From positions 86,988,001 through 87,052,000 of the forward strand of contig CM059432.1 of NCBI GenBank assembly GCA_030390025.1: a stretch of 64,000 nt of DNA, given 5' to 3'. The translations under genes were made by a program, and so were the position numbers. Source of the stretch: Squalus acanthias. Its lineage: Eukaryota. Positions within the stretch are counted from its first letter, which is position 1, and every line of letters starts with the position of its first letter. Below the pieces are notes generated by a model. That model ran no database searches, had not been told where the DNA came from, and saw only the letters and a program-made list of their open reading frames with translations. This document shows, piece by piece, positions 1 through 64,000 of this stretch.

Positions 1-1080
1 GAAGGTGTCATCGACAGTGCTATAAAGCGGCACTTACCAATAACTTGCTCAGTTTGGGTTCTGCCAAGACCACTCAGCTGCCGACCTCATTACAGCCTTG
101 GTCCAAACATGGACAAAGAAGCTGAATTCCAGAGGTGAGAGTGACTGCCCTTGACATCAACGCAGCATTTGACCGAGTGTGGTATCAAGGAGCCCTAGTA
201 AAACTGAAGTCAGTGGGAATTGGGGTAAAACTCTCCACTGGCTGGAATCATACCTAGCACAAAGGAAGATAGTTGTGGTGATTAACCTTCAATCATCACA
301 GCCCCAGGACATCGCTGCAGGAGTTCCTCAGGGCAGTGTCCTAGGCCCAACCATCTTCAGCTGCTTCATCAATGACCTTCCCTCCAACATAAGGTCAGAA
401 ATGGAGATGTTCGCTGATGACTGCACAGTGTTCAGTGCCATTCACAACTCCTCAGATAATGAAGCAGTCCATGCCTGCATGCAACAAGACCTGGACGACG
501 TTCAGGCTTGGGCTGATAAGTGGCAGGTAACATTCGCACCACAGAAGTGCCAGGCAATGACTATCTCCAACAAGCGAGAGTCTAACCACCGCCCCTTGAC
601 ATTCAATGGCATTACCATCACCGAATCCCCCACCATCAACATTCTGGGGGGTCACCATTGACCAGAAAATTAACTGGACCAGCCACATAAATACTGTGGC
701 AACAAGAGCAGATCAGAGGCTAGGTATTCTGCGGCGAGTGTCTCACCTGACTCCCCAAAGCCTTTCTATCATCTACAAGGCACAAGTAAGGAGTGTGATG
801 GAATACTCTCCACTTGTCTGGATGAGTGCAGCTCCAACAACACTCAAGAAGCTCGACACCATCCAGGACAAAGCAGTCCGCTTGATTGGCACCCCCTCTA
901 CCAACTTAAACATCCACTCCCTCCACCACCAGCGTACCGTGGCTACAGTGTGTACCATCTACAAGATGCACTGCAGCAACTCGCCAAGGTTTCTTTGGCA
1001 GCACCTACCAAACCCGCGACCTCTTCCACCTAAAAGGACAAGGGCAGCAAGCGCATGGGAACACCACCACCTCCAAGTTC
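1..1080 (+). mobile_element. LINE fragment (CR1 clade, Zenon-like), C-terminal half of reverse transcriptase, frameshifted, 3' end missing
   Basis: ORFs 179-661 and 606-1112 carry [14 protein letters not shown] and YKAQVRSVMEY motifs. The same family recurs at 40490-45570 and 53210-53582. Confidence 0.85.
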
Positions 1081-4000
1081 CTTTCTATCTACCCTATCTA
1101 TGCCCCTCATAATTTTGTACACCTCAATCAGGTCCCCCCTCAGTCTTCTCTGCTCTAAGGAAAACAACCCCAGCCTGTCCAGTCTCTCTTCATGGCTGAA
1201 GCGCTCCAGCCCAGGTAACATCCTGGTGAATCTCCTCTGCACCCTCTCCAATGCAATCACATCCTTCCTATAGTGTGGCGACCAGAACTGCACACAGTAT
1301 TCCAGCTGTGGCCTAACTAGCGTTTTGTACAGCTCCATCATAACCTCCCTGCTCTTATAGTCTATGCCTCGGCTAATGAAGGCAAGTATCCCATATGCCT
1401 TTTTAACCACCTTATCTACCTGTCCTGCTGCCTTCAGGGATCTATGAACATGCACACCAAGGTCCCTCTGATCCTCTGTCCTTCCTAGGATCCTAGCATT
1501 CATTGTGTATTCCCTTGCCTTGTTAGTCCTCCCAAAATGCATCACCTCACACTTTTCAGGGTTAAATTCCATTTGCCACTGTTCTGCCCATCTAACCATC
1601 CCGTCTATATCGTCCTGTAGCCTGAGGCTTCCCTCCTCGCTATTTACCACTCCACCAATTTTCGTGTCATCTTCGAACTTACTGATCATACATCCTACAT
1701 TCATATCTAAATCATTAATGTACACTACAAACAGCAAAGGACCCAGCACCGATCCCTGCGGTACACCACTGGACACAAGCTTCCAGTCACAAAAACAACC
1801 TTCGACCATCACCCTCTGCCTCCAGCCACTAAGCCAATTTTGGATCCAATGTGCCAAATTGCCCTGGATCCCATGGGCTCTTACCTTCTTGACCAGTCTC
1901 CCATGTGGGACTTTGTCAAAAGCCTTACTGAAGTCCATGTAGACTACATCAACTGCACTACCCTCATCCACACACCTAGTCACCCCCTCAAAAAATTCAA
2001 TCAAATTGGTTAGACATGATCTCCCCCTGACAAAGCTATGCTGACTATCCCTGATTAATCCCTGCCTCTCCAAGTAGAGACTAATTCTGTCCCTCAGAAT
2101 TTTTTCCAATAATTTCCCTACCACTGATGTTAAGCTCACTGGCCTGTAATTCCCTGGTTTATCCCTACTACCCTTCTTGAACAATGGTACTACGTTAGCT
2201 GTTCTTCAGTCCTCTGGCACCTTCCCTGTGGCCAGAGAGGTTCTGAAAATTTGTGCCAGAGCCCCTGCAATCTCCTCCCTTGCGTCACACAACAGCCTGG
2301 GATACATCCCGTCAGGGCCTGGGGATTTATCCACTTTTAAGCCCGCTAAAGCTGCTAGTACCTCCTCCCTCTCAATACTAATTTGTTCAAGTATATCACA
2401 GTCCCCCTGCCTGATTTCTATGCCTACATCACCCTTCTCCATAGTGAACACAGATACAAAGTATTCATTTAAAACCTCACCTACATCTTCCGGCTCTACA
2501 CACAGATTGCCACTTTGGTCCCTAATGGGCCCTACTCTTTCCCTGGTTATCCTCTTGCCCTTAATATACTTATAAAACACCGTGGGATTTTCCTTTATTT
2601 TGCCCGCCAGTGTTTTTTCATGCCCCCTCTTCGCTCTCCTAATTTCTTTTTTAAGTACCCCCCTGCACTTTCTATACTCCTCTAGGGCTTCCACTATTTT
2701 TAGTCCTTTGTATCTGCAAAAAAAGCCTCCCTTTTTTTCCTAATCCATTCTTGTATATCCCTTGACATCCAGGGTTCCCTGGGCTTGTTGGTCCCACCCT
2801 TGACCTTTATGGGAACATGTTGACGTTGTACTCTATTTCCTTTCTGAAAGACTCCCATTGCGCTGATGTGGATTTTCATATAAGTAGCTGATCCCAGTCT
2901 ATTTTGGCCAGATCCTGCCTTATCATATTAAAATCAGCCTTCCCCCAATTTAGAACCTTTGGGCTGGATTTTCATTGACCCTTGGAGGCGTGTGGGGGGT
3001 TAAAATTGCGAAAACTGGCGGGCGGGCACAAGTCCGCCTCCATCCCGCCTCCATGCAATTTTCATTAAATCGTGTCTGCTGGTCCCAACTCCGTCCCGCC
3101 TTTAAGAGATGGGATAGGCTGTTAAGGCCCTTAACAAGCACTAAATTGGCTCTATAATGCCATTTTGAAAGGCCTTTGTGATTTTAACCCTTGATCTACA
3201 TGAAGCACGTCTGTTCTGAAACACGATTGTGAAACCTGGCGGGAGCACATTTGGATAGCTGACTATCAGCTACAGGTCCACTATTGCAACGGAGATGTGA
3301 TGAAGGTAGTAGTAGTATTAGGTCTGAAAATCGCCTCTGATGCTGCTGCATTGAAGGTCTTCACAGACTGCCTGGCCTTTGCTCTGAGAGGATCTGGATG
3401 CAAAAAAAATTTTCTCTCTCTCTCTCTCTCCCCCTTAGAGCTGCTGCTCATTTTGCATCCAGGTCCTCTCACAGCAAAAGCCAGGCAGTCTCTGATCTGC
3501 AATGCAGCAACAATGATGATATCATCAGAGGTGACTTTCATACTGAAACCACTAATTGGTTCATGGGTTCCCACATGCTGGAACTCAATTGCCCAATTAA
3601 GTGACAATTGCATCAATCTCCCACATCCAAATGCAGTCGGGTGGATAACACGAAATGCGGATGACACGACCCCAACCCGCCCCAGTATCAAAATCTAGCC
3701 CTTTATTTCCGGTTCATCTTTGTTCTTTTCCATAACTACCTTAAATCTCACCGAATTATGGTCACTGTCACCAAAATGCTCTCCTACTGACACATCTACC
3801 ACTTGCCTGGCTACATTCCCTAGAATTAGGTCCAGTACCGCCCCCTCTCTTGTAGGACTTTCTACATGCTGGCTCAAAAAGCTCTCCTGGATGCACTTTA
3901 AGAATTCTGCACCCTCTAAGCCTTTCACACTCTGACTATCCCAGTTAATATTGGCGAAGTTGATATCCCCTACTATTATTACCCTATTATTTCTACACTT

Positions 4001-5490
4001 CTCTGAGATTTGCCTACATATCTGTTCCTCTATCTCCCCCTGACTGTTTGGGGGCCTATAGTACACTCCCAGCAAAGTGCTTGCCCCCTTTTTGTTTTTA
4101 AGTTCTACCCATATGGCCTCATTAGAGGAACCTGCTAAGCTATCATCCCTCCTTACTGCAGTAATTGACTCCTTGATTAATATTGCGACACCCCCTCCTC
4201 TTTTACACCCCCCTCTGTCTCGCCTGAAGATTCTATACCCCGGAATATTGAGCTGCCAGTCCTGCCCCTCCCTCAACCATGTCTCTGTGATAGCAACAAT
4301 ATCATACTCCCATGTGTTCATCAACACCTTCAATTCATCTGCCTTACTCGCAAGACTCCTTGCATTAAAATAAATGCCATCCAGCCTTGCCATACTCCCT
4401 TGTGCCATTACATATTTGCTCTGCCTTCCAGGCTGACTTGTTTCTTCCTCTATATTTGGCTGTGCATCAACCCCTACTATAGTTCCACTCCGTATCCCAT
4501 CCCCCTGCCAAGTTATTTCAAACCCCCCCCAACAGTGCTAGCAAACCTCCCCGCAAGGATGTTGGTCCCGTTCCGGTTCAGGTGCAACCTGTCCGACTTG
4601 TACAGGTCCTACCTTCCCCAGAAGCAGACCCAGTGATCCAGGAAACTAAAGCCCTTCCTCCTGCACCAACTCTTTAGCCACGCATTCATCTGCTCTATCC
4701 TCTTATTCCTATACTCATTAGCACGTGGCACCGGGAGTAATCCAGAGATTACAACCTTTGAGGTCCTGCTTTTTAATCTGCTACCTTGCTCCCTAAATTC
4801 TTGATGCAGGACCTCATCCCTCTTTCTACCCATGTTGTTGGTACCAATGTGAACCATGACCTCTAACTATTCGCCCTCCCCCTTCAGAATGCCCTGCAGC
4901 CATTCAGTGACATCTTTGACCCTGGCACCAGGGAGGCAACATACCATCCTGGAGTCACGTCTGCGGCCACAGAAACGCCTATCTGTTCCCCTTACGATAG
5001 AATCCCCTATCACTATTGCTCTCCCACTCTTTTTCCTCCCCTCCTGTGCAGCTGAGCCACTCGTAGTGCCACGGACTTGGCTCTTGCTGCATTTCCCTGA
5101 GAAACCATCTTCCCCATCAGTATCCAAAACGGAAAATCTGTTGGAGAGGGAGATGGACCCAGGGGACTCCTGCACTACGTTCCTAGTTCTTTTACTCTGT
5201 CTGGCGGTCACCCATTCCCTGTCTGCCTGTGCACTCTTTACCTGCGGTGTGACCACCTTGTTAAACGTGCTATCCACGAAGATCTCAGCTTAGCGGATGC
5301 TCCACAGTGACTCCAGCCGCAGCTCCAGCTCCGAAACGCGGATTTCGAGTAGCTGCAGCTGGAGACACTTCCTGCACATGTGTTCGCCCTGGACACCGAA
5401 AGTATCCCTGACTTCCCACATAGCACAGGAGGAGCACTCCATGCAGCCGAGCTGCCCTGCCACGTCCTACCCTTAATTTAAATTGCATGT
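1074..5490 (-). mobile_element. Near full-length CR1 LINE (ORF1 zinc finger + SGNH esterase; ORF2 APE endonuclease + RT), degenerate, interrupted by a MITE
   Basis: ORF1 esterase motif IVIGDSIVRG (4867-5277); endonuclease AITETWL, GGGVA, YRPP, SDH (3695-4408); RT NYRPVSLTS, QGSVLGP (1030-2694). Confidence 0.95.
2961..3701. mobile_element. Non-autonomous PIF/Harbinger element (MITE), 741 bp
   Basis: TIRs GGGCTGGATTTT / AAAATCTAGCCC; 3-bp TSD TTT. Removing it restores CR1 ORF2 (EPEIKVLNWGKADF). Confidence 0.92.
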
Positions 5491-6019
5491 GGAGGTCCGC
5501 ACTGGGAGTGCAAATTCATAAAATTACTCAGTAATGTGTTGAAAGAATCTGTGTATTTCTTTTGATAGCACCAGCATTCTTCTCTCTCAATGCTTTATCA
5601 CTTTTTTATTAGCTTCTCTCGGATGTCTTTACTTATTTTATTACTGTTGCTCCCTGATCTTTAAATGTATTAAAGCTTCAACAAAATGATTTGGCCACAA
5701 ATCTATTAGGTGTGATTAAATACTGCAATGCTTTCTGCTCAAATGATGAAGAAACCCATCTTGGCTAACTTCACATGGGTTTTCTTTCAGTTTGCAGTTT
5801 ACCTAAATTCTGTCAGCTGTTCTGCCTCCTCAAGTTATTATCTTTACTGGCAAATCAGTGTCAGGTCTGCTCCTCACAGTGGAAGTATTACTAGTGCTCT
5901 GTGTGAAAGAACTGTAAACAAGAGTCAGATGATACTGCTTACCCAAAGATACATTACGGGTATGTTTACTTGCAGAATACATGCACAGCTTACACATTGT
6001 TTAATTTAAAAAATAATCC

Positions 6020-6300
6020 TCTTTCAATTTCTCGCCTATCCTGATGGCACTGACTGTTGCTGGGATACTCATCCTTGGATGCCAGCAGCCCTCCAGCCTC
6101 TTATCCAAGGGGCCATTTTTCATACATGAGAGTAGATAGTATTTACAAACTATTCAACCTCTGAAGACATCACGCTAAGCCCAATCCTGTCCTCATCTGC
6201 TATCTACACGCATGCACTTTCCAGCAGGGGCCACTGGATAACATTCAGCAGTGGCTGACTTTTTATTTCTCTTTCCTTAATCAGAGGCTCAAGACTAATT
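6020..6300 (-). repeat. Degenerate copy of an unclassified SINE-like interspersed repeat
   Basis: Reverse-complement similarity to 55750-56150 (e.g. cacgcatgcactttccagcagggg vs ctgaaaagtgcatgtgtgg); another fragment lies at about 8995-9170. Confidence 0.55.
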
Positions 6301-7759
6301 CTACCAATTTTTCTTTTGAAAATATAAAATGAGTGATTAGGTCTGTTTTAAAACTGCATTAATCTTTTCTGCCAGGAATAATGTTGTGAAGTATACCACT
6401 ACATTGTGCCATATATTGAGCAATCAGCCTTGCTCAGCTATGTAAATTTGTTTTTCACAATGAACACTTGGCACTACTTAGGATCAACCAGTGAACCAAT
6501 ACAATGTTGCTATCAATATCAGTGCTATAATACAAGTCTCAACATATTTAGGATAATATAATACTAATGTGATGCCTTTAGTTACATATTTCCTTTGTAT
6601 TACTTTAACTTATTCTCGCCACCTTGTGACTTTTTTATTTTACAAATATAACTTGAATTTCCACCCTGCTACACAATTCAGAAATGATGCATGTATGTAA
6701 GCTGATTATCTCTACTAAACTGCCTGATTATCTGACTCCATGACCGGACTGGATTTGGTAGAATATCTTTAGAAACAGCTGTACACTTAAACAAATACTC
6801 CAGTATAAGTAATTTTACATCATATTTGAAAAATAAGCCTCCCTATCTCAAAACTAACCACATGGTGGTTAGAATGCCAGTGTTGTGTGTGTGGTCACTA
6901 TATGTACCATTTCTGAGGGACGACACATGAACCTGCCAGAGTAACAGAGTAATTTTACAAATTTATACTGCCAGTGAGGAGCCTCACCTGTCACCATTTG
7001 TAATTTATTTTATGAATTCTCCTGTACCCTGCTAAAAAAAACCTGTAAGAGTCTTCAAATAGACAAAAATCATGGGCAGTGCGCCACTGATTTCCCAACA
7101 TGCACTGTTGGTGGGCTAGACTTCCCACTAGTAGCGTGAACTTGGAAAATCAACCCTTTTCTTCACTAGGCTTATTTTCAAGCATCCTCCCCACTGCTTG
7201 TTGCTTTCAATGAGCAGCAGGGGTGCTGAAAATTCAGTAAATGTCATGTTTTCCCTAAGAGCCTAAAGAATGTAAGAAAGATCGTAAGCCAGGCAGAATT
7301 TTTAAAAAACTGGAAGGTTCACTTCTAGCCTGAAGTGCTCTTGTGCTAAATATGCAAGAGGTTAATTTAAATATGATAACTGTCAGTAGTGGTATGTTAA
7401 TGAGCACGAGCACAATTCCCCGATTTTCTCACCGGGATCCGCTATGAGCTCAGCCCGTCCATATAAAATGAGCTAAGAAGATCAGGCACTTTGTGGGCTT
7501 TCAGCAAGTAACTTCTTAAAAGATGACCCGCTGGATTTTTCACGTCACCATTTTTGATCTTGGACTTTAAACGTTTGAGAGCTGAACTAGTGTTTGCTTT
7601 TTTTTCCCCTTTCCTGCTTTTTTGTTCTTTTTGTTGGATTTTTTCTAGAAAAATATTTGATCGTTACAATAAAAAATCTGGATAAGGGAATTTCTTTGGG
7701 TATTCCTCTTGTGTTTTTGAAGGAGGAGGGATGTGTGGAATGTTTGCTTATACCAGAGG

Positions 7760-8010
7760 TGGACTATCTGCAACAACTCCTAGTGATGCAGCTGTATCCA
7801 CAGAGCCAGATACATCTACCTGGGAATGTCTAAAGAAAACTATCTTTGCAGGCTCTGCTTCACCAGGGATGCAGTGACAGAGTTGTCTTCTCCTGGAATC
7901 TGGCCTGAAGACAACTTCGACAACAACATAGATATGGCCAGTAACAGTTACCACAACCATGAACCTTCTGGCTACAGACTCATTCCAAGCTATCATAAGC
8001 CAATCCCTAG
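7760..8010 (+). pseudogene. Old Harbinger transposase N-terminal remnant
   Basis: MSKENYLCRLCFTRDAVTEL and VTTTMNLLATDSFQ match LSEEQCLRRLCFSKEVVTEL and VMVALNFYASGSFQ of the transposase at 46631. Confidence 0.7.
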
Positions 8011-8547
8011 TGCACAGATGAATTCTGAAGACCATTGGGTCCTCTGACTCTACCTTTTTGTGAATCCCATCCCTTTTACCAACGACTGGCAACAGAACCT
8101 TTAGCGGCTGCGATATTTTGAGAGTTTTGATTTTTTTTGGGGGGAGGGGTTTCGTGGAAAGGGTTTGAGATTGAGTTATGTTTAAGTGTTGTGTTTTAAA
8201 CCAATGATCTGACACTAATTTTAAAAGACAACAGACTTAAATTACTTAGGCAAAAGGGTTGATTTGTTAATGAGCCAGGTATTGAAGATGTGGGTTAAAG
8301 CCAGATGAGCCAATGTGTGGACTGTTGTGGCTCACTTTATTTGAAGCTAAGACAATGAGGGATAATTGTCTGATCCCACTCCCATTAAGTCACAATGGCC
8401 CCTTTGAAGATAGCAGGAAATATTTTCTTTAAAACCACACACCAAAGACTGGAGGAAAAGAGGCCAGTTTTATTGGCGGGCCTACTGGTGAATCACTGGG
8501 GAAGAAGTCTGAGGGACTGCCCTTCCAACGGCTGGGAACACAGAACC

Positions 8548-8930
8548 CTTGTTTTCATCTACAAGTCCCTCCATGGCCATGCCTCTCCCTACCTTTGCGG
8601 CCTTCCTTAGGCCTATGTTCCAGCATATGCCCTCTACTCTTCTGACTCTGGCTTCCTTTGGTTCCTACCCCCCCTCACCACAATCTGCTTCACCCTCATT
8701 AGAGTCCCTTCCGCCATCTCAGCCCCACATTCTGAAATTATCTTCCTAAACCACTCCTTGTACTACCTCTATCCCCTGCTTTAAAAGTGTCCATAAAAAT
8801 TACCTTTTTTGATCTTGCTTTCAGTTACCTCTCCTAACCCATCTCCCTCCACTGCTCAGTATGTAGTTATTTTTTTACCTCTGTAAATGTTGTATTACCT
8901 TAAAGGTGCTTTACCATTGCAGTTGTTGTG
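8548..8930 (+). mobile_element. L2-type LINE 3' fragment, old
   Basis: LVFIYKSLHGHASPYL resembles the L2 ORF2 C-terminus; ends in a taaaggtgct...gttgttgt tail. Confidence 0.6.
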
Positions 8931-10436
8931 CCACAGTTAATGCACTCTCACTCGTAGCTCACCTAACTAGCTTTTTGAGCTTTGACCATGCTTGTTAGTA
9001 GACTATTGGATTGCAGAACCATCATAGCGAACCCTGAATCTCTCTACACGTGCATTTCCAGCAGGTGTCCCTGGATATTGGGGTGAAGCTCGTCCCTCTT
9101 ATGCAATGCTTAAACGATGCACTATTGTAGCAGATGAGCTAACAAGTTCGCAGCAGTAGACCTGGAAAGAGACCAGGTTTTAGAAATGTTTTCCTGTTTT
9201 TACCTCATTAAGTACATGATTTTCTCAGGTAACTTTGTGCCTTAAATGGTTTTTTTATTGGCCAGTGAAGAGAGGCAAGAAAAAAGAAATGGTTTAAAAC
9301 AAGAAGAATAGGAACTGCGAGATGAAAAAAGATCAAAGTCCATCTAGATTGCCTTCTACCATCCTGGTAGCTGCATGATACAATGATAATGGAGTCATTG
9401 ACTATTCATAGCAATCAATCTTCTTGTATCATCTTTTGTCCAGGTTAATTCACATTGAGACAGATGCTTGTTTATGTTGAGTAAACACTCCTGTTCTATA
9501 CAAACTCTGAAGAGTGCAGATCAGCAGTGCCACTGAACTGTGTACCCGCAGCATCACCAAGGGCACAGAGTCAATATTTGATAACTAACAATTAGTGATA
9601 GCTGAATAATAGGCCATTTACAAATGTGAACTTGCTTCCTTTACTGTGCTTGTAGTCACTTAACAGTTAAGAGTACTGTAAATGTTTTTTCTTCTCATTT
9701 AGCACTTAACGTGGTCCATGTTGACCCCTTTTCCAGTTTAGACAGCCTAGTGTCAGTGAATTTGCTGGGAATCTAGGAATTCACTCTGCCATGTGTAACG
9801 CATTGTACAGTTTCTCTCTAGTCTCTTGTGGTTTTTCAGTTGACAGTTGGGAGAAAGTCCACTGAATTACCTGATGTTGAGAGCGCACAGAATGCAAATG
9901 CTGCACTGCTGTGTGGGACTGGAATGCTACAGTCGGAAGTTCTCCTACTTAAAAAATATACATGTATCATTATTGTCATCCTTCACCTTAATGAGTGAAC
10001 ACGCATACTCAGTTGGCTCAGAATGCCTCAAAAAATTTAAGAGTGAGACACATCTTTAATGTTCTGTAAGTAACAGCCAAGGAAATACTGTCGTGCTGGT
10101 CTCTGGCTGCTGCTTAGAAACCATCTGAATAACTGAACCTGCTGATTTTAAACTGACTGATGAGTCAGGTATTATTCACGAACTTTTGTACTGTTGGGGG
10201 AAAAATCTTTAATTGTTATTATGTAGATGACAGTCACTCTCGCCTATTTCAGCCTGTGTAACGCAGTCAAAGAGTCATAGAGTCATAACGGCACAGAAGG
10301 AGGCCATTCGGGCCATCGAGTCTGTGCCGGCTCTCTGCAGAGCGATCCAGTCAGTCCCATTCCCCCGCTCTATCCCTGTAGCCCTGCAAGTTTATTTCCC
10401 TCAAGTGCCTTTCCAGTCTCCCCTTGAAAACATTGA

Positions 10437-13400
10437 GGGCTGGATTTTGTCAGTGTGGGCGGGCTGGGGCGTGTCAGGTGGAAATCGTGTCAGGACCCCG
10501 ACTCCTAAGTGATGTGTTAAAAAAGTGGGATTTTCCCCTAATTGGGCAATTGATTTCCTGCGTGTGGGAACCCCTGGCCCAATGAGTCTTTTCATACAGA
10601 AAGTCGCCTCCGATGACGTCATCAATACTGCTGGATTTAAGGCCTGCAAGCAGCCTTGCTTCTTCTGGAGACTGCAAAGGCTCTGCAATTTATATGAAGG
10701 AGTTGAATTGTGGAAAATGTCAACGATCAAGCAAATGTGTGCCCCTCGGTTTGATGAGCCCTCCCTCCAAGCTCTGGTGTACGGAGCCAGCTGTAATAAG
10801 GAGGTGCTGTTCCCTTCCTCAGGGAGAAAAAAGCCACCCCCAGTAGACAAAAGCTGTGTGGCTATAAGTGGCCCAGGAGGTCAACTCCATATCGATGAGC
10901 TGCAGAACCTGGCTGCAATGCAGGAAGAGGTTTCATGACCTTCTTCGCACAGGAAAAGTGAGTATGACTTTCCCATCACCCTCAATCTGATCCCCATCGC
11001 CTCTCCTCACCAGCGCTCTGCTTTGCCAACCTCTTCCTCCACATGCCACTTGATACTTACATCCCTGCACCCTTACCCATTCCCTCTCTCTCTATGGTCA
11101 CATTCACTTAACTATTCGACCATGCAGCCCTCACACTTCCTATCACTGTGATGCCATGACAACAACAACTTACAACACACAGGGAGGGTCCTTTGTATCC
11201 TTCTAAGCATCTATGCTACGCATTCACTGCACTCACTCCTTCATTCTCACTCAAACTCCACTTGTGTCCCTCATTGCAGGAAAAGAGAGCCCACAATAAG
11301 AGGGAAAGAGCCATGACAGGAGGAGGGCCACCCTCAGTAGCCCAGCTCACTCCCTGGGAGGAGGCAGCCCTGGAAATTGCTGGGATCGAGGAGGATACCC
11401 AAGTGGGGGACGGACAGATGGGCGCATCACAGCAAGCTGGTGACAGAATAGTTTGGAATCTCTCTCATTGACAGAGCATGAGTCACTGATAATGATTCTG
11501 GTGCTCTAACAGATTGACTTATGATCATCTGCAATATTCATTGTGCATGTAACCTTGGCCTCACATCTCTAACTCTTTCCTTTACTCCCCCACAGGACCA
11601 TCGAAAGCCCCCGTCCCCACTATCCGGGAGGAACAGCCTGAGCCTCCAGACTCCTCAGAGGAAGCTGCAATCTCTGAGGGCGCAGCGACAGCAGAATTCA
11701 ACGCACCAGCACCAGCGCAGACACTCACACCTCGGTGATACCTTCGCGTGATAGAGTAGTGTTGGCACCTGGTGTATTACAGCCCACAAGTGAGCATCAG
11801 CAGATGGTGGAGACAAGGACAGTAGTGGAGAGTCCTCGTCAGAGGGCGCAGGACTCTGCCAGCTCAGCTCCGCTGCATGTCGGCCCTGTGCCTCCGGGTC
11901 CATCCAGAAGGAGAGCAGTGCTGGAACTCCAGGAACAGGTGCAGGAGTCTCTGGCAGGTTTTGTCTCCAGGGTCGCTGCGAGTGTGGAGCGAATGGAGGA
12001 GTCCATCGCGAACATGAGCAGAGCCTTTGTGGAGGCATTGGCGCATCAACGCATCACCGCGGAAAGGATGGCAACCTCCGTGGTAAGGCTGGCTACGGTA
12101 GAGGAGAGAATGGCTATGTCCATGGAGGAGCATAGTCGCCAGGGTATGGAAAACATAGTCATTGTTCAGAATAGACATCTCTTGAGGAGCGATGGTCAGC
12201 TATTGAGCATAGAAACCAGACCTTCATGCAAGTCCTCTGGAGTAGGACTTCCAGTGCAGAAACGGGTCCTCATGGCCCCCCTGCAGTGCAGCAAGTTGCT
12301 GTCAAGCCACTTGCTAGCTCTGAAGTGGGGCTGACCCATGAGTGGGATGTTGGTGGCAGACAACAAGGAAGTGGGGGCTCCTCTCCAAGCGCTCACGTGA
12401 CCATGCCACAGCAAAGCCCTCAGTCAGAGCCCCACTAGAGTCCTCACCCAACTGAGATGGGAGTCTCAGCCCCTGCACAGCCGCAGGAGCAGCAGACTGT
12501 TGCCGAGCCCGCACAGGTTCGCCACCCCAGAGGACGCCCGCCAAAGGTGTCGAGACAGGAGCAGCAAGAGAGTGAGCAAGGGGCCTCCACATCTGCTGAA
12601 GCCACAGGGGAAGCACCACGTTGGAGCACGCGTAAGAGGAAGATAAAGCACAAGTAGTCACAAGGGTAGTCACTTGGGTGCTGTGTAGTTTTGTTTTTGG
12701 ACCAGCCATCATTGTGATTGTATTATAACGTGTTTTGATGGCAAACTGTTGAAGTTGTGGCCTGTGTCATTTCGCAAATGGGACTTTTACATTGAGGGCG
12801 TAGGATGCCTTGCGATTGTCAGAATGGTGGTCAGAGTGATAGGATTCCGCAGGTTCTTGTTCATTGTCGATGCTCTGGTAAGAAGGAGCGAGACTAAAGT
12901 GTTTGATTGTGCAGGCTAAGTAAATCTGGCCAGGATGAGTGCGTCCCTTGCATCCCGGGCAGCAATGTTGTCGCGTGCTGGTGCCTTCTGGCCTGTGAAT
13001 CTTCAGGTGGGTGACTAGCAGCTTGGCGCTCCTGTTGATGCTCCTGCTGTTGGTGCTGCTGTTGCTCATGGTTCTGCTGCTGCCGCGGCTGGTCTTCGTC
13101 CGAATCTGATGTCTAGGAGGAAAGGAATTAAATGGTCGCCATGCTTCTGGTATATGCCTCAGTTGAGGAAGCGCTCAGTCAAGGTGGGGAGAGGGGTTCC
13201 CCAGGAGGTCACACTGGAGATGGGTGTCAGGCTCCAAACTTCCACAGCAATGAGTAGGCATGCTAAAAGTTCCCCCAGACCTGAAACAACAAAGTTCTGC
13301 CACCTGCAAATGATCATTGGTGAAAATTCCTTTGTAATGGTGGAGCTGCAGCTGTTAGTAAGCAATCCACTTGTGAGGCCACCAGGATTACCTGGCGTGT

Positions 13401-13672
13401 TCCAGAGGAGGCGTGTAGGATGGGAGGAATGTGTAAAAATCAGAAAGGCCTCTCAAAATGGGATTATAGAGGCAATTAAGTGGTTGTTAAGGACCTTAAG
13501 GGCCTATCCCGCCTCTTGGAGGCGGGATGGAAAGGGGGTCAGAAAACACGCATTTGGGAAAATTGCTCGGAGGTGGGATGGAGGCGGGATCGGGCCCGCC
13601 CGCCATTTTTGGCGATTTTAACAACTCACATGCCTCCAAACCCATCTCCTCAGGGCTGGTAAAATCCAGCCC
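10437..13672 (+). mobile_element. Harbinger derivative carrying the Myb/SANT gene, transposase core deleted (3236 bp)
   Basis: Perfect 12-bp TIRs GGGCTGGATTTT / AAAATCCAGCCC; TSD TGA. Confidence 0.95.
10717..12657 (+). pseudogene. Harbinger Myb/SANT-like DNA-binding protein, 3 exons (10717-10957, 11280-11439, 11596-12657), frameshifted
   Basis: PRFDEPSL...EVLFP...TWLQCRKRFHDL followed by gtgagt; cag|EKRAHNKRE..TGGG; C-terminal basic RKRKIKHK*; GT-AG introns. Confidence 0.88.
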
Positions 13673-14160
13673 TGAGTGTGTCCGCTTCCACCACTTCCGT
13701 CGGCAGCGAGTTCCAGGTCCTCACCACTCGCTGTGTAAAAAGGTTTTGCCTCACATCCCCCCTGAATCTCTTGCCCAAAACCTTAAATATGTGGTCCCCT
13801 AGTCCTTGTACCATCAACTAGTGGGAACATACTTTCCCCGTCTAGCCTATCCAAACCCATCATAATCTTGTACACCTCTATCAAATCACCTCTCAACCAT
13901 CCTTTGCTCTAATGAAAACAAATCCAGCTTCTCCAACCTGTCCTTGTAGCTAAGATCCCCCAACCCCAGAACCATTCTGGTAAATCTCCTCTGCACCCTC
14001 TCAAGGGCCTTCACATCCTTCCTAAAATGTGGTGACCAGAACTGGATACAATACTCCAGTTGTGGCCTAACCAACACTTTAAAAAGATTCAGCATAACTT
14101 CTCTACTTTTGTACTCAATACCTCTATTTATGAAACCCAAGATCCCATATGCTTTGCTAA

Positions 14161-15840
14161 TGTAGGGGGTGGTGTTTTTGTGTCAGCTTTACCTCTGACT
14201 TCTGAGCGGTTCGAATCGCTCCCACTCCCTTGGTTCTAGACCTTGGACTTATTTGGGGGGTTGTGATACAAAAGGTACAGCAGACAACTGAGTTTGATGA
14301 AAGAACTTCAATCTTTATTAAAAGGTAAGACACAAATAATAACACTCTTATCACTCTAAAGGTGGGGAACACTTCGGTACAAGTGAGGGAAATGACAGTA
14401 GAACAATACTTCACCCCTCCCAACCCCACTTTACTAGCTAAGTTAAGTTTTGAAGGACCAGGGATAATGCTTACCAATCCTTTGACAGTTGGGCTAAATC
14501 GCGGTTTTGGGGTTCGCTGTTTATGGCGGTTAGTGTCTGCCGTACCCCGTACGCGGTAGAGGACTTCACCTGAGTCTCTGGTCAATCTTCGTGAGTCCGC
14601 TGATGCGGTAGGATGTCATTATGGATTTATCTGGTGAGTACCCAATTTCTTTAGTTGAGCAGTAGGGCTTAGAGTCTTTGGGGAAAATCTTACCCAGGGG
14701 TAAGTCAGGAATAGTTTGTAGTGTGGAAACTTTGCGATTCTTCAGGTTTTCTTCCCTGGAGTTGGTCTTTGTTGGTCACGGTGGCCTGCGATTACCCGGT
14801 CAGTTGGGGGTAATGCGCGGTTGTTGGTTTCGTGAGGCCTTTGGTTTCCGCGATGGCTTTAGGCCTTGTTTGGTGTGTCGGTCGACCTCGTGAAGCTGTC
14901 GGTGACTTGTTGCTGCTTGTTGCTCCGGGTGACTGTGTTGGGGCCGTTGTTGGAGGTCCGTCGAGGTGGTGTCTTCGCGAGCTGGACTCAGGTGTGTCTG
15001 AGTAGTGAGCGATGCCGACTCGCTTCCAGCTCGGGCCTTCTTCTTCTTGGTCTCTCCTCCTTCTGATGACCACCGGTTGCGACTGACTGCTCGGCCCAAC
15101 GACTTTGAACTGTGGTGTTTCTCTCTCTTCTTCCTCTCTTCCTGGTGTGTGCTGGGAGGGCCTTCAATTATACAGAATTGAAGTGGCCTTATCTACCCGC
15201 CAAATCTCCTCGATTCATTGTCTAGTTTTGGCGGGCTCAATAACGATTTACTAGCACGTTAACTGGGTTTTAACAGGCCTTCAATCTCACCCATTGAATA
15301 TGGCCTTATCTACCCGCCAAATCTGTTCAGTTCATTGTCTGAATTTCCGGGCCTGCTACCAGTAAGTGTCAAATGGGTTTTGGGATGGTTTGCATCCTGT
15401 CGATCTCCCTGGCTGATTGCTGGTGATTGGTTTCGTGTTTTGTGTTCCTAGGCTGATCTATAGCCTAGTCCTGGGTGCTCTGTTTTATGCATGTTTCCTG
15501 ATGGGCCCTGCAATCGGTTTGCTGGGACCTGTTGTTTTGGGTGGGACTGTCTTCTCCTAGGGTTTATTGTCAAAATGTTAATGCATGCTGGGGCTTTGAG
15601 TGAGGTCATCCCGATTCCCCAGACAGTGCAATTAACTGCAATACCCAAAACTCCTTTTACAGAGGTTGCTCCCACCTCTTGTTCCTTTGCAGGCCCAGAC
15701 ATAGTTTTTAAAATGCCAAAACTTGGGTTTTGGTCTTATATTCCTTAGGTTAGACGCAAATGCATTTTTATCACTCTGAGGTAGTTCCAAAGTCCTTTTT
15801 CCTTAGGTTTTGGGGAACTGTAAATTTTGGAAACCTTACA
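14161..15840 (-). mobile_element. Solo LTR, 1680 bp (LTR retrotransposon or ERV, family unresolved)
   Basis: TGTAGG...CCTTACA termini and 4-bp TSD CTAA; removal rejoins the CR1 RT sequence. Minus-strand AATAAA near 14316 and TATAA near 15170 give the orientation tentatively. Confidence 0.8.
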
Positions 15841-18800
15841 CTAACCATTCTCTCAATATGTCCCGCCACCTTCAGGGACCTATGCACATTAACTCCCAGG
15901 TCCCTCTGTCCCTGCACACTTTTAAAAACTGTGCCATTAAGTGCATATTGCCTCTCCCTGTTCCTTCTGCCAAAATGCATCACCTCACACTTCTCTGTAT
16001 TAAATTCCATCTGCCACTTGTCTGCCCATTCTGCTAGCCTTTCTAAGTCCTGTTGCAGTCGATTGGTATCATCCTCATTGTTTGCCAGACCCCCAAGTTT
16101 GGTGTCATCGGCAAATTTAGAAATTCTACTTTGTATTCCAATATCCAGGTCATTTATATATATCAAAAAAAGCAGTGGCCCCGGCACTGACCCTTGGGGA
16201 ACACCACTGTCTACCATCCTCCAGTCTGAAAAACAGCTATTTACCACAACCCGCTGTTTTCTGTCCTTAAGCCAATTCCTTATCCAAGCTGCCACTGACC
16301 CACCTATTCCATTAGCCTCAATTTTGTTAATCAGCCTTCTATGTGGTACTTTGTAAACACCTTCCTAAAATCCATGTAGACAACATCCATTGCATTCCCT
16401 TCATCAATCCTCCCTGTTACTTCATCAAAAAATTCAAATAGATTAGTCAAACACGATCTGCCTTTTACAAATCCGTGTTGGCTCTCCTTAATTAGCTTAA
16501 ACCTCTCCAAGTGCCCGTTAATTTTTTCCTTCATTATTGTTTCTAAAACTTTACCCACAACTGATGTTAAACTGACTGGCCTGTAGTTACTAGGATTGTC
16601 CTTTCACCCTTTCTTGAACAATGGTGTCACATTTGCCACTTTCCAATCCTCAGGCACCTCCCCCGCATCTAGGGAAGATTGGAAAATTATGGCAAACCCT
16701 TCTGCTATCTCCTCCCCCAATTCCCTTAGCAATCTGGGATGCAAGCCATCTGGACCAGGCAACTTATCCACTCTAAGCATACCCAGCCTTTCTAGTACAT
16801 CTTGTCAATCAATTTTCACCCCTTCCATTGCTTCTACCTTTTCCACTGCTACCGATATTTTGTTAGTAAACACCGATACAAAGTACTCATTGAGTATTCT
16901 AGCCTTGTCCTGCGCCTCTAAGCGTATAACACCTTCTTTGTCACTAATAGGCCCCACCCCGCCTCTTACTACCCGCTTACTGTTTACATGCCGGTAGAAG
17001 ATTTTTGGGTTCCCTTTTATGTTAACCGCCATTCTACTCTCATATTCTCTCTTTGCCAATCTTATTTTCATCTTCACTTCCCCTCTCAACTTATTGTATT
17101 TGGTCTGGTTCTCCCTTGAAGAATTCACCTGACATGCATCATACACCCTCTTTTTTTGTTTCATCATCTTCTCTATCTCCTTCGTCATCCAAGGAGCCCT
17201 TGCTTTGGTTTGCTTACCCTTCCCTCTTGTTGGAATGTACCTAGCCTGTACTTTGAACATCTCCTCCTTAAAGATCACCCATTGTTCCGTTACAGTTTTT
17301 CCTGTCAGTCTTTGGTTCCATTCTACCCTGGCTAGATCCTTTCGCATCCCATTGAAGTTAGCCCTATTCCAGTTTAGAAGTTCCACTCTAGATTGTTCCT
17401 TGCTCCTCTCCATTGCTAATCTAAATCTTATGATACGATGATCAATCGTACCCAAGTGTTCTCCCAGAAACACTTGGTCGACCTGGCCCACCTCATTTCC
17501 CAGCACTAGATCCAGCAATGCCTCCTTCTAGTTGGGCCAAGAACATACTAGTCAAGGAAATTCTCCTGAACACATTTCAGAAATTCCTCCTTCTCCTTTC
17601 CCTTTACCATAACATTATCCCAATCGATATTTGGGTAATTAAAGTCCCCCAATATCACTACTCTATAGCTCTTGCACATCTCTGCGATTTCCCTGCAGAT
17701 TTGCTCCTCTACCTCCCTCTCACTATTTGGAGGCCTATAGAATACCCCCAATAGCATAATCATACCCTTTTTGCTCCTCAACTCTAACCAAATGGATTCT
17801 GTCCTTGTCCCCTCAAGAACATCCTCTTTTTCCAACACTACAATGTCTTCCTTAATCAGCACTGCCACCCCACCTCCCTTTTTTCCTTCCCTATCTTTTC
17901 TGAACACCTTGTACCCTTGAATATTAAGTGCCCAGTCCTCACCGTTTTTAAGCCACGTTTCCGTTATTGCCACAACATCATATTGCCACACAGCTAATTG
18001 TGCTTGTAGCTCACCAAACCTATTCACCACACTTTGTGCGTTTACGTACATGCATTCTAAACCCATTTTTGAATTTTTCGTAGTCTTTCTTAGTCTGCTC
18101 CTATCTAATATGGTACTACTTCTGCCTCTAGTACTATCTTCTCTCATACTATCCAACACACTCACTCTTTCATTCACCTTATTCCTCTTTTCTACTCCTA
18201 TAGGCTGGTGCCCATCCCCCTGCCAAGCAAGTTTAAACCCTCCACAACAGCACTAACAAACCTCCCCGCGAGAATATTGGTCCCGGCTCTGTTGAGGTGT
18301 AACCCGTCCGGCTTGTACAGGTCCCACCTTCCCCAGAAACGGTCCCAATGCCTCAGGAATCTAAAGCCCTCCCTCCTGCACCATCTCTCCAGCCACGCAT
18401 TCATTTGTTCTATCCTCCTATTCCTGTACTCACTAGCACGTGGCACTGGGAGTAATCCGGAGATTACTACCTTTGAGGTCCTGCTTTTTAATCTCTCTCC
18501 CAGCTCCCTAGACTCTGCCTGCAGGACCTCATCCCACTTTCTGCCTATGTCGTTGGTACCAATATGGACAATGTCCTCTGGCTGTTCACCCTCCCCCCTC
18601 AGAGTGTCATGCAGCCGCTCAGTGACATCCTTGACCCTGGCACCAGGGAGGCACCATACCATCCTGGAGTCACGTCTGCGGCCACAGAAACACCTGTCTG
18701 CTCCCTTAACTATCGAATCCCCTACCACTATTGCTCTTCCACTCTTTTTCCTCCCCCCCCTGTGCAGCTGAGCCACCAGTGGTGCCTTGGACTTGTATCT

Positions 18801-20306
18801 GGCTGCACTCCCCAGCGGAACCATCGCCCCCACCAGTACTCAGAACAGAATACTGGTTGGAGAGCGAGATGCCCTCCGAGGACTCCTGCACTATCTGCCT
18901 GGTCCTCCTCTTCTGTCTGGCGGTCACCCATTCCCTCTCTGCCTGCATACTCTTAAGCTTCAGGGTGACCACCTCCAGAACCGTGCTATCCACGTAACTC
19001 TTAGCCTCGCGGATGCACCGCAGTGACTCCAGCCGCCGCTCAAGCTCTGAAACACGGATCTCCAGCTGCCGTAACTGGTGACACTTCCTGCCCATGTGGT
19101 TGTCCAGGCTACGCGAAGCGTCCAGGACATCCCACATGGCACAGGATGTGCACTCTACGGGACTGAGCTGCCCTGCCATGCCTATCTCAGCCTGTGTAAT
19201 GCAGTCACTCTCGCTTATCTCAGCCTGTGTAACGCAGTCACTCTCACTAATCGCAGTGTGCGTATAGTCACTCCTACTTTCTCTTCAACAATGCTTGTCC
19301 AGGCAACCACAGGCATTGTAGCTGGGTGTGCAGACTGCTTCTATTAGTTTGTTGATCAGTGTGAGCAGTAACCATGGCCCCGATATTTATGGGGAGGTGA
19401 GGAGGGTGTGGGGAGGCCGAAAGTTGCCTAAGAACATAAGAACATAAGAATTAAGAGCAGGAGTAGGCCATATGGCCCCTCGAGCCTGCTCCGCCATTCA
19501 GTAAGATCATGGCTGATCATCGACCTCAACTCCACTTTCCCGCCCGATCTCCATATCCCTTGATTCCCTTAGAGTCCAAAAATCTATCTATCTCAGCCTT
19601 GAATATACTCAAAGACTCAGCATTCACAGCCATCTGGGGTAGAGAATTCCAAAGATTCACAACCCTCTGAGTGAAGAAATTCCTCCTCATCTCGGTCTTA
19701 AATGGCCTACCTGAGACTATGCCCCCAATTCTAGACACTCCAGCCAAGGGAAACAACCTCTCAGCATCTACCCTGTCAATCCCCTTCAGAATCTTTTATG
19801 TTTCAATGGGATCACCTCTCATTCTTCTAAACTCCAGAGAGTATAGGCCCATTCTACACAATCTCTCATCATAGGACAGCCCTCTCATCCCAGGAATCAA
19901 ACTAGTGAACCTTCGTTGCACCACCTCCAAGGCAAGTATATCCTTCCTTAGATAAAGAGACCAAAACTGTGCACAGTACTCCAGGTGTGGTCTCACCAAG
20001 GCTCTGTACAATTGTAGCAAGACTTCCTTACTCTTATACTCCAACCCCCTTGCAATAAAGGCCAATATGCCATTTGCCTTCCTTATTGCTTGCTGTACCT
20101 GCATGCTAGCTTTCTACGTTTCTTGCACAATGACACCCAAATCTCTTTGAACACCAACATTTGAAAGTTTCTCACCATTTAAACAATATTCTGTTTTTCT
20201 ATTCTTCCTACCAAAGTGAATAACCTCACATTTCCCTACATTATACTCCATCTGCCATCTTACTGCCCACTCACTTAGTCTATCTATATCCCTTTGCAGA
20301 CTCTTT

Positions 20307-21510
20307 GGGCTGGATTTTACCAGCTCTGAGGAGGCGGGTTTGGAGGCGGGACTGCTGGCAAAATCAAAATGAATTGGAGCGGGTCCCGAACCCGCTCCCA
20401 ACCCGCCTCCAAACAATCTTCCCGGGAGTCGGGTCTCCGATTTGCGCAGGGACCCGACTCCTAGCGGCGGGAAGAGAATTATAGCCACTTAACTGCCTGT
20501 TAACAGGTACTTAACAGGCAGTTAAGAGGCTTTTTCCCATTTTGAGACTTCTGTTGCGGGCTTCCCGACATCGGGGAACCCTTCCAGGGTAAGTGTGGTG
20601 TGCTGTGGGTCTGTTGTAATGTTTGTGTATAGATGACAGCTGCAGACGTGGTGTGAAGGATCCACTGGGACACTGGTGAGTATCAGAGGTAAGGAAATGT
20701 TGGGAAAGTCATTTTTAATGTGTTTGGATTTTTCTGTAGGTGACAAGCTTTGAAATGTTTGTGTGGCCTCACCTCATTGGTAGAAGTGACAGATCGCTTC
20801 TGTAACCTCACCTGCAGCTGCCATCTGTTTTATCCTAAGGAGAGAGTCATTGCAGAGTCTGGGTGCAAGGGTTCACCTTTGTACAGTGATTGTCAGTGTT
20901 TGACAGCACCTCAATGCTGTTAAACGTATAAAATTCTGACAGGGTTAGACAGACTGGATGCAGGGGGGATGCTTCCCCTGGCTGGGCGGTCTAGAACAAG
21001 GGGTCACAGTTTCAGGATACGGGGTAGGATGTTTAGGACTGAGATGAGGAGAAATTTCTTCACTCAGAGGGTGGTGAACCTGTGGAATTCTCTACCACAG
21101 AAGGCTGTGGAGGCCAAGCCACTGAATATATTTAAGAAGGAGATAGATAGATTTCTAGACACAAAAGGCATCAAGAGGTATGGGGAGAGAGCGGGAATAT
21201 GGTATTGAGATAGAGGATCAGCCATGATCATATTGAATGGCGGAGCAGGCTTGAAGGGCTGAATGGCCTACACCTGCTCCTATTTTTCTATGTTTCTAAG
21301 TTTGCTGATGATACAAAGCTAGGTGGGACAGTAAGCTGTGAGGAGAACACAAAGGTCTGGATTTTACCTGCCGAGACGAGTTGGGGGTGAGACTGCTGCC
21401 TTCCAGGTTCTAGTCTTGCCCCCAGCGACGTCCGACGCACAGACGCTATTTTCCCCTGATTGGCCTTGTTAAGCCCGCCCTGCGGGCTTGCCGGCCAATT
21501 AAGGCCAATT
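20307..21510. mobile_element. Harbinger MITE (same family as 53848-54727) with its right end inverted
   Basis: TIR GGGCTGGATTTT at 20307 after TTT; second TIR GGTCTGGATTTT at 21354 after AAA, in the same orientation. Confidence 0.85.
20922..21296 (+). mobile_element. CR1 3' fragment on the plus strand
   Basis: ORF 20969-21208 SRTRGH...RRNFFTQRVVNLWNSLP followed by a CR1 3' UTR and tail. Confidence 0.9.
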
Positions 21511-24318
21511 AAACTTGGATACATTACACTCGGTCCCTTCATCTAGGTCATTAATATAAATTGTAAATAGCTGAGGCCCCAACACTGATCCTTGCGGCAC
21601 CCCACTAGTTACAGCTTGCCAACCTGAAAAAGATCCGTTTATCCCTACTCTCTGATTTCTGTCCGTTAACCAATCCTCTATCCATGCTACTATATTACCC
21701 CCAACCCCATGAGCCCGAATCTTGTGTAATAACTTTTTATGTGGCACCTTATAAACCTGGATACATTACACTTGGTCCATTCATCTAAATCATAAATATA
21801 AATTGTAAATAGCTGAGGCCCAAGCAATGATCCTTACAGCACACCACCAGTTACAGCCTGCCAACCTGAAAATGACTGTCTGTTAACCAATCCTCTGTCC
21901 ATGCTATATATTACCCCCAACTCCATGAGCCCTTATCTTGCGCAGCAACCTTTTATGTGGCACCTTATCGAATGCCTTTTGGAAATCCAAATATAGTACA
22001 TCCAATGATTCCCCTTTATCTACCCTGTTAGTTACATCCTCAAAAAACTCTAATAAATTTGTCAAACACGATTTCCCTTTCATAAAACCATGTTGACGCT
22101 GCCTAATCATGTTATGATTTTCTAAGTGACTTGATACCACTTCCTTAACAATGGATTCCAGCATTTTCCCGATGACTGATGTCAGGCTAACTGGCCTGTA
22201 GTTCCCTGTTTTTTCTCTCCCTCTTTTCTTGAATAGTGGTGTTACATTTGCGACCTTCCAATCCACTGGGACCATTCTAGAATCTAGGGAATTTTGGAAA
22301 ATCAAAACCAATGCATCCACTATCTCTTCAGCGACCTGTTTTAGAACCCTAGGATGTAGGCCGTCAGGTCCAGGGGATTTGTTGGCTTTCAGTCCCATTA
22401 GAACCAGGCAAGGCCGGGGATGCAGAGGTCCTCCCGAATTTAACAGCAGGACCTCATTATAATTTTTTTCTTCTGTTTCCCGCCCGGCAGCCGGCCAAAT
22501 TAACAGGCTGGCCAGCTTTCGGGTGGGAAAATCAGCGGCAGGAGGTTGCAGCCAGGGACCCTTGGGGATGGTCCCCGGCAATCGGGGGTGGGGGGGGGGG
22601 AACGGTCATGATTGCGGCAGAGTGAAGGTCAAAGGCTTCCTCGAGGAAAACAGGGGAAAACACTCCTGCTCCTTCTGGCCCACAAGGAGTGCTATTCTGG
22701 AGCCGGCAGCTTCCACTTCCATTTCGCTGCTGAGTTTCCCGAGTATTGGGAAACATGTGCGGTAGCAGTTAAATTTAAATCAGGCTCCCAATTGCACCAT
22801 GGGAACCTGATTTAAATATGTTAATGAAGTGTCCCGGCTCTCCAAAAAGGGACACTCGCACGCCTTGCTACCTGCTGCCATAAAAATGGTGGCAGGGCGC
22901 GTACATAGTGGGTTGGGTCGCGTTTTGCATTTTTTAGGGTTTAACTCACCCCGACCTCCTCCCACCCATCGTGGGGGGATTAATATTGAGCACCCTGTGC
23001 CTACTTGGAAGAGTAGGTTAGCCACTGTTTGTTCCTTTGTGACTTATTTACAACTCTTTATTAAAGAAGTTTCTAAATGCTAAAAGCTTTTCTGTCCATT
23101 TACTGTAGTGGCATTGTTTTCAAAATTTTGTTTCAGTACGGTGGGTTCCTGTTATAATCAATTTGTTTGATAACTAAAATAATGCCTGCATGCAAGAATA
23201 ATAGAACAAACTCCAACGAGTTAACGTTCTATAGAAATTTTCATTCTGCTGTTTGTTTAGAGGAAATTACAAAGATTTGTACCTGACTGTGTGGCTCCAG
23301 AAGGCAAGGGCCTTTTAATAGCACTCCATGTGGGCAAGAAGGAGCAGGAGTACTTCCCCTGGCCCCTCGAGGAAGCCTTCAACCTTCCCTCACCATCCCC
23401 AAGGGTCCCCGGCTGCAATCTCCAGCCACTGGTTTTCATAGGAAATTTCATAGAGAATTGGAGATAAACAGGAAGTGATTATTGAAATGCCCTAATTCTG
23501 TCGCATATCCTAACTATAGGCAGGAATCAGCATCTCTTTTCTGTCTGTTGATATAAACTTCAGTTTCAAATAAATGTATTCAAAGATGAATAAATTAGCA
23601 CTGCTGAAAACAACTGTGAATTTCCTTACTGCTGAAAATTAGTATTTCAAATATTTTTCCACAGCAATGATAAAATTCCTTCAGTTTGATGTTTTATGTT
23701 ATAGTTTATGAAAAACCAGCAGGCTCCATGGTATGTTAAAATGACACACTGAGACAAAGCATTTGGACACCCTTGATATGGATAATGACTATTGGACACA
23801 GGTAGTTTACAGAAAATAATTCAGGTGCTGCATGTCTGTGAATCAGCGGTATTGCAAATTTAGTGCTTACTTATTCCCCCACATTGAGTGTGTATGAAAT
23901 AAATGAGATTCATTTGCAACGATATATAGGTTATGACCAGATAATGAGCCACCCATCAAGAAAGAATTAATAACTTAATTTAGAAGAAAGCACTTTGTAA
24001 TGTTAGTATTTAGTATCAATTCATGGTCTTTGCCCTCTGTTTCTTGTGGGGGTACTTGTTATAAAAGGAGTCCTTAGTGAATGCGAGAGCCAGGCCATGA
24101 ATGTGTTTTAGAAACAAATAAACCTCTGCTTTTTCAAAGGTCTATGTGGAATGCAGCGATCTACTTTGAATTCCGTGGCACGGGGCAGCCAGTTTACAAA
24201 CACAAAGATAAGGCCTTTGCCAGCACTTGGAAAGAATAGAATAGAAATTTGAGAGTGCACGGTTTAATTGGATTGTTTTTCCCACCAGAGCAAATAGCAG
24301 GACTGTATCTATACCCAT

Positions 24319-24688
24319 TGTCAGCATGGCTGAGGTGGTAATCCTCTTCTGAGTCAGAAGCTTGTGGCCTCAAGCTCACACTCGGCCTTCCATCTGCCCT
24401 TTGTGGTTGTTTAGTTGGATGTAAAAGCTCCCATTGCACCACTTGAAGAAGAGCAAAGAATTCTTGTGGTGTTCTGGCCAACATTCCTCCCTCAACTCGC
24501 ACCACCAAAAACACATTAACTGTCTCACTTGCTGTTTGTGGGATCTTGCTGGCCGCAAATTGGCTGCTGTATTTGCTCACACAAGAACAGTGACTGCCTT
24601 TCAAAAAATAACTCTTTGGTTGTGAAGTGCTTTGGGACACTCTTGAGGATGTAATATGATGCTAAATAAGTGCAAGTTCTTTCTTTGA
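24319..24688 (+). mobile_element. Deu-domain tRNA SINE (SacSINE1/AmnSINE1-like), degenerate
   Basis: Core ttgctgtttgtgggatcttgctg...aaattggctgc and gcaagttctttcttt tail; matches 54733-55198. Confidence 0.8.
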
Positions 24689-25037
24689 GGTTTTCCTTCT
24701 GGTATTGCATGCAGACTGCTTCCTGGTCCATGTTCATTATGGACCATGTTAACCTTGTCACAGTGGATCTTCTATAATGGAAGCCATTGAGTTGTGAGTA
24801 TTGCCATGAAACTGGATGAAGATTGCTTCATGTTGTTACACTTACACAGCTTACATTAGCTGCTTTTAAGGCTGCTGTTGTGCTCAATTAAAACACTTTT
24901 GTAAAGTATGTAGTCCCACCATTTTATTTCATGTTTTACATTGAGATTAGGGGTTTTGTGTTTGCAGAAAACATGCAGTAATTCTTTTTTCAATTTTTCT
25001 TCTGTCGGTAATGGCTAACCGTCTTTCAACATTTCAG

Positions 25038-25085
25038 ACGGCGCCATGTTGAGGGAGAAGATGAATGGTGGAAAGATGACCATCA
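25038..25085 (+). other. Candidate 48-nt cassette exon of an unidentified host transcript
   Basis: Branch-like GCTAAC near 25015, tttcag acceptor, gttagt donor; length divisible by 3; two frames open. Confidence 0.3.
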
Positions 25086-25750
25086 GTTAGTGTGTGAAAA
25101 TACATTTTTAAAATCTTTTCTTATTCTACAATTTTTACACTAACTTTAAGAAGATTGAATAATCAGTGGCCTAACTAGGTTCTTCGTCATAACCATATTT
25201 ATTTTTTCACCCTGCCCTACACACGTCTCACCAGGCTTTAGCTTTGCTGTTGTGAACTGGGGTTTTTAAGATGTATACAAGAGTGAGGAGTTGTGGAATC
25301 CATATCCCACCACTTCACGATGCAGTAGGTCAATGTGCTAACAACTACAACTGTCAGCTGGTTACTTTTTTCTCATTATAAAGGTGTGCTCTGCGTGCAA
25401 AACTGCCACCTGCGTCACGCTGGTATCACAAAGTATCAAATCGAGTCCATAAAGCACTGCTCTTACTATTGTAGAGCTCAGGCGAACAGTTTACAGTGCA
25501 ATGACGAAGTTATGTTAATGTTCATACAAGTGGGGCTTGTGAATAATGAATAACTACAATGGCTACATTCTAGTCATAACCTTTCATCCTGTGATAACAG
25601 GAATATACATTAAAGTGGATACTGTGACTGGGGAACTTGAATATCCGGTGATATAAAGTTAAATTAAGACGCTCGGGAGGAAATTTGTGGGGAATTGCCT
25701 AGATCAGAAAGGAAGGCCGGAATTTTCTGGGGTCTGTGCGGGCGCGATTG

Positions 25751-26222
25751 GAAAGAAAGAAAGGCTTGCATTTATATCGCGCCTTTCACGACCACCGGAC
25801 GTCTCAAAGCACTTTACAGTCAATGAAGTACTTTTGAAGTGGAGTCACTGTTGTAATGTGGGAAACGCGGCAGCCAATTTGCACACAGCAAGCTCCCACA
25901 AACAGCAATGTGATAACGACCAGATAATCTGTTTTTGTTATGTTGGTTGAGGGATAAATATTGGCCAGGACACCAGGGATAACTCCCCTACTCTTCTTCG
26001 AAATAGTGCCATGGGATCTTTTACGTCCACCTGAGAGAGCAGACTGGGCCTCGGTTTAATGTCTCATCCGAAAGATGGCACCTCCGACAGTGCAGCACTC
26101 CCTCAGCACTGCACTGGAATGTCAGCCTAGCTTTATGTGCTCAACTCCCTGGAGTGTGACTTGAATCCACAACCTTCTAACTCAGAGATGAGAGTGCTCC
26201 CAACTGAGCCACAGCTGACACA
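25751..26222 (-). mobile_element. Deu-domain tRNA SINE, full length, nested in a Harbinger
   Basis: Reverse complement of 54733-55198; (GAAA)n tail at 25751. Confidence 0.9.
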
Positions 26223-26728
26223 GCTGGAGGTGGGGTGGGTGGGAAATTTGAAATATCTTGCAGCGGGTCGGGATCCCGCCCCCATGCGCCTTTCCCTTGG
26301 GTGCGTTTCCCGGCGTGGCAGCGACCTGAACGACAGAGGCGGGCGAGCTAATTTAAATCATTATTAGGTACTTGTCAGACACTTAAGCGCCTTTTTCACC
26401 CTACCTTTCAAATTTCACTGGATGAGCACGGGAATCACGCAGCTCGAGAACCACTTCTGTGAACCTGAGGCGGAGGTTGAGTGGCCATTGATCCACCTCA
26501 TTAGTGCACAGCATGAAAAGTACAATAAAAACTCCTACCTGACAGCTGGTCACTATGCTAAGGCAGATGCTGTTGCTGACTGCATTGTCAGCACAGATTT
26601 AGCTTTCTGGAGATTGCAAGTGTTTCCAGCAACGTCGGCATCCAGTGTCACCTCAGTGGTAGAACCTATTACACCATTGACAGATTGCTTCTGTCGGCTC
26701 TACTTGACCTGCCATCTATTAGATAAGC

Positions 26729-27900
26729 ATGGGTGCCATTTATACTCTCTCACCTTGGTCCTCAGAATCGGACCACGATGAGCCCCAACACCAGCAGCAC
26801 CAACAACAACACCATCAACCTTCTCCTCAACCACCTGATGCTGCACAGGACAGAGGGCATCAGCATGGGGCTGCACTGTGCTGGAGGCGATACCCCCAAC
26901 ACAGGGCATACAGGAGGAGGATGAGCTTCCTCACCATGACGGAGTAGCTGTGCCAAAGGAAGCTCAGGGTATTGCTTCAGGTCATTGCAGACATTTGCAC
27001 ATTGCTGGAGGAAGACCTGCAGCCCAGAGGAGCTGGTGGACATGCCTTACCAGTGGCTGTCAAAGTCACCAGCGCCCTCAACTTCTTCACTCAGGCTCCT
27101 TCCAAGGATCTGCATCAGACATTTGCGGCATCTCGCAGTCGGCCGCTCACAGATGCATCACACAGGTCACTGATGCCCTCTTTGACAAGTTAGCCAATTA
27201 TATGAACTTTGCCACTGATGAAGCCAGTGTTACTGAGCGGGCGTTTGGCTTTGCCGCTCTGGCTGGCTTCCCAGGGATGCAGGGCATCATTGACTGCATA
27301 CATGTGGCCATCAGGGCACCCCATCATCACCCAGGAGTCTTTGTGAACCGCAAGGGCTTCCACTCCCTCAATGTGCAGCTCATCTGCAACCACAGGAAGA
27401 TCACCATGCATGTGTGCACCAAATTCCCTGGCAGTTGCCATGACTCTTTCATCCTGCGCCAGTCCACCCTCCTTCAGCTCTTTGCTCCTCCAAACAGACT
27501 TCCCGGCTGGCTGCTTGGAGACAAGGGCTATCCACTGAAGACGTGGCTCATGACACCCTTGAGGAGGCCAAGTACTGAGGCCCAGGAGAGATATAATGAA
27601 AGCCACATTTCCACCAGATAGGCATGCTGAAAATGCGCTTTAGATGCCTTGACAGATCTGGAGGAGCATTTCAGTAAGCACCAGCCAGGGTCTCCAGAAT
27701 CATCGTGGTCTGCTGTGCCTTGCACGACATAGCGCAGCAGTGAGGATTACCGCTGCATGAGGAGCAAAGCTCTGAGCACACAGCCTCTTCAGAGGAGGAG
27801 GAGCATCAGCTGGAAGATGAGGAGGAGGAGCAGGAGGAACCTGCAGTCCAGATCCCACCAGCACCTGAGCACATTGCTGCCCGGGAGGCCAGATTTACTT
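26729..27900 (+). pseudogene. Harbinger DDE transposase (HARBI1-like), disrupted
   Basis: [26 protein letters not shown] and GDKGY present; a small deletion removes the IEQT segment with the catalytic Glu; stops and frameshifts. Confidence 0.93.
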
Positions 27901-29350
27901 AACTTTATGTATTACACCCATATGGCTGCCACATGCTGTGCCAGATTGGCACCACCCCACAGCAACACCTTAAAGCATCTCTACAATGACCAAGCCATTC
28001 CTTTCACACTGACCACCATTGCTGGGGGTAACGTTATGTCTCACCATTCACTCCAACTCACTAAGCCACTTCCAAAGGTGCAGACAAATTTGTCCATGAC
28101 CAGAAAGTGCTGAAAATAAAGATTTTTATCTGTGACATCAGAGTAACGGAAACTTTACAGAAACATTAAATAAAACACCCAAGTGGCTACCCTTGTGAAT
28201 CTACTTGTGTTTCATCTTTCTCTTATGCGTGCTTCTATAAGCTGCTATCCCTGTGGCTTCAGCAGAGGTAGAGGTAGCCTGCTCACTTCCCTGCAGCGCC
28301 TGCACAGACCCTTTTGGCAGACGTCCTCTGGGTTTTGGAGCCTGTGATGGCCCCGCCTGCAACTGTGCAGGGGCAGACTCAGCCATCGTGATCCGAGGAG
28401 GCATCTGGGGCTCTGACAGAGGGGTGGGGGGGCAACGGGGGAGAAGTGTGTGCGCTTGGAGAGGAGCCCCCACTTCCATGTCCCCTCTCACCATCATCCC
28501 TCATGGGCCACCCGCACTTCCCTGCTAGCAAGGAGCTGGAGAGCACCTTGCTGCACAGCAGTGGGGCCATGAGGACCCACTTCTACATTGACTTCCCTCC
28601 TAGAGAGGACGTCTATGAGCCTCTGCCATCTATTCTCCATAGTTAGCCATCTATTTCCCATAGATAGCCATCTATTCTCCATAGAGACCATGTGCTCCTG
28701 TGAGTGGCGCATTAACTGCTACATGCAGGTGGCCATCCTTTCCATGGAAGAGCCTACAGTCGCCATTGCCTGCGACACGGTGGTGCTCATGTTGGAGATA
28801 GAATCCTCCATTCTCTGCACATTTGCAGATATTGCGGTTGCAAAACCTGTCAAAGCCTCCTGCACATCTTGCTCCACCTCCAGGATTGTCCTCTTTCTGG
28901 ATGGCCCCCAAGGCTCAGCGTCTGCATACAACTGAGCAGAGCTGGATGCATCCTGTGCCCTCCGGCGAGGAGTCTCCACTGCTGTCCCTGTCTCTACCAT
29001 CTGCTCTTGCTCACTTGTGAGTTGCGAGACACCAGGTGACAACACTACTCTAGCTCGCGTGGGACCCACCGAGGTGTGCGTATCTGTGCTGGTGCTGGGT
29101 GCGCTTATGTCTGGTGACGGTGCGCCCTCAGAGGCTGGAGGCTCCTCTGAGGAGTCGTCTTCCTCTTCCTCCTGGACAGTGGGGGGGTGGGAGAGGTGGG
29201 GGTGGGGGGGGGGGGCTCTTGATGGACCTGAGAGAGAGTAAAGAGATGAGTTAGCTATGTCATATGAAGAATGGGTACAGATACCATTATGCACATGATG
29301 AACGTTCACTGGCTGCTGACATCAGTGCCCATATGAGTGACTGATGTATG

Positions 29351-30860
29351 AACATAAGAACATAATAAATAGGAGCAGGAGTAGGCCATTCGGCCCTTCG
29401 AGCCTGCTCCGCCATTCAATGAGATCAGGCTGATCTTCTGCCTCAATTCCATTCACCGGCCTTATCGCCATATCCCTTGATGCACTTACTAGTCAGAAAT
29501 CTATCGACTTCTGTTTTGAATATACCCAATGACTGAGCCTCCACAGCCCTCTGGGGCAGAGAATTCCAAAGATTCACCACCCTCTGTGTGAAGAAATTTC
29601 TTCTCATCTCAGTCCTGAACGGCCTACCCTTTATCCTGAGGCTGTGGCCCCTGGTTCTAGACTCCCCAGCCAAGGGAAACATTCTCCCAGCATCCACCCT
29701 ATCAAGCCCTGTAATAATTTTGTATGCTTCAATGAGATCCCCTCTCATTCTTCTGAATTCAAGAGAATACAGGCCGAGTTTACTCAATCTCTTCTCATAC
29801 GACAGTCCCGCCATCCCAGGAATCAATCTCGTGAATCTTCGTTGCACTCCCTCTATGGCAAGTATATCCTTTCTTAGGTAAGGAGACCAAAATTGTACAC
29901 AGTACTCCAGGTGTGGTCTCACCAAGGCCCTATATAATTGGAGTAAGACTTCTTTACTCCTGTACTCAAATCCTCTTATAATGAGGGCCAGCATACCATT
30001 TGCCTTCCTCATGGCTTGCTGCACCTGCACATTCACTTTCAGTGACTCATGTACAAAGACACCTAGGTCCCTTTGAGCATCTGCATTCCCCAATCTTTCA
30101 CCATTTAGGAAATACTCTGCCTTTCTGTTTTTTCTACCAAAGTGGATAACTTCACATTTATCCTCATTATAATCCACCTGCCATGTTCTCGCCCACTCAC
30201 TGAGCCTGTCGAGATCCCCTTGAAGCCTCTTCACATCCTCTTCGCAACTGACACTGCCACCTAGCTTTGTGTCATCAGCAAATTTGGAAATGTTACATTT
30301 AGTCCCCTCATCCAAATCATTGATATAGATTGTGAATAGCTGGGGCCCAAGCACCGATCCTTGCGGTACCCCACTAGTCACAGCCTGCCATCCTGAAAAA
30401 GACCCGTTTATCCCTACTCTTTGTTTTCTGTCTGTTAACCAATTCTCAATCCATGCTAGTATATTACCCCCAATTCCATGTACCCTAATTTTGTTCACCA
30501 ACCTCTTGTGTGGGACCTTATCGAAGTCCTTCTGAAAATCCAAATACACCACATCTACCGGTTCCCCTTTGTCTACTCCACTAGTTACATCCTCAAAGAA
30601 CTCCAAAAGGTTTGTTAAACAGGACTTCCCTTTCATAAATCCATGTTGACTCTGCCCAATCTTACTATTAGTTTCTAAGTGCCCAGTTATTGCATTCTTT
30701 ATAATAGATTCCAGCATTTCCCCAACTACTGATGTGAGGCTAACAGGTCTGTAGTTCCCCGTTTTCTCGCTCCCTCCTTTCTTTAATAGCGGGGTTACAT
30801 TTGCTATCCTCCAATCTGCAGGAACCGTTCCAGAATCTATAGAATTTTGGAAGATGACAA
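29351..30860 (-). mobile_element. 5'-truncated CR1 with an uninterrupted RT frame, inserted in Myb intron 2
   Basis: 485-aa ORF 29443-30900 with NYRPVSLTS, QGSVLGP, FADD; aacataagaacataa tail. Confidence 0.95.
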
Positions 30861-30885
30861 CCATGTAGCTATACGATATGTAATT

Positions 30886-31180
30886 AAAAAAAAAATTCAT
30901 TAATGGGTTATGGGTGTCGCTGGCAAGGCCAGCATTTATTGCCCATCTGTAATTGCTCTTGAGAAGGTGGTGGTGCGCCGCCTTCTTGAACCGCTGCAGT
31001 CCGTATTCTTAGCATACTTCTTTGTAGCAGTTTGGCACAACTGATTGGCTTGCTAGGCCATTTCAGAGGGCAGTTAAGAGTTAACCACATTGCACTGTGT
31101 CTGGAGTCACATATAGGCCGGGTAAGGATGGCAGATTTTCTTCCCTAAAGGACATTAGTGAACCCGATGGGTTTTTACAT
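30886..31180 (-). mobile_element. 5'-truncated SINE-like element sharing its 3' tail with the Zenon-like LINE
   Basis: 30886-31003 matches the LINE 3' end at 53210-53330; 31004-31180 does not match the LINE. Confidence 0.7.
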
Positions 31181-33273
31181 GTCAGGGAGAGTAAAGACAT
31201 GAGTTAAATATGCCATATGAAGAATGGGTACAGATACCATTATGCACATGATGAACATTCACTGGCTGCTGACATTAGTCCCCATACGAGTGACTGCTGT
31301 ATGCCATGTAGCTGTATGATATGTAATTCGGTCACCAGGTTGCTGAGATGTCCCCCTCTCTCCTTCTCCAACCTCCAGCTGCTCGGCAACTCCAGAGACT
31401 TCCAAGGCAGCCTCCTCTGCTGATGTTAGGGTGGCCAATGATGGACGGCCACCTCCGGTTCTCTCCCTCTCCCTCTCCCTCTTATTGTGGGCTGTTTTTT
31501 CCTGCAAGGAGGGAAAGAAGAGAAAGTTGAGTGAGAGTGGTGGAATGAGTGTAAGGAATGAATGGGTTATATCTGTAGAGGGTGCCTATGATGGCGTGGG
31601 GTGGCAATGCCAAGTGGCCTCCTTTGTGTTGTTAGTTGTTATGATTGCATTAGAATGAGGGTGAGTGTGAGGGGTGGCTAGTCAGATGGGATGTGATAAT
31701 GTAGATAGAGAGAGAGGGATGGGTGGGCGTGCAAGGTATGTTGGTGTAAGGATGTGCAGGAGCAGGGTTGGGAAGGCAGAGTGATGGGGATGTGATGAGA
31801 GGCACAGCAGGATGAAGTTGAGTGTGGCTTTGCACTCACCTTTCCTGATCTAATGAGATCATTGAAACATTTGTGGCACTGCACCCAGGTCCTCCTGACC
31901 ACACCCCTGCTGTTGACCTCCTCTGCTATTGGAGCCAGGCTCCTTTTGTCTCCTGGGGAGGTCTCTCTCGTCCCATTAGAAGGGAAGAGGACCTCCCTGC
32001 GTGCTCTCACTCCCTCCACAAGCATATGGAGGGAGTCATCGGAGAACCTGGGTGCACCCTCTGTCTCAGTGCAGTCATGTTTGGCACTCTTTGTAGCAGT
32101 CCAATTGTGCAGTGTGTTGCCTGCACTATCCTAGATGAACCTTCAGATGCAATGTGGCCATGGCTCCTTTAAATATCCCGGCTGAAAACGCGTCTTTGCT
32201 GACGTCATCAGACCCGTACCATTTAATAGGGCTGGGTAACGCGCAGAGTGGCCTTAATAGGCCCCATTAACGGAAAATTGATCTCAGGAGTGGCATGGTA
32301 TGAAGAACAGGGTCGTGACCAGCCACGGCAGCCACCCACACCCGACCCGCCCAGGTACAGAAAATTCTGGCCGAATTGTTTGAGTCTGCAGGACTAGAGA
32401 TAAGCAAACATAGTCCACATGTTTTAAAAAGGTGACAAATCTGATTCTGGCAACTACAGGCTCATTAACTTATCTTCAAACAAAATAATGGAAACCATTC
32501 TATAGACTCAGCTGGAGGACTTTCGAAATACCATTTTCTTAATAAGGAACCAGATACTGCCTGACAAATCTTGTCAATTTCTTTCAGCATGTTACAAAGG
32601 AAATGGAAATCCCTATAATAATTTATTTGGACTTTTAGAAAGCTATTGATAACGTGCCATGTGAAAGTTGTCTAATTAAACTAAAAGCTTGTAAATCCAT
32701 AGTGGAGCATAAGGCCAAGAAAATGTTGGTTTAAAAAATAGGGGCCTGAGTGTGCTACTGAGAGGCTTAGTGTCATTCTGAGGGGTGAGGGTGTTGAGTT
32801 GAATCTTTTGTGGGGTCAAGTGCTTGAACCACTGCTGTTTCTAATCTAAATAAATGATTTTGGATGCAAAAACCAATTCCTTGCGAATTTGCAAAGAACG
32901 CTATGGACAGGCAGAGAAATGACAATTAAAGATTTGTACAAGAATATCGATGACCACACAATGTGGCAGAAAAATTGCAAATGAATTTAATACTTACAAA
33001 TGCACATTGGACAAAGTGTACGATGGAAGTACAATGAGCAGAATTGAATTATCACAGGAGACCTGCAAAGGGACCTAGAAGTAATAATAGACTTGTTCCT
33101 TTCAATGTAGCAAAGTGATTAAAATTTAAAAAAACCAACAATATTGGGATATATAACCAGAATAGTAGAGTACCTGTATACCGAGGTTACGCTTACAATG
33201 CACTGGTCAGACCACACTTGGAGTGCAGTGTTCAATTCTGGTTATTATACCCAAAGAAGGATATACATGCATT

Positions 33274-35090
33274 GTCAGCTTGGCTCTGTTGATAGCACTC
33301 ATGCCACTTTCTAATCTAGGTTAATATTTCAATGCAGTATTGAGGGAGTGCAGCATTGTCAGAGGTGCCCTCTTTTGGATGAGACACTAAACCAAGGCCC
33401 CATGGCCTAGAAATTGGATATGGCCATGAAACGGGCAGTGCTAAGGCCCAACGATGTTAAGCTGCGCCAGGTCAAAATGGTCTAGGTAGCACGCAAAATT
33501 TGTGCTCAGTCCTCTTGAGGCACTGGTCGTGGCCGTGGAGATGAGGTGGGCTGTCTTCTTCCCACACACTCGCAGGAAGCCCTCGCCACACATCTCTCAA
33601 AGGCTCTGGCAGGAGATAGCTGCTTATGTGATGGCCAGCATTGTGGTCCACAGGTTGGTCGGCCAGTGCCGAAAGAAGTTTAATGACCTCACACAGCAGG
33701 TCAAGGTGAGTGAAGGCTTCAGAAAATGCCACATTCCACCATCTGCACTACAAGCCTCACACACTGCTCAATGCACCACACCCCCAGCACTCACCTACCA
33801 ACAATCTCTACCTAACACCACTCGTACCTCAGAATCATAGCTTCACTTCACCCTCATAACCTTACCACTGCTGCAACACTCACACTCACACCTTGCAGTC
33901 ATTGACAGCTATTCAACCATGCACATTGCTCCAATCTCACTCACACACTTCCCTTTCTCTTGCAGGCCAAGGTCACGCATAATCGGAGGGAGCACTGGCA
34001 GACAGGCGGGGGCAAGCTGCCATCCAGGACCTCAGCCAGCTGGAGGAGAGAGTGCTGGAGGTCATTGGACGGCAGATAATAGAGGCCGGGGCAACCGGCG
34101 AGGTTGAACCCCTTGGGGACAACAATGGTATGCTCATTCCTAATCCTTCTTCTCACATCCCACTTCCCCCTCATCCCACAATCTCTTCTCACTTTCAAGC
34201 TGTTGATGCTGTACGCATGCATATCTTGCTTCCCCCCCTCCCCTCACCATAACCCGACTCCTGTGTCTTTCTGCTTTCAGCTAATCAAGACCAAGCACCA
34301 GCGCAGCCTGTCCCCGAGGCGATGGAGGAGAGCGAGGGGGGAGAAGAATAAGACACAGCATCACTGCATCTGTCACTCGCAGACACCAGCTCAGAAACTG
34401 GCACTGCGCGTATTTTAGAGGCTAGTGTAGATGCGGGATCTGCACAGGGTGAGGCACTGGGCACGAGTGGGCTGCAGCAAGGCCAGGGGGAAAGGGTAGC
34501 TCGGGGGCCAGCTCCCAGGAAGGTGTTTTCGAATTGCAACAACACTCTCTGTTACCTTAGAAAGAAGTTAATAAAGCTGCTGGAGTTGCAGAAAGTTGCA
34601 CAGAGCCAGTCAAACTGAAGAAACATGTCAGGTGCAAGTAGTTGCTGATGATCCCTTTAAATACCACTGCTGGAGTCTCCTTCCTGCTGGTCAACGCTTG
34701 CTCAGCTCGTTGCACTTAAGGCATGCCGGTAAGTGGAGCGGCGAAGTCGCAACTCGCAGATTGGGCGCCAAGTGGGCGTTGCACACTCACTGATGTCACA
34801 ATCTGCATAATTTACATATCCCTAGCGAGCGCGGATATCGGCAATGCTACGGGCCATCTGCAGAACTCGTCGGCAACGGGTGGAAGAGCAGCAGCTGCCA
34901 TTTTTTTTGCCTGAATCTGGCGATAACGGGTGGCGCCAAATCCCCAAATTTCTGGTCACATCTGTCTGTTTGGATGGAGATAAAAGATTCCATAACAGTG
35001 ACACCATTACAGAAGTAATCTATTGATTGTAAAGCACTTTGGGATGTCTTAAGGATGTGATACGGTGCCATCTAAATGCAACTTCTTTAT
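33274..35090 (+). mobile_element. Deu-type SINE split by a Harbinger (33274-33403 and 34959-35090)
   Basis: Head and tail match 54733-55198; the junction ggccccCATctg is restored when the Harbinger is removed. Confidence 0.8.
33404..34958 (+). mobile_element. Harbinger deletion derivative with Myb exons 1-2 and partial exon 3
   Basis: TSD CAT; degenerate TIRs GGCCTAGAAATT / AATTTCTGGTCA; QCRKKFNDL followed by gtgagt near 33706. Confidence 0.85.
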
Positions 35091-35559
35091 ATTGGAGAGG
35101 GTGCAGTGTAGAGTATCAAGAATGATCACAAATATAAAGGGAGAACTATAAGGAAAGATTAGAGAAGCTCAAATTCTATAGACTAGAAATAAGAAAGTTA
35201 AGGAGGACCTTAATGAGATATATAAAATATTGAATGGTATACATTACATAAATCTGGAATATTGAAAATATGTCAGACTTGTATGACCAGAGTACATACA
35301 TTTAAATTTGTGAAAAGTAAATTTAAAGCTGATGTATCAGAAAGAACTTCTTTACTCAAAGGGTGATACATATCTGGAATAATCTACCAGACAAGAGGTA
35401 TTCAAAATACAGTTAGATCATAGGCTGGGAGAGCAGTGATAAGTAGTACAAACTGAATGTTCTTCTTTCTTGTGTAAGCAGGCCTTTTTTCTCATTATGA
35501 CTGCATACTGTAAATACTGGTGTGCTTCTGGAATGTTGTTTGCTGTGTGTCACATAAAA

Positions 35560-35930
35560 GAAAGCCTTGCATTTGTATGGCACCTTATCATGTCTCCCAG
35601 CATTTCATTTATAACAAATTATAGTAACTGTTGTTATGCAGATAAACATGGCGGCCATTTTACTCAAAGAAAGGTCCCCAAACTGCATTGAGATGAATTA
35701 CTAGTTAAGCTGTTTTTGAATAGTGCTATGGGATCTTTAACATCTACCAGAATAGGCAGACAGGGCCTTGTTTTAACATTTCATTCAATGGTTAGAACTT
35801 CCAATGATACAGGGCTGTATTATGCTGCACTGGAGTGTCAGCATGAACTCTACAAAGTCATGCAATGCTGCTTCAATCCACAACCTTCTGGATCAGCAGC
35901 AAGAATAATGCCAACTGAGCCAAACTAATT
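35560..35930 (-). mobile_element. Degenerate Deu-type SINE
   Basis: Colinear with 25751-26222 (aatagtgctatgggatcttt...ccaactgagcc). Confidence 0.7.
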
Positions 35931-36657
35931 TTAGTTCATACACTGCTTTTTGTGCCTGTGGAACCCTATCCCAAACACTGTCATCACTTGGAACTCTAAA
36001 TTGCCCATTGGCATTGCTGTATTTTTTGTCTATGGTAACCATGTGACTCTATGGTGTCACATGATTAGTATATACCAATGTTGGGATTTGATTGCTCCTA
36101 ATCGATTTGCACAAGAACAAATATAGCAAACATTTCTTTTTAATTACTACTTTCATTTTTAACATTTGGTGGAAAAATTCGGTACCTTAGCGTCTCCTGT
36201 TAGCGCCAGCAGATGGTGTTAATGGAACACTAGAGCATTATCGCGGGGCGTGGCGAATCTAGCACCGCACACCAAATCCCGACCCCCTGCAGTTAACAGT
36301 TATTGCCGGGAGCCTCAACGCCAGGTGGATCGTGACATCAGCGAGTGTGCAACGCTCACTGACCACCCGATCTGCAAAATTGATTGTCGCCACCTACCTT
36401 AGTGCCTGGAGGAAACAGCGACAGGGAGAGCTGGTGTGAAGCAAAAGGAAGCCGGCTCCAGGGATGTTATTTAAAGGGATCATCAGTACTGAGTTGCAGC
36501 TGTAGGTTAGTGGAGTTTCAGTGCTTTCTTGTCAGTTTCACATAGTGCAACAGTCTCAGCCCATAATTTCAAGGTTATTTAGTATCAGTATTGTGGCAAC
36601 TAAAAAGTAGTACATTTATTCTTAAAAAAATCAAACTGCTACACTTGGTTACATTAA

Positions 36658-37826
36658 TGGGCGCTGTACTAGCAATCGACCTTGCCCTCCAGGATCTATG
36701 GCTGAGGGAACGGAGGCAGCGAGAAAGACTGGAACATGTGGCCAGAGGGAGGAGGAGGGCCATCAGGGCTCTCAAAAGGAGGCCTTACCCTCCGAGGGTA
36801 TTCTGAGAGCACTTTTCTTACCAGTGTATTAGGAGGCTCCACTTCACCAAGGAGGTGGTCACAGAACTCTGCCACCTCCTGCAACCAGACCTCCAGCCTC
36901 AGATCAGGGCGACCATGGCTCTCTCAGTGGCAGTCAAGGTCACTGACGCCCTCAATTTCTTCGCCAGTCGATCCTGCCAGTCTGCAACAGGAGACATAGC
37001 TAACATTTCACAGTTCGCCATCCATCGCTGCATCCGGGAGGTCACAGAGGCTCTCTACAGTAGGAGAAGGAACTACATTTCCTTCCCATCACCAGAGAGA
37101 AGCAGGACGAGCATGCATGTGGCTTTGCCAGGATAGCGGGATTCCCCATGGTGCAGGGCACCATTGACTGCACCCACGTGGCTTTGTGGGCACCTCATAA
37201 CAATCCTGAGATCTTCCGTAACCGCAAAGGCAACCACTCACTTAATGTGCAGTTGGTGTGCGACCACAGACAGCGAATCCTCAATGTCAATGCCCGCTAT
37301 CCAGCAACCACGATGCCTTCATCCTGTGCCAGACCGGTGTGCCAGCACTTTTCCAGCCACCACATCAAGCTCGCGGCTGGCTGGTCGGAGACCAGGGTTA
37401 TCCGCTCTCCACCTGGCTCATGACTCTCCTCCGCAACCCCACACTCCTGCCCAGCACTCATATAATGAGAGCCATGCTGCCACCAGGAACATCATCGAGC
37501 AGACCATCAGGGTGCTCAAGCAACGGTTCCACTGCCTTGACCGCTCGGGAGGAGCCCTCCAGTACTCGGCTGAGCGGGTGTCCCATTTCATGGTGATCTG
37601 CTGCATGCTCCACAACTTGGCCATCATGAGGGCCCAGCCCTTGCCACCAGGGATTGCGGGACCACCTCAGGAGGAGGGAGAGAAGGACGAGGAGGAAGTG
37701 GAAGATAAGGAGGACGAGGAGGAGGTGGAGGAGGAGGAAGAACAGGAGCGAGGGAGGAGGCAGCCACTCAATTGGCCTTCCGGAAGGGCAGTCCGTGACC
37801 GCCTCATCAGACTGCGGTTCCAATGA
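36658..37826 (+). pseudogene. Harbinger DDE transposase, frameshifted
   Basis: GTIDCTHV, GDQGY and IEQTI triad motifs; acidic tail ending RDRLIRLRFQ*. Confidence 0.93.
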
Positions 37827-37999
37827 ATTAAACCCCAGATCCCCGTTGCTCACCACATCCCCATCATTCCATCCCTGTCACAGGCCATATCACAGCACAA
37901 AGCTGAAATGAGACACACCACAAAAGAATCCAAACTGAATGAATAAATTTATCAATAATAAGTGAACACATATTTACAACAAAAATATTAACTATTTAC

Positions 38000-39498
38000 C
38001 GTTAGTGCCTCTCGTTACTGTGCCTTTGCCTACTCTAGTGCTCTTATGAAGTTTTGGCCCAGTGGCTGCAGCAGGCCTGGTGGAAGGCAGCTGAGTGTCC
38101 GTGCGGGAGACTTCAGATGGCCTTGCAGGACGCCCTCGGCCAGCACTGGACCTGGAAGGCCTGGCTGTACCTCAGCATGGGCGGCAGCAGTCCGGGCTGG
38201 CTGGATGACAGGCAGCGACAAGAGCAATGGTGGAGTGGCAGTGGTGGGAGCAGGAATGCTGTCATTCTGAGAGAGGACAGCAGATTCCTGCTCCACTGAC
38301 CCACTGCCACTGTGCAATGTTGGAGGCAGGCTCCTCCACGCTCCTTATCATTGCCGAGAGTCTCTCGGGCACCCTATGATCTCCGTGTGCATGCCCATCA
38401 CCCTTCTTCTAAAAGCCTCTCCATCGAGGTCCTCATCTGAGTCCCGTGCAGCAGAACTCACGCGCGAACGTGCCCTCCAGGGAGCTGGTCCCTGAGCTAT
38501 CCTTTCCCCTTGGCCTTGCTGCAGCCCACTCGTCCCCGGTGCCTCACCCTGTGCAGATCCCGCTACTATACTAACCTCTAAAGAACATGTAGTGCCAGTA
38601 TCTGAGCTGGTGCCTGCGGGTGAGATATGCAGTGACGCGTTGTGTTCTTCCTCCTCCTCTTCTCCCGCCTCGCTCTCAACGGTGCCCTCAGGGACAGGCT
38701 GCTCAGGTGTTTGCTCATTATCTGAAAGCATAAAGGCACAAGAGTTAGGTTATGGTGAAGGGAGGGGGGCAGGAAGGGAGAAATGCATGCATACAGCATG
38801 ATTAGCTGGAAAGTGCGAAACGCTTGTGGGGTGAGGGGGAAGTGGGATGCGAGAAGAAGGAGTAGGGATAAACATACCGTTGTTGTCCCCAAGGGGGTCA
38901 ACGTTGCCTGTGGCCACGGCGCCCACCACCTGGCGCCCAATAATCTGCAGCACTCTATTCTCCAGCGCAGACAGTGGTTGGGTGTCAGCTTGTCCCCCAC
39001 CTGTGCGCTCCTGCTCCCTCCTGTTGTGAGCCACCTTGGCCTACAAGAGAAAGGAAAGTGTGTGAGTGAGTCTGGAGCAATGTGTTTGGGTGATGTGCCT
39101 GCCATAGTTGAATAGCTGTATTGTGTGCAAGGTGTGAGATGTGGGTGTGAGTGTTGGTAGGTAGAGATTGTTGGTGGGTGAGTGCTGGGGGTGTGGTGCT
39201 TTGGGTAGTGTGTGAAGATTGTGGTAGAGATGGTGGTATGTAGCATTTGTTGAAGCATTCACTCACCCTGACCACCTGATTGAGGTTGTTAAATTTCTTC
39301 CTGCGCTGTGTGTGGGTCCTGGGGACCACAGTGCTGCACGAGACGTGCTGCGCTACCTCCCTCCACATGGTACGGAAGACTTGCAGTGAGGGCCTCCTGC
39401 TACTTGTCGGGTAGAGCACCGCCCTCCGTCTCTCCACGGCGAACACCAACGTCTCCAATGCTTGATCGCAGAACCTGCGGACTCTTTCCCCGGGCCAT
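38000..39498 (-). pseudogene. Harbinger Myb/SANT gene, 3 exons (39498-39267, 39040-38878, 38721-~38000)
   Basis: FCDQALETLV...WREVAQHV...THTQRRKKFNNL followed by gtgagt; AHNRREQERTGGG. Confidence 0.87.
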
Positions 39499-40893
39499 GA
39501 GTACAGCTGCTTCAGTCCTCCGGCTCCTTCTCCTTGACCTGCTGCTGCTTGCTGAGGCAGCTGCACAGCCAGCAATGCTAAGAATGAGGTTCTGCAGCAT
39601 CAATGAAACTCCCCTTTAAGAACTGAAAAAAGCCTGTGGCAATCATGACTTGCGATTAGACTGCACCTGAGTCCATCCAATGAGCTTGGGCTTAAAGACT
39701 TGAATTAGCGTTCCAATCATATCTTTGAGCAGTGAGCATGAATTTTGCATGCAGTCTAAAGCATTAGCGCATGGCACTAATTCTCCAACTTTTCTAATTA
39801 TACTGCCCATTCCTGGGCTATAGTGCATTTCTAGCCCTTTTATATTTTAATTATTAGTGTTCTTGTTAAAAAAAATTCTAATCTGTCCATTGTCAGTTCT
39901 GCCCTTTTTCAGCCTCTTGGCACTGTTCAACCTGAATTTCCTCTTCCCTCTCCTCCAAGCATGGCACATGCGGAGGTACCAGCTCGATCAGCTTCTGTGT
40001 CCAACCACCCCTCTGCTGTGCCCCCTGACTCCAACGCAACCCCACCTCTTTGCTCTGCCTGATCTGACCCTAACCCAGCCTCTCTGCCTTCCCAATCCTG
40101 ATCGAGCTGTTCTGCCTGACCTATTGTCGACCACATCTGGTCTCTTCCTGGCCACCTGACCTTGAAAGGTAAGTGGGGTAATGGCTGGTTTTCCTGCTAT
40201 CACTCCCTTGTGAATCTAATGCTTTTGTGAGCAAATGGTTCCAGAAGAAAGTTTTATACCAAGGTTTCATGGCAATGGTTTTGATAATGCTAAGAGACTA
40301 TTGTTTATGCTACTGTTGATGTATTTTTGACCATTTCCTCACAAATGGAATCACTTGCCAAAGGATTTCTTATCTGTTTTCCTTCTAGAGTGTTAATTAT
40401 TTTTTACTGTTACTTGAAAAATGTATTTAGGTTCAAATAATACTATTGTAAAATTATGACACAACTTCAAATTAAGCTGCAATTAAAACTTTTTTAAAAG
40501 ATTGTCTTGGATATGGATGATGCAGGCAAGGTTGTATTTATTGCCCATCCTTCGTTGCCTTGAGAAGGTGGTGGTGGGGATTCACCTTGAACTGCAGTTC
40601 TTGTGGTGATGGTGCTTCTACTATGGCGTTAGGTAGGGAATTCCAGGATTTTGACCCAGCAACAATGAAGGAATGCCGATATATATCCAAATCAAGATGA
40701 TGCATGACTTGAAGGTGATGGTGTTCCAATGACATTGCTGCTTTTGCCCTTCTCAGTGGTAGAGGTTATCGAAGTAACCTTGGCGAGTTGCTGCAGCCAT
40801 AATGCACCAGTGGTGGAGGAGGTGGATATTAAATCTGGTGGTAAGGATGCCAAACAAATGTATTGCTCTGTCCTGGATGGTGTTAAACTCCTT

Positions 40894-43149
40894 GGGGGAG
40901 AAATTCCCTACCTTAGCGCCACCCGTTAGCGTGGCATTACATCAAGAAAGCGGCGGCCGTTCTTCCGCCAGCTGGTGGCGGGTTCCACGGCGTCCTCCAT
41001 TTTTGAATCCTGGTAGCGCTGCCATTCTGAAGTAGCGCCCTTCAAAAAAAATGGCAGAGTGCTGATGTCAATTGGCGTGCAACGCCGACTTAACGTCACA
41101 ACGGTGAACTTCAACCCTAGCTCTGAGTTCAGTACTGGGTCCTAAGCATGGCAGGTAAACCCAGCATGCAAACAGACTGACAGAAGTGCTGTCAGCACCT
41201 CTTAAAGGGACAAACACATGTTTCAGGTAAGTTTGCATTTAAACTTTTGGACTGGGTTTTTTTGATTTTATTGAACTGGTGGCTTGCTGCAATAGATGTT
41301 AAAAGTTTTTTAAGTGTGTAGGAAGTGCTGCTGGAAGCTTGCAAGGCCTTGGATGGTAAAGGAAGGCCTCTGAGAAGGCAGAAAATGCTGCAAATACTCA
41401 GCAGGTCAGACAACATCCATGGAGAGAGAAACGGAGTTCACGTCTCAGGTCAAGATGCTGCCTGACCAGCTGAGTATTTCCAGCATTTTATGCTGTCATT
41501 TCAGATTTACAGCATCCACTCACAGAGGGAAGAGGAAGACGCAGAAGAGGAAGAAACAGAAGAGTTAGAAGCCAAGGAGGAGGAAGCAGAAGAGGAGAAA
41601 GCAGAAGGAAGGATGCAACCCAGACAGTGCCATTCTAGCCAGGATATCCGGGATGGAATCATCCACCTGCGGTTACAGTGACCACAACCTCAATTCCCCT
41701 TTCAACATTTGTCCCACACCTTACCTTCCCTCTGTTACTGATCAGCACAGCATCCTCTTGACCACAATGCTGAAATAATGTCACCACAAAGCAAACTTTT
41801 CAATCCAACTTTATACATCTATCCATCCAATATGACATCAAGAAATCAACTCATCACCCTTATGCATTCTCTTAGTAACTGTCTTGTGTGTGCCTTTGCC
41901 CATCCTACTGATGTCACGCAGTGCTACCCTAGTGACTGCAGCATGGCTGGTGGAAGGCTGCTGACTTTCAGTGGGGGACACGGCAAATGGCCTTGCTGGT
42001 CGACCTTGAGGAGCTGGTGGCTGGGAGTATCAAATCAATCTTCTTCTTCTTCACTCTCCTCTCCCTCTTCTTGGTCAACCACTGGCTGGGCAGCTGCATT
42101 TCTTGGGTGTGTGAAATGAGGAAAGCAAAAGGGTGGAGTTGTGGTGAGGGGAGGGTGGGAAAGCAAGAGGTGCATGCTAGAAGGAGGATAGCGTATGAGG
42201 ATACCAGCATCTTGTATCATTTCAGCCCTGCTGCTGGCCAAGGGCTCAGCCATGCCCCTGCCAAAAATGGCCTGCACCGTCTCCTCCAAGGGGGTGAGGT
42301 GAGGCTAGGATTGGGAGATGTGCCTCGTGATTGGTACAGATTGTTCGTAGGGGAGAGATTGGGGCAGGGTTTGACAGAGTCGTGCATTGAGCAGCGTGTG
42401 AGGCTAGTGATGCAGTTGGTAGGAGACGACTTTTGAAGATGCATTCACTGACCTTGACCACTGGTCTGAGGTCATGAAGATTCTTTGGGCACTGAAGCCA
42501 GGTGGTGGGGGCGACACTGCTGGCAATGATGACCTCGGTGATCTGGTCCCACATTGTTCTTTCTGGAGGGCCTCCTGGCCCCTGTGGGTAGAGGACTTCT
42601 CTTGCAGTTTTGACCCCCTGCATAAGGCTGGAGTGCTGCATGTGAGACCCTGGGTGCCCCTTCCCTGGCTTACTGAGCTATTTGTGTTAGTGCTAAAGCA
42701 CTTTTCCCATTTTTTGAGGTTCGGAAGAGAATTCAGCTTTAAGTGCTGAAGACTCCTATTTGGGACTTCTTTTTAGTGATAATTTGTTTTTTGAAATGCA
42801 GTAAGGGCTGAAAAATGCATTTTTCACTTGATTTTAATTTTTATTAGTTCTGAACGCATTGCCCCTTTAATTCATAGCCCTTTTAAATGCCCACAATTCA
42901 TTGCGAACTTCACAGCCTCACTCCCAGAGGCTGTAAGAAGCTGCAGCGCCGATTGTGGACGGGATCTTCGGGTCAGAGGCCTCCACCAGCGCCACCAGGA
43001 GGGCGTTACATTGTAAGTTAGCGCTGCTCTACAGATCTCCATCCCAAGTGCAAATTTTTGTCCGGTAGGGCTGCGGCCATTTTCAGCGGCCGTAAACCCA
43101 AAGCCGCGGTGACATCGGCAGGTTTCTGTCAATGTCCAATTTTTCCCCC
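40894..43149. mobile_element. Harbinger deletion derivative (transposase termini plus Myb remnants)
   Basis: TIRs GGGGGAGAAATT / AATTTTTCCCCC; TSD CTT. Confidence 0.92.
41378..41500. repeat. Fold-back fragment of a Penelope-like terminal repeat
   Basis: Imperfect inverted arms aaaatgctgcaaatactcagcaggtcagacaacatc / gatgctgcctgaccagctgagtatttccagcatttt; matches 52540-52600. Confidence 0.8.
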
Positions 43150-43234
43150 CTTGAATATTATTGTGGCTGCACCCATCCAGCTAAGTGGTGAGAATTTTAT
43201 CGCACTCTTGACTTGAGTCTTGTACATATTGGAG

Positions 43235-44801
43235 TAGGGTGACCATATTTTCTAAACCGAATCCAGGGACACATAGGGTGGGAGCACAGCAAAGTAGCCA
43301 GGACAGAAGATGTAAGTAGCGCAGCGTAGTGAGGCAAATTTTTTAGCAGCCTATATTTTGACAGTTGTACATATACACTACAAAGGCAATACAAATGTGC
43401 ATATAATTACCGCGGACGTGACGTCACATTATTGAAGCGCATTCAGACACCTGACCCCACCCCGTGACTGAAGTTACATCTGACCCCTCCCCTCAGTGAC
43501 TGAGGTCACACCTGATCCCCCCAGTGACTGAGGTCACACCTGACCCCTCCCCGTGACTGAGGTCACATCTGACCCCTCCCCTCAGTGACTGAGGTCACAC
43601 CTGATCCCCCCAGTGACTGAGGTCACACCTGACCCCACCCCGTGACTGAGGTCACATCTGACCCCTCCCCTCAGTGACTGAGGTCACACCTGATCCCCCC
43701 CAGTGACTGAGGTCACACCTGACCCCTCCCCCCCCGTGACTGAGGTCACATCTGACCCCCTTCCCCAGCGACTGAGGTCACATCTGACCCCTCCCCCCCA
43801 GTGACTGAGGTCACACCTGACCCCCCCCCTCAGTGACTGAGGTCACACTGGACCCCCCTTCCCCAGTGACTGAGGTCACACCTGACCCCCCCCTTCCCCA
43901 GTGACTGAGGTCACATCTGACCCCTCCCCCCCAGTGACTGAGGTCACACCTGACCCCCCCCCCCCTCAGTGACTGAGGTCACACTGGACCCCCCTTCCCC
44001 AGTGACTGAGGTCACACCTGACCCCCCCTTCCCCAGTGACTGAGGTCACACTGGACCCCCCCCCAGTGACTGAGGTCACACCTGTCCCCTCCCCTCCAGT
44101 AACTGTGGTCACACCTGACCCCTCCCCCCCCCAGTGACTGAGGTCACATCTGACCCCTCCCCCCCAGTGACTGAGGTCACATCTGACCCCCTTCCCTAAT
44201 GACTGAGGTCACACCTGACCCCCCCCCCGACTCCCCCTCCCCCCCAGTGACTGAGGTCACATCTGACCCCCTTCCCTAGTGACTGAGGTCACACCTGACC
44301 CCCTTCCCCAGTGACTGAGGTCACACCTGACCCCCCCCCCCCCGTGACTGAGGTCACACCTGACCCCCCCCCCCCCCCCCCAGTGACTGAGGTCACACCT
44401 GGCCCCCCCAGAGTGTCTAGGATTCACCCGCTCCCTTCCCCCAGTGACGTTGACCGGGAGCTCCTCCGCGGCCTCTCCCTCACCCCCTCCGGTTGCCGTG
44501 CTCCCAGGCACTTCCGATGCACAAGCCCGGCCGTAAACTCAGAAATAACAACCGGCACATGCACAGAAAGACCGTCCAGTCGTGCATGCGCAGTTACTCA
44601 CTCTGGCCATTGTACAAGTTGTTGTTCAATTTAGCCTTAGAGCCGCAAACTGACAGCTCAGGGGGGTACACTCGCTGCCCAGGGATACACTTTGGGGACG
44701 AGTTTTGTGACCCGGTGACTCTTCCAGGGACATTGCTTGCGCAGGGACACAGTACCTCATCCGGGACTGTCTCTGGAAAATGAGGACATATGGTCACCCT
44801 A
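43235..44801. mobile_element. Non-autonomous hAT element (Blackjack/MER81-like TIR) carrying a minisatellite
   Basis: Perfect 14-bp TIRs TAGGGTGACCATAT / ATATGGTCACCCTA; 8-bp TSD TATTGGAG / TAGTGGAG (7/8). Confidence 0.92.
43447..44410. repeat. Minisatellite, about 29 units of ~28-38 bp: CAGTGACTGAGGTCACA(C/T)CTGA + variable C tract
   Basis: Directly visible tandem array, counted by eye. Confidence 0.97.
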
Positions 44802-46630
44802 TAGTGGAGGGGCTTTGAGGGGGTAAGGGGCTGAGCCAATCTTTGCAGATTACCTATGATGTTGATATGGTTGGTCTAGTTAACCATCTGGTTAATGGTG
44901 ACCTCCAGAATGTTAATGGTGGGGTCTCAGAAATGGTAGTCCCCCACAAGGTCAAGGGGAGGTGGTAGGGCTTTCCCTTGTTTGTGGTGATCATTACCTG
45001 CCATTTGTCAGCCCAACCCTATATGATATGTAGGCCCTGCTCTAGGCTGGCATGGGCTGCTTCATTATTTGAGAAGTTGTGAATGGGGCTGAACACTATG
45101 GAATCATCAGCAAGGGAAGGTCATTAATGAAGCAGTAGAAGATGGCAGGGCCAGAGATGCTTCCCTGAGGAACTCTTGCAGAGATTAACCTCTGATAATG
45201 GGGAACGGCTAGCTCTGTTGCACAGGTCTTCACTATTTTAGCCAAGGCCCATAGTCTTTGTTGTGTCCAGTCACACAGCTGCTGATTAATGCTACCTAGA
45301 GTGAATCAAATTGGTTGGACATCGGCATCTGTGATACTGGAGACCTCAGAAGGAGGTTTAGTAGAATTTTCACTCAGCACGTTTGGTTGATGATACTTGC
45401 AAACACTTGTCTCCTGCACTCACTGCTGGGTTTCACAATGGTTGAGCAAGGATGTTCATGGAGTCTTCTCCTCCCATACCTGGTTGTCCACCACAGTTCT
45501 CGACTGGATGTGGCAGGGCTAAAGAGTTTTGCTGAGATCTGTTGTTTCAGGGACCACTCAGCTCTGTCTATAACTTTAATTCTCCGCTCCACTCCCACTC
45601 TTACTTCTCTATCCTCTGCATCCTACACTGTTCCAATGATGCTCAATGCAAGCTCAAGGAACAGCACTTCATCTTTCTATTAAGCACTTTACAGGCTTCC
45701 TGCCTTAACATTGAGTATAATAACTTTAGATCTTAACCACCCCTCCAATTTCTCGGACAGCAGGTGCTGGTAATGGAGGATGCTGCACCAGAGTCACTGG
45801 GAGTGGAGGAGGTGTGGGCTGGTGCTTGGGGTGGGAATCCTTTATTGGTACATGCCTGATGGGCTGGTTCGTCTCTCTGGGGTCTACCCACCTTTCTCCG
45901 CCACATTCCCAGGCCATGGGAGCCTTCTCCTCTTTGCCAGATTTTCCATTCTGCTGTAACCATTTACACCTCCGATAGACCCATCTTTTGTTTTTTTACT
46001 TGCCCCATTATAATCCTCTTTTGCATTGCACCATCATCCCTTTTGTCATTTAATCACTCCTGCCCTCTACCCTATCACAGACCATCCATTTTGTTCGCCC
46101 CGCCTTCCCCACTTTTCCCTGGTTCAGTACTTGCTTAAAAACTGTGAGGGGGAAAAATTTGGTTGGGTAGTGCCTCCCGTTAGTGCCTCCGGGGGGGGGG
46201 GGACTAATGGGGCGCTAGGAACTTAGCGCCGAGCGTGGCGATTTTAGCGCCGCTCGCGAAATTGACCGGTTGCTTTGCTCTGCCGCTAAACACTACTGCC
46301 ATGATCTCCTGCGCCCGCAGATCATGACGTCATTTGAGCGCGTAGTGTCCCGGACCGGAAATTGAGTCGCGCCCCCTGCCTCACCGCCTACCACTAGGAA
46401 AAACAGGTAGAGGGGAAACGTTTTCAAGTCGGGAAGGGGCTGGGGAGCGCTGTTTAAAGGCGGGCACTTCCTGCCTTTTCTTGTCAGCAACATTTTTGGT
46501 ACACGCAGGTTGAGAGGGAGAGAGACTTCTGGAGAGATTTGACGCTGTCCTAAGGAGTTTTGGGTCCTGAGCACCACTTTTGAGGTTAATATTTATTTGA
46601 CCTTCATATTTCCCATATTTAGAAGATTAA

Positions 46631-47799
46631 ATGGGGGCTGTACTAACTCGGGGTGTCGTCGCCCAGCTTCACCTTTGGAGGCAGCAGAGGCGCAGAGAGA
46701 GAGAGTGGCAAATGTGGCCAGAGGGAGGAGGGCCAACAGGCCTCTGCACAGGAGACCTTGCCCTCCCAGGGTATTCAGGGAGCAATTCTCTTATATCCAT
46801 TTGTCAGAGGAGCAGTGTTTGCGCAGGCTGTGCTTCAGCAAGGAGGTGGTCACTGAGCTCTGCCACCTCCTGCAGCCAGATCTGTAGCCTCAGCTCAGGA
46901 CCAGGACGTCTCTGTCGGTGGCAGTGAAGGTGATGGTGGCTTTGAATTTTTATGCCAGTGGCTCCTTTCAGGCTTCTACTGGGGACATCACCAATATCTC
47001 CCAGTTCGTGGTCCATTGTTGCATTCGGGAGGTGACAAATGCCCTGTATAAAAGGAGACGCCAGTACATCTCTTTCCCCATGACCCGGGACAAGCAGCGC
47101 GAACGCGCATGTGGCTTTGCTAGGATAGCGGGCTTCCCCATGGTGCAGGGCGCCATTGACTGCACGCATGTGGCATTGCGGGCACCGCATGAAAACGCAT
47201 AGGTGTTCCGAAACCGCAAGGGCTTCCACTCTTTGAATGTTCAGTTGGTCTGTGACCACAGACAGCTCATCCTCGCCGTCAATGCCCGCTATCCTGGCAG
47301 CAGCCACGATGCTTTTATCCTGCGCCAGGCTGGTGACGCAGACCTCTTCCAACCACCGCGTCAACCTAGTGGATGGCTCCTCGGGGACAAGGGTTACCCA
47401 CTCTGCACCTGGCTGATGACACCGCTCCGTAACCCCAACTCCCCTGCCGAGCTGCAATACAATGAGAGCCATAGCGCCACCAGGAACCTCATAGAGCAGA
47501 CGATCGGCATCTTGAAACAACGGTTCCGGTGTCTGGACCACTCAGGAGGAGCCCGGCAGTACTCTCCCGAGCGAGTCTCCCTTTTCATTGTTGTGTGCTG
47601 CATGCTGCATAACATTGCGATCATGAGGACCCAGCCATTGCCACCAGGGATTGGTGCACCATCTGAGGAGGAGGAGGAAGAGGGAGAGGAGTAGGAGGAG
47701 GATGAGGAGGAGGATCAGCAGCACCAACGTGGGAGGGAGGCGCACAATGTTGCCACTGCAAGGACCATCCGTGAACGGCTCATAAGACACTGCTTCTAA
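46631..47799 (+). pseudogene. Harbinger DDE transposase (HARBI1-like); one N-terminal frameshift and three in-frame TAG stops
   Basis: ORFs starting 46597, 46918 and 47203 share a frame; GAIDCTH, GSSHD, GDKGY and IEQTIG are all present. Confidence 0.95.
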
Positions 47800-48093
47800 C
47801 CTTTACAGAGAAGATGGCTTCTGGAATGAAGAAGCACATCATCAAAAGCATCCTGCACCCTCTATTGCCGGGCAAAGTTGCAATGAGTCAAATCAGCAAA
47901 GATGTAAAGTAAGAATAAAAAAAATTATTTATATTGCAAACTCTGTGTCATTTATTCAGTACAAACAATTAGAAACAAACCCAACAATTCATGAACTAAC
48001 AAAACTTGTTCTCACAACATGGATATAAATGGCAAAACAGTCAACAAATATAATAACAACAACCTCGAACTTTCCCACAAACATTCCCCCCAT

Positions 48094-49994
48094 TTATTTA
48101 CAGATTCTACTTTTTGCCCTTCGAGGGTGATCTCCCTCCCCTTCGCACTTCCCCACTTCCCACCCTACTGCTCCTCCGTAATGTGGCCCTAGTGGCTGCA
48201 GCAAAGCTGGCGGAAGGCTGCTGAATGTCGGTTCCAGAGACTGCAGATGTCTTGAAGGACGCCCTCGACCAGCTCTGGGCCTGGAGGGCCCGGCTGCAGA
48301 CTGCACCAACTCTGCATGGGCGGCAGCAGTCTGGGCTGGCTGGGTTACAGGCTGTGGCAAGTGCAATGGGGACATGGCAGTGGTGGGAGCAGAAATGCTG
48401 TCATCCTGAGAGAGGACAGCACCTTCCTGCTCAACCGACACACTGCCACTCCCTCGTGGCAGTACCTCAGCATCTGGAGCAATCTGCTCGAGCACAGATT
48501 GCTTGCCTGCTGCGGTACTGTGAGATCCCCGGGGGACTGTGGGCAACCCAGCGATGATGGCAGCAGTCAGTGCTTGCATGACATCAATCTGGGACTGCAT
48601 GAGAGCAGTCTGAGATTGGATGGCACCAGCCAATGACTCAATTGCAGCACTAAGCCGTTGCGTCTCGTCAGCCTGTGCTGCAATAGATCCTGCCACCTCA
48701 CCCATTACATGCAGCATGGGCCGTGGTTCACAACGGTCTCCCTGCAATTCAACCATCCTCTGCAATGAGGCAAGGATGGGTTCAAGGGTTTGCGCACAGA
48801 TGACAACTGTGCTGGCGGCGGACTCCTCCACGCTCCTAGCCAGTCCATCCATGCTGTCGGGCACCCTTGATATTGCACCCATGAGCTCCGTATGCATGCT
48901 CTAGGCCTGGGTATTCATGGCCGCGATGCCGAGGTCCTCATCCGAGTCCTGTGCAGCAGGACTCACTTGCCTACTCACCCTCCGGGGAGATGGCCCCCGA
49001 GCTTCCCTACCCCCATGGCGTTGCTGCAGCCCGCTGGATCCAGGAGCTTCACCCACATCAGACCCTAACCCCCCACTCCCCTCCAGGGAAGTCGTGGCCC
49101 CAGTGTTTGATGTGTCACCCTCGGGACACGCAGGCGGTGAGGTGCGGGCTTCGTCTTCCTCCTTGTCTGGCGCGTCGCTGCCGCTGGCAGGTTGAGGGAC
49201 AGGCTGGTCAGCTGGTGGTTCACTATCTGAAAGCAGGAAGGTACAAGAGTGGCTTTAGCATGAGGGCAGGGGGGCAAGAAGGGAGCAAGGACTGGAGACA
49301 GTTAGTTGGATTGAAAGTGTAAAAAGCTGGTGTTGTGAGGGGCAAGTGGTATGAGAGAGGAGAGAAAGCTGATGAACATACCATTGCTGTCCACAAGGGG
49401 GTCGACCTCTCCAGTGGCCATGTTACCGATGACCTGGCTGGCAACGATCCTGTGGACTCTGTCCTCCAACTCAGTCAGTGGGTGTAGGTCCGCCGGTCCT
49501 CCTCCCGTGCGTTGCTGCTCCCGTCTGTTATGAGGGAGCTTGGCCTGCAAGAAAAAGGACAGCATCTGAGTGAGTGTGCAGCCATGTGTTTGGCTGATAT
49601 GCCTCTCAAAGTTGAATAGCCACGAATGTGTGCAAGGTGTGGAATGTGCAGGTGTGTTTTATGAGATGGCCATAGGTCTTGGATGAGTGTTGGGCATTTG
49701 GGTTTTTAAACCGTCTGGGCACAGAGTGAAGTTGAGATGGAGGGATGTAAAGGTATTGAAAAGCAGGTACTCAGCCTGACCACCCGAGTGAGGTCGTTGA
49801 ACTTCTTCCGACATTGGGTGTGGGTCCTTGGCACCAGGCTCCTGGAGGAGACGTGCTGAGCCACCTCCCTCCACACCATTCTAAACTCCCGGAGCAATGG
49901 CCTCCTGCCACTCTTTGGGAACAGCACTGCCCGTCACAGAGCCACCAATGCCTTGTCGCTGAATTGCCTAGCTCTTTCTCTGGGCCTCTCCATT
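48094..49994 (-). pseudogene. Harbinger Myb/SANT gene, 3 exons; intron 1 donor mutated (ctgagt)
   Basis: WREVAQHVSSRS...THTQCRKKFNDL; AKLPHNRREQQRTGGG; long Ala/Gln-rich helical exon 3 (ORF 48094-48897). Confidence 0.87.
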
Positions 49995-50344
49995 ACTGCT
50001 TCTAAGAGAAACTTTAAAGACAGGTCTGTCGAGGTCTAGATTCAAGGCTGCCCAGCAAGATGGCCCCTCCCCTTTAAGAACTGGACGGCGCCAGTCTGTC
50101 TGTCTTCCATGGTAACTGACATTGCTTGAGCGTTCTGAGGTAGTGCCTTGCTCACCGACGCTTACGCCTTAAGAGAGGTGTGTAGCACCTGATTTAGCGC
50201 TCAAATCACCTCCAGGGGCGATAGAGGCCAATTTTGCGTCGGTGTCGATAATTAGTGCCGGGCACTAAACTTTGCACCCGGCCGATATTAGCGCCCCAAA
50301 ATGGGCGATACCCAATTTTTCCCCCTTAATCTCCAACATCTTCC

Positions 50345-50377
50345 AGTTCTGATGAAAGGTCATCGATCTGAAATGTT
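50345..50377 (+). ncRNA. Minimal type-I hammerhead ribozyme motif of the Penelope terminal repeat (degenerate; stem I 3' strand displaced to 52538)
   Basis: agtt-CTGATGA-aaggtc-atc-gatct-GAAA-tGTT [insertion] aact. Confidence 0.7.
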
Positions 50378-52534
50378 GGCCGGAATTTTCCCATTGGAGA
50401 GTGTGGGGGCGATTTTCTGATGTCGGAGGAGGCGGGTTTGGAGGCGGGAAAGGCGGGAAAATCAGAATCGAAGAGATCAGGTTCAGAACCCGCCTCCAAC
50501 CCGCCTCCGCGGGATTTTGCTGGTGCCGGTTTTGGAGGTCGGGAAACACTCACGCCTCCAGCTGGCAATTGCGCTATTAAAGATCCTTAAATGCTCGTTA
50601 AGGGCCTCTCTAAGCCTATTCTGAGAGGCCCTCGTGATTTTTCCAGCATTTCGGTGTGATCCACGCACCTCCTAAACCAGGCCAGGTAAACCTGGCGGGT
50701 TGACTCGTGGGTGGCCTCCTCACAGCTGCAGGTCTAACAAGACATCGTTTATTGCAGCAAGGATTACTTGCAGGTGCCAGACCTTCGCTTTAAAAGGTCT
50801 CTGAGCACTTTTAGAAGGCCTTCCGAAGTCGGAGGTGCTGCAGCTTGACTCCATCAACTGTGGGACTTCCTGGGAAGACCCTCTCCCCGCTTGCAATGAG
50901 CGCTTCCCCAAAGGAGGCATCTACAAGCAGCACGGGAACCATTCGTTTTCTTTCTGCATCGACCTCAGATGAGGATGAGGAGGAGGAGGAGGATCTGGAG
51001 GAGGTGGAGCAGGAGGAGGTCAGAGCGTTGGCGTATCGACCAGCTGCAGTGGCAGCACGCGAGCATATGGCTGCCCGGGATGCAAGGGATGAACTTATCA
51101 TGGCCAGATTTGCATAGGTTGCCCAAGTTGGCGCCATCCTAGGACATCATTGACAATGGACATGACTCTCTGGCCTCCTTTCACTCAGGCCACCAACCTG
51201 ACAACGCAAGTGTGGCGGTGCTCGCAATGTGGAGCTGCCTAAGGTGAAGGAATAGATGGCATAACGCCAACATTTTGGCTTCAAATCATTTTAATGCTTT
51301 CAAACAGGGATGGCATTTCATCAATACACAGAAACAATCTCCCTATCTGCACACAGATCTGGAGGTTATATTCCTTGCCAGCTGTACCCACGCTGCCTTG
51401 GTTTCTTTGGAAGGCCTCTTCCTCCGAGATGAGTGGAAGAGCATCTCCATGCTAGCTGTCACCCCCTCCAACAACATTTGCAGCGCCTCATCCGAGAGCC
51501 TCGGGTAGGCCCTTGCCTTGGAATTGGACATAGTGGTTTCTCAAAAGATGTTGGAGGTGGTGCAGGAGATGCAGAAATGCTGTGGAATGAGCCAAGGTAG
51601 CAAGAAGCCATAAAATCAGACTGGAAAAGTGCTGTCAACAGAGGCGAGTTTCAGTCCCAAAACACTAATTGAGCAAGGGCATCCCACACCTCTGAAATCA
51701 AGTGGTCAATCATGGGAAAATCGCAAATTTTTGAAACCTATCAGTGGAGGCGAGTTTCAAATCCACCCAAACTGAAACCCACCTCCATCTCACCTCCAGT
51801 GGGAAAATTGCCCCCTGTCAGTGGTGGTTAGTCAGATGGGGATATGAGTAGGTACATAGAGAGAGGGATGGGTGCACCTGCAAGGTAGGTTGGTGTGAGG
51901 AGTGATGTGCAGGAGTAGGCTTGGGAAGGCAGAGTGATGGGGTTGGGGTGACAAGCACATCAGGATGTAGTTGAATGTGACATTGCATTCACCTTTCCTG
52001 ACCTCATGAGATCATTAAATCTTTTCTGGCACTAGATCCAGGACCGCCTTATGACATCTCTGCTACTGACCTCCTCCGCGGTCTCCAGCCATGCTCTCTT
52101 GGTGTCTCTAGCTGGTCTTTTGCGCCCATTTGCAGGGAACAGGACCTCCCTGCGTGCTCTGACCCCCTGGACCAGCACTTCCAGGGAGGCATCAAGGAAT
52201 CTGGGCGCAGCCTTCTGTCTGTGTGACTGCATAACCCACACAAATCTTAGCGATATGCAGCAATTTCTACATCTCCCAAACATCTTTATCTCTCCTCCGA
52301 CAACGTTCAACTGGGATGTGTGCAAGGCTGCTTTAAATATCTGTGTTGAAAACGAGTCATCGGTGACGTCAGTGGAGCCGCTCCATTAAACTGGGCCGGG
52401 AAACCCGCATGACTTTCAATTGATGTGATTGAGTTAATCGCACAGTGCACAGCGCGCTGTTAAAAAGTTCGGGATGGCGACCCGCTACACGGCCCGCACG
52501 CACCCACCCCGACACTCAGGTAAAGATTTCGGCT
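50378..52534. mobile_element. Harbinger deletion derivative (Myb exon 1 + intron 1 on minus strand)
   Basis: Left TIR GGCCGGAATTTT, degenerate right TIR, TSD GTT/CTT; APRFLDASLEVLV...EVLFP at 52032-52230. Confidence 0.8.
50405..51815. mobile_element. Harbinger derivative nested in another Harbinger
   Basis: TIRs GGGGGCGATTTTC / GAAAATTGCCCCC; TSD TGT; fused transposase termini (~50930-51117) and a Myb exon 1 piece (51343-51531, minus). Confidence 0.92.
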
Positions 52535-53209
52535 CTTAACTCTGTTTCTTTCTCCACAGATGCTGCCTGACCTGCTGAGTGTTTTCCAGCATTTTCTGTT
52601 TTTATTTCAAATTTCCAGCATCTGCTGTATTTTGCTTCTGTCTATAACTTGCTGCTTTTAGTCTTTAGCATGCAGGTAATCCTGTGTAACTGCTTCACTA
52701 GGTTGATACCCAAGGTATGCCTGATGCTAATTCTGGCACATCATTCTACATGCCATATTGAACTTGTCATAATTCAAATATGTCTGGAATTACTCAAAAT
52801 GACCTTCCCCCATTCCTGTCTCTTCCCAGCCCAGCCAAGCCCCCACTTTCATTCTCTCTCTCAATCCCAGATATGTTTTCCCAGCCCAAGCCACCACTTT
52901 CTTCTAGCTCAGGCAGTCTTTCCCAGCACCTGCAGCAGCTCCCAGAGAATTTTTTTTAGACAGATACAGAGATGATAAGAAGAAGTGTGTGAGAGGCATA
53001 CAGAGACAAAGAAGGGAAGGGGTAGACATAAAGGAGGCAATTTTAACCCTGCTGCAGAAACCTGGTGGGTGGGCAGTTAAAATCGCCCTGGATTTTACCT
53101 GTCCAAAAGCCGCCATGATCGCAACATCTGCAATTTTAACCTGCTCTCCTGAGCAGGCAGCAAGGATATGCGCCCTGAGCCAACAGGGTCCTTCTTTACA
53201 TATGCATGT

Positions 53210-53582
53210 TTTTTTAAATTCGTTTTTATGCGATGTGGGCGTCGCTGGCAAGGCCAGCATTTATTGCCCATCCCTAATTGCCCTTGAGAAGGTGGTGGTG
53301 AGCCGCCTTCTTGAACTGCTGCAGTCCATGTGGTGAGGGTATTCCCACAGTGCTGTTAGGTAGGGAGTTCCAGGATTTTGACCCAGCGATGATGAAGGAT
53401 CGGCGATATACTTCTAAGTCAGGATGATGTGCGACTTGGAGGGGAACCTGGAGGTGGTGGTGTTCCAATCCATCTGCTGCCCTTGTCCTTCTAGGTGGAA
53501 GAGGTTGCAGGTTTGGGAGGTGCTGCTGAAGAAGCCTTGGCGAGTTGCTACAGTGCATCTTGTAGATGGTACGCACTGCAGC
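53210..53582 (-). mobile_element. Zenon-like LINE 3' fragment
   Basis: TIYKMHCSNSPRLLQQHLPN matches ORF 606-1112; A-rich tail. Confidence 0.88.
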
Positions 53583-53847
53583 TCAATGACATCATTGAGA
53601 CCCGACTGTAATTTTAACTCAGGCCCGAGTGGGGAATCCACATAGAGTTAAAGTGTGGAAGACAGATAGAGAAATAATTAGCAAATGGCAGAAAATCATA
53701 GCCAGTTACTGGAATGGGGAGAGGCAATTTTTTTAAATCTTTGTCTGAACACAGTGTCATGGAAGATGAACCATATATAATGTTGTACTGTGTCACTTGG
53801 GAATCAACACAAAAAAATCAAACAAGTTGACCTAAGCCTGAACTTAT

Positions 53848-54727
53848 GGCCATGATTTTGCAGGCGCTCAGAGGGCGGGTTTGGAGGCGGGTCAGAGGTT
53901 AAAGTGCTATTGATTGATGGCGGGTTCCGAATCCGCCGTCAACCCGCTTCCAAACAACCTTCCCAAGTGTCGGGTCCCCGATTTGCAAATGGACTCGACA
54001 CCTAACGGCGGGAAATGGATTAAAGGCAATTAACTGCCTATTAACAGGTACTTGTCAGCAGTTTTCAGGCTGTTTTTCGATTTTCCAGCTTCTGGGTCGG
54101 GTTTCACGACGTCCGGACAACACGCCAGGTAAGTGTGGCGTGTTGTGAGTCTGGTCTGATGTTTGTGGAATGATGACAGCTGCAGAAGTGGTGTTAAGGA
54201 TGCAATGTTGCACATGGTGAGTTTCAAGGGCAAAGAAAATGTTGGTTACTGCATTTTTAATGCATATACAGATTTCTTTAGCTTACAAGTTTTTAAATCC
54301 AACTGTATGTCCAGTGCCACCTCATTGGGAGAACCTCTCTCACCAGTGACAGATCGCTTCTGTCATCTCACCTGTAGCTGCCATCTATTCCAGCATATGG
54401 AGGGAGTCATTGGAGAGTCTGGGTGCAAGAGTTCACCTTTGTGCAGTGATTGTCAGTGTTTTCAACACCTCAATGCTGTCAAACACTGAAAAATCAACTG
54501 TCAAAATAAAATTGTGCATGGTCCCTTTAAGGAAACCAGCAGATGACGCATCATCAAATGACATCATCAGACCTGCTTCCTGTTAATTGGCTGGTAAGTA
54601 GGGCGGGCTTAACAAGGCCAATCAAGGGAAAATCACGTCTGTGGAGCGGAGGCAGCTGGGGGCTGGACCGGAACCCGGAAACCATCTGACCCGTACCCAT
54701 CCCGATACCGAGGAGAAAATCGCGGCC
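53848..54727. mobile_element. Harbinger MITE, 880 bp
   Basis: TIRs GGCCATGATTTT / AAAATCGCGGCC; TSD TAT. Confidence 0.9.
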
Positions 54728-54732
54728 TATTT

Positions 54733-55198
54733 GTCAGCTGTGGCTCAGTGGGTAACACTCATGCCTCTGGGTCAGAAGGTTGTGGGTTCAAGTCCCACTC
54801 CAGAGACTTGAGCACAAAAATCTAGGCTGACACTCCAGTGCCGTACTGAGGGAGTGCTGCACTGTTGGAGGTGCTGTCTTTTGGATGAGACATTAAACCG
54901 AGGCCCCATCTGCTCTCTCAAATGGACATAAAGAACCCAAGGCACTATTTCAAAGAAGAACAGGGGAGTTATCCCCGGTGTCTTGCCAATATTTATCCCT
55001 CAATCAACATAACAAAAACTGATTATCTGGTCATTATCTCATTGCTGTTTGTGGGAGCTTGCTGTGCACAAATTGTCTGCCACATTTCCTATATTACAAC
55101 AGTGACTACACTTCAAAAGTACTTCATTGGCTGTAAAGTGCCTTAGGATGTCCGGTGGTCGTGAAAGGCGCTATATAAATGCAAGTCCTTTCTTTTTT
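54733..55198 (+). mobile_element. Full-length Deu-domain tRNA SINE (SacSINE1/AmnSINE1-like)
   Basis: Pol III A box TGGCTCAGTGGG, B box GGTTCAAGTCC, Deu-like core, T-rich tail. Confidence 0.9.
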
Positions 55199-55749
55199 TA
55201 CACACAATAATGACGTACTAAGCACCAGCCTTCAGTGTTAGTGGTCAAAGACAAGAGCCCAGTCCATATAAATCCATCAGCAACTCCACGGGAGGTACAC
55301 TAGTAATTAAAAACTCTTTAATATAACAATTATTTGGCCTTGAAGTATGAAGTCAGTGTTTGTTACTGAAATCTGCAAATTAGTACTTGCTGTAAGACAT
55401 TTTCCAAAGAAACCTGCAGCACAGAACGGAGTGAACCGACGAACACAGTGTCCAGAGTCACACAGTGCATCGCTGGCAAACAGAGCCCAGGCCCTCATCC
55501 CATTGCTTTGGGCTGAACATGTAAAAAAAAAATGTATTTCAATTTCAGACACATTTATAATCAGTTTATTCTGAGCTAGTTTTGGTAATCCCATAGAATT
55601 ACTCGCGCAAGGGGGGAATTGTTTGGCCTGATTATTTATCAGGTTAGTAAACAAATCAAGAGTGACATGGTTAGAAATTTGAGGATGTCATTGCACCTGG
55701 TGCTATACATTTATTATTTTAGATTAACATTTTAAGATTCATTATAAGG

Positions 55750-56150
55750 CTTTCTCTGATGGCTCATTTGGTGAAGAAGTGAGTGACTGAACGACATGGA
55801 CCAGGAAGGTCCAGGGTTATATTCCCAGTCTGTGCTAAATCAGCGGCTCTCAGGCAGATTGCCAGTCGGAATGTGTCTACAATTGCCCTTAGTGCTTGTG
55901 AAATAGGGAGGGAGAATACCGGCTAGGATTTCGGCTCCTGATCCAGTGACTCTATTCTGAAAAGTGCATGTGTGGGGATGCTTGGTGAGAATGTGTTTAG
56001 GGCTCAACTGTGATGCCCACCAAGGTCATCACTCACAGTCTCAGCTCACACATAAACAATGGCCACTTGGGCAAGGTACTGAATATGCCTGATACTTGTG
56101 GAACTCTACGCTAGCGTGTCACTGCCTTCAGAGAAGATTGAGGAAAAAAA
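55750..56150 (+). repeat. Unclassified SINE-like repeat (tRNA-like head, purine/A-rich tail)
   Basis: A-box-like tggctcatttgg, B-box-like ggttatattcc; related pieces at 6020-6300 and 8995-9170. Confidence 0.55.
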
Positions 56151-56766
56151 GTAAATTGATTGTCCATAGTACAGCACAGAATAGTTGTAATACAGCACGT
56201 GCTGTAGCACAAATTTACCACGGTGAAAGTGGCCAACATGGAGTCACTGATGTTCAGTTGGAGCAGGTCCTCCGGGAACTAAGCACGTCTGAAAATTCCT
56301 CACTGAGGCATTAGTAAAGGATAGTTTCTGAAAATCAGAGACAGAAGAATTGGAATTGAGTTTAATTGCATTCTTAGATTAGTATATGCTTATATGTGGA
56401 AATTCATGTTGTTAACAATGGTATGTTATCATTATCTCTGAACCTCTTCAAATTATTCGAGTTGTAGAGAATCCAGTGCATTAAATTATGAATTCTCAGC
56501 TTTAGTAAATGAGCACAGATAAATATGTGACTCGTATACGCTGGCCATGCTCATTCAGTAAGAATCCTGTCCCAGTTTACCTTCAGGATTCTATTTTTGC
56601 AATAACTTTATTGGCAGTTTGTTTGAGATCCGTTTCTTTTTGCTAGCACAGAAGAGCTGTTATTTTTAAAAGTCCGTGAGTGCAGCATCAACAAGAGTGT
56701 TCCATTAACACGCAAACAGTTAGATACCAAAAATATCTTTAGAGGAAAATGCACTACTTGTATAAT

Positions 56767-57530
56767 GGCCCAGAAATTGGAGTTCGATGGTTGCCGCGGG
56801 GGTAAGGATCCCCCGCGATATCGCACTCCGCGCCTGCCTTTATGGTTTTGGCCCACACGAACTTCAGTTCCTGGGCCTCTCCCTGGTGCCGGCGCGCAGT
56901 GTGTGCGTGTCCCAGAGGCGCAGTTAGTGCGATGCGACCTCTGGGATCACGTGGGCCAGTTAGAGCCAATGGCAGCACACCATCTTTCATTCATAGTTTT
57001 GACAGGAAGAGCTGTCAAAACTATAAATACAACAAGCCCCCAAAAGAACAGCTAAACCTCAATTAAATTTAAAAAAAGCCATCACATTAATAAAATTACT
57101 ATAGTTAAATAAATTAACCACTTTAAACAAAAATTTAAATTTTTGAAAAAATTTAAATTCTTTTTAAAAGTTATAAAAATAAACTTACCTTTCTTTAAAG
57201 TCTCTAAAAAAGATAAACCTGTTGAAAAAAATTTAAAATAATACTTAATTAACTACTTACCTTGTTAAAAGGAGGTCTTACGCCTGCTTTCTTCATGTGT
57301 AAAATCTTCAACACTTACCTGCGCGTTCAAACTTGAAAAAAAAACTAAGTGTGCTGCGTGCGCACAGCCTGTAGTGGGCATGCGGTTCACTTAGGAACCG
57401 CCCCCTTCGCAATACCCGAAGTGCCGGTTTCCCGCGCATGCACAGTGCATGCAGGAAACCGGCACTTCGGGACCTAATACGCGAGAGTACACAGTGCGTA
57501 ATCTCCCGTATTAGGTCTAATTTTCGGGCC
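56767..57530. mobile_element. Harbinger-type MITE, 764 bp, AT-rich interior
   Basis: TIRs GGCCCAGAAATT / AATTTTCGGGCC; TSD AAT. Confidence 0.88.
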
Positions 57531-57684
57531 AATAGCTCCTACAATACTTTTAATTAGAGTTACTGATAAATGTTAATAAATAAAAGGCCCTATACTGGTT
57601 TAGAACATTGCAAACCGTGCTGATGACAGTGAGACAACTACTGAGTTTGTGCATGAAATCCATTAGTTGGAAAGGAAGAAAAAG

Positions 57685-57812
57685 AGAAAGACTTGAATTT
57701 ATACAGCACTTTATCATAACTCTCAAATGTCTCAAAGCACTTCATATACAATGTATTACTTTGAAATGTAGTGACACTTGTTATTAGGCAAATGCTGTAG
57801 CTATTTTATGCA
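57685..57812 (-). mobile_element. Deu-type SINE 3' fragment
   Basis: aaagacttgaatttatacagcac...aaagcactt matches the SINE tail at 25751. Confidence 0.7.
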
Positions 57813-57976
57813 TGGGTTGGGGAGGGGGCCTATAGTTTCATTGTTAGTTTTCCTGAGTAGAGTTTTGTGCATTGGGAGTGCATGTCAGAGATGAACTGTG
57901 ATCTGGTAGGAGTGGCACTTGCAAGGAACGCATTTGAGGAAATCGCGGATGTCATTAATTCCAATGGGCGGAAAAT

Positions 57977-59240
57977 CATAAGAACATAAGAAATAGGAGC
58001 AGGAGTAGGCCATTTGGCTCTTTGAGCCTGCTCCGCCATTCAATAAGATCATGGGTGATCTTCTACCTCAACTCCACTTTCCTGAACTATCCCCATATCC
58101 CTTGATTCCCTTAATATTCAAAAATCTATCAATCTCTGTCTTGAATATACTCAACGACTGAGCCTCCACAGCCCTCTGGGGTAGAGAATTCCAAAGATTC
58201 ACCACCCTCTGAGTGAAGAAATTTCTCCTCATCTCAGTCCTAAATGGTCGACCCCTTATTCTGAGACTGTGACCCCTGGTTCTAGACTCTCCAGCCAGGG
58301 GAAACATCCTCCCTGCATCTACCCAGTCAAGCCCTGTAAGAATTTTGTATGTTTCAATGAGATCACCTTTCATTCTTCTAAACTCTAGAGAATATAGGCC
58401 TAGTCTACTCAATCTCTCCTCATAGGACAATCCCCCCATCCCAGGAACCAGTCTGGTGAACGTTTGTTGCACTCCCTCTATGGCAAGTATATCCTTCCTT
58501 AGGTAAGGAGACCAAAACTGTACACAGTACTCCAGGTGTGGTCTCACCAGGGCCCAATATAATTGCAGTAAGACGTCTTTACTCTTATACTCAAATCCTC
58601 TTGTAATAAAGGCCAACATACCATTTGCTTTCCTAATTGCTTGCTGTACCTGCATGTTAACTTTCAGTACAAGGACACCCAGGTCCCTCTGAATACCAAC
58701 ATTTCCCAATATCTCACCATTTAAAAAATACTCTGCTTTTCTATTTTTCCTACCAAAGTGGATAACTTCACATTTCTCCACATTATATTCCATTTGCCAT
58801 GTTATTGCCCACTCACTTAGCCTGTCTATGTCCCCTTGAAGCCTCCTTGCATCCTCCTCACAACTTACATTCCCACCCAGCTTTGTATCATCAGCAAACT
58901 TGGATATATTACATTTGGTCCCCTCATCCAAATCATTGATGTAGATTGTGAATAGCTGAGGCCCAAGCACTGATCTTTGCGATACCCCACTAGTTACAGC
59001 CTGCCAACCCGAAAATGATCCGTTTATTCCTACTCTCTGTTTTCTGTCCGTTAACCAATCCTCAATCCCTGCTAGTATATTACCCCCAATCCCATGAGCC
59101 CTAATTTTGTTTAATAACCTCTTGTGTGGCACCTTATCGAAGGCCTTCTGAAAATCCAAATGCACCACATCCACTGGTTCCCCCTTATCTATTCTGCTAG
59201 TTACAACCTCAAAAAACTCTAACAGATTTGTCAAACATGA
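57977..59240 (-). mobile_element. 5'-truncated CR1 with an open RT C-terminal frame
   Basis: ORF 58068-59279 (FADD, RPHLEYC, NLWNSLP); cataagaacataag tail; flanked by possible MITE ends GGGCCTATAGTT (~57827) and AACTGTAGGCCC (~59251). Confidence 0.95.
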
Positions 59241-60207
59241 ACTGTAGGCCCGCAATTCCTTGAGATGGGCTCTCTGCAAGTGTTACTCTCCACTGGAACA
59301 TTAGATTACAGAATCAGCCGATGGGGAATTCAGGTGCACACCTGCTTCATGGTCCACAATTTTCTGTCCAGAATATTTATCCTTACCTGGGACTTCTAAA
59401 GATAAAACGTAGTCCTGGATGTATGAGGTAGAACAGTGTCCCATTCTACAGTGCTGCCAACCCTCGCCTTAATCAACAATTTTAAAAACTAAATAAAAAC
59501 TATAAGCCAGATAATTTGTGTCTTATTACATGCTTATATAATCACAGTTTTCAGTTTGTGAATTTTTCTCTGTATCTCTTAATTTGAAAGATTGGTAATA
59601 TTTGGATGACAGGGTGCAATCTGTATCATGATAGTGCTACCTGACATGTTACATTGTAACTGTGACATATTAGTTCTCATTTAAAAAAATTAGGATATTG
59701 TAATAGTTATCCTCTGTGAGAAAGTGGTCACAAGACTAAACTTGACAGATAGAGACTGTCAGCGAGCAGGTATGCAAGTTGGTTGACATAAAACAGGCTA
59801 AATTCCATTACTTTGTTTTCATTAATGTAAAGTGAGGGAAATGGCAGGTTTATTAGGAAAGCACATTTTGAATGTATGACGTGATGCGCTTTTGTCCTTC
59901 CACTGGTTGAGCCAGTGTTAATTACACACAGGCCCTGGTACAGAGCGTAGACCAGTACGTCTCATTTACCAACACTTTTTGTTTAATGGTGTAGCTAAAG
60001 AAAGAGATGATGTTATTCATAATAAGAAGAAGGGGTCTGCCATTTTAGTGAGTGGATGCGTCATAGAAATCATGTAACTCTTAGGCAAACCTGTCCAGTG
60101 TATCTTGCAGTTTGGATAATATTTTGTAACTGTCATCTGTAATATTAATGTGAACGTTAGTTGGCATTCCTACCAGAGGGCTAACTAAGGTGATTTCTAC
60201 TGAGTCA

Positions 60208-60580
60208 TGTGTGTGTGTGTGTGTGTTTGTGTGTGTGTGACATATATATGTATGTATGTATATATGTATGTGTGTGTGTTATAATATAGAATCATAGAAT
60301 GATACAGCACAGAAGGAGGCCATTCGGCCCATCGTGCCTGTGCCGGCTCTTTGAAGAATTAGACCCACTGCCCGGCTCTGTTGACATAGCCCTGTAATTT
60401 TTTTCCTGTCAAGTATTTATCCAATTCCCTATTGAAAGTTACTATTGAATCTGCTCCCACCACCCTTTCAGGCCGTGCATTCCAGATCGCAACAACTCGC
60501 CTCATGTATTTTTCCTTATGTTGCCTCTAGTCCTTTTGCCTATATATATGTATATATATGTATATATATGTGTATATAGT
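60208..60580. repeat. (TG)n/(TA)n microsatellites flanking a short minus-strand CR1 3' fragment (60285-60540)
   Basis: Visible dinucleotide runs; atagaatcatagaat tail and similarity to 10270-10436. Confidence 0.85.
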
Positions 60581-61617
60581 GGGTGGGGGGAGAATTGCAG
60601 TGACATCAGCCTTTGTGCTGTCCATTACAATCACTCAGAATGTAAAAATAGTAATATTCAAGATGAAATAACAAAATAAAAATATTTAAAACAAAAAATA
60701 AATGATCAGTATTTTGCATAAATAATAATGGATTTCAGGGTGTGATTATGCCATAAAATTATGCCATAAACAATGAAAGCAAAGCTTATAACAAAAGCTT
60801 ATAATTAAAGCAACAGATTATAACTGCCGGATAAACCCTAAGATGAGTTCGCATCCTTGAGATTGCTCCAAGGTTTTAGATAGCCAGCCAGTGTAGAACA
60901 TGTGGCATCACAGATCTACGGTTCATGGGATCACACCTGAGATTCTAAAATATGGTGAGTTCCTAATTTCAACTCTGCCACTGCAGGGAAGTAGTGAGAA
61001 AAGGCAGAGCCAGAAGGAGAGAAGGAGGCAGAGCCGGAAGGGCGAGATACCATGGGCTACTCTGAAGATCCCTAATAGGCTTGGTTAGTCATAGTTCAGC
61101 ACTGATGGAAGCCCGGGAACAAGTTTTTAATCTGTCCTCTTTGTCAGAAACAGATTGTACTGGCAGGAGACGTTAATGTCAAAAGAGGAGAAAGCCAAGT
61201 TTACTAAAAATGAAAATACTTCAGGGTGTTTCTTTATAATGTATACATAAATGCATGGTAGTGGTTTTAATCTATTCAGAATCTATTGACAGTAACTGAT
61301 GGTCAGTAATTGTTGGTGAGTGATGTTTGTACTGAAAGATTAACAATTATAACCATAACTAGTTTGCCAGTACACTCAGCACATGTTCTACTAGTTTACC
61401 TCTGATTACTTTTCCTGAAAAGATAGGAGAACGTGTCCTTTGATTCTGGAGTGCTTTAGTATAGCCGCACCTTTCATCGACACTGTGTGCCCAGTCAATT
61501 ATCTTCCATGAAAGGAAATCTCCAAACATTCCATTCCTCAGTGCCAAGTTCTTCTCATCACTCGAATCCATGCAGGTCCAACCGACGGTCAGTATTAAAT
61601 TTCAACACAAAGTGTAT

Positions 61618-64000
61618 GCGCTCGATTTTGCCATTGGTGGCGGGTTGGGTGCAGGTCAGGTGGTCGGTGGGTCCTGATCCCACCTCCGCTGTTGGGCGGG
61701 AAAAAATTGTGATTTTGCCCTAATTGGGCAATTGATTCCCTGCGTGTGCGAACCCCTGGCCCAATTAGTCTTTTGGGACTGAAACTCGCCTCTGGTGACG
61801 TCAGTTCTCCAGCTGCATTTAAGGCCTGCAAGCAGCTTTGGTTCATTTTGTTCCTATGTTCTTCCACAGTCACACCTGCTTGAAGTCTTTGCTACTGCTG
61901 AAATGTCGAGCTCAAGGGCCAAAGCCTCACCACGATTCGATGATGACTCCCTCCATGCTCTGGTGGAGGGAGCCAGAGTTCAAAAGGAGGTGCTCTTTCC
62001 TTCCTCTGGGAGGAAAAAACCTACCCAGCAAACCAAAGCTGTGTGGCTGCAACTGGCTCAGGAGGTGAGCTCCAGATCGATGTGCAGCAGAACCTGGCTG
62101 CAGTGCCGAAAGAGGTTCAATGACCTTGTCCACACAGGAAAAGTGAGTAGACCATCACCTTTACCCTCATTCTGCTCTCAATCTCCTCTCAGCACCAGCA
62201 CTCTGCATTGCCAACCTACTCCTACACATCCCACTTTATCCTTACATCCCTTGCACCCTTAAACATCCCTCTCTCTCTATGTACACAATCACTTCACTAT
62301 TCGACTATGCAGCCCTCACACTCCCTATCACTGTGATGCTATGACAACAACTAACAGCACACAGGGAGGGCCCTTGGTCTTGGCACCTCACTCCATCTTT
62401 GTCTCCTTCTAAGCATCTATGCTATGGATTCTCTACACTCACTCCTTCATTCTCACTCAAACTCCACTTGTGTCCCTCATTGCAGGAAAAGAGAGCCCAC
62501 AATAAGAGGGAGAGGGCGACGACAGGAGGAGGGCCACCCTCAATAGCCCAGCTCACCAATGCATAGGAGGCGGCCCTGGAGATTGTGGGAGTGGAGGAGA
62601 ATGCGCAAGTGGGGGACGGACAGATGGGCGCATCACAGCAAGCTGGTGAATGAATAGTTTTGCATGACATTGCATGAGTGACTGATAATGATTCTGATGC
62701 TCTAACAGATTGACTTATGATCATCTGCACAATTCAATGTGCATGCAACCTTTATCTCACATGTCTAACTCTTTCCTTTACTCCCCCACAGGACCATCGA
62801 CAGCCCCCCTCCCACTGTCCAGGAGGAAGAGCCTGAGCATGAAGACTCCTCAGAGGAACCTGCAACCTCTGAGGGCGCAGCGTCAGCAGAATTAAGCGCT
62901 CCCAGCACCAGCGCAGATATGCACACGTCGGTGGGGCCTTCGGGAGATAGAGTAGTGTTGTCACCTGGTGTATCACAGCTCACAAGTGAGCATCAGCAGA
63001 TTGTGGAGACAAGGACAGCAGTGGAGAGTGCTCGTCGGAGGCTGCAGGACTCTCCCAGCTTGGCTCAGCTGCATGTGGACCCTGTGCCTCTGGGTCCATC
63101 CAGAAAGAGAGCGGTGCTGGAACTCCAGGAACAGGTGCAGGAGTCTCTGGCAGGTTTTGTCTCCAGGGTTACTGCGAGTGTAGAGAGGATGGAGAAGTCC
63201 AACTCTGGAAAGGTTGGCGATGGTAGAGGAGAGGATGGCTACGGCCATGGAGGAACTAAGTCGCCAGCGTCAGGAAAACATGGTGAATCTTCAGAATAGA
63301 CTGACATCTCTGGAGGAGCGATGGGCAGCTATTGAGCAGAGAAACCAGAGCTTCATGGAAGTCCTTTTGAGTAGGACTGCCAGTGTAGATACGGGTCCTC
63401 ATGGCCCCACTGATATGCAGCAAGGTGCTGTCAAGCCACTTACTAGCACTGAAGTGGGGCTGACCCATGAGAGGGATGTTGGTGGCAGGCAACAAGGAAG
63501 TGGGGGCGCCACTCCAGGTGCTCACACTCCCCAGCCACTAAGTAGCCCTCGGCCAGAGCCCCACCAGAGTCCACACCCAACTGAGATCGGCGTCTCAGCC
63601 CCTGCACAAAGGCAGGAGGAGCAGACTGTTGCCGAGCCCTCACAGGCTCACAAACCCAGAGGAGGCCCGCCAAAGGTGTCAAAGCAGGAGCAGCATGAAA
63701 GTGAGCAAGGTGCCTCCACATCTGCTGAAGCCACAGGGGAAGCACCATGTAGAAGCACGTGTAAGAGGAAGATAAAGCACGATTAGTCACGAGGGTAGTC
63801 ACTTGGGTGTTATGTTCTGTTGTATTTATTTTTTGTCACAGCCATCCTTTTGTGCATTGAATAAACAGAGGTAATGGCAAACAGTTGAAGTTCTGTCCTA
63901 TGTGATGTGGGAAATGAAACTTGCACATTGAGGGCTTAGGGCGACTTGCATTTGTAATAATGGTGGTGAGATTGATAGGAATCCACAGGTTCTTGTCCAT
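61618..64000 (+). mobile_element. Harbinger element of the same family as 10437-13672, runs off the window
   Basis: Degenerate TIR GCGCTCGATTTT; colinear similarity to 10437-12860. Confidence 0.9.
61903..63786 (+). pseudogene. Harbinger Myb/SANT gene, 3 exons (61903-62142, 62486-62645, 62792-63786)
   Basis: Exon 1 is an open 80-codon MSSSRAKASPRFDDDSL...TWLQCRKRFNDL; TAG in exon 2; frameshifts in exon 3; ends KRKIKHD*. Confidence 0.9.

What the first reader, a model, noticed from the sequence alone, without database searches (positions are those of the whole stretch)
2951..57540. Harbinger target code: free 3-bp TSD inside a palindromic A(-4)...T(+4) site
Seen: twelve insertions with both flanks readable have TSDs TTT, TGA, TTT, GAA, CAT, TTT, CTT, TGA/TTA, GTT/CTT, TGT, TAT and AAT, so there is no fixed TWA or CWG core. 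By hand count, the base 4 nt left of the TSD is A in 10/12 (purine in 12/12) and the base 4 nt right is T in 11/12, with weaker R(-5)/Y(+5) and M(-3)/K(+3) biases. Known (recalled): zebrafish Harbinger3_DR prefers AAAACAC-CWG-GTCTTTT, which has the same A(-4), C(-3) and T(+4). Inference: these Harbingers read the flanks, not the duplicated core, and both lineages share this preference.
Basis: partly seen in the sequence, partly recalled or inferred. Interest (0 to 1): 0.72.

Follow-up and report, generated by a model that had tools for sequence, protein, structure and literature searches.

The report
Harbinger landing code with overwritten duplications
Cut-and-paste Harbinger jumping genes in this likely shark genome sit in a loose mirror-image landing motif close to the one published for a zebrafish relative, but the three duplicated letters are not free, and in the youngest family sampled about a quarter of the duplications disagree at the middle letter, likely because the element brings three letters from its previous site.

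Summary
The twelve insertions, their TSDs and the hand count are real: A(-4) 10/12, T(+4) 11/12. Across 275 distinct host sites from six families, A(-4)/T(+4) holds in 76% of ends in five families and 63% in the sixth (background about 29%). The strongest flank signal, Y(-1)/R(+1), was missed. The flank consensus closely matches zebrafish Harbinger3_DR, and extended targets are a published PIF/Harbinger trait.

'Free core' is only partly right. Five families have a weak A/T-biased core (0.56 bits against 4.7 in the flanks). The youngest family (E12) uses A-W-T in 166/206 ends, and empty sites are AWT in 12/21.

Unexpected: 40/145 AWT/AWT pairs in E12 differ at the centre base, including 17/71 in a held-out set. 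The same swap occurs in 1.1% of internal triplets. Flanks are contiguous in 7/7 testable mismatched copies. The likely cause is carry-over of the donor's 3-nt overhang, as the mPing cleavage model implies and piggyBac shows. Gene conversion between copies is not excluded.

The scan already noted both the motif and possible carry-over on other DNA of this genome.

The parts
2961..3701 (.). E1, non-coding Harbinger MITE, TSD TTT/TTT
   Evidence: 40 scored copies at 92-94% identity, 6594 candidates
10437..13672 (.). E2, Harbinger element, TSD TGA/TGA
   Evidence: 81% like a copy at 61620-64000 whose frame matches Myb_DNA-bind_5
20307..21366 (.). E3 ends (TIRs start at 20307 and 21354, both facing right after an inversion) inserted in a CR1; TSD TTT/TTT
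   Evidence: the same CR1 site is hit by five other insertions
25715..32372 (.). E4, Harbinger with DDE_Tnp_4 remnant (26839-27618) and an inserted CR1; TSD GAA/GAA
33404..34958 (.). E5, internally deleted Harbinger, TSD CAT/CAT
36168..39837 (.). E6, Harbinger with transposase and Myb (38988-39599, minus strand) remnants; TSD TTT/TTT; the one site lacking T(+4)
40894..43149 (.). E7, Harbinger derivative, TSD CTT/CTT
46148..50325 (+). E8, full-size Harbinger with broken transposase frames (46888-47694); flanking triplets TGA/TTA
   Evidence: (DDE_Tnp_4 E 1.5e-31)
50378..52534 (.). E9, Harbinger-type element, flanking triplets GTT/CTT
50405..51815 (.). E10, MITE nested 27 bases inside the left end of E9, TSD TGT/TGT
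53848..54727 (.). E11, MITE, TSD TAT/TAT
56767..57530 (.). E12, youngest MITE family sampled (97-98% identity), TSD AAT/AAT here; family core A-W-T, source of the mismatch data

Best explanation
These Harbinger transposons sit in a loose 15-bp palindrome (about R-R-A-S-W-Y, three duplicated bases, R-W-S-T-Y-Y) whose flanks are shared by all six families sampled while the core is family-specific, and the excess of unequal duplications likely arises because the excised element keeps a 3-nt overhang from its old site that is sometimes ligated into the new one. Shown here: the motif, the family-specific core, the excess of centre-base mismatches, and that mismatched flanks are contiguous host DNA with one side usually equal to the host triplet. 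Taken from papers on relatives: staggered cleavage inside the TSD (mPing), donor TTA/TAA arriving with mPing at Cas9 cuts, and asymmetric TSDs by mismatch resolution (piggyBac). Inferred: a two-fold symmetric transposase complex reads the target at about 1, 2 and 4-6 bases either side; an overhang that mispairs only at its centre is joined and later resolved to either strand by repair or replication, whereas worse mispairs are mostly trimmed and filled from the target.
For: Motif: A(-4) in 129/206 (E12), 54/60 (E1), 40/52 (E11), 37/52 (E10), 25/32 (E7) ends and 42/58 (E8); unchanged after collapsing 304 insertions to 275 host sites. Core differs by family: AWT in 166/206 E12 ends against 2-12 of 32-60 in the others, P 8e-51. 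Mismatch: 45/103 E12 copies have unequal triplets against 12.4 expected from divergence, P 1e-15; 33 of 37 centre differences are A/T swaps. Held-out copies: 17/71 AWT/AWT pairs differ. Control: internal AAT/ATT triplets swap in 64/5896 cells, 2/1538 in short A/T runs. Flanks contiguous in host repeats for 7/7 mismatched and 17/17 matched E12 copies. Where the host triplet was called, 9 of 12 mismatched copies keep it on exactly one side and 4 of 6 in the held-out set. Differences at two or more bases exceed chance in E1 (5 vs 0.15), E10 (3 vs 0.28), E11 (3 vs 0.59) and E12 (13 vs 0.63). Papers: PMC4561436, PMC11254759, PMC8717057.
Against: No donor-daughter pair was caught: centre bases are no more alike among nearest relatives than by chance (0.514 vs 0.499, P 0.24; nearest neighbours are 2% apart, so power is low). 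My written prediction of one third was met only loosely in the held-out set (17/72, P 0.08 against 1/3). An apparent AAT-left/ATT-right polarity (17 vs 6) did not replicate (8 vs 9; genome-wide 284:254 and 1373:1253). E12 copies look mosaic inside (all four variant combinations in 40-70% of pairs more than 30 bases apart), so exchange between copies may occur. Mismatch is rarer where the surrounding A/T run is short (3/30 vs 37/115), which the model does not predict. In E11, E7 and E8 total mismatch does not exceed decay (7 vs 6.0, 7 vs 6.5, 12 vs 8.9). No autonomous partner of E12 was found.
Confidence: 0.68

Rival explanations
1. Same landing motif, but unequal triplets come from gene conversion between non-allelic copies whose tracts run over the TIR into the near-identical A-W-T triplet.
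For: Internal mosaicism among E12 copies; conversion would also give family-preferred foreign triplets with contiguous flanks; mismatch is commoner where flanks are A/T-rich and so more alike between copies (3/30 vs 37/115).
Against: It needs end-spanning conversion in about half of copies that are about 1% from their ancestors; mismatched copies are no more diverged than matched ones (0.018 vs 0.018); some changes lie at the base farthest from the TIR (L011, L043, L167).
Confidence: 0.17
2. The gaps at the new junctions are filled by an error-prone or slipping polymerase, and no donor bases are kept.
For: Five internal sites in long A/T runs swap in 5-14% of copies; dependence on A/T-run length.
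Against: Internal triplets in runs of six or fewer swap in 0.13% of cells, while TSDs in runs of 5-6 differ in 22/65 pairs; centre changes to C or G are rare (4 of 37); two- and three-base replacements are in excess.
Confidence: 0.09
3. Ordinary point mutation after insertion, or chimeric loci made by recombination, explains the unequal triplets.
For: Enough for the totals in E7, E8 and E11; 3 of 15 testable mismatched copies in the older families have non-contiguous flanks, against 3 of 26 matched.
Against: E12: 45 vs 12 expected, held-out 17/72 vs at most 2% (P 6e-14), 7/7 contiguous.
Confidence: 0.04
4. One reading: the core is not read at all and only the flanks decide.
For: Core information is low in five families (0.56 bits); four E12 copies have AWT on both sides where the host repeat has another triplet, so carry-over could inflate the apparent core.
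Against: Empty sites of E12 are AWT in 12/21 where about 5% is expected; host triplets of the other families are W-N-W in 17/20. The four double changes can also be host copies that mutated before insertion.
Confidence: 0.05

Closest known systems
Harbinger3_DR of zebrafish (= NuwaI-2_DRer, PMC4482050 supplement 1; target printed in PMC3016246)
   Same: DDE_Tnp_4 plus Myb_DNA-bind_5 genes, about 4.2 kb, 12-bp TIR starting GG, 3-bp TSD, 15-bp palindromic target; majority left flank of E1, E10 and E11 matches 5 of 6 letters; by eye 50 of 92 residues identical over the printed DDE blocks, with the same 23-residue spacer (L299 frame).
   Different: Core is A/T-rich or A-W-T, not CWG (6/224 and 0/326 ends); specificity is loose (A-4 and T+4 together in 63/112 sites). 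No tree was made; NuwaII-4_XTro is about as close by eye (48 of 92). The primary paper (Sinzelle 2008) was not held.
mPing/Ping/Pong and maize PIF (PMC2836001, PMC4561436, PMC11254759; passages read)
   Same: Extended target preference (9 bp), two-protein system, degenerate centre base, staggered cut in the TSD, donor triplet travelling with the element to Cas9 cuts.
   Different: Core is TWA; the passages read say free insertions have intact TSDs and do not report centre-swapped natural TSDs.
piggyBac at non-TTAA sites (PMC8717057 passages, citing Li et al. 2013, which I did not read)
   Same: Donor overhang joined at an unlike target gives asymmetric TSDs after mismatch resolution.
   Different: Other superfamily, 4-nt palindromic overhang, about 2% of events; here about 28% of AWT/AWT pairs in one family.
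Pangu group of PHIS (PMC4482050, passages and supplement 2)
   Same: A-N-T TSD, which includes the A-W-T of E12.
   Different: The shark transposase blocks resemble the Nuwa rows more than the Pangu rows by eye; E12's own transposase is unknown.

Membership tests
PIF/Harbinger superfamily (broad) | DDE transposase of the DDE_Tnp_4 family | tested here: met
   (E8 E 1.5e-31, E4 E 5.5e-24); nearest proteins are shark and ray HARBI1-like transposases
PIF/Harbinger superfamily (broad) | Second gene with Myb/SANT-like domain | tested here: met
   Myb_DNA-bind_5 at 38988-39599 (E6) and 61786-62262
PIF/Harbinger superfamily (broad) | Short TIRs and 3-bp TSD confirmed by empty sites | tested here: met
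   ungapped paralogous empty sites hold one triplet
PIF/Harbinger superfamily (broad) | Target preference extending beyond the TSD | tested here: met
PIF/Harbinger superfamily (broad) | E12 MITE mobilised by a Harbinger transposase | tested here: inconclusive
   TIR 11/12 like E5 and E7-family ends and same flank motif, but no coding partner in 10 longer or open-ended loci
PIF/Harbinger group in the narrow sense (Han 2015) | TWA TSD | tested here: not met
   TWA in 26/224 and 1/326 ends
NuwaI (Harbinger3_DR group) | CWG TSD | tested here: not met
   CWG in 6/224 and 0/326 ends
NuwaI (Harbinger3_DR group) | Transposase in the Nuwa cluster | tested here: inconclusive
   by-eye comparison with printed blocks only; no tree
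NuwaII | C|TNA|G target | tested here: not met
   C(-1)/G(+1) is common (65% in five families) but the core is not T-N-A (T first 49%, A third 42%)
Pangu | ANT TSD and Pangu-clade transposase | tested here: inconclusive
   E12 core fits; its transposase is unknown
piggyBac-like overhang carry-over | Donor bases seen at a new insertion of a known donor | not testable with these tools
   needs a transposition assay; indirect support

The most novel reading that the evidence does not exclude
In shark Harbingers the 'duplication' is often not a duplication: each end keeps the donor's triplet with a probability near one half when it mispairs only at the centre, so insertions overwrite host bases, family TSD consensus sequences are partly inherited with the element, and one conserved flank code has stayed fixed from zebrafish to sharks while the core drifted between CWG, loose W-N-W and A-W-T among close relatives. 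TSD-based grouping of PHIS elements would then be unreliable, and pipelines that demand identical TSDs would drop over a quarter of the copies of such young families.
Probability: 0.5. Interest if true: 0.6.

Novelty: new variant of a known kind. Interest (0 to 1): 0.42.

Why it matters
The landing motif itself extends a published habit to a new host. What adds value: first, close relatives share the flank code but differ in the core, a natural series for mapping which residues read the target and a warning against classing PHIS elements by TSD alone. Second, the centre-base mismatches are genomic evidence for an excision intermediate so far inferred from mPing assays. Third, screens that exclude unequal triplets, as one recent Harbinger screen states it did (PMC13668399), would miss many true copies and could not see the effect; unequal TSDs would also be a poor sign of age.

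Tried and rejected
A de novo TIR-pair scan of the window was too noisy to use (449 pairs). The 30 loci of the E5 search were not used because the match did not reach both ends. AAT-left/ATT-right polarity was dropped after it failed to replicate. Inheritance of the centre base along the E12 genealogy was not detected. Chimeric flanks were rejected for E12. Pseudo-replication through host-repeat hotspots was rejected. Slippage in A/T runs is too rare in matched contexts. No autonomous partner of E12 was found. Paper searches for the recalled maize 9-bp motif, for non-identical mPing TSDs, for imperfect Harbinger TSDs and for shark Harbinger targets found no report of centre-swapped natural TSDs or of shark target motifs; the library lacks most subscription papers and Repbase, so absence from print is not shown.
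Full report
Setting. The window is repeat-dense DNA of a 3.7-Gb genome (G000:C8:86988001-87052000) made largely of LINE fragments and Harbinger elements. Frames in E4 and E8 match DDE_Tnp_4 and frames in E6 and at 61786-62262 match Myb_DNA-bind_5 (4 of 6 frames tested hit Pfam). An uninterrupted 354-aa transposase from another copy (L299) has shark and ray proteins as its nearest relatives, 68% at best, so the host is likely an elasmobranch. A protein search reported 83,836 candidates, 150 scored, many with open frames near or above 400 codons.

Check of the observation. The twelve insertions, their triplets and the counts reproduce: A(-4) 10/12, purine 12/12, T(+4) 11/12. Binomial P values against 0.263 are 6e-5 and 4e-6. 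In one search the right ends of E5 and E6 were entered one and two bases short; searches give the right ends 39837 and 34958.

Genome-wide test. Copies were taken by similarity to the element interior or by an exact terminal word, never by flank. Used: E1 30 of 30 loci, E11 26 of 30, E10 26 of 30, E7 16 of 30, E8-type 29 of 40 (the rest lacked a mappable end), and E12 103 distinct copies of 500-900 bases from 120 loci. The 30 E5 loci were not used. With both ends pooled, A(-4) was seen in 54/60, 40/52, 37/52, 25/32, 42/58 and 129/206 ends, against a local background near 0.29. Several host-repeat sites were hit repeatedly, but collapsing 304 insertions to 275 sites left A(-4) at 76% (five families) and 63% (E12). 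Position -1 is a pyrimidine in 90% and 95%, -2 is A or T in 78% and 88%, -5 a purine in 80% and 63%. The majority left flank of E1, E10 and E11 differs from the zebrafish target printed in PMC3016246 at one of six letters.

The core. In the five older families the core holds 0.56 bits against 4.72 for both flanks; it is A/T-biased (W-N-W 153/224) and neither TWA (26/224) nor CWG (6/224). In E12, the youngest family, it is A-W-T in 166/206 unselected ends, 3.1 bits against 3.6 for the flanks. Whole-genome counts give 284 AAT and 254 ATT at exact left ends and 1373 and 1253 at exact right ends of the wider family. Empty paralogous sites show the preference lies in the target: the host triplet was called for 21 of 103 E12 copies (4 more unclear) and is AWT in 12, with two further sites one CpG-type change away.

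Unequal triplets. 45 of 103 E12 copies have unequal left and right triplets where 12.4 are expected from their 2.1% distance to the family majority (P 1e-15), itself an overestimate because most variants are shared and private ones amount to about 0.5% per site. Differences fall at positions 1, 2 and 3 in 15, 37 and 9 copies; 33 of the 37 are A/T swaps. I wrote down a prediction of one third, then fetched 80 further copies chosen for an AAT (40) or ATT (40) left triplet; 74 had a right end in reach, one pair was a duplicate, and 17 of 71 AWT/AWT pairs differ: below one third (P 0.08), far above decay. Pooled, 40/145. Internal AAT/ATT triplets swap in 64/5896 cells, mostly at five sites in long A/T runs. 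Flanks are contiguous host sequence in 7/7 mismatched and 17/17 matched testable E12 copies. Among 41 insertions of all families with a called host triplet, 23 match it on both sides, 9 on one side, 6 have the same other triplet on both sides and 3 differ on both; the held-out set adds 6 both, 4 one-sided, 2 neither, 2 unclear. One CR1 site with host TTT carries TAT/TTT twice, TTT/GTA once and TTT/TTT once, besides window E3.

Results against. No inheritance signal along the genealogy. Polarity not replicated. Internal mosaicism keeps gene conversion open. Mismatch depends on A/T-run length, 3/30 against 37/115. Non-AWT right triplets were 12/86 in the first set but 2/74 in the held-out set, unexplained. 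In E11, E7 and E8 total mismatch is within decay; E1 (8 vs 3.4) and E10 (9 vs 4.2) show a mild excess.

Mechanism. Gilbert et al. propose that mPing is excised by staggered cuts within the TSDs (PMC4561436, passages); Liu et al. see the donor TTA/TAA arrive with mPing at Cas9 cuts (PMC11254759, passages); piggyBac gives asymmetric TSDs when its overhang meets an unlike site (PMC8717057, passages, citing Li 2013, not read). By inference, a shark Harbinger that carries its donor triplet as an overhang into a site with the other centre base forms a central mispair that can be ligated and fixed either way. A family with an A-W-T core meets exactly this case half the time, which fits the concentration of the effect in E12; families with looser cores would more often mispair at the edges and lose the overhang. 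That the transposase rather than the Myb protein reads the target is an inference from the Myb protein's reported binding to TIRs (PMC2836001, passages).

Known versus new. Extended target preference is described as a feature of all characterised PIF/Harbinger members, 9 bp in plants and 15 bp in vertebrates (PMC2836001). Han et al. group PHIS elements by TSD (PMC4482050; passages, section 7, a search of its three supplementary files, and file 2 read whole); these elements fail the TWA, CWG and TNA tests though their transposase resembles the Nuwa rows by eye. PMC9179366 (passages) reports Harbingers absent from the elephant shark and asks for other cartilaginous fish to be examined. PMC5738225 (passages) reports only a TAA preference in barley. 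Searches (listings) found no report of shark target motifs or centre-swapped natural Harbinger TSDs; Sinzelle 2008, Kapitonov and Jurka 2004 and Repbase were not available, and their data may bear on this. The scan's own notes record both the motif and possible carry-over elsewhere in this genome; my carry-over reading was noted before I saw them, and they are not counted as evidence.

Verdict. A real, known kind of target preference in a new host, with a family-specific rather than free core, plus good indirect evidence for donor-overhang carry-over. New variant of a known kind; interest 0.42.

Noticed in passing
window 19429-21752: E3 sits in a CR1 and its two TIRs (20307 and 21354) face the same way: a local inversion after insertion, with the CR1 halves and the TTT triplets still matching.
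   Followed up: partly
window 50378-50405 and L240: E10 is nested 27 bases inside the left end of E9; in L240 another E10 copy abuts an E9-type TIR, so Harbinger ends may be targets for other Harbingers.
   Followed up: no
L023, L032, L043, L060, L317 and window E3; L037, L077, L187, L341, L378: Single sites in host repeats are hit again and again by different families and in both orientations (17 shared sites among 304 insertions; some may be segmental duplicates).
   Followed up: partly
E12 family (L061-L210, L341-L420): Intermediate-frequency variants show all four combinations in 40-70% of pairs more than 30 bases apart, so copies look mosaic.
   Followed up: partly
G000: 83,836 transposase candidates and many open frames near or above 400 codons point to a very large, partly recent Harbinger expansion in this likely elasmobranch, although one paper reports none in the elephant shark.
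   Followed up: no
E12 family: Centre-base mismatch is rarer when the A/T run around the triplet is short (3/30) than longer (37/115); unexplained.
   Followed up: no
window 61618-64000, 55669, 55921, 59247, 43187: Further TIR-like ends without a mapped partner; 61618 starts an E2-like copy that runs off the window.
   Followed up: no
window 43447-44448: Degenerate tandem repeat of about 1 kb.
   Followed up: no
L129/L130 (G000:C1:60163731-60163916): Two E12 copies lie head to head about 140 bases apart, both with unequal triplets.
   Followed up: no

Follow-up and report, generated by a model that had tools for sequence, protein, structure and literature searches.

Two lineages of decayed Harbinger elements

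The window, the whole 64-kb stretch of DNA analysed here, contains twelve decayed Harbinger elements in two groups, lineage A (A1 through A8) and lineage B (B0 through B3), whose span, including nested inserts, is 45% of the window. Element bounds were set by the TIR plus the 3-bp target duplication. Both lineages have convergent transposase and Myb genes and a 12-bp TIR. The initial annotation listed ten elements: each of its ten coordinates begins a TIR (10/10) and the stretches that it quoted (50428 through 50508, 46168 through 46250, and 50190 through 50296) match the letters of the window, but the list is incomplete, as A6 and B0 (at 33404) are absent from it.

Within lineage A, A4 (25715-32372, +; duplication GAA) has both genes, a transposase with stops and frameshifts (26852-27791, +; Pfam DDE_Tnp_4, 85 bits) and Myb exon 1 (31837-32061, −; PF13873, 31.4 bits; helix 3 RTWVQCHKCFNDL), together with a SINE-like insert (25749-26220) and a LINE (about 29350-31184). 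A2 (10437-13672, +; duplication TGA) carries a frameshifted Myb gene (exon 1 about 10717-10960, +), a transposase-region remnant near its right end and a motif cluster at 13508-13604; A1 (2961-3701, +; duplication TTT), 741 bp long and non-coding, derives by deletion from an element like A2, with five copies of CCCGCC at its left (transposase-side) end and one at its right. A3 (20307 to about 21510, +; duplication TTT; motifs 20333-20471) is a non-coding derivative within a LINE, and its right end, with the TIR at 21354, is inverted along with a piece of that LINE. Its kin A7 (53848-54727, +; duplication TAT; motifs 53874-54012) is an 880-bp derivative without Myb. The derivative A5 (50405-51815, +; duplication TGT; TIR GGGGGCRATTTT) is nested in a second one, A6 (50378-52534, +; duplication GTT/CTT), which is itself inserted in a high-copy repeat (joint 50375-52536); A5 retains a Myb remnant with helix 3 deleted (51346-51513, −) and A6 retains Myb exon 1 (51990-52220, −). 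A8 (61618 to beyond 64000, +) is the Myb-side part of an element that leaves the window, and its Myb exon 1 (61903-62148, +; PF13873, 33.8 bits) has 82 open codons.

In lineage B, B3 (46148-50325, +; duplication TGA/TTA) has a broken transposase (about 46678-47784, +; DDE_Tnp_4, 109.6 bits) and a Myb exon 1 carrying a deletion (49775-49981, −; RTHTQCRKKFNDL), and B1 (36168-39837, +; duplication TTT) has a broken transposase (36657-37808, +) and Myb exon 1 (39264-39488, −; RTHTQRRKKFNNL). The transposase of B2 (40894-43149, +; duplication CTT) is mostly deleted; a Myb remnant (42450-42635, −; TTWLQCPKNLHDL) lies between B-type ends, with TTAGCGCC at 40914 and few B words at the right end. B0 (33404-34958, −; duplication CAT; TIR GGCCTAGAAATT) is a derivative without transposase that has Myb exon 1 (33484-33708, +; RLVGQCRKKFNDL) and B words at its right end.

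The elements share the features of the PIF/Harbinger (PHIS) superfamily: 12-bp TIRs starting G/A with a 3-bp target duplication, DDE_Tnp_4 in two of three transposase pieces (cut-off 24.8 bits) and a Myb/SANT (trihelix) second gene. All three transposase copies are broken. PF13873 scores above cut-off in four of the five Myb exons scanned, with no match in B2. Among the ten tabulated elements with both ends in place, the duplications are identical in eight and have one mismatch in two. For the groups of Han et al. (2015), TWA (PIF/Harbinger sensu stricto) is read on only one side of B3 among 11 elements, CWG (NuwaI) in 0 of 11, and TNA in 2 of 11 (A2 and B3), neither flanked by C and G as in the C-TNA-G of NuwaII. 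TIR positions 7 through 12 alone separate the groups (A, RATTTT; B, RAAATT); the outer TIR bases fail as a marker, as A5 starts GGGGGC and B0 starts GGCCTA. At the Myb-side ends of both lineages the TIR core is present again near +90-93. No A/B hybrid was found: each of the 11 elements with both ends has two ends of a single lineage.

Each lineage repeats its own subterminal word

Motifs were counted on both strands in up to 300 terminal bases per end and compared with 300 dinucleotide shuffles (14 A and 8 B ends; the 24-bp A6 left end was excluded and the A4 left end read across the SINE). CCCGCC occurs 33 times in A ends (shuffle mean 3.0, maximum 10) and once in B ends (mean 2.0), TAGCGC 11 times in B ends (mean 1.1, maximum 5) and once in A ends (mean 0.7). 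An unbiased 6/7-mer ranking yields the same two words. The density of CCCGCC per kilobase is 11.2 at A ends, against 0.6 at B ends and 0.3-0.4 in interiors and outside; TAKYGCC is found 10.6 times in B ends, 0 in A ends and 0.3-0.5 elsewhere. The earlier description of A ends as rich in GGCGGG/CCCGCC thus holds for the group, but not for the listed ends at 10437 (one copy) and 61618 (two copies), both Myb-side: 26 of the 33 copies lie in the terminal 300 bp of the six transposase-side A ends, and the Myb-side ends have few exact copies (0.4 per end).

Extended to 8-mers, the words are WWCCCGCC, mostly followed by TCC, in A and TTA(G/T)CGCC in B, each present in several copies, direct and inverted, in roughly the outermost 110 bp. 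They are repeated at both ends, sparsely at the A Myb-side ends and the B2 right end. The first site pair faces opposite ways relative to the TIR in the two lineages and is spaced by 12 bp in A and 13 bp in B. The A5 transposase-side cluster (50428-50508) has GGCGGG at 50431, 50443 (12 bp apart), and 50452 and CCCGCC at 50489 and 50500 (11 bp apart). B3 has sites at 46168, 46181 (13 bp apart), 46211 (inverted), 46224, and 46245 in its transposase-side cluster (46168-46251), with an inner TIR-like copy near +110, and at 50217, 50253, 50261, 50289, and 50304 in its Myb-side cluster (50190-50310), with the inner TIR core at +90. TAGTGCC, put forward earlier as the B word, is present in B ends but is a CpG-decayed form of a word that includes TTATCGCC, because other copies (74 records) read GGCGATAA and TTAGCGCC where the window reads GTCGATAA and TTAGTGCC.

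Subterminal DNA aligns within lineages (z mostly 2.5-16, a few pairs lower); no alignment was found between them (z −2.3 to 2.8). In all four end classes, conservation of the motif columns exceeds that of the remaining end columns by about 10 points (leave-one-out, no significance test). The two words have the ending CGCC in common, which alone is no evidence, since two GC-rich 8-mers share four contiguous bases by chance in 17-25% of cases.

Alternatively, host transcription factors (Sp/KLF at GC boxes, E2F) might use the words as sites for two inward-facing promoters, or the words might be passively amplified. GGCGGG is presumably similar to the cores of Sp/KLF and E2F sites, A ends contain GGGCGG 10 times, and the spread of host motifs by MITEs is known; no full GGGGCGGGG box is present, however. 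The E2F pattern TTSSCGSS, as given in a table of PMC5950925, matches 9 times in A ends, against 31 copies of CCCGCC, and 3 times in B ends, and TTAGCGCC does not fit it. Moreover, most copies of the words fall between the TIR and its inner copy; CRE-like words are found deeper (+161 or beyond), as are most CCAAT words (beyond +100), and distant Harbingers have unrelated words at the same places. We consider this explanation improbable.

Thirteen distant Harbinger ends from metagenome contigs follow the same plan, with short repeats between the TIR and an inner copy of it and a separate word for each lineage; the exact shark A word appears once among them and the B word never. As the distant words were chosen from those same ends, only the off-diagonal zeros are informative. 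Where the distant Myb proteins are readable, helix 3 varies at positions matching 66, 70, and 73 together with the word. In zebrafish, the Myb protein of Harbinger3_DR binds a 9-bp subterminal motif and brings the transposase, the one Harbinger Myb protein for which DNA binding is described as demonstrated in the relevant passages of PMC9710019. By analogy, the common end plan with lineage-own words suggests that the window motifs are most likely Myb sites.

Myb proteins and transposases split with the words

Myb exon 1 was found in A2, A4, A5, A6, A8 and B0 through B3, and is absent from A1, A3, and A7. The Myb signature ascribed to the A elements, PRF.D.SL...TW.QCRKRFNDL, accordingly has no gene to refer to in those three, and exact TW.QCRKRFNDL is seen in A8 only. 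A-side Myb proteins form a clade (support 98/94) apart from B; B0, B1, and B3 group at 89/84 and B2 is without firm placement, so that by sequence the B proteins may be a grade rather than a clade. The B transposases fall in a clade (98) without A4, and the A/B splits of the Myb and transposase trees, a comparison called for earlier, are congruent. Identity between A and B is 22-42% for Myb (20 pairs) and 54-56% for transposase. The nearest proteins are elasmobranch RefSeq/UniRef predictions (P0003, P0007, P0008, P0013, P0165, and P0192), with which the window Myb domains share clades and which bear host-gene names (HARBI1-like for the nearest transposases, MYPOP-like, NAIF1-like) through automatic annotation; B transposases are 77-80% identical to P0165 and the A4 transposase 62% to P0192.

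The motif matches the Myb clade in all nine window copies with a Myb remnant, in one phylogenetic contrast with B poorly supported as a clade. TIR core, subterminal DNA, introns, Myb, and transposase are all inherited together in that single contrast, which therefore shows descent rather than binding, and counts across copies are not independent because ends within a lineage are homologous. Alternatively, the words might be bound by the transposase, or have arisen neutrally through local duplication in the ancestor of each lineage, with the Myb link mere linkage: transposase and TIR split identically, and the transposase has a predicted HTH (passages of PMC9710019). Against this, copies occur in both orientations, at both ends and at set distances from the TIR, their conservation modestly exceeds that of the flanks in spite of CpG decay, and the only DNA binding that those passages give as demonstrated in the superfamily is that of the Myb protein. 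We judge it very improbable.

The structure model of A8 Myb exon 1 (pLDDT 86) has three main helices. Its nearest fold is the Drosophila Zeste DNA-binding domain (PDB 5cqq; Z 9.4, rmsd 2.6, 72 aligned), followed by the GT-1 trihelix (2jmw; Z 7.6, rmsd 4.4, 68 aligned); identity to both is 15-17%, and the common fold does not give the DNA word. Base-contact residues of TRF1, mapped via alignment range end points (Z 5.8, rmsd 1.9, 52 residues), predict that the base-reading residues of helix 3, R69, K70, and N73, are common to A and B. All 12 A-side and all 9 B-side sequences have K70, and 11 of 12 and 6 of 9, respectively, have N73, counts that include database proteins without DNA context. The N-terminal arm is more basic in B (R-x-R/K-R) than in A (A-A-P-R).

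The TW/TH residue type, proposed as a marker of the motif, fails: B2 (TTWLQ) and B0 (RLVGQ) both have B ends, and the motif is therefore not determined by the choice of W or H. W65 occurs in 2 of 9 B-side sequences, and the B2 protein is nearest to P0003 (RTWIQ, 45%), yet B2 has B-type TIRs and the B word. Motif and wider Myb clade still go together.

Specificity and isolation of the two lineages

Rice Ping, Pong, and mPing, as described in passages of PMC2836001 and PMC9921582, likewise comprise two coexisting two-gene lineages plus non-autonomous derivatives in one genome. Ping and Pong resemble each other more (ORF1 62%, transposase 77%), have TIRs in common and cross-mobilize, and their ORF1 and transposase function in mixed pairs (PMC2836001); A and B are further apart, with differing TIR cores and unalignable subterminal DNA. 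The initial annotation held that each Myb protein binds its own word only, and that this by itself prevents cross-mobilization of the lineages and their MITEs. Each word is indeed nearly excluded from the other lineage's ends, A-B identities are well under those of Ping and Pong, and no hybrid was seen; matched ends are expected under any model, however, because all derivatives here arose by deletion from their own lineage. Such strict orthogonality appears unlikely, given that K70 and most N73 are shared, the W/H marker fails, and Ping and Pong work in mixed pairs. TIR positions 7 through 12 also differ, and in mPing every TIR base matters. For mPing and mPong, the passages of PMC9921582 report no common promoting internal sequence, which counts against the reading that we favor below.

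We favor, on balance, the reading that the window holds decayed copies of two related Harbinger lineages whose words are Myb sites with overlapping preferences, probably kept apart by several barriers jointly. The two lineages would derive from an elasmobranch radiation. It is likely that the 8-mers are Myb sites that co-diverged with the protein by descent, and rather more likely than not that each protein prefers its own word, with overlap. In this reading, the face of helix 3 that A and B have in common would recognize CGCC, and the more basic N-terminal arm of B would recognize the fixed TTA of the B word. Cross-mobilization between A and B is probably weak through site, geometry, TIR core, and transposase together, not the Myb-motif pair alone; isolation, if any, could equally depend on how well the transposase fits the TIR or the Myb protein. 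Descent combined with the known mechanism already predicts the pattern.

A bolder proposal, which we regard as doubtful, is that Harbinger ends form a readable protein-DNA code in which every lineage presents its Myb site repeatedly next to the TIR and A/B is a natural switch outside the base-reading face of helix 3, giving two mutually blind two-component transposons. The switch would then consist of the N-terminal arm plus the inversion and re-spacing of sites, and tabulating end words by Myb sequence across a whole genome would yield a specificity code for the Myb_DNA-bind_5/MADF family, including orphan domesticated members; if general, it would predict target words for domesticated Myb genes and provide non-cross-reacting transposon tools. 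The related lineages A and B, whose end words differ sharply and whose recognition helices are nearly the same, offer a small direct test of specificity change, and of whether such change separates transposon families.

Two Harbinger lineages also share a genome in Caenorhabditis inopinata (Turmoil1 and Turmoil2; PMC13668399), where MADF-only derivatives resemble B0 and A6 and mobility is proposed to hinge on protein compatibility and terminal recognition. One Turmoil lineage is active, whereas all window copies examined are decayed; that work uses "subterminal" once, in its introduction, and its passages contain no subterminal motif comparison. A survey, in its available passages (PMC9179366), reports no Harbinger in elephant shark and calls for examining other cartilaginous fish. 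Zebrafish Harbinger3_DR and Harbinger3N_DR (Sinzelle et al. 2008, as cited in passages of PMC9710019, PMC2836001, PMC9392472, and PMC3016246) resemble the window elements in having DDE transposase and Myb/SANT genes, a short TIR, a repeated short subterminal motif and a 3-bp duplication. Binding is demonstrated there, to a motif described as 9 bp, and predicted here; the duplication is CWG there and variable here. Relative to the duplication, the window elements have A at −4 and T at +4, as does the Harbinger3_DR target AAACAC-CWG-GTCTTT.

Elements of the two Harbinger lineages

Twelve Harbinger elements and their nested inserts account for 45% of the window, which also contains LINE fragments and other repeats. 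A scan for terminal inverted repeats (TIRs), together with the flanks, places those of lineage A at 2961-3701 (A1), 10437-13672 (A2), 20307 to about 21510 (A3), 25715-32372 (A4), 50405-51815 (A5), 50378-52534 (A6), 53848-54727 (A7) and 61618 to the window end (A8), and those of lineage B at 33404-34958 (B0), 36168-39837 (B1), 40894-43149 (B2) and 46148-50325 (B3). A1, A3 and A7 are without a Myb gene, and the Myb of A5 is without helix 3. The two lineages proposed in the initial annotation stand; its list of elements had overlooked those at 33404 and 50378.

The elements show the features of the PIF/Harbinger superfamily. Transposase and Myb genes are convergent in orientation; A4 and B3 match the Pfam family DDE_Tnp_4, four of five Myb exons scanned match PF13873, and the three transposases close to full length are each interrupted by stops or frameshifts. 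Exact 3-bp duplications flank 8 of the 10 elements that are tabulated with both of their ends in position. The sequence of the duplication varies and is neither TWA nor CWG, and the groups that Han et al. separate by duplication (TWA, CWG, C|TNA|G; PMC4482050) do not accommodate these elements. A and B elements alike are flanked in the pattern A-N3-[3-bp duplication]-N3-T (A at -4 in 11/12, T at +4 in 10/11), with the same A and T as the target of Harbinger3_DR, the zebrafish system.

In each of the four runs used (22 listed), related sequence is present in every one of the 30 bins across 46050-54850, with 45,201-364,327 records per run; the elements in this interval are therefore abundant repeats, contig depth giving no copy number. 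The host sequence of A6 is likewise a high-copy repeat, and its uninterrupted form (joint 50375-52536) is present in 4/4 runs; to the left of the nested A5, A6 retains just 24 bp. The Myb gene of A4 holds a LINE with an unusually long flanking duplication of 120 bp (29231-29350 and 31184-31303, 92% identical), and an inversion at 20922-21510 covers the right end of A3 and a LINE piece. A weak transposase N-terminal remnant lies at 7773-8024 (E 0.001-0.02), where a search for element ends found none, and a tandem array rich in C, with a unit length of about 29-35 bp, occupies 43447-44448.

Each lineage has its own end word

The 14 A ends hold 33 copies of the hexamer CCCGCC (shuffle mean 3.0, maximum 10 in 300 shuffles) and the 8 B ends a single one, while TAGCGC occurs 11 times in B ends (shuffle mean 1.1) and once in A ends. 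Word density is about 11 per kb in the terminal 200 bp of the word's own lineage and 0-0.6 per kb elsewhere. By counts, shuffles and densities, the different subterminal words that the initial annotation had assigned to the two lineages are thus real, and the distinction is sharper than it had stated. Site tables give WWCCCGCC for A (31 sites) and TTA(G/T)CGCC for B (24 sites, one mismatch allowed). The TAGTGCC repeat noted earlier for B reads as CpG decay of the B word, because other copies show TTAGCGCC and GGCGATAA at 50238-50267.

The A word is unevenly placed, with 26/33 CCCGCC at the six transposase-side ends. Subterminal DNA can be aligned within each lineage but not between A and B; identity in motif columns is 0.69, 0.57, 0.63 and 0.52 vs. 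0.58, 0.47, 0.52 and 0.43 in other end columns, a modest difference given without a significance test. Read inward, the first site pair is GGAGGCGGG at a spacing of 12 bp in A and TTAGCGCC at 13 bp in B; when both words are given on the strand that reads CGCC, the sites have opposite orientations in the two lineages. We rejected the shared CGCC core as evidence of homology, as it is within chance (17-25%), and the outer TIR bases as a lineage marker, as they do not separate A from B.

In both lineages a copy of the TIR core recurs about 90 bp in, for example at 10528 and in the 61710 and 50236 regions. Among Myb-side ends it lies at +92-93 in 6/8 of A and +90-92 in 3/4 of B, and is possibly a second transposase site. 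Inward of the motif zone, a TGACGTCA-like word at +161 to +198 and CCAAT words are found on the Myb side in A (e.g. A2, A4, A6, A7, A8) and mainly on the transposase side in B (e.g. B0-B3); they are likely promoter elements.

In zebrafish, the Harbinger3_DR Myb binds a 9-bp subterminal motif as well as the transposase, which it carries into the nucleus (PMC9710019, PMC2836001, PMC9392472); the available text of PMC9710019 describes this as the sole binding shown in the superfamily. On this conventional reading the 8-mers of A and B (WWCCCGCC and TTA(G/T)CGCC) would act in the same way, and we consider them likely to be Myb sites. That the words are host-factor sites is a weaker reading, as there is no full GC box and the E2F pattern has 9 matches vs. 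31 for CCCGCC. In a search whose scope stopped short of subscription journals and Repbase, we found no earlier description of these lineages, of shark Harbingers or of lineage-specific subterminal words; terminal recognition between two lineages is raised in general terms in the available text of PMC13668399.

Myb and transposase phylogenies

The proteins closest to both genes come from sharks and rays, from which the window would be elasmobranch-like. Homologs of the A8 Myb exon (61903-62148) were recovered by profile search; a word-based search, which is weak, gave none among longer proteins. Sequence searches of the PDB gave no relatives. The main Myb tree (36 rows, 79 columns) uses a simpler model than a 77-row mixture-model tree. 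It unites five A Mybs with seven shark proteins in one clade (98/94) and joins B0, B1 and B3 to the database protein P0013 (89/84); B2 is a long branch without a resolved place, nearest P0003. The best tree sets A and B2 opposite B0/B1/B3 across one branch (89/84), and in the 77-row tree, which has the A5 row in the wrong frame, the B side is supported at 93/79. From these topologies lineage B may be a grade, and the B word could be the older state.

Identity between A and B Mybs is 22-42% (20 pairs). In the transposase tree B1 and B3 fall in a clade with support of 98 and A4 lies outside; B1 and B3 share 76% identity with one another, and 54% and 56% with A4. The comparison of the two phylogenies called for by the initial annotation thus yields the same A/B split in both trees, a congruence already reported for fish Harbingers (PMC9179366).

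A Myb clade sister to lineage A (99/94; P0005, P0006, P0009, P0010, P0015, P0016, P0019, P0020) has short branches; its named members, P0005, P0006, P0009 and P0010, are from rays and sharks, and some members combine TW with KK. It is probably a domesticated gene. A domesticated fish MADF protein has been shown to bind DNA (PMC11893794). Short-branched transposase clades across sharks and rays (P0192/P0203; P0200/P0206/P0207; P0188/P0195/P0196/P0199/P0211/P0212; P0170/P0174) are suggestive of further domesticated HARBI1-like genes. P0001 and P0002 (Pristiophorus) are predicted proteins with two or three B-side Myb domains in tandem.

Residues that may read the words

The TW or TH residue is not the lineage marker it had been taken for: B0 reads RLVGQ and B2 TTWLQ, both with B ends. 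The Myb remnant of B2 (40894), which the initial annotation had flagged as looking intermediate, goes with ends of B type. In a residue table that includes database proteins known from protein sequence alone, without DNA context, W65 is present in 10/12 A-side vs. 2/9 B-side sequences.

Modeled with AlphaFold (pLDDT 86), the A8 exon is nearest to Zeste (Z 9.4, rmsd 2.6, 72 aligned); residues 8..78 align to TRF1 379..430 (Z 5.8, rmsd 1.9, 52 aligned). The base-interface residues of TRF1 (R380, V418, K421, D422, R425; PMC5737604) would, from the alignment end points, map to Myb positions 9, 66, 69, 70 and 73. K70 is invariant (12/12 A-side, 9/9 B-side), R69 and N73 are the majority residues in A and B alike, and position 66 varies within each. 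Steadier A/B differences lie at position 71 (R/K), at 78-79 and in the N-terminal arm, which has P10 in 12/13 A-side sequences and, on the B side, R/K at 10 in 6/8 and at 8 in 6/7.

Isolation of A from B

We think it fairly probable that each Myb favors its own 8-mer, the preferences partly overlapping. The stronger proposal of the initial annotation, that orthogonal Myb-motif pairs isolate A from B, is unproven. It would accord with the lack of mixed A/B ends (0/11 elements) and with a divergence between A and B exceeding that of Ping and Pong, which cross-mobilize at 62% and 77% identity (PMC2836001). However, matched ends are also expected from deletion within a lineage, and TIR positions 7-12 differ between A and B as well; in mPing every TIR base matters (PMC9921582). 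Because the window offers one contrast, the Myb-motif pair is not separable as the cause.

End words in distant Harbingers

Scanning metagenome contigs with the transposase yielded 80 of 83 confirmed loci, which fall in 33 clusters. Their best segments match the query at 27-60% identity, and none of the 80 is recognizable as belonging to the shark lineages. A search of viral contigs with the transposase gave 0 loci. In 14 of the metagenome loci a Myb domain could be identified, and 13 ends were taken from 9 loci, the rest, without recognizable ends, being left out. All 13 follow a common plan of TIR, short-word repeats and a further TIR core inward, at about +74 to +100 (inner copy 74-100 bp in for L004, L008, L014, L016, L027, L036 and L063). 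The words are GTCGTACG (L004, L008, L027), TGCGTACG (L014, L016), GTCGCAAA (L006), CCCGGTAA (L036, L067), CCGGTTAA (L054) and TCAATTAA (L063). Exact cross-counts between lineages are almost all zero; as the words were picked from the same ends, the zeros alone inform.

This common plan with separate words argues that a lineage-specific end word is general in Harbingers. L004 and L027 have the same word and the same helix, RTEK(S/A)VKKKWTDM, while L016 (RSIDGVKKKWYDT) and L063 (RTNKEVKIKCQNM) differ in both helix and word. Similar helices accompany overlapping words, the relation to be anticipated for A and B too. L054:39-3676, whose second open frame (398 codons) gave no match to the shark Myb profile, is an apparently complete Harbinger with a transposase open over 441 codons.
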